Assembly (NCBI GenBank): GCA_046328535.1
Contig: JAXLWJ010000004.1
Span: forward strand, 87,800-151,799
DNA length: 64,000 bases
Reading direction: 5' to 3'
DNA from: Anaerolineae bacterium
GTDB taxonomy: Bacteria > Chloroflexota > Anaerolineae > Epilineales > JAHCIE01
Below are positions 1-64,000 of the stretch, piece after piece. Below the pieces are notes generated by a model. It was not told the DNA's origin, made no database searches, and saw only the letters and a list, made by a program, of their open reading frames with translations. Both the position numbers and the translations under genes were made by a program. Each line of letters starts with the position of its first letter. Position 1 is the stretch's first letter.

Positions 1-95
1 CTGGGAGCGGAGACGCTACTGGGAGTTGCCGCTTCCAAAGAAGGACCGGAAACGGGTGAGTCTGTCGCAATCGTCAATGTGTCTCCTCAATACGG

Positions 96-1823
96 TTATG
101 GTAGCCGATACACGGTGATCGTCGGCCCCGGACGCTCGCGCTGCCAGAGACTGACAGCAGGCCCATAGACTTCGTCGAAGACCCACGTCCCCAGACTCAA
201 AGATGAGCTCGGGCGCAACTGTTGGACGAGTCCAAGATCGCTGGCCAGTGGGGCGTAGAAGCGTTGCCGAATCCGGTTCCGCTCCGCGTCTAGGACCGGG
301 ATGTCAGCGATGAAGCTGCTCACGACCAGATAGTCGTACCCTTGCTCACGGTACCAACTCAGCGGATGCTGCGATAGGCCCTCGCCGCCCAATACGGTGA
401 CATTGAACGTCCGCTCCGACGCGGGCTGCAGCTTGTCGTTAGTCGCCAGCGGCGGTCCGTAGAACGGCCAATCCACAGCTATTCTCGCACCCGCAGGAAG
501 GTTGTCTTCTATCCATTGCTTGGCGAGGGTTCGCGTGTCTGTTTGCGTCATCAAGTAATCAAAGCGGATTGAGTTAGCGAGAGGCTGCGACGTCACAAGC
601 ATGGCTATCCCCGCGACAACAGCAGCTTGAGTTCGGCGCTCAGGAAGGACCCTCGCGCATACCACATCGAGAGAGCGAGCCGCCAGTACCAGGATGATGG
701 GAACACACGGCAGTATGAAGCGGGCGAAGTACATCTGCTGGCGGCCAAGCAGGAGATAGAAGGTTACGGGCAAAGACAGGAGTACAACGTCGCCGGGCGA
801 ATGTCGCCATAGCGCCAGCGCCCATCCCGCCAACGTCAGGAAACACAGCCCCCAACCAAGCCCCCAGATCAATGTCCTGGCATAGAAGACATAACCGCCA
901 GCCGAATCAATCTGCCAGCCGTCGAATCCTTGCTGGGCGGCAAGGTAGAGACCCTGGTACGTATCATGGATAACGTTGCCGGGCCGCAGGATGAAGTACG
1001 GCGACACAATGACGGCAGTCAGGCCAGCAACAGCAGGGCTTACGATCAGGCGCGACAGGTTTGGCTTGGCGAGCCTAGACTGACTGGCTGACGGCGACAC
1101 GAAGTGGGCGACCACGATAGGGACGAGGGTGAAAATCGCCGAATACTTGGTAGCGAAGCCAAGCCCCAATGTTATTCCGGCGAGCACGTACCACCTGATC
1201 TTGCCTTCCACAGCAATCAGAATCGCGAACAGCATGGTTAGCGTCACAAGGAATGTCGTGGCGACGTCGTTGACGGCGAAGTGGGACTCCCGAACGTGGA
1301 AAAACGCTGTCGCCAGGAACCAGGCAGCTAGTAGGCCAACCCGCCGGTTGTAAGCGACCTCAGCGATCACAAACACAACGGCGATTGTCGCTGCGCCAAG
1401 CAGGGCGCTTGTACCGCGACCGAGGAGGTATAACGCAGTTGGGTCCAGCGTATTTGCCGCGCCAAATTCGGCGGTCGATCTATACCAACCTAACAGCTTG
1501 CCAACAAGAAAGAGGACACCGTACTCACCGAACAAGAGATACTTGAACAGTGGCGGGTTGCCCCACCCGGTCGGTTCGAGTCCATGCGTCCCCATGCTTG
1601 CGCCCTGACGAACGTATTGCACTTCGTCCACATGGTATTCGTAGGGCAGACCAAACCCAATGCCCCATAGCCGTAGCCCCAAGGCAAGGGCAAAAACGGC
1701 TGCAACCGCTGTCCTCGGACTAGTGAGAACGCGGAACCACAACGAAGGCAACTCGGCGGCTCTCGTCGTAGTAGAATCGAAAGTTCCCGCCGAAGATTTG
1801 TGAGTGATCGGTTCGACACTCAT
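96..1823 (-). CDS. Polytopic membrane glycosyltransferase of the GT-C fold (ArnT/PMT-like, GT39/GT83-type) with a large C-terminal soluble domain
   Basis: 575 aa. N-terminal half has multiple hydrophobic helices and a first-loop YEYHVDEVQY (DE) motif typical of GT-C enzymes (ArnT/PMT). ATG at 1821-1823. Last gene of the minus-strand glycan operon. Confidence 0.65.
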   Translation of the reverse strand: MSVEPITHKSSAGTFDSTTTRAAELPSLWFRVLTSPRTAVAAVFALALGLRLWGIGFGLPYEYHVDEVQYVRQGASMGTHGLEPTGWGNPPLFKYLLFGEYGVLFLVGKLLGWYRSTAEFGAANTLDPTALYLLGRGTSALLGAATIAVVFVIAEVAYNRRVGLLAAWFLATAFFHVRESHFAVNDVATTFLVTLTMLFAILIAVEGKIRWYVLAGITLGLGFATKYSAIFTLVPIVVAHFVSPSASQSRLAKPNLSRLIVSPAVAGLTAVIVSPYFILRPGNVIHDTYQGLYLAAQQGFDGWQIDSAGGYVFYARTLIWGLGWGLCFLTLAGWALALWRHSPGDVVLLSLPVTFYLLLGRQQMYFARFILPCVPIILVLAARSLDVVCARVLPERRTQAAVVAGIAMLVTSQPLANSIRFDYLMTQTDTRTLAKQWIEDNLPAGARIAVDWPFYGPPLATNDKLQPASERTFNVTVLGGEGLSQHPLSWYREQGYDYLVVSSFIADIPVLDAERNRIRQRFYAPLASDLGLVQQLRPSSSLSLGTWVFDEVYGPAVSLWQRERPGPTITVYRLP

Positions 1824-1827
1824 GCTA

Positions 1828-1871
1828 CTTCAGTACCCAGCGCAGGTGTTCCAGGCCGACACGGACGGCGC
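1828..1871. repeat. 44-bp near-duplicate (40/44) of the 3' end of the radical SAM gene (4875-4918), lying in the CgeB-like/GT-C intergenic spacer
   Basis: Read directly. In gene orientation the fragment encodes ...RAVRVGLEHLRWVLK*, versus the radical SAM C-terminus ...RAVRVGLEHLRWALKP*. Confidence 0.5.
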
Positions 1872-1914
1872 GTGATGGCGGCGGGGTCGCCCGCAAGCAG
1901 CGTGGCATGGCTTG

Positions 1915-2931
1915 TTACTGGCCTCGGGCGGCGTTCACAATAGTGAGCAACCCATTCTTCATTGTCAACTCTGTTGTGGTCAATTGACAAGCGTTGTCCG
2001 CTATCTGACGCCGTTCGTCCTCGTGAGATAGATAATGGCAAATGGTGTCAGCGAGCTGTTCTATGGGCGCTTCGACGAAATGCACGCCGGGTACGAACGG
2101 CGTGTGGGGCAGCGTCGGCTCGGTCACGATAAGGCTGCGACAGGGGGCCGCCAGGTAATAGCGCATTGAGTTATCATCCCACTGTTCCCGAAGCAAATTG
2201 AGCGTAACCTTCGTCCGGTTAAACAACACGTTCCTATCCTCACCAAATACGTAAGGATGCTCTACCCCGTCAATCACCATGATCTCGATATCGCGCCCAG
2301 CGAGTTGATCCCTCATGCGCTTCAGCAGCGTCCCACGGCGAGATGTGGCGATCTTGCCCAGCCACAGCACCGGTATGTCGCGGTCGAGGTTCAACGGATA
2401 ACTCCACCGATTGGACGCCCCCATGTAGGCGACCGTGGGGCGAAATCCTCTTCTCTCGAGAAGATCCGCCGTCCACAAAGAGCCGATCGCCAGCACATCC
2501 GGGAGGCCGTGCGATTTGAGCCAGTGCAAGTCACCATAGTATCTGAAACGAGACAGGCCCCGCGTTGCAAATCCAAACATGGGGCGGCTAGACCAGACGC
2601 GGGAAGGTGTCTCGGCTGTGACGAGCCTTTCGATTGCCGAACGTGTCGTGCCAACAGATCGCCACAACCACTCCGGCAGCGAAGGATCGGGGAACTGCTC
2701 TGTCATCCAAAATGCGAACAGTGGGCGTTGAGCTACGGGCAGAGCCAGCAACTGCTTGACCACAGGGACCACACTCCCAAACGGCCCATAGACAAGCACG
2801 AGTTCGACATCGCCGGGCAACGGGCCATAGCAGTCGAACCCTACTCCCTCGTGCCCCAATTCGGCCAAGGTGGCGACAATCTCTGTCGCGATACCATCAC
2901 CGTTTTGCCAGAACCCTACGCCTATTCTCAC
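1915..2931 (-). CDS. Glycosyltransferase, CgeB/GT1-like (Glyco_trans_1_2-type C-terminal domain)
   Basis: 338 aa continuous ORF. GTG start at 2929-2931 (ORF track renders it as M). C-terminal KIATSRRG...VIDGVEHPYVFGEDRNVLFNRTKV pattern resembles CgeB-like glycosyltransferases. Product assignment is moderate. Confidence 0.5.
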   Translation of the reverse strand: MRIGVGFWQNGDGIATEIVATLAELGHEGVGFDCYGPLPGDVELVLVYGPFGSVVPVVKQLLALPVAQRPLFAFWMTEQFPDPSLPEWLWRSVGTTRSAIERLVTAETPSRVWSSRPMFGFATRGLSRFRYYGDLHWLKSHGLPDVLAIGSLWTADLLERRGFRPTVAYMGASNRWSYPLNLDRDIPVLWLGKIATSRRGTLLKRMRDQLAGRDIEIMVIDGVEHPYVFGEDRNVLFNRTKVTLNLLREQWDDNSMRYYLAAPCRSLIVTEPTLPHTPFVPGVHFVEAPIEQLADTICHYLSHEDERRQIADNACQLTTTELTMKNGLLTIVNAARGQ

Positions 2932-2951
2932 AAGGTCTCCACGGCTTCGAG

Positions 2952-4178
2952 TCAGTGAACGGGAACCATGTCAGCCGACGGTATCGCCAGCCTCTGTCGG
3001 ACTTGCCCACCATTCTCAATCACAAACCGAATGATCTGGCAGATCGCGGCAACGTCACGGGTGGTCACGGCGGTGCCGGTCGGTAGCGACAACGCCCGAC
3101 AGCACAGCCGCTCGGTCTCTGGGAGGAGCAGCCCCGCGTGGGGGAAGTACGAGCGATACGGCTCCATCTGGTGGACACCGGGATAGAAATAGCGCCGCGC
3201 CAGCACATTCTCCGCGTGCAGAATCTCCACCATCTGGTCCCGCGTCACGCCCGTGACCGCTTCGTCAATTTCCAGGATGATGTATTGGTAATTGTTCCGC
3301 TCGTCCTCGTCGTACTGTGCCAGGCTCACCCCTGGCACATCGGCCAAGTCCGACTTGTAACGTAGATAGTTGTGGTGGTTCGTGGCAACGAAGTCGTCCA
3401 TACTCTCCAAACTCGTTAGCCCCATCGCCGCGCACACCTCGTTCATCTTGCCGTTCGTGCCGACATACAGCACCGTGTCATACCCCGCGAAGCCGAAGTT
3501 GCGCATATAGCGGATGCGCTCGGCCAGATCGTCGTCATTGGTGACCACCGCGCCGCCCTCAAACGTGTTCAGGAACTTCGTCGCGTGGAAGCTCAACACC
3601 TCAGCATCGCCAAACCCGCCGATCAGACGGCCTTTGTAGGAGCAGCCAAACGCGTGCGCCGCATCGAACAACAGCCGCAAGCGGCGGCGCTCCGCCATCT
3701 CCGTGAGGGCGTCAATGTCGCACGGCCTTCCCCAGACATGGACGCCGACAATGCCCGTCGTGCGGGGCGTAATCATCATCTCCACGCGCTGCGGGTCAAT
3801 GGAGTGCGTCCCCGGCTTGATGTCGGCGAAGACCGGCGTGATCTCCTGCCATTGGAGAGCATGGGCCGTCGCCACGAATGTGAAAGATGGCACGATGACC
3901 TCGCCCGTCATGCCGAGGGCGCGGATCGCGATCTCCAGGGCAATGGTGGCGTTGCACATCGCAACACAGTGCCGGACGCCGAGGAACTGGGCGATCGCCG
4001 CCTCGAACTCCAGCACGAATGGCCCATTGTTGGTCAGCCAGCGGCGATCGAGCATGTCATCGAGGCGTTCCATGAGCCGCCGCCGATCACCGATGTTGGG
4101 GCGGCCGACGTGGAGCGGCTGCTCGAACGCGACTTCGCCGTCGAAAACGGCCAGGTCAGTGAGCTTCGTCTTGCTCAT
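2952..4178 (-). CDS. DegT/DnrJ/EryC1/StrS-family PLP-dependent sugar aminotransferase
   Basis: 408 aa. Family-typical motifs: NGPFVLEFE, VAMCNATIALEIA, IVPSFTFVATA, SFHATKFLNTFEGGAVV, and MNEVCAAMGL. ATG at 4176-4178. Confidence 0.85.
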   Translation of the reverse strand: MSKTKLTDLAVFDGEVAFEQPLHVGRPNIGDRRRLMERLDDMLDRRWLTNNGPFVLEFEAAIAQFLGVRHCVAMCNATIALEIAIRALGMTGEVIVPSFTFVATAHALQWQEITPVFADIKPGTHSIDPQRVEMMITPRTTGIVGVHVWGRPCDIDALTEMAERRRLRLLFDAAHAFGCSYKGRLIGGFGDAEVLSFHATKFLNTFEGGAVVTNDDDLAERIRYMRNFGFAGYDTVLYVGTNGKMNEVCAAMGLTSLESMDDFVATNHHNYLRYKSDLADVPGVSLAQYDEDERNNYQYIILEIDEAVTGVTRDQMVEILHAENVLARRYFYPGVHQMEPYRSYFPHAGLLLPETERLCCRALSLPTGTAVTTRDVAAICQIIRFVIENGGQVRQRLAIPSADMVPVH

Positions 4179-4845
4179 GCAGATGCCATCCGCTTTCTCT
4201 CGTCTTCACGACGCGGCCCGGCACACCGACCACAGTGCTATTAGGCAGAACGTTTCGGATGACAGTACAGCCAGCCCCAATCACCGACCATCGTCCCACC
4301 TCGATTCGCTGGATGATGCTAGCACCAGTTCCGACATAACAGCCCTCTTGAAGTACGACGTTGCCCGATACGCAAACGCCCGGCCCCAAGGCTGCGAAGT
4401 CCGCAAACATCGTGTCATGACCTATCGTGCAGGCCGGGTTGATGTGGACATGCGCGCCTATATTGACATGATTGCTTAGCGTACAGCTTGCCGCAATGAC
4501 GGAACCCTCCCCTATCTCAACCCACCGCGTCACAATCACCGACGGATGAACAACGCTGCAGAAGTGACATCCCAGTTCGCGCGCGCGGGCCACCAGCCGT
4601 CTACGGTATTCTGGAGCGCCGACACCGCATATCACCTTCACGTGGTCCGCCAGGTCTCGGAGGCGGTCGAAGCCGCCCAGAATCGGCTTGTCGTTGACGA
4701 GAGTCCCCGGCGCGCCGTATTGAGGGTCTACGATGAAACCGAGGACATCATAGCGCGGGGTGTCCTGGTTGCACGCCTCGAAAACGTCCAACACTTCGCG
4801 CGCGAATCCCCCTGCCCCGATGATTACGACCCTTGTCATGTTCAT
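4156..4845 (-). CDS. NeuD/PglD-like hexapeptide-repeat sugar N-acetyltransferase
   Basis: The ORF track extends to 5106 with an Arg/Gly-rich spurious N-terminus. The real start is probably ATG at 4843-4845 (MNMTRVVIIGAGGFAREVLD Rossmann-like N-terminus), followed by left-handed beta-helix hexapeptide repeats (IGHDTMFADFAALGPGVCVSGNV...). It overlaps the aminotransferase start by 23 bp. Confidence 0.65.
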   Translation of the reverse strand: MNMTRVVIIGAGGFAREVLDVFEACNQDTPRYDVLGFIVDPQYGAPGTLVNDKPILGGFDRLRDLADHVKVICGVGAPEYRRRLVARARELGCHFCSVVHPSVIVTRWVEIGEGSVIAASCTLSNHVNIGAHVHINPACTIGHDTMFADFAALGPGVCVSGNVVLQEGCYVGTGASIIQRIEVGRWSVIGAGCTVIRNVLPNSTVVGVPGRVVKTRESGWHLHEQDEAH

Positions 4846-4868
4846 TAAGAATAGATCCGAAGTTGTTG

Positions 4869-6587
4869 TTACGGCTTCAGCGCCCAGCGTAGGTGTTCCA
4901 GGCCGACGCGGACGGCGCGTTTGAAGGTGGACGGGTCGCTGACCAGCATCTTGGCGTACGTCATCGCCGGGCCGGGCCGCAGCGCCCACTCCCGAAACGC
5001 GCGCTTCTGCCAGTACATCAGGTCCTCCGCCGAGAGGTTGTCGTATTGGAGGACGGTACCCTTGTCCATGTCCACCTCCTCCCACTTCGTCCCCGGCTTG
5101 AACCACCCCTTCTCCACCACCTCGAAGAAGAACGGCGTCCCCGGGTACGGCGCGGCGATGTGGAACAGCGCGATCTCCAGCGGCAGGCTCTTCGCGAAGT
5201 CAATCGTCTGGCGGATCGTCTCCACCGTCTCCCCCGGCAGCCCGATGATGAAGTAGCCCCAGTTCTTGATGCCCGCCTGCCGCGCCCACGTCAGCGCCTG
5301 CTGCGCCTTCTTCGGGTCCGCCCCCTTCGCCGCCCGCTTCAGAATCTGCTCGTTCCCACTCTCGATGCCCCACGAGATCATCCAGCAGCCGGCGCGGCCC
5401 ATCAGCCGCAGCATCTCCTCGTCCACGTAGTCCACGCGGCTGTTGCACGTCCACTTCACCTTCAGCCCCTCGTCAATGATGAGCTGGCACAGCTTTACCA
5501 CCTGCTCGCGGTTGATCGTGAACAGGTCGGCGTACATGTGGATGTTGTGGATGCCCAGGTCGTTCAGCAGCCACATCTCCTGCACGATGCGTTCTGGCGA
5601 GTGCAGCCGCACCGACCACTGGTACGTCACGTGCTTGATGCAGTACTTGCAGCCCGCCGTGCAGCCGCGGCTCGTCACCATGAACACGAACGGCCCCTTC
5701 ATCAAGGGCATGCGGTACTGGTCCAGCGGCAGGAGGTGGTACAGCGGGATCGGCAGGTCGTCGAGGACGGGGATGAAGGGGCGCGGCGGGTTCATGGTGA
5801 TCTCGCCGTTCTTGCGCCACACCAGCCCCTTGATTTTAGATAAGTCCGGCGGCACACCGTTCTTTGGCTTGTCGGGCGCCGTCGCCTCCCAGCGCGGGTC
5901 CGTCTTCGCTAGCAGCGTCTCCACCCACGCCGAGCGGTTCGACTCGCGGCCCTCCAGCACGTCAATCAGCTCGCGGAACGTCAGCTCCGGCTCGCCGCGC
6001 AGCACGTAGTCCAGGCCGGGGTAGTCGCGCAGTGTCTCCGTCGGCATCGCCGTCACGTGCGTCCCGAACGCGATCGTCACCGCCCCCAGCGCCTTCGCGA
6101 ACATCACCCCGTACATGTCGTTCGTCAGCGTCGGCGCGGTCACCTGGGTGAAGTAGTACTTCGGCGCCTTCTCCTGCACGATCTTCTCGAACTGCGGCCA
6201 CGTCATGCGCTCGGCGATCGCGTCCACGATATGCAGCGTGTAGTCCGGGTGGAGCATCGCCGCGTGCTGCGCCAGGGAGCACTGCGGCCACACCATCTCC
6301 TCGCGGCTGCGGCGGCCGACGCGGTGCTGCGTGCGGATCCAGATGCCGCCGTCCGGCGACGGCGGGTTCACCAGCATCACGTCCACCGCGCCCGGCGGCC
6401 GCGCCTTGATGAGGTCCCGCACCGCCGCGCCCGCGTCCGGGTACTGCGGTGGCCGGATCGGCTTCACCGCCCGCGTTCCCAGGTTATGCTTCAAGTCCTC
6501 CCGCGTCCCCACGTCCTCGACCTTGATGACGTCGTCGGGCAGCGTCGTTGTCGTCGGTTGTGTCGGCTGTATCCCGTTCGCGCTCAT
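4869..6587 (-). CDS. Cobalamin(B12)-binding radical SAM enzyme (class B radical SAM, methyltransferase-like)
   Basis: CxxxCxxC cluster motif SRGCTAGCKYC with an upstream B12-binding-like domain. True start is ATG 6585-6587, forming an ATGA 4-nt overlap with the upstream GT2 gene stop. The ORF-track N-terminal extension to 7469 is Arg-rich out-of-frame noise. Confidence 0.85.
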   Translation of the reverse strand: MSANGIQPTQPTTTTLPDDVIKVEDVGTREDLKHNLGTRAVKPIRPPQYPDAGAAVRDLIKARPPGAVDVMLVNPPSPDGGIWIRTQHRVGRRSREEMVWPQCSLAQHAAMLHPDYTLHIVDAIAERMTWPQFEKIVQEKAPKYYFTQVTAPTLTNDMYGVMFAKALGAVTIAFGTHVTAMPTETLRDYPGLDYVLRGEPELTFRELIDVLEGRESNRSAWVETLLAKTDPRWEATAPDKPKNGVPPDLSKIKGLVWRKNGEITMNPPRPFIPVLDDLPIPLYHLLPLDQYRMPLMKGPFVFMVTSRGCTAGCKYCIKHVTYQWSVRLHSPERIVQEMWLLNDLGIHNIHMYADLFTINREQVVKLCQLIIDEGLKVKWTCNSRVDYVDEEMLRLMGRAGCWMISWGIESGNEQILKRAAKGADPKKAQQALTWARQAGIKNWGYFIIGLPGETVETIRQTIDFAKSLPLEIALFHIAAPYPGTPFFFEVVEKGWFKPGTKWEEVDMDKGTVLQYDNLSAEDLMYWQKRAFREWALRPGPAMTYAKMLVSDPSTFKRAVRVGLEHLRWALKP

Positions 6588-7852
6588 CCCGCTCCCCCCA
6601 TTTCCCGGCTCACCTCCGCCTCGCGCTCGCTCAACGCCTCCAGCACCCGCATCACGATCCACGAGATGAACAGCTGCACCCCGATGAGCACCAGCAGCGC
6701 GCTCGCCAGCAGCCAGAACCACAGCCGCTGCATCTCCCACCCGGTCAGTCCCATCCCCAGCGCCCCGACCCCCACCACCGTCCCCGCCGCCACCGCCAGC
6801 AGCCCGATCCACCAGAACTGCCTGTCGAGGGGCTGGGCGAACAGCGGCTTGCCGAACAGCCCCTGGCGCACCGGCGCCTTGCGGAACAGGGACACCAGGT
6901 AGTTGAAGGTCGCGCCCAGGGTGAACAGGCTCACCCCCGCCACCCCTAACACCATCGCCGCGTAGACGCTGAACACGCCCCACGGCCCGAGCTGGGTGAT
7001 GCCCTGCGCCCGCATCCCGGCGATCACGACGGCGACGGCGACGGCGATAGTCATCGCCGCGACGCCAATCGCGCCGAGCAGCCGCGCCGGGTTGTACTCC
7101 AGCGAGGTCCACAGGATGGTGTAGAGGAACTTCGTCCCGTCGCGCACGACGCTCAGCTTGGAGCGGCCGACGCGCTCCTGGTAGGCGATGGGTACCTCGG
7201 CGACGCGCAGGCTCTCGTGGACGGCGCGCGTGCTCATGACCGGGGTGAAGTTGAGGCCGTCGGGCAGCGGGTAGAGCTGCGCCAGGGCCGCGCGTCGCAG
7301 GACGCGCATCCCGCTGGCCGGGTCGGCGACGCGCTGATTGCCGATCATGCTGACGAGGTTCGACCACATGAAGTTGCCGACCTGCCGCACCATCGGCATG
7401 TGGCTCTCGGCCCCGGACCGCCGCGACCCGACCGCCACGTCGGCGTCGTGGTCGAGGATGGCGCGGCACAGGGCGGGAAAGGCTTCCGGCGGGTACGTCC
7501 CGTCGGCGTCGGTGAAGGCCAGGAGCTGGCCGCGCGCCGCGTTGAAGCCGGTCTTGATGGCCGCGCCGTAGCCGCGATTGACGGGGTGGCGGATGAGGCG
7601 CGCCTGCGGGAGACCCTCGACGATCTCGGCGGTGCGGTCCGTTGAGCCGTCGTCCACGACGAGAATCTCCAGCCGCTCGACGCCGGCGGCCGTCAGCGCC
7701 GGCCCGACGGCGGCGATGCGGCGCACGATGTCGGCGATGCCGTCCTCCTCGTTCAGCGCCGGGATGACCACCGAGAGCATCACCGGCGCGGCGATGGTCC
7801 GGTCAATCGCTCGTCCAAGCTCTAGCGGATAGAGTGCGCTGTCTACGGTCAT
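6584..7852 (-). CDS. GT2-family polyprenyl-phosphate glycosyltransferase (DPM1/ArnC/GtrB-like) with C-terminal transmembrane helices
   Basis: 422 aa. VVIPALNEE, LVVDDGSTDRT, TDADGTYPPE and GSRR are typical GT2-A motifs. Hydrophobic C-terminal 150 aa. ATG 7850-7852. Confidence 0.85.
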   Translation of the reverse strand: MTVDSALYPLELGRAIDRTIAAPVMLSVVIPALNEEDGIADIVRRIAAVGPALTAAGVERLEILVVDDGSTDRTAEIVEGLPQARLIRHPVNRGYGAAIKTGFNAARGQLLAFTDADGTYPPEAFPALCRAILDHDADVAVGSRRSGAESHMPMVRQVGNFMWSNLVSMIGNQRVADPASGMRVLRRAALAQLYPLPDGLNFTPVMSTRAVHESLRVAEVPIAYQERVGRSKLSVVRDGTKFLYTILWTSLEYNPARLLGAIGVAAMTIAVAVAVVIAGMRAQGITQLGPWGVFSVYAAMVLGVAGVSLFTLGATFNYLVSLFRKAPVRQGLFGKPLFAQPLDRQFWWIGLLAVAAGTVVGVGALGMGLTGWEMQRLWFWLLASALLVLIGVQLFISWIVMRVLEALSEREAEVSREMGGAG

Positions 7853-7865
7853 CTCGCCCCCCTGT

Positions 7866-8519
7866 TTACGCGAAGAAGACCTGCCGTTGCGGCGTCGCGC
7901 CGTTGGCGTCCACCGTCTTGATCACCCGCGCCGGAACCCCCGCTACCACCGTATGCGGCGGCACATCGTTCGTGACGACCGCGCCCGCCGCGACCACCGC
8001 CCCCCGGCCGACGCGGACGCCGTCGGTGAGGATCGCCCCGCCGCCGATCCACACGTCGTCCTCGACCACGATGCCGTCGGCGGTGATGCCCTGCTCGATG
8101 AACGGGCGGTGGGGGTCGCTGTAGACGTGGTTGACGGCCAGCATCTGCACCAGCGGCGAGGTATAGACCCGGTCGCCGATGGTGATGCCCCCCTGGCCGC
8201 GCAGGACGTTGTACTCACCGATGAGGCTGTCGCGTCCGATGCGGATGCCCGAGTGGGGCAGGCCGCGGAAGTTGTAGACGTGGAGGATAGCGCCGTGCAT
8301 CACCAGGGTGTTCGCCCCAATGTCAATGCCGTTGGGGCAGGCGTGCAGGTAGACGCCGTGGTCGAGGTATGCGCCGCGGCCGAGGCGGATGTTGCCGGCG
8401 AACCGCAGCCGCACGCCGTTCTCGATGGCCGCCGCGCCGTCCATACGCAGGATGAGCGGGTAGAGGAGGGCGCGCGCGCCGATGCCGACGACCGTCGGCA
8501 TCCAGCCGACGAGGGCCAT
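7866..8519 (-). CDS. Hexapeptide-repeat (LbH) O-acetyltransferase with N-terminal hydrophobic anchor
   Basis: Hexapeptide repeats ([49 protein letters not shown]) follow an N-terminal hydrophobic stretch. Start is ambiguous: ATG at 8517-8519 is chosen, with GTG at 8592-8594 as alternative. The ORF-track start at 8855 is Arg-rich noise overlapping gmhB. Confidence 0.6.
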
Positions 8520-8566
8520 GATGACTTGCTCGAACGTATAGCGCGGCAGGCTCGCCGCCTGGCGGC

Positions 8567-9214
8567 TCAGGTAGAGTCGGAGTTGGTCAACCACGGTTGT
8601 GTCAGCCTGGCTTGCGGGGCGTTCGGCAGGGGCCAGCGCGGGAAGAGGCGCTGGCGGAGGGCGCGGCGGCGCTCGGCCCAGATGAGCCAGCTCACGGCGT
8701 TCGGCAGATCGGGCGCGACCTGATAGCGCCTGAACTCGTGCGCCGCCGGCGAGGCGAGCTGCTGCCGCCCGCGGCCCGTCCGCACCAGCACGGTCGCGCA
8801 GCCGGCGGCCTGCCCGGCGGCGATGTCGCTGAAGGCGTCGCCGACGAGGTAGCACTCGCTCAGGCGGAGGTTGAACGACTGCGCGGCCTGGATGAGCAGG
8901 CCCGGCTTCGGCTTGCGGCAGTCGCAGCCCTCGGCGGGGTCGTGGGGGCAGTACAGGACGGCGTCAATGGCCCCACCAGCCGTCTCGACGGTCGCCAGCA
9001 TGCGCCCGTTGATGTCTTCGACCACGGCTTGCGGCACGATGTGGCGGTGAATGATAGCCTGGTTGGTCACGACGATGACCCGCCAGCCGGCGGCGCGCAG
9101 GCGGCGCAGCGAGGCCAGGGCGCCCGGCAGGAAGACGAACTCATCCCACGACTTGACATGATCGGCCCGGTTCTCGTTGATGACGCCATCGCGGTCGAGG
9201 AACACGGTTTTCAT
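8567..9214 (-). CDS. gmhB: HAD-IIIA family D-glycero-D-manno-heptose 1,7-bisphosphate phosphatase
   Basis: 215 aa. N-terminal DRDGVIN HAD motif I and the VVTNQ motif. [18 protein letters not shown] Zn-finger-like insert and a GDAFSD motif IV are characteristic of GmhB/histidinol-phosphatase-type HAD-IIIA enzymes. ATG 9212-9214. Confidence 0.75.
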
Positions 9215-9229
9215 GGTCAGGGCCTTGTG

Positions 9230-10306
9230 TTAGGCGCGGAGAACGACGCCGTTGATCGAGCGCCACGCCGGATGAACGTGGTAGCCATTTTTGCGCGGGA
9301 GGGTGTTGAGCACGACCGTCGTGCCCTGGTAGTCGAAGACGAAGTTCATCCGCACCAGCCCTGCGCCTTCCAGCGCCCTGGTCACGTCCGCCTGCCGCTC
9401 CGCTGGACAGTACAGCATCAGGAAGCCGCCGCCGCCTGCCCCGGTCACCTTGCCGCCGACGGCGCCGTGCGCCCGCGCCAGGGCGTAGTAGCCGTCAATC
9501 GCGGTGTTGCTGATGTTGGGCGCGAGGCGCTTCTTCTGCTGCCACCCCTCGTCCATCAGGCCCCCGAAGCCGTCCACGTCGCCCGCCTCCAGGCACTCCC
9601 GCATCCCCTCGGCCAGCGCCTTGATGGCGTGCAGCGCCTCGACAACGGGGCCGCGCCTGGCTTCGCTGGCGCGCTTCTGCTCGCGCAGGATGTTGGAGGA
9701 CTCGCGGGCGCTGCCGGTGAAGAAGAGGAGAAGGCGCGCTTCGAGCTGCCGCAGGGTCTCGTCGCTCGCCCCGAGCGGCTCGACCGTGACGCCATCGGCG
9801 CTAAAGCGGATGACGTTCACCCCGCCGAAGGCCGCGATGTACTGGTCCTGCTTGCCGACCGGCAGCCCGAGCTTCTCGATCTCGATGTGGGCCGCCGTCT
9901 CCGCGATCTCGTGGCGGGACAGCGGGATGTCGCACAGGGTGCTGAGGGCGCGAACGAGGGTCACGGCCACGCTGCCGGATGATCCCAGGCCAGTGCCGGG
10001 CGGCACTTCCGAGGCGAGGAACACGTTGTACTCGCGCTCCACGCCGAAGTGGCTCAGCGCGGCGCGGGGCAGCTCCAGGCCTGCCTTCCAGAACGTCGGC
10101 TGGTCCGGGTCGTGGCGGTAGAACGTGTGGTAGTCGGACGACACGATCTGGACGCCATCGCCGGCGCGGGCAGCGGAGATCATCGTGTAGAAGTATTTGT
10201 TGATGGCCGCGCTCACCACGAGGCCCCCGTAGGGCTGGTAGTAAGCTGCGAGGTCGGTCCCGCCGCCGCCGAAGCTGATGCGAACCGGGGCCCGCGCGAT
10301 CAACAT
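9230..10306 (-). CDS. hddA: GHMP-family sugar kinase, D-glycero-D-manno-heptose 7-phosphate kinase-like
   Basis: 358 aa. N-terminus RAPVRISFGGGGTD, GHMP ATP-binding motif PPGTGLGSSGSVAV, and C-terminal GAGGGGF. It is adjacent to gmhB, implying an NDP-heptose pathway. ATG 10304-10306. Confidence 0.7.
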   Translation of the reverse strand: MLIARAPVRISFGGGGTDLAAYYQPYGGLVVSAAINKYFYTMISAARAGDGVQIVSSDYHTFYRHDPDQPTFWKAGLELPRAALSHFGVEREYNVFLASEVPPGTGLGSSGSVAVTLVRALSTLCDIPLSRHEIAETAAHIEIEKLGLPVGKQDQYIAAFGGVNVIRFSADGVTVEPLGASDETLRQLEARLLLFFTGSARESSNILREQKRASEARRGPVVEALHAIKALAEGMRECLEAGDVDGFGGLMDEGWQQKKRLAPNISNTAIDGYYALARAHGAVGGKVTGAGGGGFLMLYCPAERQADVTRALEGAGLVRMNFVFDYQGTTVVLNTLPRKNGYHVHPAWRSINGVVLRA

Positions 10307-10355
10307 GATCGCTCCTGTAGGTTATGCTTGGGAGGGGTGAGTAGCGCGCGAGACC

Positions 10356-10410
10356 GTAGTAACGACTTGAGTCGTTTCTCAGGCCGCAGAACGACTGAAG
10401 TCGTTACTAC
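10356..10410. repeat. Double-hairpin element A (aacgacttgagtcgtt ... aacgactgaagtcgtt, flanked by gtagta/tactac)
   Basis: Read directly: two CGACT-loop-AGTCG hairpins in an inverted-repeat frame, located in the 133-bp gap between the NusG-like gene and the kinase. Confidence 0.5.
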
Positions 10411-10439
10411 AAAATACGTAACTTATGTATGACGAACCT

Positions 10440-10976
10440 CTAGAACCGCTCGAGGATCTCGGTGTTGACGTCGCAGCGCGTGAACCGGCCCATGACCTCG
10501 ACGAGGATCTGGGCGCGCTCGAAGCCGCTCAGGTGGCCTTCGAACACGGCCTCCAGGTCCTTGAGTGGGCCAGCCGTAATCCGCACCCGGTCGCCGCTCC
10601 GCAGCACGTTCTGCGGCGTGCCGGTCATCTGCCGCACGCGGCGGCGAATGTGCTCGATCATGTCTTGCGGCAGCGGTGTCGGCTCGCCGCCGAAGCTCAC
10701 CACAGTCCGCAGGCCGGGCAGCCACGTCACCTGGGAGATGCCAACTTCGTCGAGGTCGAGGTGGACGAAGCTGTAGCATGCAAACAGCGGCTCTTCCTCC
10801 ATGCGGCGGCGCCGCGCCCGCCACACGGGCATCAGGGGCAGGTAGCTCTCGTGGCCGCGCGCCGCGAGCGCTTCGCTCACCTGGCGCTCAGCGTGGGGCT
10901 TGGTGTAGAGGGCGTACCAGGCGCACTTCGTCGGTTGGGGTTCGGTGGGCCGCGTGATGGCGCGTGCTTGACTCAT
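10440..10976 (-). CDS. NusG-family transcription antitermination paralog (NGN + KOW; LoaP/UpxY/RfaH-like), first gene of the glycan operon
   Basis: NGN domain WYALYTKPHAERQVSEAL...LFACYSFV, and KOW GDRVRITAGPLKDLEAVFEG. The start taken is ATG at 10974-10976 (MSQARAITRP...); the ORF-track start at 11042 is a 22-aa upstream extension. Confidence 0.75.
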   Translation of the reverse strand: MSQARAITRPTEPQPTKCAWYALYTKPHAERQVSEALAARGHESYLPLMPVWRARRRRMEEEPLFACYSFVHLDLDEVGISQVTWLPGLRTVVSFGGEPTPLPQDMIEHIRRRVRQMTGTPQNVLRSGDRVRITAGPLKDLEAVFEGHLSGFERAQILVEVMGRFTRCDVNTEILERF

Positions 10977-11403
10977 GGCCTCTATTCCTACGGCGGTGAG
11001 GAAGGTGGGCGTCGGCGGACCAGGCTCCGCCGATCTGTGCACGAGTGTGTCCAGGTCGGTGCTTCAGTATGGGAGTGGCTCACGGCCACCGCGCTGAACG
11101 ATGCCGGAATGTACGCGAGAACGAAGTCCAACACGCAACTAACAATCAGGCCGAACACTCGGGCAATAACCGGAACTAACGATAGTTAGGGATGGGAACA
11201 GCAGCGCCTCGAGGGGCAGGGGGGATGCCTCTCCGCAATCATTGACGCGGCTGAGTTGCTCTACGTTGGGGGGTTAGAGCGTGCGATTCAGACGGAGGGG
11301 GCGTCGTTTGGACGACGCTGTCCAGGAGTCGGTTAAGCCAAATAGACGTATTGGGTAACTGGCGCTCCCCTCCAGCGCCAGACCCCTTATCGGCGTTCTG
11401 TCC

Positions 11404-11778
11404 TTAACACAGCTTTAAGGACACAATCATAAGTATAGCTCCTGACGCTTTATGAATCGCTTTATGAATCGCTTTAGGTGGCGTGAATACACCTGTGGGG
11501 CTGCAATTGTTGCCTGAGTGTACTGACGGATTGAGCATTTCATACCACCGGGCATAATCCAGGCCACCTCTAAATGTTGTAACCTCTGACGGCGTCTCGC
11601 CCCGCAGTCGGGCCATCGTCTCCCGGTACGCTTCGAGTACTTCAACGTCATACCCATAGGAAATGTTACGGTTGAAGGCGACCGGTTTCATCCACCACAC
11701 GCACGAAGTCCACCCAACACCGCTGGGTGGACTTCGTGGGGAAACGGGACCTGAACCTGGCTGTGGCGCGTCGGCCAT
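11404..11778 (-). CDS. Hypothetical small protein in a low-GC spacer (doubtful)
   Basis: 124-aa ORF in an approximately 50% GC intergenic stretch between copy 1 and the NusG-like gene. It contains a 13-bp tandem repeat (tttatgaatcgc x2, giving KAIHKAIHKA) and is hairpin-rich. It may be non-coding. Confidence 0.2.
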   Translation of the reverse strand: MADAPQPGSGPVSPRSPPSGVGWTSCVWWMKPVAFNRNISYGYDVEVLEAYRETMARLRGETPSEVTTFRGGLDYARWYEMLNPSVHSGNNCSPTGVFTPPKAIHKAIHKASGAILMIVSLKLC

Positions 11779-11811
11779 CGCGCCGCGTATGAAACAACCT
11801 CTGGCTGCTGC

Positions 11812-14800
11812 CTACGGTCGTCTTGCGCCCCTCGCGCCCTGGCCGTCTACCTCAACCGCTTGACCGTGTCCCAGCCCCACCGAATCACGCGCCACATACG
11901 GGAAGTAGAGGCTGTAGCTCTTCTGACCCGGCGTGGTGAGACTCTGCACGCGCAGCGGCGTCTTCAGCGCCTCGACGTTGCCGGCCTTGTCAATGGCGCG
12001 GCTGCGTAGCGCGACCGCGCCGCGCGGGGCGCTGACAGTCGCGGCCCACAGCGTGCCGGCGCCGCCGGTGGTGTCCGCCTTGGCGTCGTCAGGACACAGC
12101 GCGCCGGCCAGCAGGGCCGCCGCCGCCGCGCCGGTCGTGGCGTCCGTCCACGTCTGCCCACCGTCCACGCTGACCTGCGCCTGGGCGATGCCCCAGCCGT
12201 CGGTGGCGTAGCCCCAGGCGAGAATCTGGTCGGGGGCCAGCCCCTGGCACGCCTGGGGAACTGTCGCGCCGGGACGGGGGTAGACGATGTCCGACACGGG
12301 CGCGATGCTGTCCACGGTGACTGTGACCGGCGCGGACGGGGCGCTCACGTTGCCCGCCGCGTCGGTGGCCCGCGCGCGGATCGTGTGCTGGACGCCCTCC
12401 TCAGTGGGCAAGGGCCAGTTGTAGCGCCAGACACGCGGCGCGCCCGGCCGGGGCAGTAGCCCCACGGGCAGGTACGGTCCGGCGACGACCTGCCACGGCC
12501 CGCCGTCTATCGCCACCTCCACCCGCTCGATACCGCCGCGAACGCTCAGCGGCGCCGGATCGTAGGCGCTGCCGCTGATGGTGGCGATCCGGCCCTTGAG
12601 CGCCGCGAAGTCGTCGAGCGCCACGGTGGCCTGCGGCGGCGTATTGTCCACGGTGACGGTCGCCGACACCGGCGCGCTCACCTGGCCGAAGATGTCGTGG
12701 CCGCGCGCCTGGACGACGAACTCGCCGCTGGCCGGTACATCAATCCCCACCTGCCAGCCCAGGTTGGTGAAGATGCCGCCGACCTGGGAGGGTGTCACCA
12801 CCCACGGCCCGTCGTTCACCCGGACTTCGACGAAGCCGAGGCCGGTCTGGTCACTCGCCGTGCCGGTCACCGTTTGCCGCCCGCTACGCATCGTCGCGCC
12901 GACGGGCAGGGCAATGGCAACGCGCGGCGGCTGGTTGTCCACCGCGCGCGTGGCGCTGGATTGGGCCAGGCTGACATCGCCGCTCGCTGTCGCGCTCTTC
13001 ACCGCGGCCGTGACCGTGACCGCCTTGATGCCGGCGACGTTGGCGCCGAGGCCCGCCGTGACGGTGATCGGTGTCTGGGGGCCGGGGGCGAGGTTGCCCA
13101 ATGGAATGAGCCAGCGGCTCGCGGGCGCCTGGGGGGGCAGGCCGTGGATGGACTGGAGGGTTGCGCCGTCGCTGGCGGTGATCTCCAGCGTCAGGTCGGT
13201 CACTGGCACGCGGTCCACGTTGGTCAGACTGAGGCTCCACGGCGCGGCGCTGTTTGGCCCAAGGATGCGGCTCGACCCGCGAGGATTCTGGACACTCAGC
13301 GTCACGTGGCGGCCCTGCGGCTGGCCCGCGTTCGGCGCCGTCGTCGGCGTGATGCTCGTCCAGTGGTAGGCGCTGGTCCACGGGCCGAGCACCGATTGGG
13401 CCGTCGGGAAGACGCTGGCGACGCGGCCGCCGGCGTCGTTGAAGGCCAGCATCCGCACGTCCACGGCCGGGAGCGCGACGCCGAGGTCGCGCCACGGCAG
13501 GGCGATCTCGGTGTCACCCTCCGCGCCCGTTCGCGCCGCGCCGAAGTCGTGCTGCTCCCAGGCGCGGCCGGTCCAGTGGTACACGGCGTTGCCCGAGCCG
13601 CGCAGGGCGACGGCAAAGTCGGCGTTGAACGGTAGGGTCTGGGCCTGGGGGGCGCTCGCCCACAGTTGCGTTGTGCCGCCCGCCCTGGTGTCCAGGTAAA
13701 TGTAGCCCACGCCGTTGACGCCCCACGCCGCGCCGCGCCAGCCGATATACAGGTTGGTCGCGTCGAAGCTGGCCCACAGACCCTGGGACTGCGTCGGACG
13801 CGGGTCCACGTCGAGGCGCTCCGACGCGAGCTTCCACTCGCCGCGCGCCACGTCCATAAAACCGTTGACCTGGATGGACGACTGCCACGCGCCGTCGGCG
13901 TCCTTGGCCGCGCCGCCACCGCTGGCGCCGACGAGCCACGGGCCGAAGTGGCGCACCGTGGTGTTGCCGACCCTGTCCCTGGCGGCCAGGTGGACGTACC
14001 ACGTCCCCGCGCTCGTCAGCTGCGCGGTGTAGCTGGCGCCCGTCACGGCGTCGCCCGTCGTCGGGTTGGTGTCGCTCGTCTGGTCCACTACGGCGATGAC
14101 GGACACCTGCCCACTACCGTCGGTCAGCGGCGGCCACGTCAGGCCCACCGAGGCGGGCGCTGTCAGGTGAGCGCCGGGGCTGGGCTGGAGCTGGGCCTGG
14201 AAGGGCGTCGGCCCCAGGTTATCGGCGACGAAGACGACCGGCTGCACGGTCGCGTTCCCCGCGCGGTCCGTGGCTCGGATGCGGGCCGGGAAGGACGCGG
14301 AATCCGCGCCGCTCGGGACCGTGTAAGCCCACGTCCACGTGTTAGCGGTAAGCGTCGCCGCCGTCCACGTCTTCCCGCCGTCCGCGCTGCCCTCGACCAG
14401 GACCACGCCACTGGTCGCGTCGCCCGTCGTACCCGCGAGGGTGAGCGCGCTCGTGATCACGCCCGTCGGTGGGACGATGGTCACGGTCGGCGCGGCGCTG
14501 TCCTTGATGAGCGTGAGAACCGTGTCACCCGGCGCGCTGCTGCCGGCGGTGCGGCTGGCGCGGAGCGTTATGCTGTGGGAGCCATCGGCGCTGAGCGTGA
14601 TTGGCGCGCTCCAGCGGGTCGCCTGAGCCGTCGGGTTGGCGAGCGTCGCCTTGCCCTGACTGACGCCGTCAACCAGCACCTCGACCTGTCCCTGCCCGTC
14701 GGTGGCGGCGAAGTGAACCGCGCCCGCCAGCGTCAGCGTACCCGACACGACCGCCGCGCCCGGCGTGGGCGACAGCAGGGCCGCCTCGTTGCGCGTCGTG

Positions 14801-17800
14801 GCGATAGTGACCGACGACGGGGCGCTCTGGCCGACGTTGCCCGCGCCGTCCACCGCGACCGCCTGCACGGAATGCGTCCCGTCGGCCAGCGGCACGGCGG
14901 CGTTGTACTGCGGAGCGCCCAGGGCGCGCGTCGCCGTCACGACCTGCCCGTCCACCAGGAAGTAGACGCGGGCCACGTTCCACTGGCTCGCGCTGCCGAC
15001 GGGGACGACGTCGCTGACGCTGGCCTGGAGCGGCAGCACGGGGGCGCTCGATTGCAGCCCCGTCGTGGGAGTAATCAGCCCCGTCGTGGGCGGCGTGCCG
15101 TCGCCGATGAAGCTGGCGCGGAACGTCGCCGTGCCGCTGATAGTGTTGCCGCTGGCGTCGGCCGGCCGCGTGTACAGGCGATACAGGCCGTCGCCCTGGA
15201 AGCCGTTGTAGGGCAGGCTCCAGTACGAGCCGGCCTGGCCGGCCGACGCCAGTGTCGCCGGCGTCCACGTCGTCGGCAGGGTGCTCGACGGCGGTTGGCT
15301 CGGATCGCCCACCTTCGTGACGCCGACCTGCACCGACGCCACGCCCGCCGCGCCGGCGGCGCACGTCGCCCCCTGCTTGCCGAACAGCAGCGTGACCGGC
15401 GTCGCCAGCAGCTCCTTGTAGCCGAGGTCCGCCTGGCCGCCGCCGCCGAGCGGCACGGGCTGGAAGATCGCGGCCGGGATGCGGTTCACGGCCGGCGACG
15501 TCAATTGCAGCGAGTAGTCGGGCGGGCCGTTCGGGTCGGGGTTGTTGAACTGCGGGTCCACGCTGACCAGGTCCGTCGGGTCCGGGGTGAAGCCGGACGT
15601 GTTGGACGAGCCGTTCTGGTAGAACAGGTTGTAGCTGTCGAACACCTGCGCGCCGCCGCCCGCCGCCACACCCGAGCCGTTGTCGGCGAAGATGTTGAAG
15701 CGCGTCTGGAGCCAGGTGTTCTGGCCCGCCACAGTCAGGGCCGCGCCCGTGTTGTTGGCGATGGTGTTGAAGGCGAACACGCCGCTGGACGCGCCGTCGA
15801 AGCCCGCCGCCAGGCCGTTGTTGGCCTGGAAAACGTTGTGAGTCACGGTGATGGCGTTCGACGCGCCCGTCACCACCAGGCCACCCGCCCCACTGCCGCT
15901 GCCCGCGTTCTGGACGGTGAAGCCGGTGACTTCGACGTTGGTCACGCCGTTGAGGCTGAGCGCCGCGCCGCTGCCGCCCGCGTCAATGATCGTCTGGTCC
16001 GCGCCGCTGCCGACGAGCCGGACGCCGCTGCGCAGCGTGACGTTCTCCTGGTAGGGCTGCGTCGGGTCGGCGTTGGCGGCCACGCCCACGGTCCAGACGC
16101 CCGGAATCGGCGGCACGTGAGCGATGCCGTCGCCAATCGTGTTGAAAGCGTCCACCTGCCACTCCAGGCCGTCGTTGAGGCACTGGGCGCAGTAGCTCTG
16201 GGAGACGTAGACCGCGGCCTGGGCCGACTGGGCATAGCCGATGTCCACGCGCAGCCCGGCGCCGGGCGGCGACGGGTCGCCCGGGTCGCCCGCGTCCACC
16301 AGGGGCGAGTCGGCCTGGGGCCGGTAGTCTTGCTGGCTCGGCGCGACGAAGCGGGGGTCGGCGAAGACCTCGCCTGGGCCTGGGCTGTTCTGGACGACAC
16401 CGTCTATCATCAGATCCTGGGGCTGCCCCGGCGGCCCGTTGCGCCAGAAGCCGTTGAACGTATGCAAGGCGGTCGTCGCCGCCGACTGGTAGCTCAGGGC
16501 GGCGCCGTTGTTGAAGGCGAACACGGTGTTGCGGACGTCAATATTGCCGTTGTTCGTGGCGGCGATACCGTTGTCGTTGGCGACGATGGTGGTGTTAACG
16601 AGCAGCGCCTTTGCGCCGCCGTTCGCGCCGTCAACGCCGACCGCCGTCTTGGTGTTGCGGACGATGCTGCGGGTGACGCTGATCGCGCCGCCCGCGTCAA
16701 TCTTGACGCCGTCCACGCGGCTGTCGCCCGTCAGGCTGATCAGGGCCAGGCTGGCCGCGCGCACGCCCTCGGCCCCGACGACGGCGCCCGAAGCGTTTTG
16801 CGGCGGCGCAATGACGGTGAGGGCCGCGCCACTGCCGAAGACTCGCACGCCGTTGACCAGGTAGACGCTCTGGCGGTACAGGCCCGGGTTGACGAGGACT
16901 CGCTGCGCGCCGCTGGCGATGGCCGACTGCACGTCGGCGAAAGCGGCCACGTTCCAGGTGTGGCCGCTGTTGGCGCACTTCTCGCAGTAGCCGGGGTCAA
17001 CGTAGACCGTACCGCGATACTGATAGTAGCCCAGGTCCGCGCCCCCGTTGGCCTTGCCGCGCGCCGCGGAGGCGGCGAGCAGGCGGAAGACGCCCTGGGG
17101 CGCGCTGTAGAAGGCGGCCTGGACGAGGGTCATCGCCGTCGAGGCGACGCCGGGCGGCGCCGACAGCCAATCCCCCGCCGCGCCGTTGGCGCTGGCGTAG
17201 CCGTTGTGGTTGATGTCGGCCACCGTGCCGACGCCGTTGTCCTCCCAGACGCGGGGGAGGGGGGCGGCGTTGGGCAGCGCCGCGAACAGGTTGTTGCGGA
17301 TGAAGATGCCCTGGGCGACGGCGGAGGTATGCTTCACCCCGACGACGCTGGAACTGTTGCTGACGAACGTGTTGTGGTTGACGTCCACGCTGGACGTGCG
17401 GCTGTCCACACCAATGCTGCCCGGCCGGTCGAGGCTGAACACCACCTGCCGGATGGTGATGATCTGCGCGTTCAGGTCCGTCGCGCCGGGGGTCCCGCCA
17501 AAGGCGATTTGGACGCCGGTCTGGGCGTCGCGGATGGTCAGGCCCTGGATCGTCACACCGAGGATGCCCGGCGCGCTCGGCGTCTGGTCGCTCGGCGGGA
17601 ACACCTGGACGCCAACGCCACCGTTGGCGTCAATGAACACGGCGTCGGGGTTCACGCCCTGGATGGTCACGTAGTCCTTGCCGCCGTGGACGACGGCCGG
17701 TGCGTAGGCGCCGGGGCCGACGAGGATGGTGTCGCCGGAGGCCGCCGCGTCGAGCGCCGCCTGGATGGTGGCGAAGGCCGTTGTCCCCCAGGCGTGGCCG

Positions 17801-20800
17801 TCGTTGCCGCACGTCGCGCAGTAGTCGTCGTCCACGAAGCGGGTGACGGGCGCCGCCGTCGGCGCGAGGGCCTTGAGGGTAGGGGCGGCGCTGCGGGTCG
17901 TGCGGCCCCCTTCGCTCCACCCGCCGCTCTCGCTCGTCGGCAGCTTGCCCAGGGGAACCGGCGCCGCCGCCGGGCCGAGGTCAAGCTCGCGGCGCATGGC
18001 CCGCTTCGTCTCGCGCGTCTCGGCCGTCTTCGCGGCCGTCTGCGCGCCCAGAGGAACAATGAGCAGGTCCGACGAGCGGTCGCAGTTCACGTCCGCGCCA
18101 GCGGCGAAGGGCGCCGAGGCCGCCGCGCCGACGTTCGAGAGCTGCGCCTGGACCGGCTGGTTGGTCGCCAGGTCGGCGCGACCCAGCACGAGGTAGGCGC
18201 GGCCGCTCAGCGTGCCGAGCAGCAGGTCGTTCTTGCCGTCGTTGTCCACGTCGCCCACGCCGGCGATGAGGCCGTTGGGCGCGGGGGTGTAGCCGCTGAA
18301 CGTCACGTCGGGCGCTAAGGCGGGCTTCCAGCCGCTCGCGCGGCCGTAGGCGACGTGGGGTGTCGCGCCGTCGTTGTAGGCGAAGTCGGGCAGGCCGTCG
18401 CCGTTGACGTCGCCCAGTGGGACGACCTGGCTGCCGACGCCCGCCGGGCCACTGAAGCTGCCACTGGCGGCGGTCTTGAGGCTCGCCGGCGCGGCGACGC
18501 GCTTCGCCGCGTAGGCCGGGCCGCCGAGGAAGACGTACACGGCGGGGCCGCCGCCCGCGCTGTTGTTCGGGTCGGCGATGACGAAGTCGGCGTACTGGTC
18601 GTTATTCAGGTCGCCGACGCCCACGGCGGCCGCGCCCGCGCCGTCGGTGGCGAAAGCGCCGCCCAGGATGGGGCGCGTCCCGGTCAGGCCGTCCAGGGCG
18701 AAGCTCTGCGCCTGGCCGAGCGGCCCGGTGGCCGGGTTGCTGCCGAGGACGAGATACACCTCGCCCTTGCCGCCGGGCAGGTCGGTGACGCCGATGAGGA
18801 TGTCGTCGAAGCCGTCGCCGTTGACGTCGCCGGCGGCGGCCAGCCAGCGCCCCACCTGGCCGCTGTTGACGGTGAATATCTTGCCCCGCGTTTTCTCCGC
18901 CGCGCTGACCAGGCGCGTCGGGTCCACCTGGCCCATCGCGCCGACGCGCCCGAAGACGAGATAGACCTGGTTGTTGAGCGGGTCGCCGACGAGGAAGTCG
19001 CTCAGGCCGTCGCCGTTGACGTCGCCCGCCGGGGCCACATACTGCCCCAGGCCCGCGCCGGTCGTGCCGACAAGACTGCTCGGCGCGTCGGCCAGGGCCT
19101 GGGCGTCGGGCTTGACGGCCCAGCCGCCCGCCTTGCCGTACAGGATGGACACGCGGCCCGCGTTGGCCCGGCCGTCTACCGCGCTCGCCGGCGTCCCGAC
19201 GGCGAAGTCGGCGCGGCCGTCGCCGTCCACGTCGCCTAGCCAGGTGACGGTCTTGGTGATGTCCTCGGTCGGGCCGTTTGGCATCAGCCAGACGGTGGCT
19301 TTCTGGATGGGGTCAATGGACGCCGAGGCGACGCCACCCGCCAGCGGCTGCGGCCGCGCTGGCAGCGGGACATTGCCCGTGTCGTCGGCGTGGCCCTCGA
19401 AGGTGAACGGCGCGCTCGTCGAGACCTGGTCCACGGCGTTGGACCAGATGTCGGTCGGCGGCAGGTTATCCACCAGCACCGTGATCCGCTTCGCCGCCCC
19501 GATGTTGCCCACGGCATCCACGGCGCGCACGGCCAGGGTGTGGCTGCCGTACATGCTGGCGTCGAACTGCCAGTTATACTTCCAGGTCGCGGTTTGAGGG
19601 CGCGTCGTGGGGAACTCGCCCACGTTGCGCCACGGGCGGCGGTCAATGCTGAGCTGGACCACCGAGACGCCGGACACCTGCGGCGCGCCCGACGCCAGGT
19701 CGCTCGCGCTGCCCTCGATGGTGAAGGTGTTGAAGCGGACGTCGCTGAGCGCCTGGCCGTCCTGGACATTGGTGAAGGCGGCGGTCGGCGCGGTATTGTC
19801 CACGACCACCTGCGTCGCGGCGGCCGGCGTCTCGACGTTGCCCACGTAGTCGGTGGCGCGGGTCTGGATGCCGTAGGCCCCGTCGGCGGGCAGCGGCCAG
19901 GTGTACGTCCAGGTCTCGACGCCGCCGGCCGTCTGCCAGCCGCTGTCGTAGGCCTGGCCCTGGCCGTTGATGTAGCCCGTACCTGTGACGCGCAGCTCCA
20001 TCTTCACCGGCCAGCTCGTGGGGTCGGTGGCTGTGCCGCCAATCACAAACGACTTGCCCTTGATCGCCTGGCTTGCTTCGGGCGCGGCGACCGTGGACGA
20101 CGGCTGGTCGGCGTCAATCAGCACCTGCTGCGTGGCGGTGATGACCTTCTGCGCCCGGGCGATGGTGTCCGAGTAGGGGACGGTCGCCAGGAGGGTGGCG
20201 CGGGCCGAGGCGGTCAGGCCGCTCTGCGCGCCGCCCTTGATGGTGCTGGTCATGGCCTCGGCCGTCAGCAGCGGTCCCTGGCTGAAGTTCCACGTCAGGC
20301 GGCCCGCGCCCGCGCCCGGCGTCGGCGGCGTGTAGCCGGTCGAGCCGGTCTGCCCGCTGACGGCGAGCGCGCCCAGGGACGCTGCGTCGTAGCCGAGGGT
20401 CATGCTCCCGTTCAGCGGCGCGACGGTGGTGTTGCGGAGGTTAAGCTCCACCTGGAGCGGGTCGCCCGGCTTGAGGACGCTGTAGATCGAGCCGTTGTGG
20501 ACGACCGACGGCGTGACGTTGAAGACCAGGTTGGGCGCGGTGTTGGGCGACCAGGGGCTGGCGCCGGCCTGCTTCTCCTGGGCGTCGGTCAGGCCGTCGC
20601 CGTCCTCGTCGGCTTTGTTCGGGTCCGAGCAGACGTGGTAGACGCCGCCGTTGTCCAGCCGCACATCCCAGCCGCCCGCCAGTGTCCCGTCCGCCTGGAG
20701 GTGGCACACTTCCTGGCCGTCAGGCAGGCCGTCGCCGTCCGTGTCGGCGTTCAGCGGGTCCGTGCCAAGCTCGATCTCCTGGCGGTCGGTGAGGCCGTCG

Positions 20801-23800
20801 CCGTCCGTGTCCGCCCTGGTCGGATCGGTGCGGGATACGTAGACCTCGTCGCCGTCGGAGAGGCCGTCGCCGTCGGTGTCCCACTTCGTCGGGTCCGTCC
20901 CATACGTCGCCTCCTGTTTCTGGGTCAGCAGGTCGGCGTCCTTGTCCACGTTCCAGCCGTCGTAGGTGGTATTACCGACGGGGTCCTTGGCGTCCCAGTT
21001 CCACAGGCTGTCCACGTCGCCGGGCAGCACGTCGAAGGCGATGCTCTGGCGCGCGTTGGCAAAGTCCGTCGGGTCGTCGCTTTGCTGCGGGCCGCGGCTG
21101 TAGTTGGTGTCGGCGCTGCAATTGTAGAAGCCGAAGCCGACGCACTTCTGATAGGCCAGATTCGCCTCGACCTGCTGAAGGAACGGGATGAGGAGGTTGC
21201 GGCCCGGCGCCGTCACCTGGAAGCTCAGCTTCATGGTGTTGTGGCAGAGCTTCTTGCCGTTCGCGTCCACCGTGGCGTCGTCGTCGCAGTTCGTGCCGGG
21301 GACGGTGTTCGCGCCGTTGGTCACCGTCGTATTCTGGACGGTGAAGCCGGACGTGTAGGCCGGCGCCTGGCCGTTGTTGAAGACCGGATCGGTGTCAATC
21401 TCGGCGAACGCCCAACTATTCTTGACGTCGCCGAGGTTGCCCGCGCGGCCGTTGAACCAGGTGTTGCCCGCTTTGAACTGCCTGGTGTTGGTGTTGGCCG
21501 TCAGCGTGGTCGTCGTCGCCGTGGTCATGGCGATCTGCGAGCCGCTGACGATGCCGGTGTTCGAGATGGCGCTGGACTGGCTCACGGTCATGTTGGGCGA
21601 GCCGGCGCTCACGTCCGGCTGGTTGACGAATAAGTCCACGAACAGGACGACCTTGGCGAGCCACTCGGTGAGCTTGCTGTAGGCGTCGAGCGGGTTCCAG
21701 TCGCCGGTGATCGCGCCGACGATGATGTACAGGATCAGGAATAACAGCAGGCCGATGAGCGCGCCGGGTCCCGTACTGAAGATGACGCCGATGATGGTGT
21801 CAATGATGAACTGGAACACCGTCAAGAGGGTCGTGGCGATGGCCTGGGCGAGGAGCGAATCGCGCGCCACACCGGACAGCCCACTGGCGGCCGTCGCGTA
21901 CATGGACCAGGTCGTGATGATGAGAATCGCGCTCACGGCGACGCCGATGACGAAGCCCGAGGTCTTCCAGTACTTAGACTCAGCCTCCACCCGCTCTGTG
22001 ATGCCGGTGATGCCCTCCTCCGATTCGGCGCTTTCCTTGTTGACAATCCCAATGGCGACCAGCCGGCGCTCGTCGGCCCCCGACCAGCCCCCAAAGGCCT
22101 CAGACCAGGCTTCCTGGACGCCATACTTCAAGGCGCGGAGGCGAGTCGGGATGGGCGGCCCTGTGCGCGCGAAAATCGCTTCCCCCGCTTCGTCCTCCCC
22201 CGCCACCTCGAGCGTCGGGAGGCGCCAGACCGAGTAGACGCGCACGACTGTGCTAAAGAACTTGAACACAGGCGCGCCGATGAGGATGGCGACGCGAGAG
22301 TAGAACTGCGATGAGCCGATGGCGCTGTTCCAGGCGCGGAACGCCTCCAGCGTCCCCTTGTTCTGGAGATTGGTGACGAGCGAGTCGAGCTGGTACGCCA
22401 GGCGCACGTACTGGGGCATCGTCGTCGCCGCGGCGGCCGGGCGGTTGAAGTCGAGGAAGGCGGCCGGGTCGGCGTTCGCGGCAGCGTAGGGCAGGAGCTG
22501 CCCATCCATGCTCATCACCCGCGACCGGCCGGTGTAGTAGGAACTGAAGAGGAGTAGCGCCAGGCCGCGATACTGGTCCTGGTCGTTGGCGGGGTAGCGC
22601 CGCGCCATCTCGGCCTGCACCTGGCTCAGGTTCAGCGTCTGCCAGCGCGGCTGCCCGGACACGGCGTCCGTGGCGCACGTGTACTGGCCGAGCTGCACGC
22701 GGCGCATCACCAATGAGGGGGCGTTGCCGAGGGGGAAGCTGAAGCCGATGCCGGCCGCGCTGATGACGCTCGGATCGCCGTTCTTGATGGTCACCAGGGG
22801 GCTGCTCGCCTCGAGGTTGCTGCTCGTCTCCTGGTAGGCCAGCGCGAGGGTCGGCGTCAGGGCGGCGGTAGTGGTCGCGGCGCAGACCCCGTAGTTGTCG
22901 TTGAGCAGCTTGGCCGTCGTGGTCATGTTCGTCGTCGCCAGCGCCTCGTCGCGGCTGCCATAGGTGGCGTAGCTCAGGGCGATCTGCGACGGGTCGAGGC
23001 CCCACGTCGGCGTGTAAGGCGCGCTCGCGCCGCTGGCTTTGAAATTCTGGACGATGGTCGGCAGGTCCGGGTTCTGGTAGCCCAGGAAGCTCGGCGCCAG
23101 GCCCGACATGACGTTCATCATCTGCCGCGCTTCATCGTTGACATTGGGCGTCGGCAGCTCGGGCGCTTTCGGCGCGCCAAACTGGGCGACCCCCACGTTG
23201 CTGGTGGCGGACACGGCGAGGCCGGTGACGCGGAACAGGTCCTCGTAGTACGTGGCGACGATGGACTGCTCGGTGGCGACGCTGCAATTGCTGCTGTCCT
23301 GCGCGCCGTTGGGGTCCTTGCAGTTCGCCCAGCTATCCAGGCTCGCCTGAGTCATCCACTGGATGCGGCCGTTCGTCAGATCGAGGCCCTGGCCCACCTC
23401 GGCCGAGGTGAAGGCCAGCCGCGCGCCAAACGCGCTCACCCCGCCGCCGCTGCCGACAGCGGTGAGCGGGACGAGCAGCGTGAAGCTCGCCTTGTCGGTG
23501 GCCGTGATGGCGGCGATGCCGTACTGCGCGCCGAGGCTTGGCTTGACCGGGCTGCTGATTTCCAGCACGGGAATCAGCAGCACGTCCTGAACCGACTTGT
23601 CTAGGTCCTTGATCTGACCCTGGTTGTCGTCCGGCCAGTCCATGTAGCTGAGACCGTAGCGCAGGTGGGCCGTGTTCTTCGGCTGCACCTGAGCATCAAT
23701 ATAGACCACGCTGTTGGTTATCGGCCCGCCGATCTCGATGTCCAGCGCGGGACGATACGGCGGAATGATGAATTTGGTGGGATCGCTGGGGTTGGGGATG

Positions 23801-25416
23801 CCATAGGGCGTCAGGTCGTCGCTGTTGGGGACGCCGTCACCGTCAATGTCGGCGTCCCACAGGTCGGGGATGCCGTCGCCGTCGGTGTCCTGGCACACCA
23901 GCTTGCCGCTGCTGTCCACGGAACACGCGCCGCCGTCGCTGATGCCGTCGTGGTTGGTGTCGGCCTCCAGCGGGTCGAGCAGCCACTTGTGGCCCTGGGC
24001 GTCGGTGTAGCCGCCGACTTCGAGGGTGTCCGTAATCGTGTCGCCGTCCGTGTCCGCCTGCTTGAAGTCCGTGCCGAGGCACCACTCCGTCGCATTCGAC
24101 AGCCCGTCGTTGTCATCGTCCCCGTTGGGGTCAATGCCCTGGTCGGCGTACAGCACGCGGCAGTCGCGCAGGTCGGCCGTGGGCGTCACGCCGGCCGCGG
24201 CGGGTCGCTGCGGCGTAGTGGGCTGCTGGCCCCAGATCTCGCGGGCGATCTGCTGTGCGAGCTTATCCGGGCCCTGCTCCGGCGCGGCGGTTGCGCCGAT
24301 CGTGGACAGGGCCGTGTCGAGGGTGGCGGCGCTGGCGGCGCGCGTCTTGAACCGCGCGAAGATGTCCGCGTTGAGCAGCGGCGTGCTCAGCATGGAGACG
24401 ATGGTGACGCCCACGATGGCCGTGTACAGGCGGCGGAAGCGGCGCGGCCGCACCAGCGCCAGGACGAACAGGGCGAAGAACAGCGCGACGGCCAGCCCCA
24501 GGCCGATGGACAGGGCTTCGGGGTTGAGGACGGCCTGGAGGTGGGCCAACGCGGCGGTTGACGCAGCGCCGGGCGCGGGCGCGGCCGGGGGCTGCGCCAC
24601 CGTCAGGACGCCGTTCGGGCCGGGCGTGGGGGCGATGATGGGCGGCACGGCGTCGCCAAAACGCGAGAAGTCCACACTCATGCGCGCCTGAGTCGCGGGC
24701 TGGCCCGCGACGGCGGGGAAGCTCAGGTCAATGGTCTGCCGCCGCGCGCGGCCGTCGCCGTCCACCCACAGCTCGCCCTTGCCGGTCATGCCCTCGTAGC
24801 GTGGGCTGCGCGCGAGCTGGACGCCCTGGGGCAGCTGCCCGTCGAGCTGGCGCTGCATGCGCTGGCGCAGGGCCTCGGCGTAGAGCGGGCCGTCAATGTC
24901 GAACGTGTAGCGCTCCAGGTTGCCGGCGGCCGTTTTGACGGCATCGCCCTTCGCCACGTTCGTCACCGCCGCCAGGTAGCCGAGGTAGTCGCCACTCGGC
25001 GCGCCGCCCAGGGACGATTCATCCATGCGCTGCCAGCGGTCGGCCAGGCCGATGTAGGTCTGGCCGGCGACCACGCGCAGCTCGACGCTCGGCGCCTGGG
25101 GCCGGCTGGCGAACACCAGCCGCGTGTCGGGCTGGCCGCCGGAGCCGGCATAGACGACGTCGCCTTCGACACGGAGGGTACTGTCGCCCGCCCCGTTGCT
25201 GACGGCGACCGACGCGCCTGGGGTCAGCGCGGTCTGCTGAACGTCGGCGGTCAGGTGGAAGCTGCCGGCGGCGCGTGTGCGCGCCAGGGCATCGGCGACG
25301 GCCGACGCCGGGGTCGCGTGGCCGGCGGAGAGCAGGCGGTAGCCGCCGAGCATGCCAAAGACAGGCAGGAGGAGCAGGGCGACCAGCAGGACGAGGCGGC
25401 GGCTGACAACTGACAT
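11812..25416 (-). CDS. Giant modular surface protein, paralog 1 (4534 aa, intact)
   Basis: Single uninterrupted ORF. N-terminal signal/anchor and a conserved ~270-aa N-domain. TM hairpin (LGLAVALFFALFVLALV-RPRRFRR-IVGVTIVSML). TSP3 repeats (DTDGDGIPD, DTDGDGLSDGDE). Internal conserved hydrophobic block with a GDWNPL motif. 7 FG-GAP repeats (GDVNGDGLSDFLVGDP...). Three beta-helix modules, each opening with a D/YxxYCxxCxNxGxxWxxxAFxxIQxA motif. Ig-like domains and a C-terminal CBM9/DOMON-like module. RBS GGAG 8 nt upstream of ATG 25414-25416. Confidence 0.9.
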   Translation of the reverse strand: MSVVSRRLVLLVALLLLPVFGMLGGYRLLSAGHATPASAVADALARTRAAGSFHLTADVQQTALTPGASVAVSNGAGDSTLRVEGDVVYAGSGGQPDTRLVFASRPQAPSVELRVVAGQTYIGLADRWQRMDESSLGGAPSGDYLGYLAAVTNVAKGDAVKTAAGNLERYTFDIDGPLYAEALRQRMQRQLDGQLPQGVQLARSPRYEGMTGKGELWVDGDGRARRQTIDLSFPAVAGQPATQARMSVDFSRFGDAVPPIIAPTPGPNGVLTVAQPPAAPAPGAASTAALAHLQAVLNPEALSIGLGLAVALFFALFVLALVRPRRFRRLYTAIVGVTIVSMLSTPLLNADIFARFKTRAASAATLDTALSTIGATAAPEQGPDKLAQQIAREIWGQQPTTPQRPAAAGVTPTADLRDCRVLYADQGIDPNGDDDNDGLSNATEWCLGTDFKQADTDGDTITDTLEVGGYTDAQGHKWLLDPLEADTNHDGISDGGACSVDSSGKLVCQDTDGDGIPDLWDADIDGDGVPNSDDLTPYGIPNPSDPTKFIIPPYRPALDIEIGGPITNSVVYIDAQVQPKNTAHLRYGLSYMDWPDDNQGQIKDLDKSVQDVLLIPVLEISSPVKPSLGAQYGIAAITATDKASFTLLVPLTAVGSGGGVSAFGARLAFTSAEVGQGLDLTNGRIQWMTQASLDSWANCKDPNGAQDSSNCSVATEQSIVATYYEDLFRVTGLAVSATSNVGVAQFGAPKAPELPTPNVNDEARQMMNVMSGLAPSFLGYQNPDLPTIVQNFKASGASAPYTPTWGLDPSQIALSYATYGSRDEALATTNMTTTAKLLNDNYGVCAATTTAALTPTLALAYQETSSNLEASSPLVTIKNGDPSVISAAGIGFSFPLGNAPSLVMRRVQLGQYTCATDAVSGQPRWQTLNLSQVQAEMARRYPANDQDQYRGLALLLFSSYYTGRSRVMSMDGQLLPYAAANADPAAFLDFNRPAAAATTMPQYVRLAYQLDSLVTNLQNKGTLEAFRAWNSAIGSSQFYSRVAILIGAPVFKFFSTVVRVYSVWRLPTLEVAGEDEAGEAIFARTGPPIPTRLRALKYGVQEAWSEAFGGWSGADERRLVAIGIVNKESAESEEGITGITERVEAESKYWKTSGFVIGVAVSAILIITTWSMYATAASGLSGVARDSLLAQAIATTLLTVFQFIIDTIIGVIFSTGPGALIGLLLFLILYIIVGAITGDWNPLDAYSKLTEWLAKVVLFVDLFVNQPDVSAGSPNMTVSQSSAISNTGIVSGSQIAMTTATTTTLTANTNTRQFKAGNTWFNGRAGNLGDVKNSWAFAEIDTDPVFNNGQAPAYTSGFTVQNTTVTNGANTVPGTNCDDDATVDANGKKLCHNTMKLSFQVTAPGRNLLIPFLQQVEANLAYQKCVGFGFYNCSADTNYSRGPQQSDDPTDFANARQSIAFDVLPGDVDSLWNWDAKDPVGNTTYDGWNVDKDADLLTQKQEATYGTDPTKWDTDGDGLSDGDEVYVSRTDPTRADTDGDGLTDRQEIELGTDPLNADTDGDGLPDGQEVCHLQADGTLAGGWDVRLDNGGVYHVCSDPNKADEDGDGLTDAQEKQAGASPWSPNTAPNLVFNVTPSVVHNGSIYSVLKPGDPLQVELNLRNTTVAPLNGSMTLGYDAASLGALAVSGQTGSTGYTPPTPGAGAGRLTWNFSQGPLLTAEAMTSTIKGGAQSGLTASARATLLATVPYSDTIARAQKVITATQQVLIDADQPSSTVAAPEASQAIKGKSFVIGGTATDPTSWPVKMELRVTGTGYINGQGQAYDSGWQTAGGVETWTYTWPLPADGAYGIQTRATDYVGNVETPAAATQVVVDNTAPTAAFTNVQDGQALSDVRFNTFTIEGSASDLASGAPQVSGVSVVQLSIDRRPWRNVGEFPTTRPQTATWKYNWQFDASMYGSHTLAVRAVDAVGNIGAAKRITVLVDNLPPTDIWSNAVDQVSTSAPFTFEGHADDTGNVPLPARPQPLAGGVASASIDPIQKATVWLMPNGPTEDITKTVTWLGDVDGDGRADFAVGTPASAVDGRANAGRVSILYGKAGGWAVKPDAQALADAPSSLVGTTGAGLGQYVAPAGDVNGDGLSDFLVGDPLNNQVYLVFGRVGAMGQVDPTRLVSAAEKTRGKIFTVNSGQVGRWLAAAGDVNGDGFDDILIGVTDLPGGKGEVYLVLGSNPATGPLGQAQSFALDGLTGTRPILGGAFATDGAGAAAVGVGDLNNDQYADFVIADPNNSAGGGPAVYVFLGGPAYAAKRVAAPASLKTAASGSFSGPAGVGSQVVPLGDVNGDGLPDFAYNDGATPHVAYGRASGWKPALAPDVTFSGYTPAPNGLIAGVGDVDNDGKNDLLLGTLSGRAYLVLGRADLATNQPVQAQLSNVGAAASAPFAAGADVNCDRSSDLLIVPLGAQTAAKTAETRETKRAMRRELDLGPAAAPVPLGKLPTSESGGWSEGGRTTRSAAPTLKALAPTAAPVTRFVDDDYCATCGNDGHAWGTTAFATIQAALDAAASGDTILVGPGAYAPAVVHGGKDYVTIQGVNPDAVFIDANGGVGVQVFPPSDQTPSAPGILGVTIQGLTIRDAQTGVQIAFGGTPGATDLNAQIITIRQVVFSLDRPGSIGVDSRTSSVDVNHNTFVSNSSSVVGVKHTSAVAQGIFIRNNLFAALPNAAPLPRVWEDNGVGTVADINHNGYASANGAAGDWLSAPPGVASTAMTLVQAAFYSAPQGVFRLLAASAARGKANGGADLGYYQYRGTVYVDPGYCEKCANSGHTWNVAAFADVQSAIASGAQRVLVNPGLYRQSVYLVNGVRVFGSGAALTVIAPPQNASGAVVGAEGVRAASLALISLTGDSRVDGVKIDAGGAISVTRSIVRNTKTAVGVDGANGGAKALLVNTTIVANDNGIAATNNGNIDVRNTVFAFNNGAALSYQSAATTALHTFNGFWRNGPPGQPQDLMIDGVVQNSPGPGEVFADPRFVAPSQQDYRPQADSPLVDAGDPGDPSPPGAGLRVDIGYAQSAQAAVYVSQSYCAQCLNDGLEWQVDAFNTIGDGIAHVPPIPGVWTVGVAANADPTQPYQENVTLRSGVRLVGSGADQTIIDAGGSGAALSLNGVTNVEVTGFTVQNAGSGSGAGGLVVTGASNAITVTHNVFQANNGLAAGFDGASSGVFAFNTIANNTGAALTVAGQNTWLQTRFNIFADNGSGVAAGGGAQVFDSYNLFYQNGSSNTSGFTPDPTDLVSVDPQFNNPDPNGPPDYSLQLTSPAVNRIPAAIFQPVPLGGGGQADLGYKELLATPVTLLFGKQGATCAAGAAGVASVQVGVTKVGDPSQPPSSTLPTTWTPATLASAGQAGSYWSLPYNGFQGDGLYRLYTRPADASGNTISGTATFRASFIGDGTPPTTGLITPTTGLQSSAPVLPLQASVSDVVPVGSASQWNVARVYFLVDGQVVTATRALGAPQYNAAVPLADGTHSVQAVAVDGAGNVGQSAPSSVTIATTRNEAALLSPTPGAAVVSGTLTLAGAVHFAATDGQGQVEVLVDGVSQGKATLANPTAQATRWSAPITLSADGSHSITLRASRTAGSSAPGDTVLTLIKDSAAPTVTIVPPTGVITSALTLAGTTGDATSGVVLVEGSADGGKTWTAATLTANTWTWAYTVPSGADSASFPARIRATDRAGNATVQPVVFVADNLGPTPFQAQLQPSPGAHLTAPASVGLTWPPLTDGSGQVSVIAVVDQTSDTNPTTGDAVTGASYTAQLTSAGTWYVHLAARDRVGNTTVRHFGPWLVGASGGGAAKDADGAWQSSIQVNGFMDVARGEWKLASERLDVDPRPTQSQGLWASFDATNLYIGWRGAAWGVNGVGYIYLDTRAGGTTQLWASAPQAQTLPFNADFAVALRGSGNAVYHWTGRAWEQHDFGAARTGAEGDTEIALPWRDLGVALPAVDVRMLAFNDAGGRVASVFPTAQSVLGPWTSAYHWTSITPTTAPNAGQPQGRHVTLSVQNPRGSSRILGPNSAAPWSLSLTNVDRVPVTDLTLEITASDGATLQSIHGLPPQAPASRWLIPLGNLAPGPQTPITVTAGLGANVAGIKAVTVTAAVKSATASGDVSLAQSSATRAVDNQPPRVAIALPVGATMRSGRQTVTGTASDQTGLGFVEVRVNDGPWVVTPSQVGGIFTNLGWQVGIDVPASGEFVVQARGHDIFGQVSAPVSATVTVDNTPPQATVALDDFAALKGRIATISGSAYDPAPLSVRGGIERVEVAIDGGPWQVVAGPYLPVGLLPRPGAPRVWRYNWPLPTEEGVQHTIRARATDAAGNVSAPSAPVTVTVDSIAPVSDIVYPRPGATVPQACQGLAPDQILAWGYATDGWGIAQAQVSVDGGQTWTDATTGAAAAALLAGALCPDDAKADTTGGAGTLWAATVSAPRGAVALRSRAIDKAGNVEALKTPLRVQSLTTPGQKSYSLYFPYVARDSVGLGHGQAVEVDGQGARGARRP

Positions 25417-25468
25417 CGGCGTGTCTCCTTCAAAAAGACCTGGCGCTAACGCATCTCAAGACGTGGCT

Positions 25469-25525
25469 CAGTATAACCGTCACGCGTGACAAGCCCGTTT
25501 CAACGGCGCGCGCCACGCGTGACAG
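25469..25525 (-). promoter_or_regulatory. Conserved ~57-bp upstream motif (copy-1 instance), putative promoter/operator shared with the stand-alone module gene
   Basis: About 80% identical to 58580-58637. Contains TGTCACGC direct repeats about 33 bp apart and a TATACT/TATGCT -10-like box downstream in gene orientation. Lies 50-110 bp upstream of the copy-1 start. Confidence 0.45.
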
Positions 25526-25651
25526 ATGCGGACTTTATCTGGTCATCCCCTCCAATAAGAAAGGTTGGTGGTTCATAACGTCTTCCCGCCACTCGTCAGT
25601 CCTCAACTTCCGTGCCTCACGTAATACGTAGGCATATTATGTTGCAATTTG

Positions 25652-25680
25652 TTGCAAATTTTGCATATTTCGTGTAGAAT
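25652..25680 (+). promoter_or_regulatory. Sigma70-type promoter of the AbiL-like operon (TTGCAA-17 bp-TAGAAT); SD GGAGG at 25698-25702
   Basis: Read directly from sequence. AT-rich 190-bp block with a gttgcaa/ttgcaa/ttgcat triple repeat. Canonical hexamers and spacing are unusual for this genome, where other genes lack clear SD or sigma70 boxes. Confidence 0.5.
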
Positions 25681-25709
25681 ATGCCTTAGATTTATGCGGA
25701 GGTATAGCC

Positions 25710-27029
25710 ATGCTCATCGAATTCCAGGTCGCCAACTATAGATCCTTCAAGGAGCGCCAGGTTCTGAGCATGGTTGCCAGCGCCGATCGCTCCCTACCGG
25801 CCAACACATTCGACGTTGCAGGCTTCGGTAAGCGCCGGCTGCTTAAGACCGCTGTGGTATACGGGGCTAACGCGTCGGGGAAGAGCAACTTAATCAACGC
25901 CATAGGATTCGCGAGGGCTTTCATTCAGTCCTCGGCCAATAGAAGGGCAGATGCCGAGATTCGAGTCTCACCATTTCAGTTCGCAGCCGAGACCCGGTCT
26001 GCTCCCTCTGAGTTCGAGTTTAACATCCTGATTGACGGCGTACGCTATCAGTATGGTTTCGCCGTGGATCGCCGCCGGGTACATAGGGAGTGGCTCTTCG
26101 CATATCCTCGTGGCCTGCCCCAGAAGTGGTTCCAGCGTGATTCGCCATCTCCTGACGAAACGGAGTGGTCCTGGGGCGCGCACCTGAAAGGTGACAAGCA
26201 ACGCCTTGCCCGGCTTACACGACCTGACATGCTCTTCCTCTCACAGGCAGCAAATCTTGAGCATGAGCAGTTGGCGCACGTTCACGGCTGGTTTGGCGAC
26301 GAGCTGGGAGTTGTGGATGAAGGCCCAAATGACGCCCCAATGGAGCTTTTCACCTCTCGTGTCCTCATGGAGGATGACCATCTGCAACATGGTGTGGCGG
26401 ATTTGCTGCGCCTGGCCGACCTGGGTATTGATGGTTTTTCCATCAAGCCCGTGAACAGGTCTGACATCACGTTTGACGCTGAAATGCCCGAGGGGCTGAG
26501 AAACGCTCTGGCTGAACTGGTGAAGCAGATGGAGGTCGTGACAGATAGCAGCGATCCCCTACGATTCAACATCACGATGCGGCACAAACTGAAGGGGACA
26601 GATAACGATGTCTATCTGGACTTGGATGACGAATCGCTGGGGACACGTCGTTTGTTCACGCTCAGCGGGCCGCTCTTCCAGACACTCCATCACGGTGGGC
26701 CTCTAGTTGTGGATGAACTGGACAGCAGCCTTCACCCCATCCTGGTGCGGGAGCTTATCCGAATGTTCCACAACCCTGCTACTAATCCTAACAATGCTCA
26801 GCTCATCTTCAACACCCACGATACCACCCTACTCGACCTCGACCTCTTTCGCCGCGATCAAATCTGGTTCGTGGAGAAGGACAGCGCTGGCGCCTCACAC
26901 CTCTACCAGCTGCTAGAATTCAGCCCACGCAAGGGCGAAGCCCTTCAGAAGGGCTACCTCGCCGGCCGCTACGGCGCTATTCCCTTCATAGGCACTCCTG
27001 CGTGGGGCATCGGTCACAATGGGGAATAG
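25710..27029 (+). CDS. AAA_21/ABC-type ATPase, AbiLi/RloC-less OLD-family-like ATPase partner of RloB
   Basis: 439 aa. Walker A GANASGKSN and a D-loop/Walker-B LVVDELDSSLHP characteristic of AAA_21 (pfam13304-type) ATPases. Lower GC than its surroundings. Confidence 0.85.
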   Translation: MLIEFQVANYRSFKERQVLSMVASADRSLPANTFDVAGFGKRRLLKTAVVYGANASGKSNLINAIGFARAFIQSSANRRADAEIRVSPFQFAAETRSAPSEFEFNILIDGVRYQYGFAVDRRRVHREWLFAYPRGLPQKWFQRDSPSPDETEWSWGAHLKGDKQRLARLTRPDMLFLSQAANLEHEQLAHVHGWFGDELGVVDEGPNDAPMELFTSRVLMEDDHLQHGVADLLRLADLGIDGFSIKPVNRSDITFDAEMPEGLRNALAELVKQMEVVTDSSDPLRFNITMRHKLKGTDNDVYLDLDDESLGTRRLFTLSGPLFQTLHHGGPLVVDELDSSLHPILVRELIRMFHNPATNPNNAQLIFNTHDTTLLDLDLFRRDQIWFVEKDSAGASHLYQLLEFSPRKGEALQKGYLAGRYGAIPFIGTPAWGIGHNGE

Positions 27030-27678
27030 CCGCAAAACCCGAAACCGGTCAAGCCGGGGCGACGAGTCAGTCTCGTACACTCGCCCCGGCTACCCCAGCT
27101 TTTCCGATGAGCGCATTTTCATCGTGTGTGAAGGCTCGGTTACGGAGCCGCAGTACTTCCTCGGGCTGCGTCGGTCATGTGACCTGCGCGCGTATCAGGT
27201 CCAGGTCGAAGTAGATGTCCCTAACCCCGTCAAGCTCGTGCAGATTGCACAGAGAGCAGCCCGTTCGCGTCGTGGGCGAACGATAGAATTCAGCCAGGTA
27301 TGGTGCGTCGTGGACGTCGAAGGCCCTGCTCCCACCGCGGAGTTCCATCGGGCCGTTGCGGTTGCCCGAGAGCATAACCTTCACCTTGCCGTCTCCAATC
27401 CATGTTTCGAGTACTGGTATCTGCTCCATTTCCGGGAGACCGATCAGCCGTTCCACAATGCTGAGGAGGTCATCCGCGCCCTTAGGGAACAGAACTGCTT
27501 TCCTGCCTACGACAAAAACTGCAACGCTTTCGAGGCTCTGGCCGACCGCACCGACCTCGCTATCGAACGCGCTGAACGCCTCCTCAAACGCCACGTCGGC
27601 GCCGAAGACTTTCCCAACCCCTCGACCACCGTCTTTCGCCTCGTTCGCAAAATCCAAGACATGTCGAGCGGTCTGTAA
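27019..27678 (+). CDS. RloB-like protein (AbiLii-type partner)
   Basis: 219 aa. IFIVCEGSVTEPQYF (CEG-x-TE-x-YF) and NPCFEYWYLLHF motifs typical of the RloB family. 11-bp overlap with the ATPase gene suggests translational coupling. Confidence 0.8.
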   Translation: MGNSRKTRNRSSRGDESVSYTRPGYPSFSDERIFIVCEGSVTEPQYFLGLRRSCDLRAYQVQVEVDVPNPVKLVQIAQRAARSRRGRTIEFSQVWCVVDVEGPAPTAEFHRAVAVAREHNLHLAVSNPCFEYWYLLHFRETDQPFHNAEEVIRALREQNCFPAYDKNCNAFEALADRTDLAIERAERLLKRHVGAEDFPNPSTTVFRLVRKIQDMSSGL

Positions 27679-27707
27679 TCCGCGAGCTTCAACACCCGTT
27701 CCATCCA

Positions 27708-30700
27708 TCATCTCTGCGCTCCGTACTTGATTGTCGGGAAGTAGAGCGTGTAGGGGCGCGTGGGCGGCGCCGCCGTGTGCTGCACCCGCAGCGGCGGCTG
27801 GAGCGGCGATGGGGCGCCGGCCCGGTCCACCGCCCTGGCCCGTAGCGCGAGCGGGCCATCCGGCGCGGGGACGACGGCGGCCCACAGTGCCGCATTCGCC
27901 TCGGCTTTGGCCGCCGCGCTGCCGCACAACGTGTTCGCCAGCAGCCTGGCCGCCGCCGATCCCACCAGGGCGTCGGTCCACGTCTGCCCGCCGTCCACGC
28001 TGACCTGCACACTGCCGACGCCCCACCCGTCGCGGGCCGTCCCCCACATCAGGATGCTGCCCTGCGGGAAGAGTCCAGGCACGCTTCGGGAACGGTCGCG
28101 CCCGGGCAGAGGGTAATCGAGGGTCGCCGTCGGCGCGACGTTGTCCACCGATCACTGTCTGCCACGCGCTCGGCGCGCCGACACCCGCCGCGTCCGTCGC
28201 GCGGACGCAGGCAGTGCCACGCCCTCCTCCTGCGGCGGACGCCAGGTGAGACGCCACGTTCGTGGGCCAGGCGGCAGCCCGATCATGTGGACGCCAGCGG
28301 GTAAGGCGCTGGGGCGACCCGCCACTCGCCGTCGTCCACCTGCACCTCGGACGCGCCCAATCGCCCCGGCGGTGGGGAACGGGTCCCACCACTGTCCCGA
28401 CCAAGCTCGGCGGACGCGGCGCGCACAGGCGCGGCGGAGGTCAGGGTCGCGGTGGGCGGCGTGTTGTCCACCGTGACCGACGTCGATCCCGGCGCGCTCA
28501 CCTGCCCGAAAACGTCGTAGGCGCGCGCCTGAACGACGAAACTGCCGCTCGCTGGCGCGTCAATGTCAATACCCCAGGCCTGCGACTGGAAGACGCCGCC
28601 GCCGGGTAGCGGGACCGCGCGCCACGCGCCATCCCCCACGCGCGCCTCGACGACGCTCACCCCGACGCATCCCGCGCCGCGTCCCGGTCACTGTCACCGC
28701 CCGCTGCGCACCGTCGCGCCCACCGGCAGGTTGATGCGCACGACCGGCGGGGCGTGGTCAACCGCCACACTCGCCCGCGCCTGCGCGAGGGTCACGTCGC
28801 CGCTCGGCGCGTTCGTCTTCACCGCCGCTGTCAGTGTCACTGCGTCTAGCGGGGCGACACTCGCCGCCACCCGCGCCATCACCGTGATGGGGCGCGCAGT
28901 CCAGGCGGCAGGTCGCCGAGTGGGATCGTCCAGTTCGGGCCGGCGGCTGGCTCGGCGCGCCCTGAACGGGTCGAGCGTCAGGCCCGGCGCTCGCGGCGAT
29001 ATCGAGCGTCACGCCTGTCAGCGGCACGCGGTCGAGGTTGCGGACATCCAGCGTCCAGACGACCCTGGCCCGCCGTGACCAGCGGCGGGGCGGCGCGCGG
29101 GCGGCGCACGCTCACGCTCACGTGGACGCCTTTCGGCTGGCCGTCGTTCGGCGCGGTGGTCGGCGTGATGCCCGCCCGGTGGTAGGCGTCCGTCCACGGG
29201 CCGCGCACCGACTGAGTCGTCGGGAAGACGCTCACCACTCGACCCTGGTCTGCGTCGAACGCCAGGAGGCGGATGTCGGCGGCGGATACGCTCGCGCCGA
29301 GACCGAACCAGGGCAGCGCCGAAGCTCGGTGTCACCGTCCGGCCCGGCGCGCACCGTCCCGGGACTCACGGGCTGCCACGCCGCGCCATCCCACTGCCAC
29401 ACGCCGGGCTGAGGCTGTAGCACGACGACATAGTCGGCGGCAAAGGGCAGTTGCTTGCCCGCGACGGCCTGGGCCGCGCTGCCGTCCGGGCCGGCCCACG
29501 GCGTCGTCGCGCCGCCTGGCCGGGTGTCCAGGTAGACGTAGCCCGTGCCAGCGCCCCAGCGCGCGCCGCGCCAGCCGAGGTAGAACCGCGCCGCGTCGAA
29601 ACTGGCCCCAGGCTCTGGGCGCGGGTCGGGCGCGGGTCACGTCCAGGCGCTCGCTGGCGAGGTCCCACTCGCCGCTGGCGACGTTCATCAGCCCGTCAAC
29701 GATGATAGACGACTGCCAGTCACCTGTTCCCCTTGTAGCGTCCCTTGTAGCCGACCGGCTCTGTGCTGACTGCGCGCTGGTCGGCCCTGCTGACTGCAGC
29801 GCTACGGGTCGCTCCCCTGCTGACTGAAGTCAGCGCTACCTTGAAGTCCTCCTGTGCTCTACGTGGTCTACGCTCTGTGCTGACTGGTCCAGGTATCGCT
29901 TCGGGTATCGCTTCGGACCCGCGCGGCCGTCCCCAGCATGCCACGGCCCGTAGTGGCGCGTCGTCGTGTTGCCGCCGCTGTCCTGCGCCTGGAGGTGGAC
30001 ATACCACGCCCGGCGCCCGGAAGTTGGCGGTGTAGGAGCGGCGGTGAACGCTGCGCCGCCGGCCGGTATCGTGCGGCTGATCTGGTCCACCACGGCGACG
30101 ACCGATGGCTCGCCGCTGCCGTCGTGGAGCGGCGCCCAGGAACAGGCTCGCCGAGGCAGGCGCGGTGGTGGGAGGCGGGGTCGGGCGACGCCGTGGAGAC
30201 GAGGGCGACGGGCCGAGGTTGTCCACCAGGAAGAAGCCGCTCCCGACGAAACGGTTGCCGGCGCGGTCCGTGGCGCGCACCCGCAGCGGGAAGCGCGTGT
30301 AGTCCGCCGAGCGGCGCGTGGTAGACGTAGGTCGGTGTTGTTCACCAGCTCGCTGGCCGGGCCACGTCGCGCCGCCGTCCACGCTGACATCACCGCCGCG
30401 ACCCCGCTCGTCGTGTCGCTGTAGGTCCGTTGAGGATGATCGTGCGCGTGATCGGCTGCGTCGTGGCGCGGATGTCCAGCGTCGGCGGGACATATCTTTG
30501 GTCAGGGTCACGCTGGTGTCCGTCGCCCCGCTAGCGGCGCTGCGGCCGGCTCGCAGGACGATGGTGTGGACGCCCTCGCTCGTCAGCGTGACCCCCTTGC
30601 TCCAGCTCGTGGCCCGCGCCAGCCGTTGTCGAGTGTCGCCATGCCCTGCGAGACGCCGTCCACCGGGACTTCGGCCTGGCCGGCGCCGTCCGTCGCGGCG

Positions 30701-31532
30701 AAGTGAACCGCGCCGGCCAGGGTGAGGGTCGTCGAGACGACGGCGCTGCCCCGGGGGCGGGCGAGGTCAGCGCCGCCTCGTTGCGCGTCGTCGCGACGCT
30801 GACCTGGGCTGTCTGGCTGCGGCCGACGTTGCCGGCGCGGTCCACGGCGATGGCCGTGACGGTGTGCGGGCCGTCGGGGAGGGCGACGGCCTGGCGGTGG
30901 GGTTCGGGCCGAGCGTCTGGGTGGCTGTCACAGCCGCGCCGTCCACGCTGAAGTACACGCGGGCGAGGTTGTTCTGGCTGACGCCGCCCACGGGGATCGT
31001 GTCCGACGCGGCCGCCTCGAGCGCCACGGCCGGCGCGCTCGTGACCAGGCTCGCCGTCGGGGTGATGAGGGTGACCGAGGGCGGTGTGCCGTCGGCGATG
31101 AACGCCGCCCGGAACAGACTCGTCGTCCGCGTGACAGTGTTCCCGACCTCGTCGGCCGGCCGCGTGTACAGGCGGTACAGGCCGTCGCCTGGTAGACGCC
31201 GCCGCCCGCCGCCATGTTCAGCGGCAGTGTCCAGTACGAGCCAACGGCCGGGCGTCGCCGGGGAGGCGTTGCGCCAGGCGGTCGGCGCGGGCATCGTCCT
31301 GGTCGGGCGGAACGCGCTGGCGTCTGGCGCGTAGCTGACGCCGACCTGCACCGCGGCGACGCCGAACTGCCGAGGGCGCACGAGGCGCCCCCCCCTTGCC
31401 GAAGAGCAGGCTCAGCGGCACCGCCAGCAGCCGGCGTAGCCCAGGTCGGCCCGGCCGCCGCCGCCGACGAGACCCGGCTGCCAGTCGCTCGGCGCGACGG
31501 CGTCCGGCGGGCGAGCCTAGAACGGGCTGTAG
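27708..31532 (-). pseudogene. Decayed C-terminal third of giant paralog 2 (Ig-like region plus C-terminal CBM9/DOMON-like module), with 14 or more frameshifts
   Basis: ORF fragments in all three minus frames are homologous in order to the copy-1 C-terminus and, more closely, to the stand-alone module 56085-58238 (e.g. 27708-28148, 28283-28660, 28978-29238, 29332-29688, 30767-31381). Total span 27708-41294 is 13587 bp versus 13605 bp for copy 1. Confidence 0.6.
29723..29916. repeat. 194-bp repeat-rich insertion at the module junction of copy 2, containing hairpin element C
   Basis: It interrupts ...RHYGPWHAGDGRAGP | GDWQSSIIVDG.... It contains tandem 12-13-bp direct repeats (gaagcgataccc x2; gctacaaggggac x2; cagtcagcacagagc x2) and the hairpin gctgactgaagtcagcgctac (29819-29839). 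Its length is not a multiple of 3. Confidence 0.5.
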
Positions 31533-34500
31533 CTAGTCGAGCCGTCGGCAGGGTTCGGGTCCGAACTGCGGGTCCTGGCCCTGGATGCTTGTTGGGTCGA
31601 GCTGGACGGCTCCGCCCGAGTCGCCACCGCTGTTTTGGTAGAACAGGTTGTACGCATTGAAGAGCTGCCCCTGCCCACTGTCTGTGACGCCGACGCCGCC
31701 GTTGTCGGCGAAGATGTTGAAGCGGGCGTGAACCCACGTGCCAGGGTCGGCCAGGATCAGCCCGCCGCCGCTGTTGTTGGCGACGGTGTTGAACAGGAAC
31801 ACGCCGGTCGAGGCGTTGTTGAAGACCGCCGCTGCGCCGCCGCTCGTTTGCAGGATGTTGTGGGTGATGGTGATGGCGTTGGAGTAGCCGGAGACGACGA
31901 CGTTGGCGTTGGCCGCGCCACTGCCCGCGTTTTGCAGCGTGAAGCCCGCGACCTCGACGTTCGTCACGCCGTTGAGGGTCAGGACATTGCCCGCGCCCCC
32001 TGCGTCAATGACGGTCGTCTCAGCGCCCGCGCCCACGAGCCGCACGCCGCTGCGGGGATTGAGCGACTCGGTGTACGTCCCTGGCGCGACGCCGACGGTG
32101 AACACGCCGTCAATCGGCGGGATGTGGTTCACGCCATCCTGGATGGTGGTGAATGCGTCCACGCCCCACTCCAGCCCGTCGTTGAGGCAGGTGGCGCAGT
32201 AGCTTGGCGAGACATACACCGCCGCCTGCGCTGCCTGCACGTAGCCGATGTCTACGCGCGCGCCGGTACCGGGCGGCGTCGGCAGGCTCGGATCGCCCGC
32301 GTCCACCAGCGGCGAGTCGGCCCGGGGGCGGAAGTCGAGGCGGCTGGGGTTCTCGAAGCGCGGGTCGGCGTAGACGTTGCCCTGGCCGGGCGGGTCGTTG
32401 GTCGGCAGCGCCTGGTCCTGGCCGTTGCGCCAGAAGGCGTTGAAGTCGTGGCGGCGGGTCGCCGCGCAGCCCTGGTAACTAAGGGCCGTCCCCGTGTGGT
32501 ACGCGAACACGGTGTCCTCGACGTCGAGGCTGCCGCAGTTGGCCGCCGCCACGCCGTTCACGTTGCTCATGAGGGTGTTGTTGGACAGTGTTGCCAGGGC
32601 GCCGCCCGCCGCGCCGTCAATGGCGACGGCCGTCGCCGTGTTGCGAATGATGGCGCGGGTGATGCTGATCTGCGCGCCCGCGTCAATGCCGAGGCCGTCC
32701 TGGCGGCCGTCGCCGGCCAGGGTGAGCAGCGCCAGGCTCGCGTCCTGCACGCCCTCCGCGCTGACCAGGCTACCGATGGTCGCGGTCGGCGGCGCGAGGA
32801 CTGTCAGGGCTGCGCCACTCCCGAAAATGCGCACGCCGTTGACGAGAGACACGCGCTCGCGGTACAGGCCTGGCTCGACGAGGACGCGCTGCGCGCCGCT
32901 GGCGATGGCCGATTGAATGTCGTTGAACGCCGTCACGTTCCAGGTGTGGCCGTTGTTGGCGCACTTCTCGCAGTAGGTGGGATTGACCCAGACTGGCGGG
33001 TGATACTGGTAGTAGCCCAGGTCGCCGCCGCCGTTGGCCTTGCCGATGGCGGCGGAGCCGGCGGCCAGGCGGAACACCCCGCGCGGCGTGTCGTAGAAGG
33101 CGGCCTGAGTGAGGGTCATGAACGCCGCCGCCGCGCCTGTCGGCGCGCTGGCCCAGTCGGACGCAGCGCCGGCGGGACTGGCGAAGCCGTTGTGGGTATT
33201 GAGGAACACCGTCTGAACGCCGCTGTTCTGCCACCACTGCGGCCGGGGCGCGGCGTTGGGCAGCGCCACCAGCAGGCTATCGCGGAGGTAGACGGCGTTG
33301 ACCAGCGGCGAGGTGTTGCTGAGCAGGCTGATGCCGCCGCCATTGGCGACCAGGGTCGCGTGCCGCACGTCCACGTTGGAGGCGCGCATGTCAATGCCGA
33401 CGCTATTGGGGCGGTCGAGGGACAGCAGGACGTTGTAGATGCGGATGTTGGCCGGGTCGTTGATGTCGGTGGAACCGGGCGCGCCGCCCCCGTTGACCTG
33501 GATAGCGGCGCTGGCGTTGCGGATCGTCAGGCGTTGCACCGTCACGCCCGCGCCGCCCGCGCCGCCGGGCGGGTAGACCTGGAGGCCGACCCCGCCGGCC
33601 GCGTCAATGAACACCGCGTCGGCGTCCGCCCCCTGGAGGGTCAGGTCGTTCTTGCCGGCCGGAATGCTCGCCGGGCCGTAGACGCCAGGGTTGATGTGGA
33701 TCGTGTCGCCCGACATGGCCGCATTCAGGGCGTCCTGGATGGTGGCGAACGCCGTGACGCCCCACATGTAGCCCTCGTTGGGGCAGGTGGCGCAATAGTC
33801 GTCGTCCACCTGGCGCGTGACGACCGCCGCCGCCTTCTGCGCCGCGAGCGGCGCGGCCGTGTTCTCGCCGCGCCCGCTCGTCGGCAGACTTGTCAGCGGG
33901 CGGGGGGCCGTGGCCGGGCCGAGGCTCAGCTCGGCGCGCAAGGCGCGGCGGGCCTCGCGCTTCGCCAGCGAGTCCAGTGCGCCCTGGGCCTGGGACGCGA
34001 TGAGCAGGTCCGATGAGGCGTCGCAGTTGACGTCAGCGCCGGCGGCGAAGGGGGCCGACGCGATCTTGTTGACGCTGGCGAGCTGCGCCTCCACCGGCTG
34101 GTTCTGGGCGAGGTCGGTCGCGCCGAGGACGAGGTAGGCGCGACCGCTGATTGTTCCCAGCACAATATCGTTCTTGCCGTCGGCGTTGACGTCGCCGACG
34201 CCCGCGATGGGGCCATTGGGGGCCGGCGCGGTGTAGGTGAACGTCACGTCCGGCGTCATGTTCGGTCGCCAGCCGGCGGCGCGGCCGTAGGCGATGTGCG
34301 GGGTCGCGCCGTCGCTGTAGGCGAAGTCGGGCAGGCCGTCCCCGTTCACGTCGCCGAGCGGCGCGACTTGCCCCCCAGCGCCGGCCGCGCCGTGGAAGCT
34401 GCCGTTGGCGGCCTGGGTCGGGTTGACGAGCGGCGGCGCCGCATGCGCTCCGTAGGACGGCCCGCCCAGCATGACATAGACGCCGGCCCCGCCGCCGAGG

Positions 34501-37500
34501 GCGTTCGTCGGGTCGGCGATGGCGATGTCGGCGTAGCGGTCGCCGTTGAGGTCGCCGACGCCCACGGCGGGCGCGCCGGCGGGGGGGAAGGCGAACGCAG
34601 CGGCCGCGACCGGGCGGCGGGTGGCGGTGTCGTCGAGGGCGAAGGTCTGGGCCGCGCCGAGGGGGCCGGTCGTGGCGTTGCTGCCGAGAACGAGGTAGAC
34701 AGCGCCCTGGCCGCCGGGTCGGCCGGTGACGCCGATGAGGAGGTCGTCGAAGCCGTCGCCGTTGACGTCGCCCGCCGCCGCCAGCCACTGCCCCACCGCC
34801 CCGCTCTTGACGGTGAACACCTTGCCGCGCTCGCGGTAGGCGGCCTGGGCGAGGGATGCGGGGCCGAGGTCGCCGAGCGGCCCGGTCTGCCCGAAGATAA
34901 GGTAGACGCGGTTGTTGGTCGGGTCACCGACGAGGAAGTCGCTCAGGCCGTCGCCGTTCACGTCGCCCGCCGGGGCAAGGTATGCGCCTAGCCCACCGTT
35001 TGCCGTCTGCCCCAGGACCCGCCCCCCGCCATCATCGAGGGCGAAGGCGGCGGGAACGACCGGCCAGCCGCCCGCCTTGCCGTAGACGATGTCCACCTGC
35101 CCGGCGCCCGCTTTGCCGCTGACAGCGCTGGCCGGCAAGCCGACCGCGAAGTCGGCGCGGCCGTCGCCGTTGATGTCACCGAGCCAGACGACGGTCTGGG
35201 TGATGCTGTCGGTCGGGCCGTGGGGCATCACCCAGGCCGTCGCGGCGGCGTAGGCGTCCAGGGGCGCGCCGGCGTTCGTCGCCAGCGGTTGCGGGCGCGC
35301 TGGCAGCGGCACATAACCCAGGTCGTCGGCGTGGCCCTCGAAGGTGAACACACCCGTGGCGCTCACCTGGTCGGTGGCGTTGGACCACACGTCACCCGGC
35401 GGTAGGAGATCCACGAAGACCGTGACGCGCGCCGCCGCGCCGACCTGCCCCAGCGCGTCCACGGCGCGGACGGCGAGGGTGTGGCCGCCGTACTGGGCGT
35501 CGTCCAGAAGCCAGTCATAGCTCCAGGCGGCGGTTGGCGGCGGGCTGGCGCTAACCTCGGCGACGTTGCGCCAGGGACGGTTGTCTATGCTGAGTTGCAC
35601 GACCGACACGCCCGCCACGGTTGGCGAGCCGGACACGGTATCGCTGGCGACGCCGGTGAGGGTCACGGTATGGTTGCGGATGTTCTGGAGGGCCTGGCCG
35701 TCTTGGACGTTAGCGAAGGCGGCCACCGGCGGCGTGCGATCCACCACGAGGGGCGCGCCCGGCCCCGGCGTCTCGACGTGTCCGACGTAGTCGGTGGCGC
35801 GGGACTGCACCCTGTAGGGGCCGTCGCCCGCCGCGGCCCAGACGTAGCTCCACGTGTCCGCGCCCGCCGCCGTCTGCCAGCCCGTGTCGTAGGCGCTGCC
35901 GCCCGGATACGTCTGCCCCTGGATGCGCGTCTCGACCTTGACCGCCCACGATGTGGGGTCGGCCGCGCCCCCGCCGACGACGAAGCGCGTGGCGCTGATG
36001 ACCTGCCCCGGTGTCGGCGCGTTGATGGTGGACGACGGGGGGTCCGCGTCTACGCGCAGCTCGCGGGTGGTGGAGAGGACGCGCGCGGCGTTGGCGACGG
36101 GGTCGGTGTACGGCACGGTCACTCGCAGCGTCGTCGGCCCGGACTGGCCGATGGACGGGGCGATTGTCCCCTGCATCGTGGCCGTCAGCGCCTCGCCGGG
36201 CAGGAGGGGCTGCCGGGGGAAGGGCCAGGTCAGCCCGGCTGCGCCCGTCGTCGGCGTCGGCGGGGTATAGCCTGCCGAGCCAGTCTGCGTCAGGAGGTTC
36301 AGCGCGCCGAGCGCGGCGGTGTCGTCGCCGAGCGTCATGGGCCGGTCCAGGGCATTGGCGGTGGTGTTGACGACGTTGAGGGTCGCGGTCACGGGGCCGC
36401 CCGGCTTGACGACGGTGACTACCGAGCCGTTGTGGGACGTTGTCGGCGCAACGGCGAGGCTCAGGCCCGGCGCGGTGTTGGGCGCCCACGGGCTTGTCGC
36501 CGCCGCGCGCTCCTGGCTGTCGGTCAGGCCGTCGGCGTCCTCGTCGGCCTTGTTCGGGTCGGAGCAGACGTGGAAGGCGTGGCCGCTGTCGAGGCGAACG
36601 TCCCACCCGCCGACGACCTTGCCTGTCGCGTCGAGGTGGCACACCTCTTCGCCGTCGAGCAGTCCGTCGCCATCGGTATTCTTGTTGCGGGGGTCGAGGC
36701 CGAGGCGCACCTCGTCGCCGTCGCTCAAGCCGTCGCCGTCGGTGTCGGCCTTCGCCGGGTCGGTCTTGGCAATGTAGACCTCGTAGCCGTCGCTGAGGCC
36801 GTCGCCGTCGGTGTCCCACTTCGTCGCGTCAGTTCCGTATTGGGCTTCGAGGGCGTCCGGCAGGCCGTCGCCGTCGCGGTCCGTGTTCCACCCCGCATAG
36901 CCGGCGTTGCTGATAGGGTCCTTGACATCCCAGCCCCACAGCGAGTCCAGGTCGGCGGGCAGGATATCCAGGTAGAGGGTCGAGCGGGCCTGCGCATAGT
37001 CGGCGGGGTTGTCCTGCGGGTTCGGGCCGTAGGTGTAGTTCATGTCGGCGCTACAGTTGTACTTGATGAACCCTTCGCACTTCTGATACGCCAGGTTCGC
37101 CTCGAGCTGGTTGAGGAAGGGCAGCAGCAGGTTGCGGCCGGCCTGGGTCATCTTCATGCTGATGGACAGGGTGTTGGCGCAGTTCTTCGACCCCTTGCCC
37201 GCCACCGTGTCGTCGCTGTCGCAGATGGCGCTGTGATCGGCGGCGGCGCCGGCCGCGATGCTGTTGGTCAGGGAGTAGTTCGCTGTCCAGCTCGGCGACT
37301 GGCCGTTGTTGAAGCCGGGGTCGGTGTCTATGCGGGCGACGGCCCAGCTACTCTTCACGTCGTCAATGGTCCCCTGCCGCCCGTTGCAGAACTGACACCC
37401 CAGGTCCAGGGAACTTGTGTCAACGCTCTTGACGCTCGAGCTGGCGGTCAGGGTGGTGACGGCTGTCATGGTCAGCGCGATGGTCGAGCTGATGAGCGTC

Positions 37501-40500
37501 CCCTGGCTCAACACCGAGCCGTTATCCACGACCATGTGGGGCGGACCCAGGCCCACCGTCGGCTCGTTGACGTAGAGGTCCACGCGGAGAATCATGCTGG
37601 CGAACCACTCGGTGATGTGGGCGATGACGTTGAGGGGGTCCCAGTCGCCAATGGCCGCGCCGATGATGATGTAGATGATGATGAGCAGGATGGCCTCGAC
37701 CAGGAGGCCGACGCCCGAGGCGGCGAACTGGCCCAGGATGACGTCGAAGGCCCACAGGACGATGTTGAGGACGGTGGAGGCGCGCGCCGTGGCGAGGGCG
37801 TCGTCGCGGGCAATGCCGCTCAAGCTCGCCGACTGCTGCCCATACGACTGCCACAGGCTGGCGAGAGAGTAGATGAGCAGGCCGACGCCGACGAGGTCGG
37901 TCAGGCGGTCGAACCACTTAGCCTCGGCGGCCGCGCCCGCCTCGTCTACGATCTCGACGCCGGTCTCGTCCTTGACCGACAGGTTGGCGGCCATTTCGGT
38001 CTCCGCCGCCGATGTCCCGGTCCACGAGCGCCACGAGGCGCGGAACGCCTGGCCGAGCCGTTCGAGGCGCGGCACGTCCTCGAATTCGGACGTGTCGGTG
38101 AGGGCGAAGTAGTCCACCAGCACCCGGCCGGGCAGGGCGCGGTAGACGCGGACGCTGTAGAAGACGAGCTTGAGCAAGGGCATGCCGATCATCGGGCCAA
38201 CGTAGGACCAGAAATCGGACGAGCCGACCTGGTTCTGCCAGGCGTGGTACGCCTCGACAGCGCCGCGCGTGGCGAAGTCGGCGACCAGGGCGTCCAGCCC
38301 ATACGCGGTGCGCACGTAGTCGGGCAACGTCGTCGTCCCGCCGGCCGCCCCATTCCACGTGGCGAACTTGGTGAAGTCGGCCGCCTGGCCCATGTAGGGC
38401 ATGGCGCGGCCGTTGACGCTCACGACGCGGGTCAGGCCCAGGGTCAGCATGCTGTACAGGAGTTGCGTCGGCAGCCAGGTGGGGTCCTGGGCGGCCGCCG
38501 GATAGCGTCGCGCTAGCTCCTTGAGGGATCGGTCAATCGTGAGCGCCTGCCAGGTGGGCTTCTGGGTCGCCGCGTCCAGGATACACGTGTACTGACTCAG
38601 TTGGACGCGGCGGACGGTGCTGAGGCTGGCCTGGCCTAGCGGGACGTTGAAGGTGATGGGGGCCAGGCTCTGGACGGCCGGGTCGCCGTTGCCAATGGTC
38701 ACAAGCGCGCTGCCCATGTCGAGGACGCCGCTCGACTCCTGGTAGGCGACGGCCAGCGTCGGGGTCAGCGCGCCGGTCGTGGCCGCCGAGCAGGGGGCGT
38801 AGGCGGCGCTCAGGAGCTGCTGCGTCGTGGTGGCGCTCGTCGTCGCCAGGGCCTCGTCGCGGTGGGCGTAGGTCTTGTAGGTCGTGGTGATGAGGCTCGG
38901 GTCAATGCCAAACGTGGCGATGTACGGGGCGCTGGCGGGGACGCTGAAGCTCTGCGCCAACTGAGCCAGGGTCGGCTGGCTGTAGCCGAGGTAGGTAGGG
39001 ACCAGGCCGCTCACCAGGCCGAGCATGACGCGGCCCTCGTCCGCCGCGCCGGCGGAGGCGACTTCTGGCGACTTGGGCGCGCCGAACAGGGCGATCTGGG
39101 CGTCGCGGCTCTGGGAAATCTGCATGCCGGTGACGCGGAGCGCGTCATCATAGTACGAGGCGATCACCGACGAGTCCGTCGTCACCTGGCAGTTCTGGGC
39201 ATTCTGGCCGCCGGACGGGTCCTTGCAGGCGCTCCAACTATCCAGGTTGGCCCGCGCCAGCCAGACGATGCGCCCACCGTTGAGGGTGAGGCTCGGCCCC
39301 ACCTCGTCCGAGGTGAGGGCGAAGTGGGCGCTGAAGGCGCTGATCTGCCCGCCGTCGGCGACGGTCTGCAGGGGAACCCACAGCCGGAAATACGTGTCGG
39401 CCGCGCCCGTGACGGTGATGACGCCCACGCCATACTGCGCGGCCAGCCGCGGCTTGACGGTGGTGGTGAACTCCAGCATCGGGACAAGCTGGACGTCCTG
39501 GGTCGAGTTGTCGAGGTCCTGGATCTGGCCCTTGTCGTCGGCGGGCCAGTCCAGCCAGCTGAGGGCATAGCGCAGGTGAGCCGCGTTCTGCGGCTGCACC
39601 TGGAGGTCCACATAGACGACGCTCGCGGTGTACGCGCCGCCGACCGTCAGGTCAATCGCCGGGCGGAAGGGCGGCGTGACTCGCCTGCCGGGGTGGGCCG
39701 GGTCGGGGACGCCAAAGGGCGAGATATCGTAGCGGTTGGGGACGCCGTCGTTGTCAATGTCACCGTCCCAGGCGTCGGGGATGCCGTCGCCATCGGTGTC
39801 GGGACAGACGAGCGTCTTGCCGTCGGCGCTGGCCGAGCAGACTGCGCCGTCGGCGATGCCGTCCTGATTGGTGTCGTCGAGGAGTGGGTCCAGGGGCCAG
39901 ACTTTGCCCTGGGGGTCCGTGTACCCCTGCGTCTCCAGCGTGTCGGTGATGCCGTCGCGGTCGGTGTCGGCCGACGTGTAGCTCGTGCCGAGGCACCACT
40001 CGTCGGCGTTGCTCAGGCCGTCCCCGTCGAGGTCATCGCCCGGCGCGATGCCCTGGTCGGTGTATAGCACGCGGCAGTCGCGCACGTCCGCGGCGGGCTG
40101 GCCCAGCGCGGATCGAGCGGCGGTCGCCGGTGTGGCGCGGTGGGCCAGGTCGGCGCCGAGGGTCACGAGAGGGTCGGCGGCGGGCGGCAGCGCCCCCACG
40201 TCGCCCATCGCTTTCTGGAGCGTCGCCGCCTCGGCGACACGTGTCTGGAAGCGGGCGAACAGGCCGGCGTTGAGCAGTGGCGCGCCGACCATCGAGAGGA
40301 TGGTCACCCCGACGACGGCGGCGTAGACGCGGCGGCGGCGGCGCGGGTCGAGCAGAACGACGGCGAGGGCCGCCAGGAGCAGGGCCACGATGAGCAGCGC
40401 GACATCGGCCGCGGTGGACGACACTCCCGCGTCGTAGGGCGTCGGTGGCGGCGCGGCGTTGGCGGGTGGCAGGGTCAGCGCGCCACCCGGCCCCGCGACA

Positions 40501-41294
40501 GGCGCAACGATGGGGGGCGCGCTGTCGCCGAAGCGCGAGAAGTCCACGACCATGTGCAGCCGGCTGTCGTCCGCGCCGCCCTCGTTGGGCATCGTCAGGT
40601 CGAGAATCTGTCGCCTGGCGCGGCCGGCGCCGTCCACCCACAGCTCGCCCGTGCCGCGCATCGCCGCCAGGCGCGCGCTGCGGCCAATCGTCACGCCCTG
40701 GGGAACCCGGCCGGCCAGGAGCTTCGCCATGCGCGCCTGCTGGTACTCGGCGTAGCGCCCGCCGTCTACCGTGAACGTATAGCGGTCGAGGCTCCCGCCC
40801 GCCGTGCGCACCGGCTCCGCCGGCGTGACATCCACCACGGCGCTGAGGTAGCCGAGATAGTCGCCGTCGGGCAGCGAGCCGTCGAGGGGGTTGTCCACCG
40901 CCTGCCAGCGGTCCTGGTAGCCAACGTAAGCCTTGCCGTCCACGATGCGCACGTCAATCGGGGGTGTCTTCCCGTCGGCGCGCAGGGAGAGGGCGACATT
41001 GGGCGTGTCGTCGCCGCGCCCGCTGCGCGGCACAATATCGCCTTCGACGCGCATGGCCGTCTGGCTGTCGCCGCGCCCAATGTTGGCGGCCGTTGCGCGC
41101 GGAACGAGGGTCTGGCGCACGTCGGCGGTCACGTGATACGGCGCCGCCGCCCGCGTTGCGCGCAGGGCGGCGATGACCCCGGCGTCCGGCGTGTCGCGGT
41201 GACCGTAGGCCACCCCGTAGAATGCCACAGCGGCCAGGAGCGGCGCGAGCAGCAGGCTAACAAGAACGGCGAACCGGCGATATGGGCGTCGCAT
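31533..41294 (-). CDS. Giant modular surface protein, paralog 2 (N-terminal 3253 aa intact; the C-terminal third is decayed, see pseudogene 27708-31532)
   Basis: Continuous ORF with the same domain order as copy 1 through the third beta-helix module. It ends ...DPQFGPEPCRRLD* by frameshift, where copy 1 continues ...DPQFNNPDPNGPPDYSL.... ATG at 41292-41294. Confidence 0.75.
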   Translation of the reverse strand: MRRPYRRFAVLVSLLLAPLLAAVAFYGVAYGHRDTPDAGVIAALRATRAAAPYHVTADVRQTLVPRATAANIGRGDSQTAMRVEGDIVPRSGRGDDTPNVALSLRADGKTPPIDVRIVDGKAYVGYQDRWQAVDNPLDGSLPDGDYLGYLSAVVDVTPAEPVRTAGGSLDRYTFTVDGGRYAEYQQARMAKLLAGRVPQGVTIGRSARLAAMRGTGELWVDGAGRARRQILDLTMPNEGGADDSRLHMVVDFSRFGDSAPPIVAPVAGPGGALTLPPANAAPPPTPYDAGVSSTAADVALLIVALLLAALAVVLLDPRRRRRVYAAVVGVTILSMVGAPLLNAGLFARFQTRVAEAATLQKAMGDVGALPPAADPLVTLGADLAHRATPATAARSALGQPAADVRDCRVLYTDQGIAPGDDLDGDGLSNADEWCLGTSYTSADTDRDGITDTLETQGYTDPQGKVWPLDPLLDDTNQDGIADGAVCSASADGKTLVCPDTDGDGIPDAWDGDIDNDGVPNRYDISPFGVPDPAHPGRRVTPPFRPAIDLTVGGAYTASVVYVDLQVQPQNAAHLRYALSWLDWPADDKGQIQDLDNSTQDVQLVPMLEFTTTVKPRLAAQYGVGVITVTGAADTYFRLWVPLQTVADGGQISAFSAHFALTSDEVGPSLTLNGGRIVWLARANLDSWSACKDPSGGQNAQNCQVTTDSSVIASYYDDALRVTGMQISQSRDAQIALFGAPKSPEVASAGAADEGRVMLGLVSGLVPTYLGYSQPTLAQLAQSFSVPASAPYIATFGIDPSLITTTYKTYAHRDEALATTSATTTQQLLSAAYAPCSAATTGALTPTLAVAYQESSGVLDMGSALVTIGNGDPAVQSLAPITFNVPLGQASLSTVRRVQLSQYTCILDAATQKPTWQALTIDRSLKELARRYPAAAQDPTWLPTQLLYSMLTLGLTRVVSVNGRAMPYMGQAADFTKFATWNGAAGGTTTLPDYVRTAYGLDALVADFATRGAVEAYHAWQNQVGSSDFWSYVGPMIGMPLLKLVFYSVRVYRALPGRVLVDYFALTDTSEFEDVPRLERLGQAFRASWRSWTGTSAAETEMAANLSVKDETGVEIVDEAGAAAEAKWFDRLTDLVGVGLLIYSLASLWQSYGQQSASLSGIARDDALATARASTVLNIVLWAFDVILGQFAASGVGLLVEAILLIIIYIIIGAAIGDWDPLNVIAHITEWFASMILRVDLYVNEPTVGLGPPHMVVDNGSVLSQGTLISSTIALTMTAVTTLTASSSVKSVDTSSLDLGCQFCNGRQGTIDDVKSSWAVARIDTDPGFNNGQSPSWTANYSLTNSIAAGAAADHSAICDSDDTVAGKGSKNCANTLSISMKMTQAGRNLLLPFLNQLEANLAYQKCEGFIKYNCSADMNYTYGPNPQDNPADYAQARSTLYLDILPADLDSLWGWDVKDPISNAGYAGWNTDRDGDGLPDALEAQYGTDATKWDTDGDGLSDGYEVYIAKTDPAKADTDGDGLSDGDEVRLGLDPRNKNTDGDGLLDGEEVCHLDATGKVVGGWDVRLDSGHAFHVCSDPNKADEDADGLTDSQERAAATSPWAPNTAPGLSLAVAPTTSHNGSVVTVVKPGGPVTATLNVVNTTANALDRPMTLGDDTAALGALNLLTQTGSAGYTPPTPTTGAAGLTWPFPRQPLLPGEALTATMQGTIAPSIGQSGPTTLRVTVPYTDPVANAARVLSTTRELRVDADPPSSTINAPTPGQVISATRFVVGGGAADPTSWAVKVETRIQGQTYPGGSAYDTGWQTAAGADTWSYVWAAAGDGPYRVQSRATDYVGHVETPGPGAPLVVDRTPPVAAFANVQDGQALQNIRNHTVTLTGVASDTVSGSPTVAGVSVVQLSIDNRPWRNVAEVSASPPPTAAWSYDWLLDDAQYGGHTLAVRAVDALGQVGAAARVTVFVDLLPPGDVWSNATDQVSATGVFTFEGHADDLGYVPLPARPQPLATNAGAPLDAYAAATAWVMPHGPTDSITQTVVWLGDINGDGRADFAVGLPASAVSGKAGAGQVDIVYGKAGGWPVVPAAFALDDGGGRVLGQTANGGLGAYLAPAGDVNGDGLSDFLVGDPTNNRVYLIFGQTGPLGDLGPASLAQAAYRERGKVFTVKSGAVGQWLAAAGDVNGDGFDDLLIGVTGRPGGQGAVYLVLGSNATTGPLGAAQTFALDDTATRRPVAAAAFAFPPAGAPAVGVGDLNGDRYADIAIADPTNALGGGAGVYVMLGGPSYGAHAAPPLVNPTQAANGSFHGAAGAGGQVAPLGDVNGDGLPDFAYSDGATPHIAYGRAAGWRPNMTPDVTFTYTAPAPNGPIAGVGDVNADGKNDIVLGTISGRAYLVLGATDLAQNQPVEAQLASVNKIASAPFAAGADVNCDASSDLLIASQAQGALDSLAKREARRALRAELSLGPATAPRPLTSLPTSGRGENTAAPLAAQKAAAVVTRQVDDDYCATCPNEGYMWGVTAFATIQDALNAAMSGDTIHINPGVYGPASIPAGKNDLTLQGADADAVFIDAAGGVGLQVYPPGGAGGAGVTVQRLTIRNASAAIQVNGGGAPGSTDINDPANIRIYNVLLSLDRPNSVGIDMRASNVDVRHATLVANGGGISLLSNTSPLVNAVYLRDSLLVALPNAAPRPQWWQNSGVQTVFLNTHNGFASPAGAASDWASAPTGAAAAFMTLTQAAFYDTPRGVFRLAAGSAAIGKANGGGDLGYYQYHPPVWVNPTYCEKCANNGHTWNVTAFNDIQSAIASGAQRVLVEPGLYRERVSLVNGVRIFGSGAALTVLAPPTATIGSLVSAEGVQDASLALLTLAGDGRQDGLGIDAGAQISITRAIIRNTATAVAIDGAAGGALATLSNNTLMSNVNGVAAANCGSLDVEDTVFAYHTGTALSYQGCAATRRHDFNAFWRNGQDQALPTNDPPGQGNVYADPRFENPSRLDFRPRADSPLVDAGDPSLPTPPGTGARVDIGYVQAAQAAVYVSPSYCATCLNDGLEWGVDAFTTIQDGVNHIPPIDGVFTVGVAPGTYTESLNPRSGVRLVGAGAETTVIDAGGAGNVLTLNGVTNVEVAGFTLQNAGSGAANANVVVSGYSNAITITHNILQTSGGAAAVFNNASTGVFLFNTVANNSGGGLILADPGTWVHARFNIFADNGGVGVTDSGQGQLFNAYNLFYQNSGGDSGGAVQLDPTSIQGQDPQFGPEPCRRLD

Positions 41295-41350
41295 CGTAAC
41301 ACTCCCTCGAAAATAAGCCTGGGCTGAAGCGGTGGGGCAAGGTGTTGGAC

Positions 41351-41390
41351 CACGAAAGGCGCGAAAGGGACACGAAAAACGCGAAAAAAG
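41351..41390 (-). promoter_or_regulatory. Four direct repeats TTTCG(C/T)G at about 10-bp periodicity, 57-96 bp upstream of the copy-2 start
   Basis: Plus strand reads cacgaaaggc gcgaaaggga cacgaaaaac gcgaaaaaag. In gene orientation this is TTTCGCG-TTTCGTG-TTTCGCG-TTTCGTG, with offsets of 9-11 bp. Confidence 0.35.
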
Positions 41391-41422
41391 AGTTGCTAGG
41401 CATAACAGCGGGGCGTGAAGTG

Positions 41423-41450
41423 GTAGAGACGCGCTATAGCGCGTCTCTAC
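41423..41450. repeat. Perfect 28-bp palindrome gtagagacgcgc-tata-gcgcgtctctac (12-bp stem), between the IS element and copy 2
   Basis: Read directly. No T-run follows. Could be a terminator-like hairpin or a protein-binding site. Confidence 0.45.
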
Positions 41451-41500
41451 GCTGGTGCCGCCTGCGGCGCATCCTCACGGATGAAAGTCGCGCCCCAGAT

Positions 41501-41559
41501 GCCGACTGAAGTCGGCGCTACACATCCCCCGTCTCCTGTAGCGCCGACTTCCAGTCGGC
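41501..41559. repeat. Double-hairpin element B (gccgactgaagtcggcgctaca ... tgtagcgccgacttccagtcggc)
   Basis: Same architecture as element A: two CGACT/AGTCG hairpins within an inverted-repeat frame, with compensatory stem changes. It abuts the IS630 left end. Confidence 0.5.
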
Positions 41560-41590
41560 TCTCCGCAAGGCACGGCGTCGTCGTGGCCCG

Positions 41591-42756
41591 GCGTCGCCGC
41601 CGATTTATGAACTTTAACAAAATAGGCCAGTCATAGACCGACATAGCGCAGCAAATCCGACGAGGCCTCGGCGTACTGGTCGAGCCAGGCTTGAACCAGG
41701 CTCTGTAGGTCGGGCCAGCGATCCGCCAGATCATGCTGATGCAACAACTCTTGGTACAGCTTGCGCCAGACCTTCTCGATGGGGTTCGTCCACGGCGCGT
41801 ACGTCGGCAAGGGCAGCAACAGGATCTTGGTGTTGACCAACGCCGCCAGCACGTCAGGATGGAAGTGGACGGGCCAATTGTCGAGCACAACGAAGATGAG
41901 GTCAACGTCAGGATACGCCGCGTCCAAGGCCTTGAAGTAGCGGATCAAGGTGTGGCGGTCGAACTTGGCGCGTACCAAGTGAACCGTCGCCCGGTTCGCT
42001 CGCATAGAGGGTGCCAGCGATGCGACGCTTGCGCGTGGAGGCAGACCCTGACGGGCATGCGGCTTGTCGCTGCGGCACGGGCATAGCCCTGAGACGCTGG
42101 GCGCACATAAGTCAACTCGTCTGGTAGAGCAGCGCACGCCCTTGCAGGCTCGGCGTGCGCCAGCGCCCGCGCTTGCCCGATGAGGGCCATCTTCTCGTCG
42201 TAGGCCAGGTCGGGCGAGTGGACGTAGCGGCTGGCCACGTTTGTAGTGCACCGAAGCCGCAGGATCTTGTGCACGCCGGGCAATGACAGCGTCTTCAGCC
42301 AGGGTACAGCCTGGCGCAGGGTGCCACCGCGAACGGGCAGGCCGACCAGGCGCGGCGGGTGGTGGATGATCGTCCCTCAGCCTGGGCCTCTCCGCCGTCG
42401 CGTGCTGAGGGGAAAGCGGGCTTGCGCCCGCGTCCCGCACGAATGCGTAAGCCGTCCAGCCCTTCCGCTAAGTAGTGGATCCAGCCTCGAACCGTGTCTT
42501 TGTCGCGCCGCTTCAGCAGACCGTGGGCGGCGATGTCACGGGTGGATTGGCCGCCGATGGACTTGATGATGGCGGCAGCCTGCTCGCGGACATACGGCAG
42601 CGGATGCGTGTCGCGCGTGCGGCGTAGTTCGTCCAGTTGGGTCTCGCCAAGTCGTACTTGAACTTCTTAGGCATTGTCCTCTCCTGCTCAGACGTATGCC
42701 GTTGAGACCCTAAGTGTACTATGACTGGTCTATTTTGTTAAAGTTCATCAATCGGC
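41591..42756 (-). mobile_element. IS630/Tc1-mariner-family insertion sequence (~1.17 kb) with degenerate multi-frameshifted transposase
   Basis: 38-bp imperfect terminal inverted repeats (gccgatttatgaactttaacaaaataggccagtcatag at 41591-41628; reverse complement at 42719-42756). Minus-strand transposase fragments include an HTH region (...RGRKPAFP...) and a DDE C-terminus with DNWPVH and NPIEKVW motifs, spread across 3 or more frames. Confidence 0.75.
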
Positions 42757-42842
42757 GTCTGGTACGGTCAAGCCCGCTCAAGCAGGCTGGCTATACGACG
42801 TCGTTCCCAACCGAGCCTGCTCAGCAGGCTTCGTCCACTCAG

Positions 42843-42863
42843 CCACCGACTTCGAGTCGGTGG
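42843..42863. repeat. Hairpin element D (ccaccgact-tcg-agtcggtgg) in the 3' flank of truncated copy 3, alongside two other perfect hairpins (agcctgc-tca-gcaggct; ccgggc-cgca-gcccgg)
   Basis: Read directly. Same CGACT/AGTCG core as elements A-C. Confidence 0.4.
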
Positions 42864-42962
42864 CGAAGGCGGACGGCAACGCCCCGGACCGGCTTTCATT
42901 GCAGGCACAAGGCATCCGGGCCGCAGCCCGGACCCCTCGCTCCGTTCGGGGTGACAGCGACA

Positions 42963-45900
42963 TCAGTTGCCCGCGCCGACGTACCACGGCCCGTAGTGGC
43001 GTAGCGTCAGGTTGCCGTAGGCGTCCCGCGCCGCCAGGTGGACGTACCACGTCCCGGCTGTCGGGAAGGTCGCTGTGGTGGTTGTCACGTAAGGCGAACG
43101 GCTCACGACCTGCGTCGGCATGCTGTCGGGCGTCTGATCGGCCAGGGCCAGCATGGACACGCTGCCGCTCCCGTCGCTCGGCGGCGTCCAGGTCACCGTC
43201 ACCTGGGCCGGCGCGGTGAGGTGCTGGCCGACATCGGGCGCGAATTGTGGCGCGAAGCCGCTCGGCCCCCAGTTGTCGGCCAGGATGTACAGCTGCTGCG
43301 TCGTCGCGTGGCCCGCCGCGTCGGTCGCCCGCAACTGACCGAAGTAGTAGCGCGAGTCGGACTTGAGGGGCGGCGTCCAGGTAATGGCCCACGTCGCGCC
43401 GGGCGGGTTGCCCAGCCCTGTCACGCTGGCCGGATACCAGGCCGCCGCCGTCCAGGCTCAAGGCCACCGATGTGAGCAGCACGCCCGGCTGCGCCGCGCG
43501 CCGCCGTTCCAGCGAGCGCCAGCGTTTGCGTCACGACAAACTCACTCGACGCGCTCGGCGACGTGACGGTCAGCTCGGCGGCGCCAGGCTCAAGGTCAGC
43601 CGGGTTCGTCGCGGCCGAGGCCAGCGCGCCCGGCGTCATGCGCTGCGCCACGGCAGCCAGGGTGTAGACGCCCTCGGTGGTCGCGCTGAAAACGGCCGTC
43701 CACTTCGTCAGCGCGCCGAGGGGGGCGGCCAGCGTCGCCACGCCCACGGGCTGGCCGTTGGCGTACAGGGTGACCGCGCCCGGCCCGGTGGCGCTCGTGA
43801 AGCGGGCGTAGCCCTCGACGGTCCACATCCCGGGGCTGCCGGCCGCGCCATCGGCGGGCGAAGTGATAGTGGCGAGGTCCGTCGGCGTCGTGGCCGTGAC
43901 GGTGCGGGCCGGGCTGCGCGTCTCGTTGCCGGCCCTGTCGCGGGCGACCACGATAACCACGTGGCGGCCATCGCTGAGGGGTACGGTGGCGCGATACACG
44001 CGGCCCTGGCCGTCGTCGGCCGCCGCCGGATCGCCGACTGGATCAGCCGCCAGCGGGACGCCGTCTACGAGGAAGCTGACGGCGGCGACGTTGTCGCGCG
44101 TGCCGCGACCCGTGTCGGCATAGTCGCTGACGCGCGCCGCGATGGTGATCGCCGCCGCAGCCGTCACCAGCCCATCGCTCGGCGCGAGCCAGGTGACCTG
44201 GGGCGGGACGCTGTCGGCGATGAGCTCGCTGCGGAACCACTGGCGAGGGTCCGTCACGCGGTTGCCAGCCCCATCCACGCTGCGCGCGTACAGGCGGTAC
44301 AGGCCGTCGCCCGCGCTCGGCGTTAGCGACGCCGACCAGTACGCGCCGACCTGGCCGGGGGCGCTGACGGTCGCTGGGGTCCACGTCAGCGGCAGGGTGG
44401 CCGTGACCGGCTGCGTGCCGTCCACCACGCGGCTCAGGCCCACCTCGACGGACGCAATGCCCGCCGCGCCCGATGCGCACGTCGCGCCCTCCTTGCCGAG
44501 CAGGAGCGTCAGCGGCGCGGCCAGCCGCTCGCTGTAGCCGATGTCCACGCGCTTGCCGCCGCCGATTGGGACAGGCGCGGGCGGATCACCCGCGTCTACG
44601 GCCGGCGAGCCGCGCTGGAGGCGGTAGTCGTTGGCGGCGGGATTGGCGAATTGCGGGTCCTTGCCGACGAGGTCGTGGGGGCCGGGGGCGAGGCCTTGAG
44701 AGTAGTCAACGAGGTTGCCAAAGACGAGGTTGTAGTCGCTGAACAACTGGCTGCCGTCGTTGGTCTGAAGCCCGTTCGCGCCGTTGCGGGCAATGATGTT
44801 GTCGCGGACGTTGAACCACGTCGAGTTGGCGGTGGACGCGATGCCGTCGCCGCCGTTGCCGACGATGGTGTTGTTCAGCAGCAGCCCCGTCGCGCCGGCC
44901 AGCCATAGGCCGTGCCAGTTGTTGCGGATGAGGGCGCCGGTCACCGTAATGAAGTGGGAGCCGTTCCCAATCTCGATGCCCGCCGCCTGTGGGTTGCCTA
45001 GCCCCTGCCCGCTGATGGTCAGGCCGCTGACCTCGACGTGCAGGGCATTGGCGATGCGAATGACGCTTTGTGGGCTGCCCCCCCCATCAATCACGGTCTT
45101 GTCCGCGCCGCTGCCGATGAGGCGCACGTCGCTGGGCAGGCTCACGCTGCCGGCATACACGCCCGGCCCGACGCCGACGGTGAGCGGGAGGCCGCACTGT
45201 TCGCTGCGTTGACAGTTGACGCCGAGGGCGCTCTGGAAGCGGCTCGCGGCGGCGACGGCGTCCTGAATCGTGCCGAAGGCGTCCACGCCCCAGTCCAGGC
45301 CGTCGTTGACGCACGTCGCGCAGTAGCTGTCGTCGGCGTAGAACGACGCCTGGCCTGTCTGCGCGTAGCCAATGTCCACGCGCCCGCCGCTGCCGGGCGG
45401 CGTCGGGTCGTAGGGGTCGCCGGCGTCAATGGCTGGCGAGCCGACCCGGGGCCGATAGTCGTGGCGCGAGAGGTCCTCGAAGCGCGGGTCGGCGAAGACC
45501 TCCCCCGCCCCCGGCTGGCCGACGGCGCTCCCGTCGAGGGCGAGATCGCGGCCGTTGCGCCAGAACAGATTGTAGGTGTGGAGGCGCGTCGCGGCGCAAC
45601 TCTGGAGGTCGAGGGCCGCGCCAGGGTTGAAGGCGAAGACGCTGTTGCGCACCTCGACGGCGCCGCAGCCGGGGTTCACGACACCGTTGGTGTTGTTGAC
45701 CAGGGTATCGTTGACGACGCGCAGCGGGCTGGCCGGGTCGCCACCCTCGACGCGGATGGCGTCCCCCGTCTGGCGGATCACGGCGCGCGCGACGGTGACG
45801 GCGCGAGCATTGTTCTTCAGGTGGACGCCGATGCCGCCACCGCTGCCAGCGACCGTGAGACGCGCCAGGGTCGCGCCGCTGATGCCGTCGGCCTGCACGA

Positions 45901-48900
45901 TGGCGGTGGGCGAGATCGGAGCGCCGCTGACGATGGTCGCGTCCGCGCCAGAACCGATGACCTGCACGCCGCTGACGAGGGAGAACGGCTCCTGGTAGAC
46001 GCCCGGGCCGAGGAGGACCTGCCCGGCGCCGCTGCCGATGGCCGCCTGGATGCTGGCGAAGGCGTCCTGCCCCCAGGTGTAGCCGTCGTTGCGGCACGAG
46101 GCGCAGTAGATGGGCGAGACGTGGGCCGCCGCGCGATAGGTGCGGTAGCCGGCGGTCAGCGCCGACCCCGCGCCGGCGCGGTAGACGCCGTGGACGGGGT
46201 CCACGAAGCGGGCGGCGTCGAACGCGATGGGCGGCTGAGGCGGGGCGGGGGACCATGCCCCACCGCCGACCCACTGGCTGCCCGTCGTGTCGAAGTCACC
46301 GAAACCGGCGGACAGGTTGAGCCACTGCGGGGCGGCGGCCGCCGCCGGAGCGGCGAAGGCGACGTGGTCCAGGGTCAACTGGCGCGGGTAGGCGTTGAGG
46401 GGGCCGTAGCGCATGAAGGCGTTCTGGGGCGCGTCGCCGGGCGTCGCCACGTACAGATAAGCGCCCTGGCGGACGAAGCCGCCCGGCAAGGGCAGAATCG
46501 TGTACGGGATGGCCGTCCACGCGTTGGCCGCGATCGAGTAGGCGAGCAGGCTGGACGAGCCGCTCGTGGCAATGGCCCGCGCGTAGATCGTCCCCGCGCC
46601 ATCCCAGGCCGGCGGGCTGTCGCCCATCGGCAGCGGCGCGTCGGCCAGTTTCTGAAATGCGCTCGTCGCCAGGTTGTAGGCGTACCAGGACTGCTCCTCG
46701 AAGGCGGTTCTGATGTAGATCACGCCGTTGGCCCAGGCGATGGACGACCCGTGGAACAGGTTGAGATAGTCCGGCAGGGTGGTCAGTTTCGTCGCTGCGC
46801 CGGAGGCGATGTCGTAGCGGTACAGGCCGCTGTCTATCGGCGACACGGCATAGAGCGCGTCCGCGCCGTCGCTCGTCAGGGCGGGCGGCACGGCGATGCC
46901 ATCGTTGGGGCTTGGGAAGAGCGCGCCCGACAGCGCCTGCCAGGTGTCCGTCGCCGGCTGGTAGCGGTAGAAGGCCGGCCGCGCCGGGCAGAACGTCTGC
47001 GTGCAGGCCGCGTCCACGCCGACACTGGCGACGTACAGCGCGCCGTCACTCCCGCCCACGGCGCTGTAGCTCAGCGTCGTCCGCCCACCATCCGGCATGG
47101 ACGCCCGCTGGAGCCAGCTATTGGTCAGCACGTCGTAGCGGTACAGCGTGAACGGCGGCGCGGCGCTCGGCAGCGCGTAGATCGCCCCGTCCGCCGCGGC
47201 GATTGTGCCGGCGACGGCCGCCGTCGGCGCGGCGAGCGTCTCCCAGGGGCTGAGCTGGCCGGTCGGCGGCGCTCCCGCTGTGACGGAGATGAGCTGCTGC
47301 GCCCCGACTGCCCCGACGATGGTGCTGTCGCGCAGGGTCAGCGCGCTGAGGGCGTCCATGACGATGCCCTTGCCCGCCCCCTGGATGACAAGGCGGTCGA
47401 GGACCGTGCTGGCGCCGGGCCGGCGGAATTCCTCCTGCCCGGCGTTGTGGAGCCGGACGCCGACGCCCGTCGCGCCGCGCCGGGCGAGGCCGGATAGGCG
47501 CACGCCCACCGAGTCGTGGATCGAGATCTCGGGGTCGCCCTGGACGAACACGGCGTCGGGGTCTATGCCGAGGACGCTGAGGCCGTCCTTGAATTGCCCT
47601 ATCTCGAACGGGCCGTAGACGCCGCTGCCCACGTGGATCGTGGAGCCGGCCTGGGCCGCGCTGACCGCCGACTGAATGTCCCCGAAGGCGTCAACGCCCC
47701 ACGTGTGGCCGTCGTTGGTTCCCGCCGGCCGGTAGTCGTCGTCCACGTACAGGGTTTGCGGGCGGGCGGACAGCCGCACCTCCCAGTTGTTGGCGGCGGT
47801 GACCCAGCGCGCCAGGTCGGCGCGGCCGTCACCGTCGAAGTCGCCCTGGAACCCGATCACACTGGTGTAGAGGGCGTAGCTGTTGTCGAGGTTGTTCCCG
47901 ACGCGCTCGAAGTGCAGGCCGGTCGCCGTCGGCATGGAAATGCGAATGTCCCACGCGCTGATACTGGTGTTGAAGACCGCCAGGTCGGCGCGGCCGTCGC
48001 CGTTGTAGTCTGCCGTCGCCGCTGAGTAGGCGAAGAAGCCCGGCGTCATGGGCAGGTCGCCCAGGTCGCTGCTTACGGCGTCGAAGGTCAGGACGCCGTT
48101 CACCACGCCCCGGGCGAGGCGGAAGTCCCAGGCCGCGTTCTGGTAGCAGACGAGGTCGAGCTTGCCGTCGCCGTCGAAGTCGCCCTGGCCGATGGCGCCG
48201 GCGTTGCCGTTGCAGTACGCCCCCAGGTTGGTGGGCAGCCGCGTGAACTGCACGCGTTCCGGGGACGTCGAGCCGTCGGACTTGTAGAAGAACCACTCCT
48301 CGCCGGCGTAGCTGACAATGTCGGCCTTGTGGTCGCCGTCGAAGTCCCCCGCGATGCTGTACATCGCCGCGTTGTCCTGCGCGGAACCGAGGGTCACGTT
48401 GCTGTAGACGTGGTTGAAGACCAGCTGACCGTTGGAAAGCCCCTGGCCGAGGTAGATATCGTTGTTGCCCTTCACGTTCGCGGCCGCGTCGAGCAGGCCG
48501 TCGCCGTCGAAGTCGCCGCGCAGGTAGCCGAAGACGCCGAACTCGTCCGGCGCGGGCAGCCCCACCGCCACCTGCTCGAAGGCGATGCTGCCGTCGGCCT
48601 GCCGCCCGCGCGACAGCCGCGCATCCCACGCGCCGTTCAGCCCGACCCACAGGTCGGCGCGCCCATCGCCGTCGAGGTCGTTGACATACGCGAAGTGATT
48701 GCTGTCGGTGACGAGGAAGTCCGACAGATTGTGGGGCGTCGGCACGAGCCACGCGCCCGTGAAGGGCGACGGCGGCTCGTCCCCCACCAACCCCGCCTCG
48801 CTGCTCGGCTCCCCTTCCTCCCCCACAAGTGGGGAAGGGGGACAGGTGAAAGGATGGAGGAGGGACGCGCTGCCGCCCTTGAACCTCCCCCCTTTGGGGG

Positions 48901-51900
48901 AGGAAGGGTGGTGGGGATGGAGGAGGGCGCTGTGACCCCAGAAGGGCCCCAACCCTCTCCCACGGGGAGAGGGGGCCAGAAATGGAGCCTGTCCCCACCG
49001 GCAACGCCGCCTCGGGAACATGGGGCGCGCGCCCGAAGCTCGGCTCGCTGGCCTTCGCCGTGGTCGCCGTCGAGGGCAGGACCAGCAGGTCCGACGAGAG
49101 ATCGCAGTTGAGGTCCGCGCCCGCAGCGAACGGCGCGGAGGCCACGCGGCCGACACTGGTGAGGGTGGCGGCGATGTCGGGGGTGGCCGGCAGGCTGGCC
49201 GCGCCGTGGATGACGTAGGCCGTGTTCGCCGACGTACCGAGGACAATGTCGTTGTAGCCGTCGGCGTTGACGTCGCCGGCGGCGGCGATGACGCCAGAGG
49301 GCGGCGGCGTGTAGCCGCTGAACGTGACGCTGGGCGCCCACGCGCCGCTGGCGCGGCCGAGGACCAGGCGCGGGGACGCGCCGCTGCTATAGATGAAGTC
49401 GGCCAGGCCGTCGCGGTTCACGTCGCCGAGCGGCACAACCTGCGCGCCCAGCGGCGCATCGCCAGGCAGGGCCGCCACAGCGCGGCTGCGGTCGAGGGTC
49501 TGGGGTGCGCCGCCGAGGCGCGGCGTCTGGAACGTCGGCGAGCCGAGGAACAGGTAAACGGCCGCCCCGCCGCCCAGGCTGTTGTTCGGGTCGGCGACGG
49601 CGAAGTCGGCCAGCTGGTCGCCGTTGACGTCGCCAACGCCGCTGAAGCCTGCGCCAGCGAGGTTGATGGGCAGCCGCGCCGAGGCATCCGCCGTGACATC
49701 GCGCACCCCACCCGGCCAGCGGCGGCGGCCCTGGATGAGATAGAGGTGGCCCTGGTGGGCCGCGTTGTCTGCGCCGATGAGCAGGTCCCCCACGCCGTCG
49801 CCGTTGACGTCGCCCGCCGCCGCCACGAACGCGCCGAGGCTGTCGCCGCCGATGCCCGTGGTGAACACAACGCCGCGGCTCGATTGAGTGGGCTGTCGGA
49901 GCTGCGCCACGTCCCAATCCTGGCCGAGCGGCCCCGTCTGCCCAAAGACAACGTACACCACGCCGTTGACCCCATCGCCGATGAGGATGTCGGCCAGGCC
50001 GTCGCCGTTGACATCGCCGGCCGGGGCGAGGGTCTGGCCGAAGCCGGTTGTCTGGCTCGCCACGAGGCTGCTCTCGGCGGCGGACAACGCCGCCATCGCC
50101 GGGGGAACCGGCCAGCCGCCCGGCCGCCCGTTGAGGATCACGACGCGCCCGGTCCCGTTGCGCGCGGCGGGCAGGCCGACGGCGGCGTCGGCGAGGCCGT
50201 CGCCGTTGACGTCGCCCAGCCAGACCACCGTCGCGCCGGCCAGGTCGCCCTCGGCGTCCGGCGCGAGTTGGACCGTGGCGCTCAGGACGGCGTCCACCGT
50301 GCCTTCCAGGGGCGCGGGGCGCGCGGGCAGCGGAACGTAGCCGGTGTCGTCGGCGTGACCGAGGAGGGCGATGGGCTGGCCGGTCTGGACATCGGTCACG
50401 CTGTTGGCGATGTTGACGGCGGGCGGCACAAGGTCAACGATGACGCTGCGCGTTTGCGCCTGGCCCACCTGCCCCAGGCCGTCTACGGCGCGCACGGCCA
50501 GGCTGTGCCGGCCGCTGGCTTTGGCGTCGAGCTTCCACGTCCACGACCAGTTCACGGTCTGCGGGTACGGCGCGCGCTTTTCGAGAACGGTCTGCCACGG
50601 GCGGCCGTCAATGGTCAACTCCACCGCCTGAACGCCGGCCACCGCCGACGCGCCGGACAGCAGGTCGGTCGCGCTCCCCTGGAGGCTCACGCTCGCCCCG
50701 CCGAGGCTGTCCTTGACCAGGCCGTTGATGACCTGGCCGTCCGTCAGGCCGCTGAAACTCGCGCCCGGCGCGGTGTTGTCAACGATGACGGCGGCCGTGG
50801 CGTCGGCGGACTCGTTGCCGACAGCGTCGAGGGCGTGGGCGCGCAGGGTGTACGCGCCGTCCTTCGGCAGAGGCGACCACGTCCAGGCCCAGCTTTCGGC
50901 GCCGTCGGCGGTTTGCCAGGGCGCGACGCCGTCCACGCTCACCTGCACCTGCGATATCCAGGTGATGTCGTCCCTGGCCCCGCCCCCGACGACGTATGAA
51001 GTCCCCTTGATGGCGGTGTTGGCAATCGGCGCAGCGATGGTGATTGTTGGCGCGACAGCGTCTATGACGACCGGCAGGGTCCGGCTGATGGCTTTGGTAG
51101 AGCCGTCGGTGGGATCGGTGTAGGGCATGGTGAGGCTGAGTGCGCTCGGCCGCGAGCCGCCGCCGAGCGCCGCCGCCTGCCACGTGACGGTCATCGCCTC
51201 GCCCGAGTAGAGCGGCTTCTGGCTCAAGTCCCACACGCTACACGTCTGCCCGCCGACCGTCCCCGCCGTCGGCGTCGGCGGCGTGTAGCCGGCGCTGGGC
51301 TGCGTGGCCGTCAGCGTCGGCGCGGCGAAGTCCGCGTTGGGCAGGCACAGTTGGAGCGGCTTGTCCAGGGCGCCGGCCGTCTGGTCGGCCAGTTGGAACT
51401 GGGCGGTGAGCGCCTGGCCCGGCTTGAGCAGCGTGAGGGTCGCGCCGGCGTGCTGAGTCGTCGGCTGCTGGATGGCGGCGCGCAGGCGCGGCGCGGTGTT
51501 CGCGCCGAAGGGACTCAGGCCGAAGGCGCGCTCCTGGCTGTCTTGCAGCTCGTCGGAGTCGGCGTCGGGGTCCAGCGGGTTCGAGCAGATGCGATATCCC
51601 TGGCCCTGCCGCTTGCCGGGTGGGCTGACGAACCACCCGCCGACGAGGCGCGGCGTTGGCCCGCTCGTATCCACGTGGCAGACCTCCTCGCCGTCGAGCA
51701 GGCCGTCCTTGTCGCTGTCGGCGACGGCGACCGACGTGCCGAGAATGATCTCCTCGCGGTCCGTCAGCCCGTCGCCGTCGGTGTCGGCCTTCGTGGGGTC
51801 CGTCCCCAGCGCGGCGCGGTTCTGCACCTCCCAGCCGTCGCTCAGGCCGTCGCCGTCCGTGTCCCACTTCGTCGGGTCGAGGCCGAGCGCCGCCTCCTGG

Positions 51901-54900
51901 GCGTCGGGAATGCCGTCGCCGTCCTTGTCCGGGTTGGTGATCTGGTCCCAGTTCCACAGCCCATCCACCGTATTGGGCAACACGTCGAGGGTGAGCGGCT
52001 GCGTCGCCTGCGCCCAGGCGTCGGCGTCGTCGGACTTGGGGCTAGAGTCGACCGTCGAGTCGGCGCTGCACACGCGCACCAGGACGGCCCACCAGCACTT
52101 CTGGTAGCGCAGCGAGAAGTTGACAAAGCTCGTGACGTGGATGGCCGTGTTGCGGGCCGCCTGGGCCGGCGTGAAGCGGGCCGTGACCGCGCTGCCGCAC
52201 TTCTTCGACGTGCCGTCCATCACGCAGGCGCCCTGGCCGTAGGTCGCCTGGGCGTCGCCTGACGCCCACTCGGCGTAGGCATAGCTCTGGGCCACGTCGT
52301 CGGCGCTGCCGGCGCGCGAGTACACCCAGTTCCACTCGTCGTCGCCCGGCCCGACCTCGACCGTCGTCGTCAGCGATGCCCCGAAGGTGACAGAGTTGCT
52401 GACAACGGTCCCCTGGTTCTGGTCGCCCAGCGTCAGCGTCAGCGGCCCACTCTGGACGGCGTTGCTGCTCGGCAGCTGGGAGTAGAAGGCGAACTGCACC
52501 AGGAAGTCGGCCAGCCACGACCCCAGGTAGTTGTAGGTGTGCAGCGGGTTCCAGTCGCCGGTAATCAGGGCAACGATGAGGTAGAGCAGCACGGCCAAAA
52601 TGACCTCGACCAGCAGGCCGACGCCTGTGTCGGCCACGGCAATCAGCACGAGCGCCAGGACAAGCTGCAACACCGCGATAATCGTGGCGGCGATGTCATT
52701 GGACAGCTCGACGTCCGTCTGCATGTGGGACACGTCGTCGCTGTAGCCGTGGAAACTCGTCCAGATTGTGACAAGCTCGACGACGGTGGCGAGGACGGCG
52801 ATGGCGACGGCGATGCGGCCCAGCGCCTTGGCGCTCGACGCCACGGCCTCGGCGGCTTCCTCACCGGCCCCGGTCGTCTCGGCGGCGACCTCGGCCGCCT
52901 CGGTGAGATTGCTGGCGGCGGCGCGCGCGGCCCAGCGGATGCCTTGCGGGATGAAGCGCAGGTAGGGCAGCGCCATGGTCGCCACGCCGCCGAAGGCGTG
53001 GACAATGGGAACTGCGCCCGCGCTCAAAGCGGGCGACTGGCCCCACGTCGTCGCTTCCCACTGCTGGAAGCCCGCCGTCGCGCCCTGCTGGTCCACGTCG
53101 GCGGCCAGTTCGTCCAGGGCGTAGGCGGCGGCGAGATAGCCGGGCAGCGTCGTCTGCTGCGGGCGGTTCAACTGAGTAAAGATGGCGGTGTCGTCGGCCT
53201 GGGGCTGGAGGAGGGGCTTGCCGTTCACGGCGACGATCTTCACCAGGCCAGCGTACCACGTTAGGAACAGGGCCTTGATGTAGCGTTCGGCGTCCTTCGC
53301 AGCGTCGAAGCTCCCATAGCGGCGGTCCAGCTCGGCCAGCGCCCCGTTCATGGTCAGCGCGCGCCAGGCGGGGCCGCCCGCGCCGGCCTGGCCCTGGTGA
53401 TACATCTGCACCCCCACCTGGCGTACCGTCGCCAGGGCGTTGTAGCTCAACGCCATGTCCAGGCCCAGGCTGTCGCCGCTGTCGGTGATCGTCACGCCGC
53501 CGGCCGGCCCGGCCTCCATGCTGAGGCTGCCGGCCGTCTCTTGGTAGGCGACGACCAGGGTCGGGGTGAGGGTCGCGCCGTAGTTCGCGCTCAGGAAGCT
53601 CTGCGTCGTGGTCATGGTCGTCGCGGCCAGCGCCTCATCGCGGTGGGCATAGGTGTTGTAGGCGACCTTGACGGGCGCGGCGACGCCCCACGTCTCGGTG
53701 ACCGGCGTTGTCGAGGCGGTGAACCGCCCGACGACCGCCGACAGGTCGGGCTGGAGCGCAGCCAGGTAGGACATGCCCAGGCCCGACACAAGGTTGAAGA
53801 CCTCCCGCGCCTCGTCCGGCGCGCTCGCGCTGATCTCGGGCGCGCTCGGCACGCCGAACAGCGCCACCTGGACGTTAGCGCTCTCGCCGACGGTCATGCC
53901 GGTGACGCGGAAGCTCGGCTCGACGTAGGACACGACGATGGACTGCGTCGTGTCCACGCCCCACGTCGCGCACGTCGTGCCACTGTAGGCGACACACTTC
54001 TGTTGGTCGAGCTTCGCCTGCGTCAGCCAGCCCAGGCGCATGTCGGAGAGTTGCAGCGGCGTCGCGCTCTCGGCCGGGGTGAAGGCGAGGCGCGCCTCGA
54101 ACGCGCTGACTGCGCCGTTGCTCTCCACGGTGGACAGCGGCACGAGGTAGCGGAAGGAGCCGTCCGCGTTGGCTTTGGCCGTCACGCCGTACTGGGCCGC
54201 CAGGCTCAGGCTCGTCGTGCTGCTCAGGTCGAGCACCGGGATGAGCTTGATATCATCGATGGAGTTGTCCAGGTCCTGGATCTGCGCCTGGTTGTCGTAG
54301 GGCCAGTCGAGGTACGTCGTGGTGTAGCGCAGGTGGGACACGTCTTGCGGCTGTACCTGCACGTCCAGGTAGACGTAGGTGTCATTGTGAGCCGCGTCGC
54401 CGGGTTTAGAGATGCTGATCCCATAAGCCGGGCGGTAGGGGAGCGCCTTGTACGGCGACAGGTCGGGGCCGTCCGGCACGCCGTCATTGTCGTTGTCCTC
54501 GTCCCAGGCGTTCGGGATGCCGTCGCCGTCAGAGTCGAGGCCCGCCGGGTCAGCGGCGAGCCACTTCGCGTTCCACTCCTGACCGTCGTCAATGCCGTCG
54601 TGGTTGGAGTCGCGCTGGAGCGGGTCCGTGGTCCAGGTCTGCGTCACGCCGTTGGCGGTGATCGGGAAGCCTTGCAGCTCCAGGGTGTCAGTGATGCCGT
54701 CGCCGTCGGTGTCGGCCAGGCGGTAGTCGGTACCGAGGCAGCGCTCGGTCTTGTTGCTCAGCCCGTCGCCATCGTCGTCGCCATTGGGGTCAACGCCGTC
54801 AGGCAGGCTGCCGCAGTCGGCGACCGCGTCCGTTAGGGTTGGCGTGTTGGCGCTGGCGGGCGCGGGGCGCGGGGCGGCGAACTCGGCGGCCAGGGCGGCG

Positions 54901-56066
54901 ACGCGATCCGGCTCGCGCGGCGAATCGGTCAAGCCCAGGGCTGATAGCGCAGACGGGAGTGTCTCGCGCGATTCGCTACGCTCCCGGAAACGGACGATCT
55001 GGCTCGCCTGCGCCAGCGGTGTTCCGATCATGGAGGCGATGACTGTGACGACGACGACCGCGTAGAGGGCGTGACGACGGCGGCGGAAGGCCCACACCAC
55101 CAGGACCGACGCAAGGGCGGCCGCGCCAGCGGCGAGGGTCGCCGCATCAAAGGGGACCGGAATCGCGGGCAGCCCGACGCGGCCCCCCCCATTGGCCGAC
55201 GGCGCCGCCCGCCCGGCGACAGCCACCCCGGCCGGGGCGTCAATCGGCGCGACCGCCGCGCCAAAGTCGCGGTAGTCTACCTGGGCCTGCACGCGGGCGT
55301 CGTTCGTGGCGCTGATTTGCGGCAGGGTCAGGTCAACGACGACGCGGCGCGGCAGGCCGTCGCCGTCTATCCAGACCTCGCCCGCGCCGCTCATCTTCTG
55401 GTAGACGGCGGGCGCCTGGACTTCGACGCCGGGCGGCAGCTCGCGCTGGGCGAGGGTCTGGAGGCGCTCGCGCTGGATCTCGGCGTAGCGCGCCCCGTCG
55501 AGGGTGAAACGGTAGTGGCTGAACCCGGCCGGGGCCGCCATTGCTTCCACGTCCCGCGCCACGCTCAACAGGCTCAGGGCGTCGGCGGCCGGCGCGGCCG
55601 CGCCCAGCGGGTTTTGAACGACGCGCCACTGGCCCGCGTGGCCGACATACGCCGCGTCGCCGACCATCACCAGTTGCACCACCCCCGCGCCCTGGCCGGA
55701 CCACGCCGCCCCGGCCGCGCCCGCCTCTGGCGTTAGACGGCCGACGGCGAGCGTCAGCCGCGCCCGGTCCGGCAGGGCGGCCTCGCCCTCGATGCGCAGG
55801 CGGGCGTGGCTGTCGCCGCGCCCCACGTTGGCAGGGAGGGCGCGCGGCGTGAGGGTCTGCTGCACGTCGGAGGTCAGCCGATACGTGCCGGCCTCCTGGG
55901 CGCGCTGCCAGGCGCGCGCGACGGCGGCCGATGGCTCGGAGGGGTGCGGCAGCCCGAGCGCCAGGTTCACGGTGGGCCGCACAAGGGCCGCGAGGGCAAG
56001 GGTGACGAGAATGAGGGCGGGCAGCAGCGTGGTGAGGCAGCGGATTATGCGAGGCTGGTTGCGCAT
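42963..56066 (-). pseudogene. Giant modular surface protein, paralog 3: two frameshifts, a copy-specific extra propeller insertion, and truncation at the C-module boundary next to the IS630 element (possibly functional as a truncated variant if the frameshifts are assembly errors)
   Basis: Three ORF pieces in different frames (47829-56066, 43421-49246, 42963-43424) together reproduce the copy-1 domain order. The frame switches lie at about 48800-48990 (G/C-tract hairpin cluster) and about 43425-43480. It ends ...HYGPWYVGAGN* where copy 1 continues into the C-terminal module. SD-like GGAG lies 9 nt upstream of ATG 56064-56066. Only 18 bp separate it from the upstream stand-alone module gene. 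Confidence 0.55.
48811..48980. repeat. Intragenic G/C-tract hairpin cluster (cctcccccctttgggggagg; ccctctcccacggggagaggg; ccccacaagtgggg) at the copy-3 frameshift
   Basis: Three perfect hairpins built from G- and C-homopolymer runs lie within a linker that is short and hairpin-free in copies 1 and 2. All three minus frames are open here. Confidence 0.4.
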
Positions 56067-56084
56067 CGTCAGGAACTCCTGGCT

Positions 56085-58238
56085 CTACTGCGGACCGCGA
56101 TGCGGATCGGCGCGCTGCGCGGCAAAGGGCAGGTACAGGCGATAGGGAGGCGCGGGCGGCGCGCCACCGTGCTGCACCCGCAGCGGCGGCTTCAGGCTCT
56201 CCGCGTTGCCCGCCCTGTCTACGGCGCGGCTCCGCAGCGCCAGCTCGCCGGCGGGGGCCGGCAGGCTCGCGGCCCACAGCGTCGCTTCCCCTTTCTCAGC
56301 GATCGCGCCGGCGCATAGAACACGGGCCAGGAAGGCTGCCGCCTCGGGGCCAGTCAGCGCCGCCGTCCACGTCTGCCCGCCGTCCACGCTTGCCTGGACG
56401 CCCGCCAGCGACCAGCCGTCCCGCGCCGTCCCCCACATCAGGATGTGGCCCGCCGGCAGCGTCAGGCACGCCTCCGGAACGACGCCGCCCGCGCTGGGAT
56501 AGGCGATGGTAGAGGTGGGGCGGACGGTATCCACAGTGAACGCGGTCCACGCGCTGGCGGGGCCGACGTTGCCGGCGGCGTCCGTGGCGCGCGTCCGCAC
56601 GCGGTGCGGCACGCCCTCCTCGGTCGGGACGCGCCACGCATAGCGCCACAGCCGCGCGCCCAACGGCGGTAGCGGCGGGATCGCTGGCAGGAAGAGGTAT
56701 GGTGGCGGGGCAAGCTGCCAGGGGCCATCGTCCACCTGCGCCTCGACGCGCGCGATGCTGCCGAGCGCGGGGAAGGGATCCACTACTGTCCCCGACACGA
56801 TAAGCGTCGAGTCCTTGACGACATTGCGGCTGAGGCTGATACTAGCAATGGGTGGGACGTTATCCACGAGCACGGCCGCTGACACCGGCGCGCTCGTCTG
56901 GCCGAAGATGTCATGCCCACGCGCCTGCACGACGAAGCTGCCGCCCGACGGCGCATCAATGCCGATGCTCCACCCAAGGCGCGTGAAGATGCCGCCGACG
57001 CTGGTTGGCGGCTGCCGCCACGGCCCGTCCCCCACCCGCACCTCGACGAAGCCGATGCCGGAGCCGTCGCTCGCCGTCCCTGACACGGTCGCCGGGCCGC
57101 TGCGCATCGTCGCGCCGGCCGGCAGGGCGATCTTCACGACCGGCGGCGCATTGTCCACCGTCAGACTCGCCTGCGACTGCGCGAGGGTCACAGGGCCGCT
57201 GGGCGCGTTCGCCTTCACCTGCGCCGTGACCGTCACCGCGTCTATGGCGGCGACAGAGGCGGCGACGCGCGCGGTGACGGTGATGGGCGAGCGGGCGCCG
57301 GGCGCGAGATCGCCAAGCGGGATCGTCCAGCGTCCTGCCGCCGCCGGCCCCGCCGCGCCCTGGATCGCCTCGAGGGTCAGGCCGGGGCTGGCGCCGACGT
57401 CCAGCGTCACGTCTGTCACCGGGACGCGGTCCAGGTTGCGTATGGTCAGCAGCCACAGCGACGCGCCGCCAGGGCCGACGACGCGGGCCGCGCCGCGCGG
57501 GGTGGCGACGTTGAGGCTGACGTGATTGCCCGTGGGCTGGCCGGCGTTGGGGACCGTCGTCGGCGCGAGGTTCGTCCAGTGGTAGGCGCTCGCCCACGGG
57601 CCGAGCACCGACTGGTTGGTGGGGAAGACGCTGATGATGCGGCCGTGGTCGTCGTCGAAGGCCAGCAGGCGCAGGTCAACCGCGCCAACGCTCGCTCCCA
57701 GGTCGGCCCACGGCAGCCGGAGTTCGGTGTCGCCGTTCGGCCCGTTCACACCGTCTACCGCGCCACCATCGCGCCACGCCGCGCCATCCCAGCGCATCGC
57801 GCGGGCGCGGGGGCCAGTCAGGTAGACAAGGTAGCCGGCGGGGAAGGGCAGCGACTTGCCCTTGACCGCCGCCGCGCCGTCGGGGCCGCTCCAGGGCGTC
57901 GTCGTGCCGCCGGGGCTTACGCCGATATAGATGTAGCCGGCGCCGTTGACACCCCAGTTCGCGCCGCGCCAGCCCAGGTAGAGGTTGGCGGCGTCGAAGC
58001 TGGCCCACAGACTCTGGGAGGTGGTCGGGCGGGGGTCTACGTCGAGCCGCTCGCTCGCCAACCGCCACTCGCCGCGCTCGACATCCAGCTTGCCGTCTAC
58101 GATGATGGACGACTGCCAGCCGTCGGCCGTCGTCCAGGCGGGGCGGGCCGCCTGCGCACCCTGGGCGCGGCCCAACGACAGCAGCGCGGTGAGCAGCAGG
58201 GCGACAACCAGGCGCAGGCGAACGGTTCGACTCGTCAT
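56085..58238 (-). CDS. Secreted stand-alone homolog of the giant-protein C-terminal module (CBM9/DOMON-like plus Ig-like domains), 717 aa with its own signal peptide
   Basis: True start is ATG at 58236-58238 (MTSRTVRLRLVVALLLTALLSLGRAQGAQA, an AxA-type signal), with AGGGAG 4 nt upstream. The ORF-track 78-aa extension to 58472 is Arg-rich noise. The mature N-terminus AARPAWTTADGWQSSIIVDG aligns with the exact junction ...GGGAAKDADGAWQSSIQVNG in copy 1. The C-terminus aligns with the copy-1 C-terminus. Confidence 0.8.
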   Translation of the reverse strand: MTSRTVRLRLVVALLLTALLSLGRAQGAQAARPAWTTADGWQSSIIVDGKLDVERGEWRLASERLDVDPRPTTSQSLWASFDAANLYLGWRGANWGVNGAGYIYIGVSPGGTTTPWSGPDGAAAVKGKSLPFPAGYLVYLTGPRARAMRWDGAAWRDGGAVDGVNGPNGDTELRLPWADLGASVGAVDLRLLAFDDDHGRIISVFPTNQSVLGPWASAYHWTNLAPTTVPNAGQPTGNHVSLNVATPRGAARVVGPGGASLWLLTIRNLDRVPVTDVTLDVGASPGLTLEAIQGAAGPAAAGRWTIPLGDLAPGARSPITVTARVAASVAAIDAVTVTAQVKANAPSGPVTLAQSQASLTVDNAPPVVKIALPAGATMRSGPATVSGTASDGSGIGFVEVRVGDGPWRQPPTSVGGIFTRLGWSIGIDAPSGGSFVVQARGHDIFGQTSAPVSAAVLVDNVPPIASISLSRNVVKDSTLIVSGTVVDPFPALGSIARVEAQVDDGPWQLAPPPYLFLPAIPPLPPLGARLWRYAWRVPTEEGVPHRVRTRATDAAGNVGPASAWTAFTVDTVRPTSTIAYPSAGGVVPEACLTLPAGHILMWGTARDGWSLAGVQASVDGGQTWTAALTGPEAAAFLARVLCAGAIAEKGEATLWAASLPAPAGELALRSRAVDRAGNAESLKPPLRVQHGGAPPAPPYRLYLPFAAQRADPHRGPQ

Positions 58239-58321
58239 CAACTCCCTATCCTCACGGCCCACCGGCCGCCTGGCCCGCGCCCGGTGAGCCAGGCGGCGCT
58301 GGAATGGCAGGGCAACGGCGC

Positions 58322-58534
58322 TTACTCCGTCCCGGAGGCGGCATCGAGGGGGACGCCGAGCCGCTCCGCGAGGTAGGCAAACATGGCCTCGACGCTGGCA
58401 AAGCGCAGGGTATCCCCCGTTTGGACGCAGTGAGCCGAGGCGCGCCACGGCCCCCCGGCGCCGTCCTGCCACAGCCTCACGAGAAATGAGTGGTAGCGTG
58501 CGGGTGACTGAAGATGGTCAGACGGTGCAGGCAT
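58322..58534 (-). CDS. Small hypothetical protein (~70 aa) in the leader between the conserved promoter motif and the stand-alone module gene
   Basis: ORF encoding ...SPARYHSFLVRLWQDGAGGPWRASAHCVQTGDTLRFASVEAMFAYLAERLG..., with non-random, protein-like composition. Alternative start is ATG 58589-58591. It may instead be an untranslated leader. Confidence 0.3.
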   Translation of the reverse strand: MPAPSDHLQSPARYHSFLVRLWQDGAGGPWRASAHCVQTGDTLRFASVEAMFAYLAERLGVPLDAASGTE

Positions 58535-58579
58535 TCGTGGTCCGCTTCTGGGAAGGCTGGAGACTGGCGTCGCCGCTTT

Positions 58580-58637
58580 CCTAGCATACACACTGCGCGT
58601 GACAACTCCGTTTCAAGGCGGCGCATCAAGCGTGACA
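58580..58637 (-). promoter_or_regulatory. Conserved ~57-bp upstream motif (stand-alone/leader instance), paired with 25469-25525
   Basis: In gene orientation it aligns with the copy-1 instance: CTGTCACGC-N-TTGAAACGG-N-TTGTCACGCG followed by TATGCT (versus TATACT in copy 1). It lies immediately upstream of the small ORF and about 340 bp upstream of the stand-alone gene start. Confidence 0.45.
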
Positions 58638-58738
58638 GCGCCCCCGGCGGCGTTCAATAGCGAGCCGTCTTTGACCCAGCCGACGCCGTATCTATAATTT
58701 GCACACCATTCGCCCAAGGAATTCTCGGCGGTCTATGT

Positions 58739-58895
58739 TTGCACTTTGTGTCTGGTGGGGAGGCTTGGAGGGCGCAGCCCTCCAAACTAGCCCCTTCCCT
58801 TTCTGCAGTGGGGACTGCGCCCCTGAGCGAGGCGGGGGAGAGCGGGTTCGTGGGGGCCTGCGGCCCCTACACCCCCGCTGCACAGCAAAGTGCAA
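58739..58895. repeat. MITE-like 157-bp element bounded by 10-bp inverted repeats (ttgcactttg ... caaagtgcaa), carrying G/C-tract hairpins (ggagggc-gca-gccctcc; gggggcc-tgc-ggcccc)
   Basis: Read directly. Lies in the divergent region between the SARP regulator gene and the minus-strand leader. A partial extra copy of the IR (tttgcacacc) is at 58698-58707. Hairpin style resembles the cluster at 48811-48980. Confidence 0.35.
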
Positions 58896-58957
58896 GGATA
58901 GAGCTCGGATATCCGTTGGCCGAGTTGTGACGTTGCCCCCGCCATTGGGCATGAACT

Positions 58958-61900
58958 ATGCACACGATCGCGATCACGTGCCTCGGTGAGTTTGAGGTCG
59001 TCGTTGCTGGCCGCAGCGCGGCGCACTTCCCGACCGACAAAGTCCGCGCGCTCCTGGTGTACCTGGCGCTCGAGGCGGATCGTCCCCACAGCCGCCAGGT
59101 CTTGACGGGCCTCCTGTGGCCCGATCAACCCCAGGACCGGGCGTTCAGTAACCTGCGCACCACACTGCGCCGCCTGCGCCAGGCCCTGGATGCAGCGGCG
59201 CCGTCCGTTGCCGACGCAGCCCTCATCACGACACGCCAGACCCTGCGCGCGCACCCGGAGGCGTTCAGCGTGGACGTCCTCACCATTGCTGACCTGAGCG
59301 CCGCCTGCGCGGGCCACGATCACGCCGATCTGACGACCTGCGCCCCCTGCCTGATGCGTCTCGAGCAGGTCGCGACGTTGTACCAGGGCCACCTGCTCGC
59401 CGGCTTCTCACTCCCCGATGCGGCCCCCTTCGAGGAGTGGCTGGTCATTCGCCGCGAGATGGTCGAGCAGCAAGCCCTGGCCGCTTTGCAGACCCTGGCA
59501 GAGGCGCACCTGATGCAGGGCCAGTACGATCAGGCGCTCGCCTACGCCACACGTCAGCTCACCCTCGACCCCTACCGCGAACACGCCTATCGCCAGGCGA
59601 TGCGCGCCCTGGCCTCGACGAGCCAGCGGGCTTCGGCGCTGGCGCACTACGAACGGTGGGCGGAGGCGCTACGCAACGAGCTAGGGGTGGAGCCGGACGC
59701 GGAGACCACCGCCCTCGCCGAACAGATACGCAGCGGACGCTTCCGCCCCCCCGTCGCCCCTGTGAACGCGCTCGCCCTCGCTGACCCGCTTCTCGCGCCC
59801 CCGGCGACGCTGCCGGCCTACGTCGGCGCGTTTGTCGGGCGCGAGCAGAATGTGGCCGAGCTTATGGCTCTGCTGGAGCAGCCCGAGGTGCGGCTGCTGA
59901 CCATCGTGGGCGCGGGCGGCATGGGCAAGACACGCCTGGCCGCGGAAGTGGCCCGCCTCCAGCAGCGTCGCCACCCCGACGGCGTCGTGTTCGTTCCGCT
60001 GGCCTCGGTGACGCAGCCGACGGCCATCGCCAACACCCTGGCCGCCGCCCTGGGGGTGACGGGGCGCGGCATAGCCCCGCACCTGGCGGTGACTCAGGCG
60101 CTGCGGCACAGACGCACGCTCATCGTTCTGGACAACTTCGAGCATGTCCTGGACGGAAGCGATGTCGTCGTCGAGCTGCTAGAGTCGGCCCCTCACACCC
60201 AGGTCATTGTCACCTCGCGCGAGCGCCTCAACGTGCGCGGCGAGTACGTCTATCCCATGCGGGGCATGGAGTATGACCTTGCCGCGCCACTGGCGGCAGC
60301 GGCGGCCTTGCCCGCTGTGCGTTTGTTCGCGCAGTGTGCGCGACGCATCCGCCCCGACTTCGAGCTGAACGCGGCGACTCTGCCGCATGTGCTGCGCATC
60401 TGCCACCTTGTGCAGGGGATGCCGCTCGGCCTCGAACTGGCGGCGGCCTGGGTCGAGACCCTCAGCGTGGCGGAGATTGCCGCCGAGATCGAGGCGAACG
60501 CCGATTTCCTGGCCCACGACTGGCGGGACGCGCCGGCACGGCAACGCAGCCTGCGGGCGGTGTTCGACTGGTCATGGCGGTTGTTGACCGACACCGAGCA
60601 GAGCGCCCTCCGCCATCTCTCGGTATTTCGCGGTGGCTTCACCCGCGACGCCGCCCGCGTTGTGGTGGGGGCATCGCTGCGCGTCCTGACCGACCTGGTC
60701 CGCAAGTCGCTGCTCCAGCGCGGCGAGACCGGGGCCGCGGTGGGCCGCTATGAAATGCACGAGCTGGTGCGCCAGTTCGCCGCCGAGCGAAACGCGGCGG
60801 GCGACGCGACCGAGGCGGTGGCCGCCCGCCACGCCGACTACTACGCGGCCTTCCTCCAGGAGAACGAGGCGGCCCTCGCCGGCGCTGGACAGAGCGTGGC
60901 CCTCAATGCCATCGGCGCGGAGATAGACAACGTCCGCGCCGCCTGGCGCTGGCACGTCGCCCAGGGTCAGGTGGCGGGCATCGCGCAGGCCGTCGAAGCC
61001 TACAGTCTGTTCTGCGAGCTGCGCAGCTGGCGGCAGGAAGGCGACGACGCCCTACGCAGCGCGTTTGAGCGCCTGGCTCCGCCGCCCGGCGCCGCCCTCC
61101 CGGAGCCGACGCGCCTCACCCTGAGCCGCCTGCTCGCCTGGCGCGGGCGATTCGCCCAGTTCTTGGGGCGGAATGAACAGTCCGAGGCGATGTTGGCCCA
61201 GAGCCTGGCGCTCGCCGCCGGCCTGGACGACAAGCGTCTGACCGCCTTCTGCCTCGCCAGCCGGGGGATCAACGCCAACATTCGCGGTGACTACCTTGAG
61301 TCGAGCCGGCTGGAGCAGGAAGCGATCACGCTCTACCGGGCGGTGGGGGACGTGTCCGGCATGGCGGAGACGCTCAACCGCCTGGGCGGTAACTACTACG
61401 ACATGGGCGCGTTCCCCGAGGCAAAGCGCTGCTGGCAGGAGAGTTACGCGCTGTTCAGGAGCGTTGGCGACCGCAGTGGCATGGCGCGCGGGTTGAGCAA
61501 CCTGGGGGAAGTGGCGCGCCACCTGGGTGACTACGCCACATCGCGGCAGCAGGCCGAGGAGAGCCTGGCCCTCCTCCACGAGATCGGCCACGGCTGGCAG
61601 GCTATCCACCCGCTGAACAACCTGGGCATACTCGCTCATTTTGCCGGCCGATACGACGAGGCGCGGCGTCTCCACCGCGAGTGCCTGACAATCGCGCAAG
61701 ACATCTGCGACCAGCGCCTGATCGCCACCTCACAGTTGAGGTTGGCGGCTGTGTCAATGGAGAGCGGCGCGCTTCAGGAAGCCCACGAGTTGCACGCCGC
61801 GAGTCTGGCCCACTATCGCCAGATCGGCCACCTTCGCGGCATCGTCGCCTGCCTGACGAGCATGGGGCAGTTGGCTATCCGCCGCGGTGATCACGCGGCA

Positions 61901-62398
61901 GCCCCGCGCCTGTTCGAGGCGAGCCTGGAGATTGCCCAGGTCATTGGCGACCGGCTGGCGGTGAGCAGGGCGCTGAGCGGCCTCGGCTGGTCGCTGGCGC
62001 TCGTCGGCGACGAAGCGCTGGCGGGGCGCGCGCTCAGCATCGCGTTCGATACGTTCACCGAGATCCAGGCCATGCCCGATGCCCTGCAAGTCCTCGCCAT
62101 GACGGCGGCGCTCCTGGTGCGGGCGGGGGGTGGTGACGTCGGCGTGGCGGACGCGCCGACTCGTTCTCAGCACGCCCGGCGCCTGCTGGCGTTGGTGCAG
62201 AGCCACCCGGCCGCGTGGGAGAGCACACGGGCATGGGCGGCGCGTTTGCAGGCAGAACTCGCCAGCCCGCTCTCTGAAGCGGTTATGCAGCCGCCCCACG
62301 CAACGACGCGGATGATCGGCGGGGCAGATCTGGCGCAAATCCTATCATGCTACGGCCGTGAAGTAGCCGAGCCGCAGCCCAGACCTCTCACGGAGTGA
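58958..62398 (+). CDS. SARP/AfsR-family transcriptional regulator (OmpR-type winged helix + BTAD + NB-ARC P-loop ATPase + TPR repeats)
   Basis: 1146 aa. N-terminal LGEFEVVVAGRSAAHFPTDKVRALLVYLAL...LLWPD...NLRTTLRRLRQAL (SARP DNA-binding domain); BTAD region; Walker A GAGGMGKTRLAAEVA; extensive C-terminal TPR-like repeats. ATG 58958. Confidence 0.9.
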   Translation: MHTIAITCLGEFEVVVAGRSAAHFPTDKVRALLVYLALEADRPHSRQVLTGLLWPDQPQDRAFSNLRTTLRRLRQALDAAAPSVADAALITTRQTLRAHPEAFSVDVLTIADLSAACAGHDHADLTTCAPCLMRLEQVATLYQGHLLAGFSLPDAAPFEEWLVIRREMVEQQALAALQTLAEAHLMQGQYDQALAYATRQLTLDPYREHAYRQAMRALASTSQRASALAHYERWAEALRNELGVEPDAETTALAEQIRSGRFRPPVAPVNALALADPLLAPPATLPAYVGAFVGREQNVAELMALLEQPEVRLLTIVGAGGMGKTRLAAEVARLQQRRHPDGVVFVPLASVTQPTAIANTLAAALGVTGRGIAPHLAVTQALRHRRTLIVLDNFEHVLDGSDVVVELLESAPHTQVIVTSRERLNVRGEYVYPMRGMEYDLAAPLAAAAALPAVRLFAQCARRIRPDFELNAATLPHVLRICHLVQGMPLGLELAAAWVETLSVAEIAAEIEANADFLAHDWRDAPARQRSLRAVFDWSWRLLTDTEQSALRHLSVFRGGFTRDAARVVVGASLRVLTDLVRKSLLQRGETGAAVGRYEMHELVRQFAAERNAAGDATEAVAARHADYYAAFLQENEAALAGAGQSVALNAIGAEIDNVRAAWRWHVAQGQVAGIAQAVEAYSLFCELRSWRQEGDDALRSAFERLAPPPGAALPEPTRLTLSRLLAWRGRFAQFLGRNEQSEAMLAQSLALAAGLDDKRLTAFCLASRGINANIRGDYLESSRLEQEAITLYRAVGDVSGMAETLNRLGGNYYDMGAFPEAKRCWQESYALFRSVGDRSGMARGLSNLGEVARHLGDYATSRQQAEESLALLHEIGHGWQAIHPLNNLGILAHFAGRYDEARRLHRECLTIAQDICDQRLIATSQLRLAAVSMESGALQEAHELHAASLAHYRQIGHLRGIVACLTSMGQLAIRRGDHAAAPRLFEASLEIAQVIGDRLAVSRALSGLGWSLALVGDEALAGRALSIAFDTFTEIQAMPDALQVLAMTAALLVRAGGGDVGVADAPTRSQHARRLLALVQSHPAAWESTRAWAARLQAELASPLSEAVMQPPHATTRMIGGADLAQILSCYGREVAEPQPRPLTE

Positions 62399-62416
62399 GG
62401 GGGGAGAGGTGGAACG

Positions 62417-62806
62417 ATGACTGATAACGTTGCCGAGGACAGGCTGACGAACAACACGCTGGACACGGTCCGACGATTCAACGACGCCGTCAATCGCCAC
62501 GACATAGCCGCGGTCATGGCGGCCATGACCGCGGACTGCGTGTTCGAGAATACGTACCCGCCGCCAGACGGCGAGCGTTACGTCGGACAGGCCGCTGTTC
62601 GCGCCTTCTGGGAGGGGTTCTTTGCCTCCTCGCCCCACGCGATTTTTGAAACCGAGGACATCTTCGCGGCCGGCGACCGCTGCGCGGTGTGCTGGCTTTA
62701 CCGCTGGAGCGACGAGGCGGGGCAGCCAGGACACGTGCGCGGCGTGGATGTGTTTCGCGTGCGCGATGGCAAGGTGGCCGAGAAACTGGCCTACGTCAAG
62801 GGCTGA
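62417..62806 (+). CDS. SnoaL-like/NTF2-fold small protein
   Basis: 129 aa. ...RFNDAVNRHDIAAVMAAMTADCVFENT... is typical of SnoaL/ketosteroid-isomerase-like proteins. Strong SD GGAGAGGTGG lies upstream. Confidence 0.7.
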   Translation: MTDNVAEDRLTNNTLDTVRRFNDAVNRHDIAAVMAAMTADCVFENTYPPPDGERYVGQAAVRAFWEGFFASSPHAIFETEDIFAAGDRCAVCWLYRWSDEAGQPGHVRGVDVFRVRDGKVAEKLAYVKG

Positions 62807-62867
62807 TTGCGGCACCGCTCTTGTGTCGTGCGACGGCCGCGCCCAATGGCCCGCTTGTTATTGTGGC

Positions 62868-63692
62868 CTACACGCCGCTGAAGGCGCTGAACCCGCCGTC
62901 CACGGGGACGACGATGCCGTTAACGAAGCTCGCGCCCGGGCTGCACAGCCAGATGAGCGTGCTAATCAGCTCGTCCGGCTCGCCGAAGCGGCCGGCCGGC
63001 GTGTGGTCAATGATCGTCTGGCCGCGCGCCGTGAGGGCGCCGTCCTCGTTGAGCAGCAGGCTGCGGTTCTGCTCGCCGATGAAAAAGCCCGGCGCGATGG
63101 CGTTGACGCGAATGCCGCCGCCGAAGGAGCGCGCCAGCTCGACGGCCAGCCAGCGCGTTGCGTTGTCCACCGCCGCCTTCGCCACGCCGTAGCCGACGAC
63201 GCGCGTCAGCGCCCGCTGCGCCGCCATCGAAGAGACGTTGACGATGCTGCCCCTCTTCGCCTGCGCCATCGCCTCGCCGAAGACCTGGATCGGCAGGAGC
63301 GTGCCGTTCAGGTTCAAGGCGATGACCGGCTGCATGCCCTCGACCGGCAGGGTGAAGAAGGATTGGCCCGGCGGGAGGGTGGCCGATGGCATGTTCCCGC
63401 CCGCCGCGTTGACCAGGATATCGAGCCGCCCCCACTGCGCCAGCGCCGCGTAGCGGGCCGCTTCGAGCTGCTGGCGGTCGAGGACGTCGGCGGGCAGCGC
63501 CACCGCCTCACCGCCCAGGCGCTCGATGTCGGCGGCAACCGCCTCAGCCTGCTCGCGGCGGCGGCCCAGGACACCGACCCTGGCGCCAGCCTGCGCCAGC
63601 CCGCGCGCCATAGCGCCGCCCAGCACACCCGTGCCGCCGGTGATGACCGCAACCTGGCCGTCGAGACCGAACAGATGATGAAGTGTGTCCAT
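62868..63692 (-). CDS. SDR-family short-chain dehydrogenase/reductase
   Basis: Probable start is ATG 63690-63692 (MDTLHHLFGLDGQVAVITGGTGVLG, Rossmann TGxxxGxG). The ORF track begins at a TTG 30 nt upstream. Contains NAAG and YGVAKAA (YxxxK) catalytic motifs. Confidence 0.85.
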   Translation of the reverse strand: MDTLHHLFGLDGQVAVITGGTGVLGGAMARGLAQAGARVGVLGRRREQAEAVAADIERLGGEAVALPADVLDRQQLEAARYAALAQWGRLDILVNAAGGNMPSATLPPGQSFFTLPVEGMQPVIALNLNGTLLPIQVFGEAMAQAKRGSIVNVSSMAAQRALTRVVGYGVAKAAVDNATRWLAVELARSFGGGIRVNAIAPGFFIGEQNRSLLLNEDGALTARGQTIIDHTPAGRFGEPDELISTLIWLCSPGASFVNGIVVPVDGGFSAFSGV

Positions 63693-64000
63693 GTGGTGTC
63701 CCCGCTTGTTGTAAATTGACAAAGGAGGTGACGATGTCCTACAGTTAGCGCGCCGAACCCGTTCCGAGAACGGGAGCTAACTCATGGTGGACAGCGACAC
63801 CTTCCCACTGGAATTGTACGTCATGGCCGATGCCTTCGTCAAAGCCCGGTTGAGCGACGACGCCCTGTCGAGCGGTTGAACTAATTGTTGCCGTTATCGC
63901 GCTGGCGGTGGAGAGCCACCTCCAGCGCCTCCAAGGGGCGGCGGAGTTGTCACTCCACCGCCAGCGGGGGATGGGTAGCGGCACTATTTCGTTCCCGCAG

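Follow-up and report, generated by a model that had tools for sequence, protein, structure and literature searches.

Changes at a disordered inter-domain linker in a locus of giant Anaerolineae proteins

How does a single C-terminal module come to be fused to one giant protein, apparently interrupted and decaying in a second, absent from a third and encoded by a gene of its own beside them? A stretch of 64,000 nucleotides from an Anaerolineae genome (hereafter the window) poses this question, and a first-pass annotation of its sequence answered it by describing the boundary before the module as a recombination and insertion hotspot with four different states. By combining homologue searches, structure prediction, paralogue comparisons and independent short-read contigs, we arrive at another reading, to which we assign a probability of about 0.8: the junction is a disordered linker in an ancestrally fused protein, the copy without a module and the stand-alone module are an old and fixed gene split, and the interrupted copy is an intact gene whose apparent decay stems from a poorly assembled patch. 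Read in this way, the locus neatly illustrates how a giant multi-domain surface protein evolves at one inter-domain linker, with known processes (a split, linker growth and module homogenisation) acting in an uncharacterised Anaerolineae protein family.

The protein family, its module and the linker

The locus encodes a stand-alone module gene (S) and three giants (G3, G2 and G1), in this order and all on the minus strand, with a SARP-like regulator diverging from S (Table 1); the divergent placement of regulator and S recurs in L001 and L004. Between G2 and G1 lies an AAA_21 plus RloB cassette, which we take to be AbiL-like; an initial identification as an IS21 element was dropped, as Pfam gives AAA_21 plus RloB. 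The cassette is missing from the sister genomes CHL21 and CHL22 and sits in a region of lower GC (60% in the 2-kb window 26001-28000, 67-73% in adjoining ones). Exact look-ups gave a match for its AAA_21 gene and no record for its RloB gene, whose sequence is identical in L026, where the gene is called differently.

The giants are secreted or surface proteins of 4,100-5,800 residues that carry calcium-binding repeats of the TSP3 type together with FG-GAP and beta-helix repeats. Their body closes with an Ig-like domain ending in RH[YF]GPW[YFL]V, and a C-terminal module of ~690 residues and five beta-sandwich domains starts at WQSSI.VDG, giving a junction pattern of RH[YF]GPW, linker and WQSSI.VDG. 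The linker between these two beta-sandwich domains is short, disordered and of low complexity. In G1, the copy described as seamless in the first-pass annotation, the reading is indeed uninterrupted through RHFGPW (13953-13936), a 16-residue linker (LVGASGGGAAKDADGA) and WQSSI (13887-13873). An AlphaFold2 model of G1 residues 3690-4100 places the end of the last body strand at ...GPWLVG and the next domain after GGGAAK, with a pLDDT below 50 over GGGAAK itself. Among fused forms the linker spans 12-41 residues (counting from GPW to W[QARST]S[ST]), P0014, a more distant homologue, carries a far longer insert at this point, and the linker DNA varies among copies in both sequence and length.

Searching 1.84 billion representative proteins with S returned 119 matches at E ≤ 1e-30. 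The strongest full-module matches begin at query residues ~27-48, and in most of the stronger ones the module lies close to the C-terminus of a giant of ~3,200-5,800 residues; most of the short matches that we checked are contig-edge or truncated fragments. Fused homologues that span the junction are 32-45% identical, and the module occurs both fused and as a stand-alone gene with its own promoter-like element (in the S clade and in P0006). On these sequence comparisons the module is a genuine unit of evolution, bounded on its N-terminal side by WQSSI, and its fused form is the ancestral one and occurs almost throughout. A structural search of the PDB with S returned generic Ig-like arrays only, NCBIfam and Pfam searches generic domains only, and scans of metagenomes for the coding motif WQSSIIVDG zero matches.

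Table 1. Features of the locus, in window coordinates.
Feature	Coordinates	Strand	Remarks
G1, intact fused type-A giant	11812..25416	-	4534 aa
G1 junction	13873..13953	-	RHFGPW to WQSSI
Second promoter-like copy, TGTCACGC-N25-TGTCACGC	25484..25524	-	upstream of G1
AAA_21 + RloB two-gene cassette	25710..27678	+	Pfam; between G2 and G1
G2, type-A giant	27708..41294	-	window ORF ends 31533; intact fused gene in short-read contigs
Low-accuracy patch	28073..31561	.	52 gaps; mismatch to short-read contigs 2.09%
G2 linker	29719..29940	-	tandem duplications (2 x 12 nt); palindromic doublet (GTAGCGCTGACTTCAGTCAGC at 29839-29819)
Intergenic palindromic (REP-like) doublet, GCCGACTGGAAGTCGGCGCTAC...GTAGCGCCGACTTCAGTCGGC	41501..41562	-	upstream of G2
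IS630-type element	41607..42748	-	DDE_3, terminal inverted repeats; between G3 and G2
Second indel-rich stretch	41950..43640	.	G3 end and 5' two-thirds of IS630; suspected low-accuracy patch
G3, type-B giant without module	42963..56066	-	begins 18 nt past S stop
G3 end at junction	42963..42998	-	HYGPWYVGAGN, then TGA
Hairpin-rich extra segment in G3	48768..48989	-	~220 nt; site short in orthologues; one net frameshift
S, stand-alone predicted secreted module gene	56085..58238	-	717 aa
Promoter-like direct repeats, TGTCACGC-N25-TGTCACGC, then TATGCT	58597..58637	-	upstream of S
SARP/AfsR-like regulator, large	58958..62398	+	Trans_reg_C + BTAD + NB-ARC + TPR (Pfam)

The apparently decayed copy

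As written in the window, the G2 linker is 222 nt long (29940-29719) and contains two in-frame stops, and the tail of the gene (31562 to 28066) differs from both orthologues by 47 small indels, which had been taken for a 194-bp tandem-repeat and hairpin insertion followed by a decayed module. We checked this region in two short-read contigs (L026 and L027) from separate samples of a near-identical strain; over 8,774 nt the two agree at every position, and outside the affected patch 0.2% of their positions mismatch the window (~99.8% identity). Both contigs carry one intact reading frame of at least 1367 codons across the region with an open linker of 41 residues (123 nt), which makes G2 an intact fused gene with a predicted 4505 residues and a stop at 27710-27708. 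All 52 gap events between window and contigs fall inside 28073-31561, with none in the 6 kb outside, and two of them are extra pieces of 44 and 51 nt within the linker; the mismatch rate is 10-fold higher in the patch than outside it (2.09% versus 0.20%). Across these 3.5 kb there are 50 small indels to roughly 65 excess mismatches. Once indels are corrected, the tail has 0 internal stops over about 1250 codons, its window-specific N/S is close to that of the body (0.75 versus 0.63, Fisher p=0.43), and the excess of substitutions that we looked for against the orthologues is absent. The G2 orthologues in CHL22 and CHL21 are likewise fused and intact. Because the reading frame is intact in both contigs and the indels are confined to the patch, the 'decayed module', together with about half of the '194-bp insertion', is most likely an assembly error.

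Exact look-ups of the window ORFs 29720-30511 and 42963-43424 gave no record. A homologue search with the frame-corrected G2 tail reached 44% identity at best and also missed the known 78%-identical orthologues. We rejected the idea that G2 was formerly split, with a signal peptide ahead of WQSS: no hydrophobic stretch is present at that point, and the orthologues are fused.

What survives of the insertion is a palindromic doublet and two tandem duplications of 12 nt each, all of them real and in frame. The frame is kept in L026 and L027 and also in CHL21, whose open linker of 34 residues carries the doublet, and homologues without the doublet exist, among them CHL22 (25-residue linker) and G1 (16-17). 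On our reading the G2 linker grew to 41 residues through the two duplications and the in-frame, REP-like doublet. The motif GTAGCGCYGACTTCAGTCRGC matches twice in the window, in the G2 linker and in the intergenic doublet upstream of G2, against 0 expected; of the other loci, L008 has one doublet and 23 have none. We recognised no target-site duplication at the doublet, and the DNA examined yielded three copies of it in all. As the insertion in the window folds no better as RNA than its shuffles (z=0.5), 'hairpin insertion' is a weakly apt description of the window version.

Confirmation by independent assemblies extends to 28073-31561 only, and we suspect, by analogy, that the stretch 41950-43640 is a patch of the same kind. 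The IS630-type element there (DDE_3 match at E=1.7e-13; terminal inverted repeats of at least 19 nt at 42748-42730 and 41625-41607) has a transposase with at least nine frame switches over its first ~720 nt that nonetheless preserves its peptide sequence. Its right flank starts with TA, its left flank, within the suspect patch, is GA, and the element is missing from CHL21 and CHL22. The window G3 changes frame at about 48990-48770, where L004 has a shorter hairpin and an intact gene, with a second change at about 43640-43424. A similar assembly cause probably underlies the frameshifts of both G3 and IS630.

The practical value of these observations is one of caution: an apparently interrupted and decayed gene copy was traced to a 3.5-kb low-accuracy patch, whose telltale was a burst of indels without matching substitutions or relaxed constraint, and which independent short-read contigs bore out.

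The split pair and the exchange of modules

The G3 frame ends in ...RHYGPWYVGAGN-TGA at 42965-42963 and is followed by hairpins and the IS630-type element, as the first-pass annotation had noted. The stop occupies the same codon position in CHL22 (L020), CHL21 (L018 = P0015) and binchicken_co60_4 (L017), and we found no module remnant past it. S, also read correctly in the earlier work, opens with a stretch that by inspection resembles a signal peptide (MTSRTVRLRLVVALLLTALLSLGRAQGAQA, residues 1-30) and reaches WQSSI at residue 41 (58118-58104); its AlphaFold2 model is disordered over residues 1-41 and folded from residue 42. Orthologues of S have 717 residues and 75-78% identity. In L001 (CHL22) and L004 (GCA_039810265.1), S is followed after 17 nt by a giant, and the Logan contigs L002 and L003 also have S directly upstream of a giant gene. 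Both genes are intact as separate genes in L001 and L004, with G3 orthologues of 4314 and 4321 residues, and the frameshifts of the window G3 are suspected artefacts. Since the stop recurs in three other Anaerolineae genomes and the S-giant pair was observed directly in two of them, the third and fourth of the four proposed states are the two halves of one old, fixed split. G3, with its divergent type-B body, stops right after GPW, and the module is encoded separately by S upstream, with a putative signal peptide of its own. Independent assemblies remove the stops and about half of the insertion of copy 2; the stop of copy 3 is conserved in other genomes.

Modules and bodies of the paralogues have different histories. 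The bodies group G1, G2, P0062 and P0063 apart from G3 and P0064, and adjacent segments of the paralogues give different topologies when the module tree is set against body identities: the tree joins S with the G2 module (91% bootstrap) and then with the G1 module (89%). P0062 and P0064 are 41% identical in their bodies and 70% in their modules; at the DNA level their identity is 44-67% upstream, steps up some 150-200 nt before GPW, reaches 80-86% from about -150 nt to GPW and is mostly 58-86% in the module. For L009 and L011, most 60-nt windows over the last ~650 nt show an identity of 57-73%, which rises to 100% from CGCCACTACGGGCCGTGG on, over the final ~55 nt that start at RHYGPW and run to the end of both contigs. 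In these pairs, conversion tracts end at the linker or up to about 200 nt upstream. Gene conversion was assessed here by sliding-window identity and neighbour-joining bootstraps only.

The ancestry of S is uncertain because gene conversion blurs the module phylogeny. Our preferred origin is that an upstream type-A giant lost its body by deletion, which would have joined its 5' end to the module. The gene order in L005, L012 and L013 is a type-A giant followed by a type-B giant, so that S occupies the slot of a type-A giant. S also has the promoter-like element of the giants: TGTCACGC-N25-TGTCACGC matches twice in the window (0.01 expected), upstream of S and of G1, and recurs in L004, L008 and L024. 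The other stand-alone module gene, P0006, has an 11-nt-periodic version of the element and an N-terminus that matches that of G2 (Smith-Waterman score of 60 versus a shuffle maximum of 45). The N-terminus of S is itself weakly similar to those of giants, a similarity absent for its orthologue P0004.

S could instead be the former module of G3, excised at the linker and re-inserted upstream of it. The two genes are adjacent and complementary, amounting together to one body and one module, yet S is closer to the G2 (63%) and G1 (58%) modules than to that of the type-B giant P0064 (45%), a pattern that conversion could explain. Its giant-type promoter-like element and its position in the type-A slot of paralogous A-B loci, the type-A N-terminus kept by P0006, and the need for precise excision, insertion, a new signal peptide and a new promoter make this origin unlikely to our minds, and we favour descent from a type-A giant that lost its body.

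More speculatively, S and the module-less G3 may form a conserved 'split giant', in which the separately secreted module docks onto or acts alongside the body, with the modules of all giant paralogues in a genome homogenised by RHYGPW-bounded conversion. We put this forward with low confidence; if true, it would suggest that the modules have a partner in common, for example an envelope anchor, perhaps by way of their conserved C-terminal ...[YR]xL[YW][LF]P motif. The locus in any case suggests testable ideas on module function independent of the body.

Competing explanations and known systems

Could the junction be a dedicated recombination or insertion site that actively toggles the module between fused and free forms, with four independent states? 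The copies in the window do differ in state, module and body histories disagree with identity steps near the junction, and the palindromic element of G2 falls precisely within its linker. Two of the states are, however, common to three other genomes at 75-83% identity and hence old, and another is not reproduced in the short-read contigs, which leaves the count of four independent states untenable. The linker DNA is not conserved, and breakpoints are near one another without coinciding: some fall within the linker, some at RHYGPW and some about 150-200 nt before GPW, a spread of about 200 nt. Neither a recombinase nor a conserved DNA site turned up at the junctions in the loci examined, and the IS630-type element lies downstream of the G3 stop and is absent from the sister genomes. 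We therefore consider active shuffling very improbable. The proposal of module-level shuffling retains its evolutionary unit, its fused and free forms, the incongruence of module and body and the identity step near the junction, and loses its active mechanism, of which we saw no sign. The linker region does concentrate evolutionary change, as its variable length, an in-frame palindrome, a second stand-alone gene and the ends of conversion tracts show; contrary to what the earlier work had argued, such clustering is not unexpected, since selection on domain integrity predicts it at a disordered inter-domain linker. We infer that only events respecting the domain boundary would leave working proteins, and that the conserved coding motifs beside the linker may serve as islands of DNA identity where conversion between diverged paralogues starts or stops.

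It is somewhat less improbable, though still improbable, that decay of the G2 tail, of the end of G3 and of IS630 is genuine in the window strain, with the contigs representing a sister or co-occurring strain. The 0.2% mismatch to the Logan contigs outside the patch does mean different strains or samples, the lesions lie in genes that may be dispensable, and N/S in the intact genes of the window (G1, the G2 body, the N-terminal part of G3, and S) is 0.51-0.63, compared to 0.23-0.49 in sister lineages. Pseudogene decay is nevertheless hard to reconcile with an indel-to-substitution ratio near 1:1, which is far from natural ratios, with the lack of nonsense substitutions after frame correction, with an N/S of the tail that does not differ from the body, with the sharp, gap-free edges of the patch, or with the same pattern of many frame switches and a preserved peptide in IS630.

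Several known systems resemble parts of this picture. Like giant Ig-like adhesins and S-layer-type proteins (SiiE, 2yn3; S-layer protein, 7ptp), the proteins are very long strings of beta-sandwiches, but we detected no sequence similarity that would assign them to any characterised family of adhesins. As in split genes or 'Rosetta-stone' pairs, a usually fused C-terminal domain is encoded here by an adjacent separate gene, with the break in a disordered linker and both parts conserved across several genomes; a difference is that the free module precedes the truncated gene rather than following it, has its own putative signal peptide and promoter, and probably derives from another paralogue than its neighbour G3. 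The G2 linker recalls Rickettsia palindromic elements and other MITE- or REP-type repeats that lie within genes and are translated in frame (reviewed in PMC10969869, which cites Ogata et al. 2000, 2002): a short palindromic repeat that is also intergenic is read in frame in L026, L027 and CHL21, with homologues lacking it, at a spot outside the folded domains by structure prediction. The unit in the window is much smaller, an inverted doublet of ~21 nt per arm as opposed to about 100-150 bp, and in three copies only it is a candidate repeat family. Finally, the locus resembles the concerted evolution of surface-protein paralogues, as the modules within a genome resemble one another much more closely than the bodies do, DNA identity changing abruptly from one to the other, and as two paralogues in one short-read assembly turn identical at the boundary, where their contigs end. 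It differs from antigenic-variation systems, with no such machinery or silent cassettes evident in the DNA examined, and conversion here affects the conserved end of the protein, not a variable region.

Junctions in the locus and its neighbours

The window, with a G+C content of ~70% and Anaerolineae metagenome-assembled genomes as its closest database relatives, carries three genes for giant surface proteins (G1, G2 and G3) and one for a stand-alone module (S), together with a large regulator (Trans_reg_C, BTAD, NB-ARC and TPR) divergent from S. Repeats of the TSP3, FG-GAP, Ig-like and beta-helix types are present in G1.

Positions of the genes, elements and TGTCACGC repeats in the window and in related loci
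Feature	Position	Strand	Remark
S	58238-56085	-	717 aa
G3, giant gene	56066-42963	-	start 18 nt past S stop
IS630-type element	42748-41607	-	with hairpins, between G3 and G2
G2, second giant gene	from 41294	-	
AAA_21 + RloB two-gene cassette	25710-27678	+	between G2 and G1
G1, third giant gene, intact	25416-11812	-	4534 aa
TGTCACGC direct repeats before S	58597-58637	-	33-nt spacing, just upstream of -10-like hexamer
TGTCACGC direct repeats before G1	25484-25524	-	33-nt spacing, just upstream of -10-like hexamer
TGTCACGC direct repeats (33-nt spacing, just upstream of -10-like hexamer), related loci	L004 9662-9702; L008 12619-12659		
TGTCACGC repeats before stand-alone gene P0006	L025 588-616		11-nt period, just upstream of -10-like hexamer

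The junction runs from the end of the giant body (RH[YF]GPW) through a linker to the start (WQSSI.VDG) of a C-terminal module of ~690 amino acids, and this motif pair was found at all four places named by the first-pass annotation. G1 is continuous through the junction, with a 16-aa linker (13953-13873); G3 closes with ...RHYGPWYVGAGN-TGA at 42965-42963, with hairpins and the IS630-type element beyond; and S has WQSSI from residue 41, behind an N-terminus that looks, by inspection, like a signal peptide. In the window's version of G2, GPW (end 29941) and WQSS (from 29718) lie 222 nt apart, separated by two 12-nt tandem duplications, short palindromes and two in-frame stops, and the flanking 3.5 kb is split over many frames.

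The IS630-type element lies at the centre of a palindrome, its flanks CGCCGATT and AATCGGCG being mutually reverse-complementary (42730-42760 and 41595-41625). The AAA_21 ATPase and RloB-like pair, which we take to be an AbiL-like anti-phage cassette, sits in a lower-GC stretch (60% in the 2-kb window 26001-28000, 67-73% in adjoining windows); it is missing from the orthologous loci of the sister genomes STL-CHL21 and STL-CHL22, and an identical copy occurs in short-read contigs. Close to its C-terminus the module has a conserved motif, ...[YR]x[LI][YWL][LFM]P with 6-33 residues after it, as in YRLYLPF, YSLYFPYV, RLWLPTII and PLWMPLVV; it is present in homologues as well as in S (near 56085) and G1 (near 11812) and to our knowledge fits no known sorting signal; G3 is without it because it is without the module.

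The apparent G2 interruption and the assembly

The insertion and broken frames attributed to G2 are present in the window but are most likely, for the greater part, an assembly artefact. Both G2 orthologues, in STL-CHL22 and STL-CHL21, are fused and intact, and the window differs from both by 47 small indels in 31562-28066, whereas the 10 kb on the upstream side is free of them. Exact look-up of the neighbouring AAA_21 protein led to several runs with short-read contigs from a strain nearly identical to this one; two of these contigs (L026 and L027), which agree throughout the 8,774 nt they share and cover 22382-31883 of the window, hold the G2 tail as one open reading frame of at least 1367 aa, so that an intact, fused G2 of 4505 aa is predicted. 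Against this pair the window has 52 gap events, all in 28073-31561 and none in the flanking 6 kb, with a mismatch level of 2.09% inside that interval versus 0.20% outside; 50 of the 52 are of 4 nt or less, and the other two are 44-nt and 51-nt extras within the G2 linker. Genuine decay did not fit the G2 tail, where window-specific substitutions are not elevated, the indel-corrected frame stays free of internal stops for about 1250 codons and the window-specific N/S ratio is 0.75 (G2 body, 0.63; G1, G3 and S, 0.51-0.57; tail versus body, Fisher p=0.43). Gene calls inside this sharply bounded low-accuracy patch are unreliable.

Four small indels also distinguish the end of G3 from two orthologues (43640-43424), and in the IS630 transposase at least nine frame switches fall in the first ~720 nt with the peptide sequence still recognisable; ~41950-43640, comprising the G3 end and part of the IS630 element, is probably a second unpolished patch. 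As a separate observation, window-specific N/S in intact G1, G2, G3 and S (0.51-0.63) exceeds that of both sister lineages (0.23-0.49) in every gene compared.

The S-G3 split and its origin

Orthologues of S (717 aa, 75-78% identity) occur in several other assemblies. At two related loci, L001 (STL-CHL22) and L004 (GCA_039810265.1), the order is divergent regulator, S and giant, and the giants are intact (4314 and 4321 aa) and share 82-83% identity with the first ~2,360 aa of G3 in the window. A survey of species-representative genomes yielded the complete orthologous array from STL-CHL22 and STL-CHL21, whose G3 orthologues stop at the same codon position (...GPWYVGAGS* and ...GPWYVGAAN*), with the following giant gene beginning 40-300 nt past the stop and no module remnant behind it in either genome; a more distant giant in a fourth genome, with a type-B body (giants fall into two body classes, A and B), stops at the same place (...GPWYVESN*). 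Since other genomes share the G3 stop, it is no recent lesion; S and G3 complement each other as the parts of one old, fixed split. What had been counted as four separate states, with the G2 interruption mostly artefactual, comes down to three real linker states in this strain (short-linker fusion, fusion through a linker that bears the repeat, and split), which differ in age and are mostly ancient.

Inside G3, a hairpin-rich segment of ~220 nt (48989-48768, minus strand) has units like CCCTCTCCCCGTGGGAGAGGG, and the frame shifts there in the window; the same site spans about 70 nt in STL-CHL22, and L004 has a shorter hairpin and an intact gene.

How S arose is suggested by its surroundings. 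A promoter-like element (TGTCACGC-N25-TGTCACGC, then a -10-like hexamer) stands ahead of both S and G1 and is also present before S or G1 orthologues. Its repeat layout resembles SARP-type regulator binding sites, and the DNA-binding domain of the adjacent regulator is of SARP type. Directly ahead of G3 and G2 no such element was found, a pattern that would suit a division into two transcription units (S-G3-G2 and G1). P0006, a second complete stand-alone module gene with a contig to itself (735 aa), is significantly similar to G2 at the N-terminus (score 60 versus a shuffle maximum of 45), and three paralogous loci have a type-A giant followed by a type-B giant, so S occupies the slot of a type-A giant. 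Because of the shared element, the P0006 N-terminus and this gene order, we favour an origin in which the body of an upstream type-A giant would have been deleted and its 5' end joined to the module to give S, with the G3 module lost alongside. For S itself this can be proposed only tentatively, because its N-terminus is only marginally similar to giant N-termini.

Linker, module exchange and a palindromic repeat

We searched S against 1.84 billion representative proteins and obtained 119 matches at E<=1e-30. The stronger whole-module matches lie mostly in the C-terminal region of proteins about 3,200-5,800 aa long and begin about S residues 27-48, at WQSS or just ahead, and the short matches that were checked are mostly contig-edge or truncated fragments. 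What lies at the junction is a linker between two domains; the fused form, found in these giants, is the ancestral state that the first-pass annotation had proposed to seek among relatives. Linkers in fused homologues are 12-41 aa long and G/A/S/P-rich, with a far longer insert in the more distant homologue P0014. Two AlphaFold2 models are in line with such a linker. The one of G1 residues 3690-4100 ends the final body-domain strand at ...RHFGPWLVG and opens a new beta domain after GGGAAK, across which pLDDT is <50; in that of S, residues 1-41 are disordered and five beta-sandwich domains follow. A fold search returned only generic Ig-like arrays (for example, an S-layer protein, SiiE and macroglobulins).

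Bodies and modules group differently. Type-A bodies (G1, G2, P0062 and P0063) are 49-59% identical and type-B bodies (G3 and P0064) 52%, with about 39-43% between types, whereas modules group by locus rather than by body type: in the module tree, S pairs with the G2 module (91% bootstrap) and the G1 module joins them (89%). P0062 and P0064 have modules 70% and bodies 41% identical; their DNA identity steps from 44-67% to 80-86% about 150-200 nt ahead of GPW and then stays mostly at 58-86% up to the stop. In the short-read binchicken_co60_4 genome, two type-A paralogues (L009 and L011) are 57-73% identical in most 60-nt windows of the last ~650 nt and 100% identical from CGCCACTACGGGCCGTGG (RHYGPW) on, over the last 55 nt, where both contigs end; this pattern indicates a shared, unresolvable module, near 100% identical between paralogues. 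Additional giant genes in STL-CHL21 and STL-CHL22 (L005, L012 and L013) come as type-A then type-B pairs, with a 607-aa PD40/Tricorn-like gene between the two giants of L005; in STL-CHL22 the giants number at least seven, each about 4,100-4,500 aa long.

Module-level exchange does occur in the giant family; we found no evidence of a dedicated shuffling mechanism at the junction. Change concentrates at the linker across the family, and the exchange boundaries lie near it without coinciding. The simplest reasons for change there are that a disordered linker tolerates it and that the conserved motifs on either side serve as recombination end-points. We regard the finding as a new example of known processes, together with an assembly artefact worth flagging.

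The real G2 linker, read from L026 and L027, is an open frame of 41 aa (GPW-YVGTAARSEAIPEAIPVALTSVSTEPTKVGATRDATRGTGD-WQSS) and contains a 21-nt palindromic unit as an inverted doublet, GTAGCGCTGACTTCAGTCAGC...GCCGACTAAAGTCGGCGCTAC (GTAGCGC-YGACTTCAGTCRGC palindrome). The unit has two matches in the window, in this linker and in the intergenic stretch 41501-41562 upstream of G2, versus none expected. In the STL-CHL21 orthologue this doublet also lies in frame, within a linker of 34 aa; the STL-CHL22 linker, of 25 aa, lacks it, and linkers of the G1 type measure 16-17 aa. As a palindrome read in frame inside a gene, the doublet has its closest described parallel in Rickettsia palindromic elements, which are palindromic repeats translated in frame within genes (PMC10969869).
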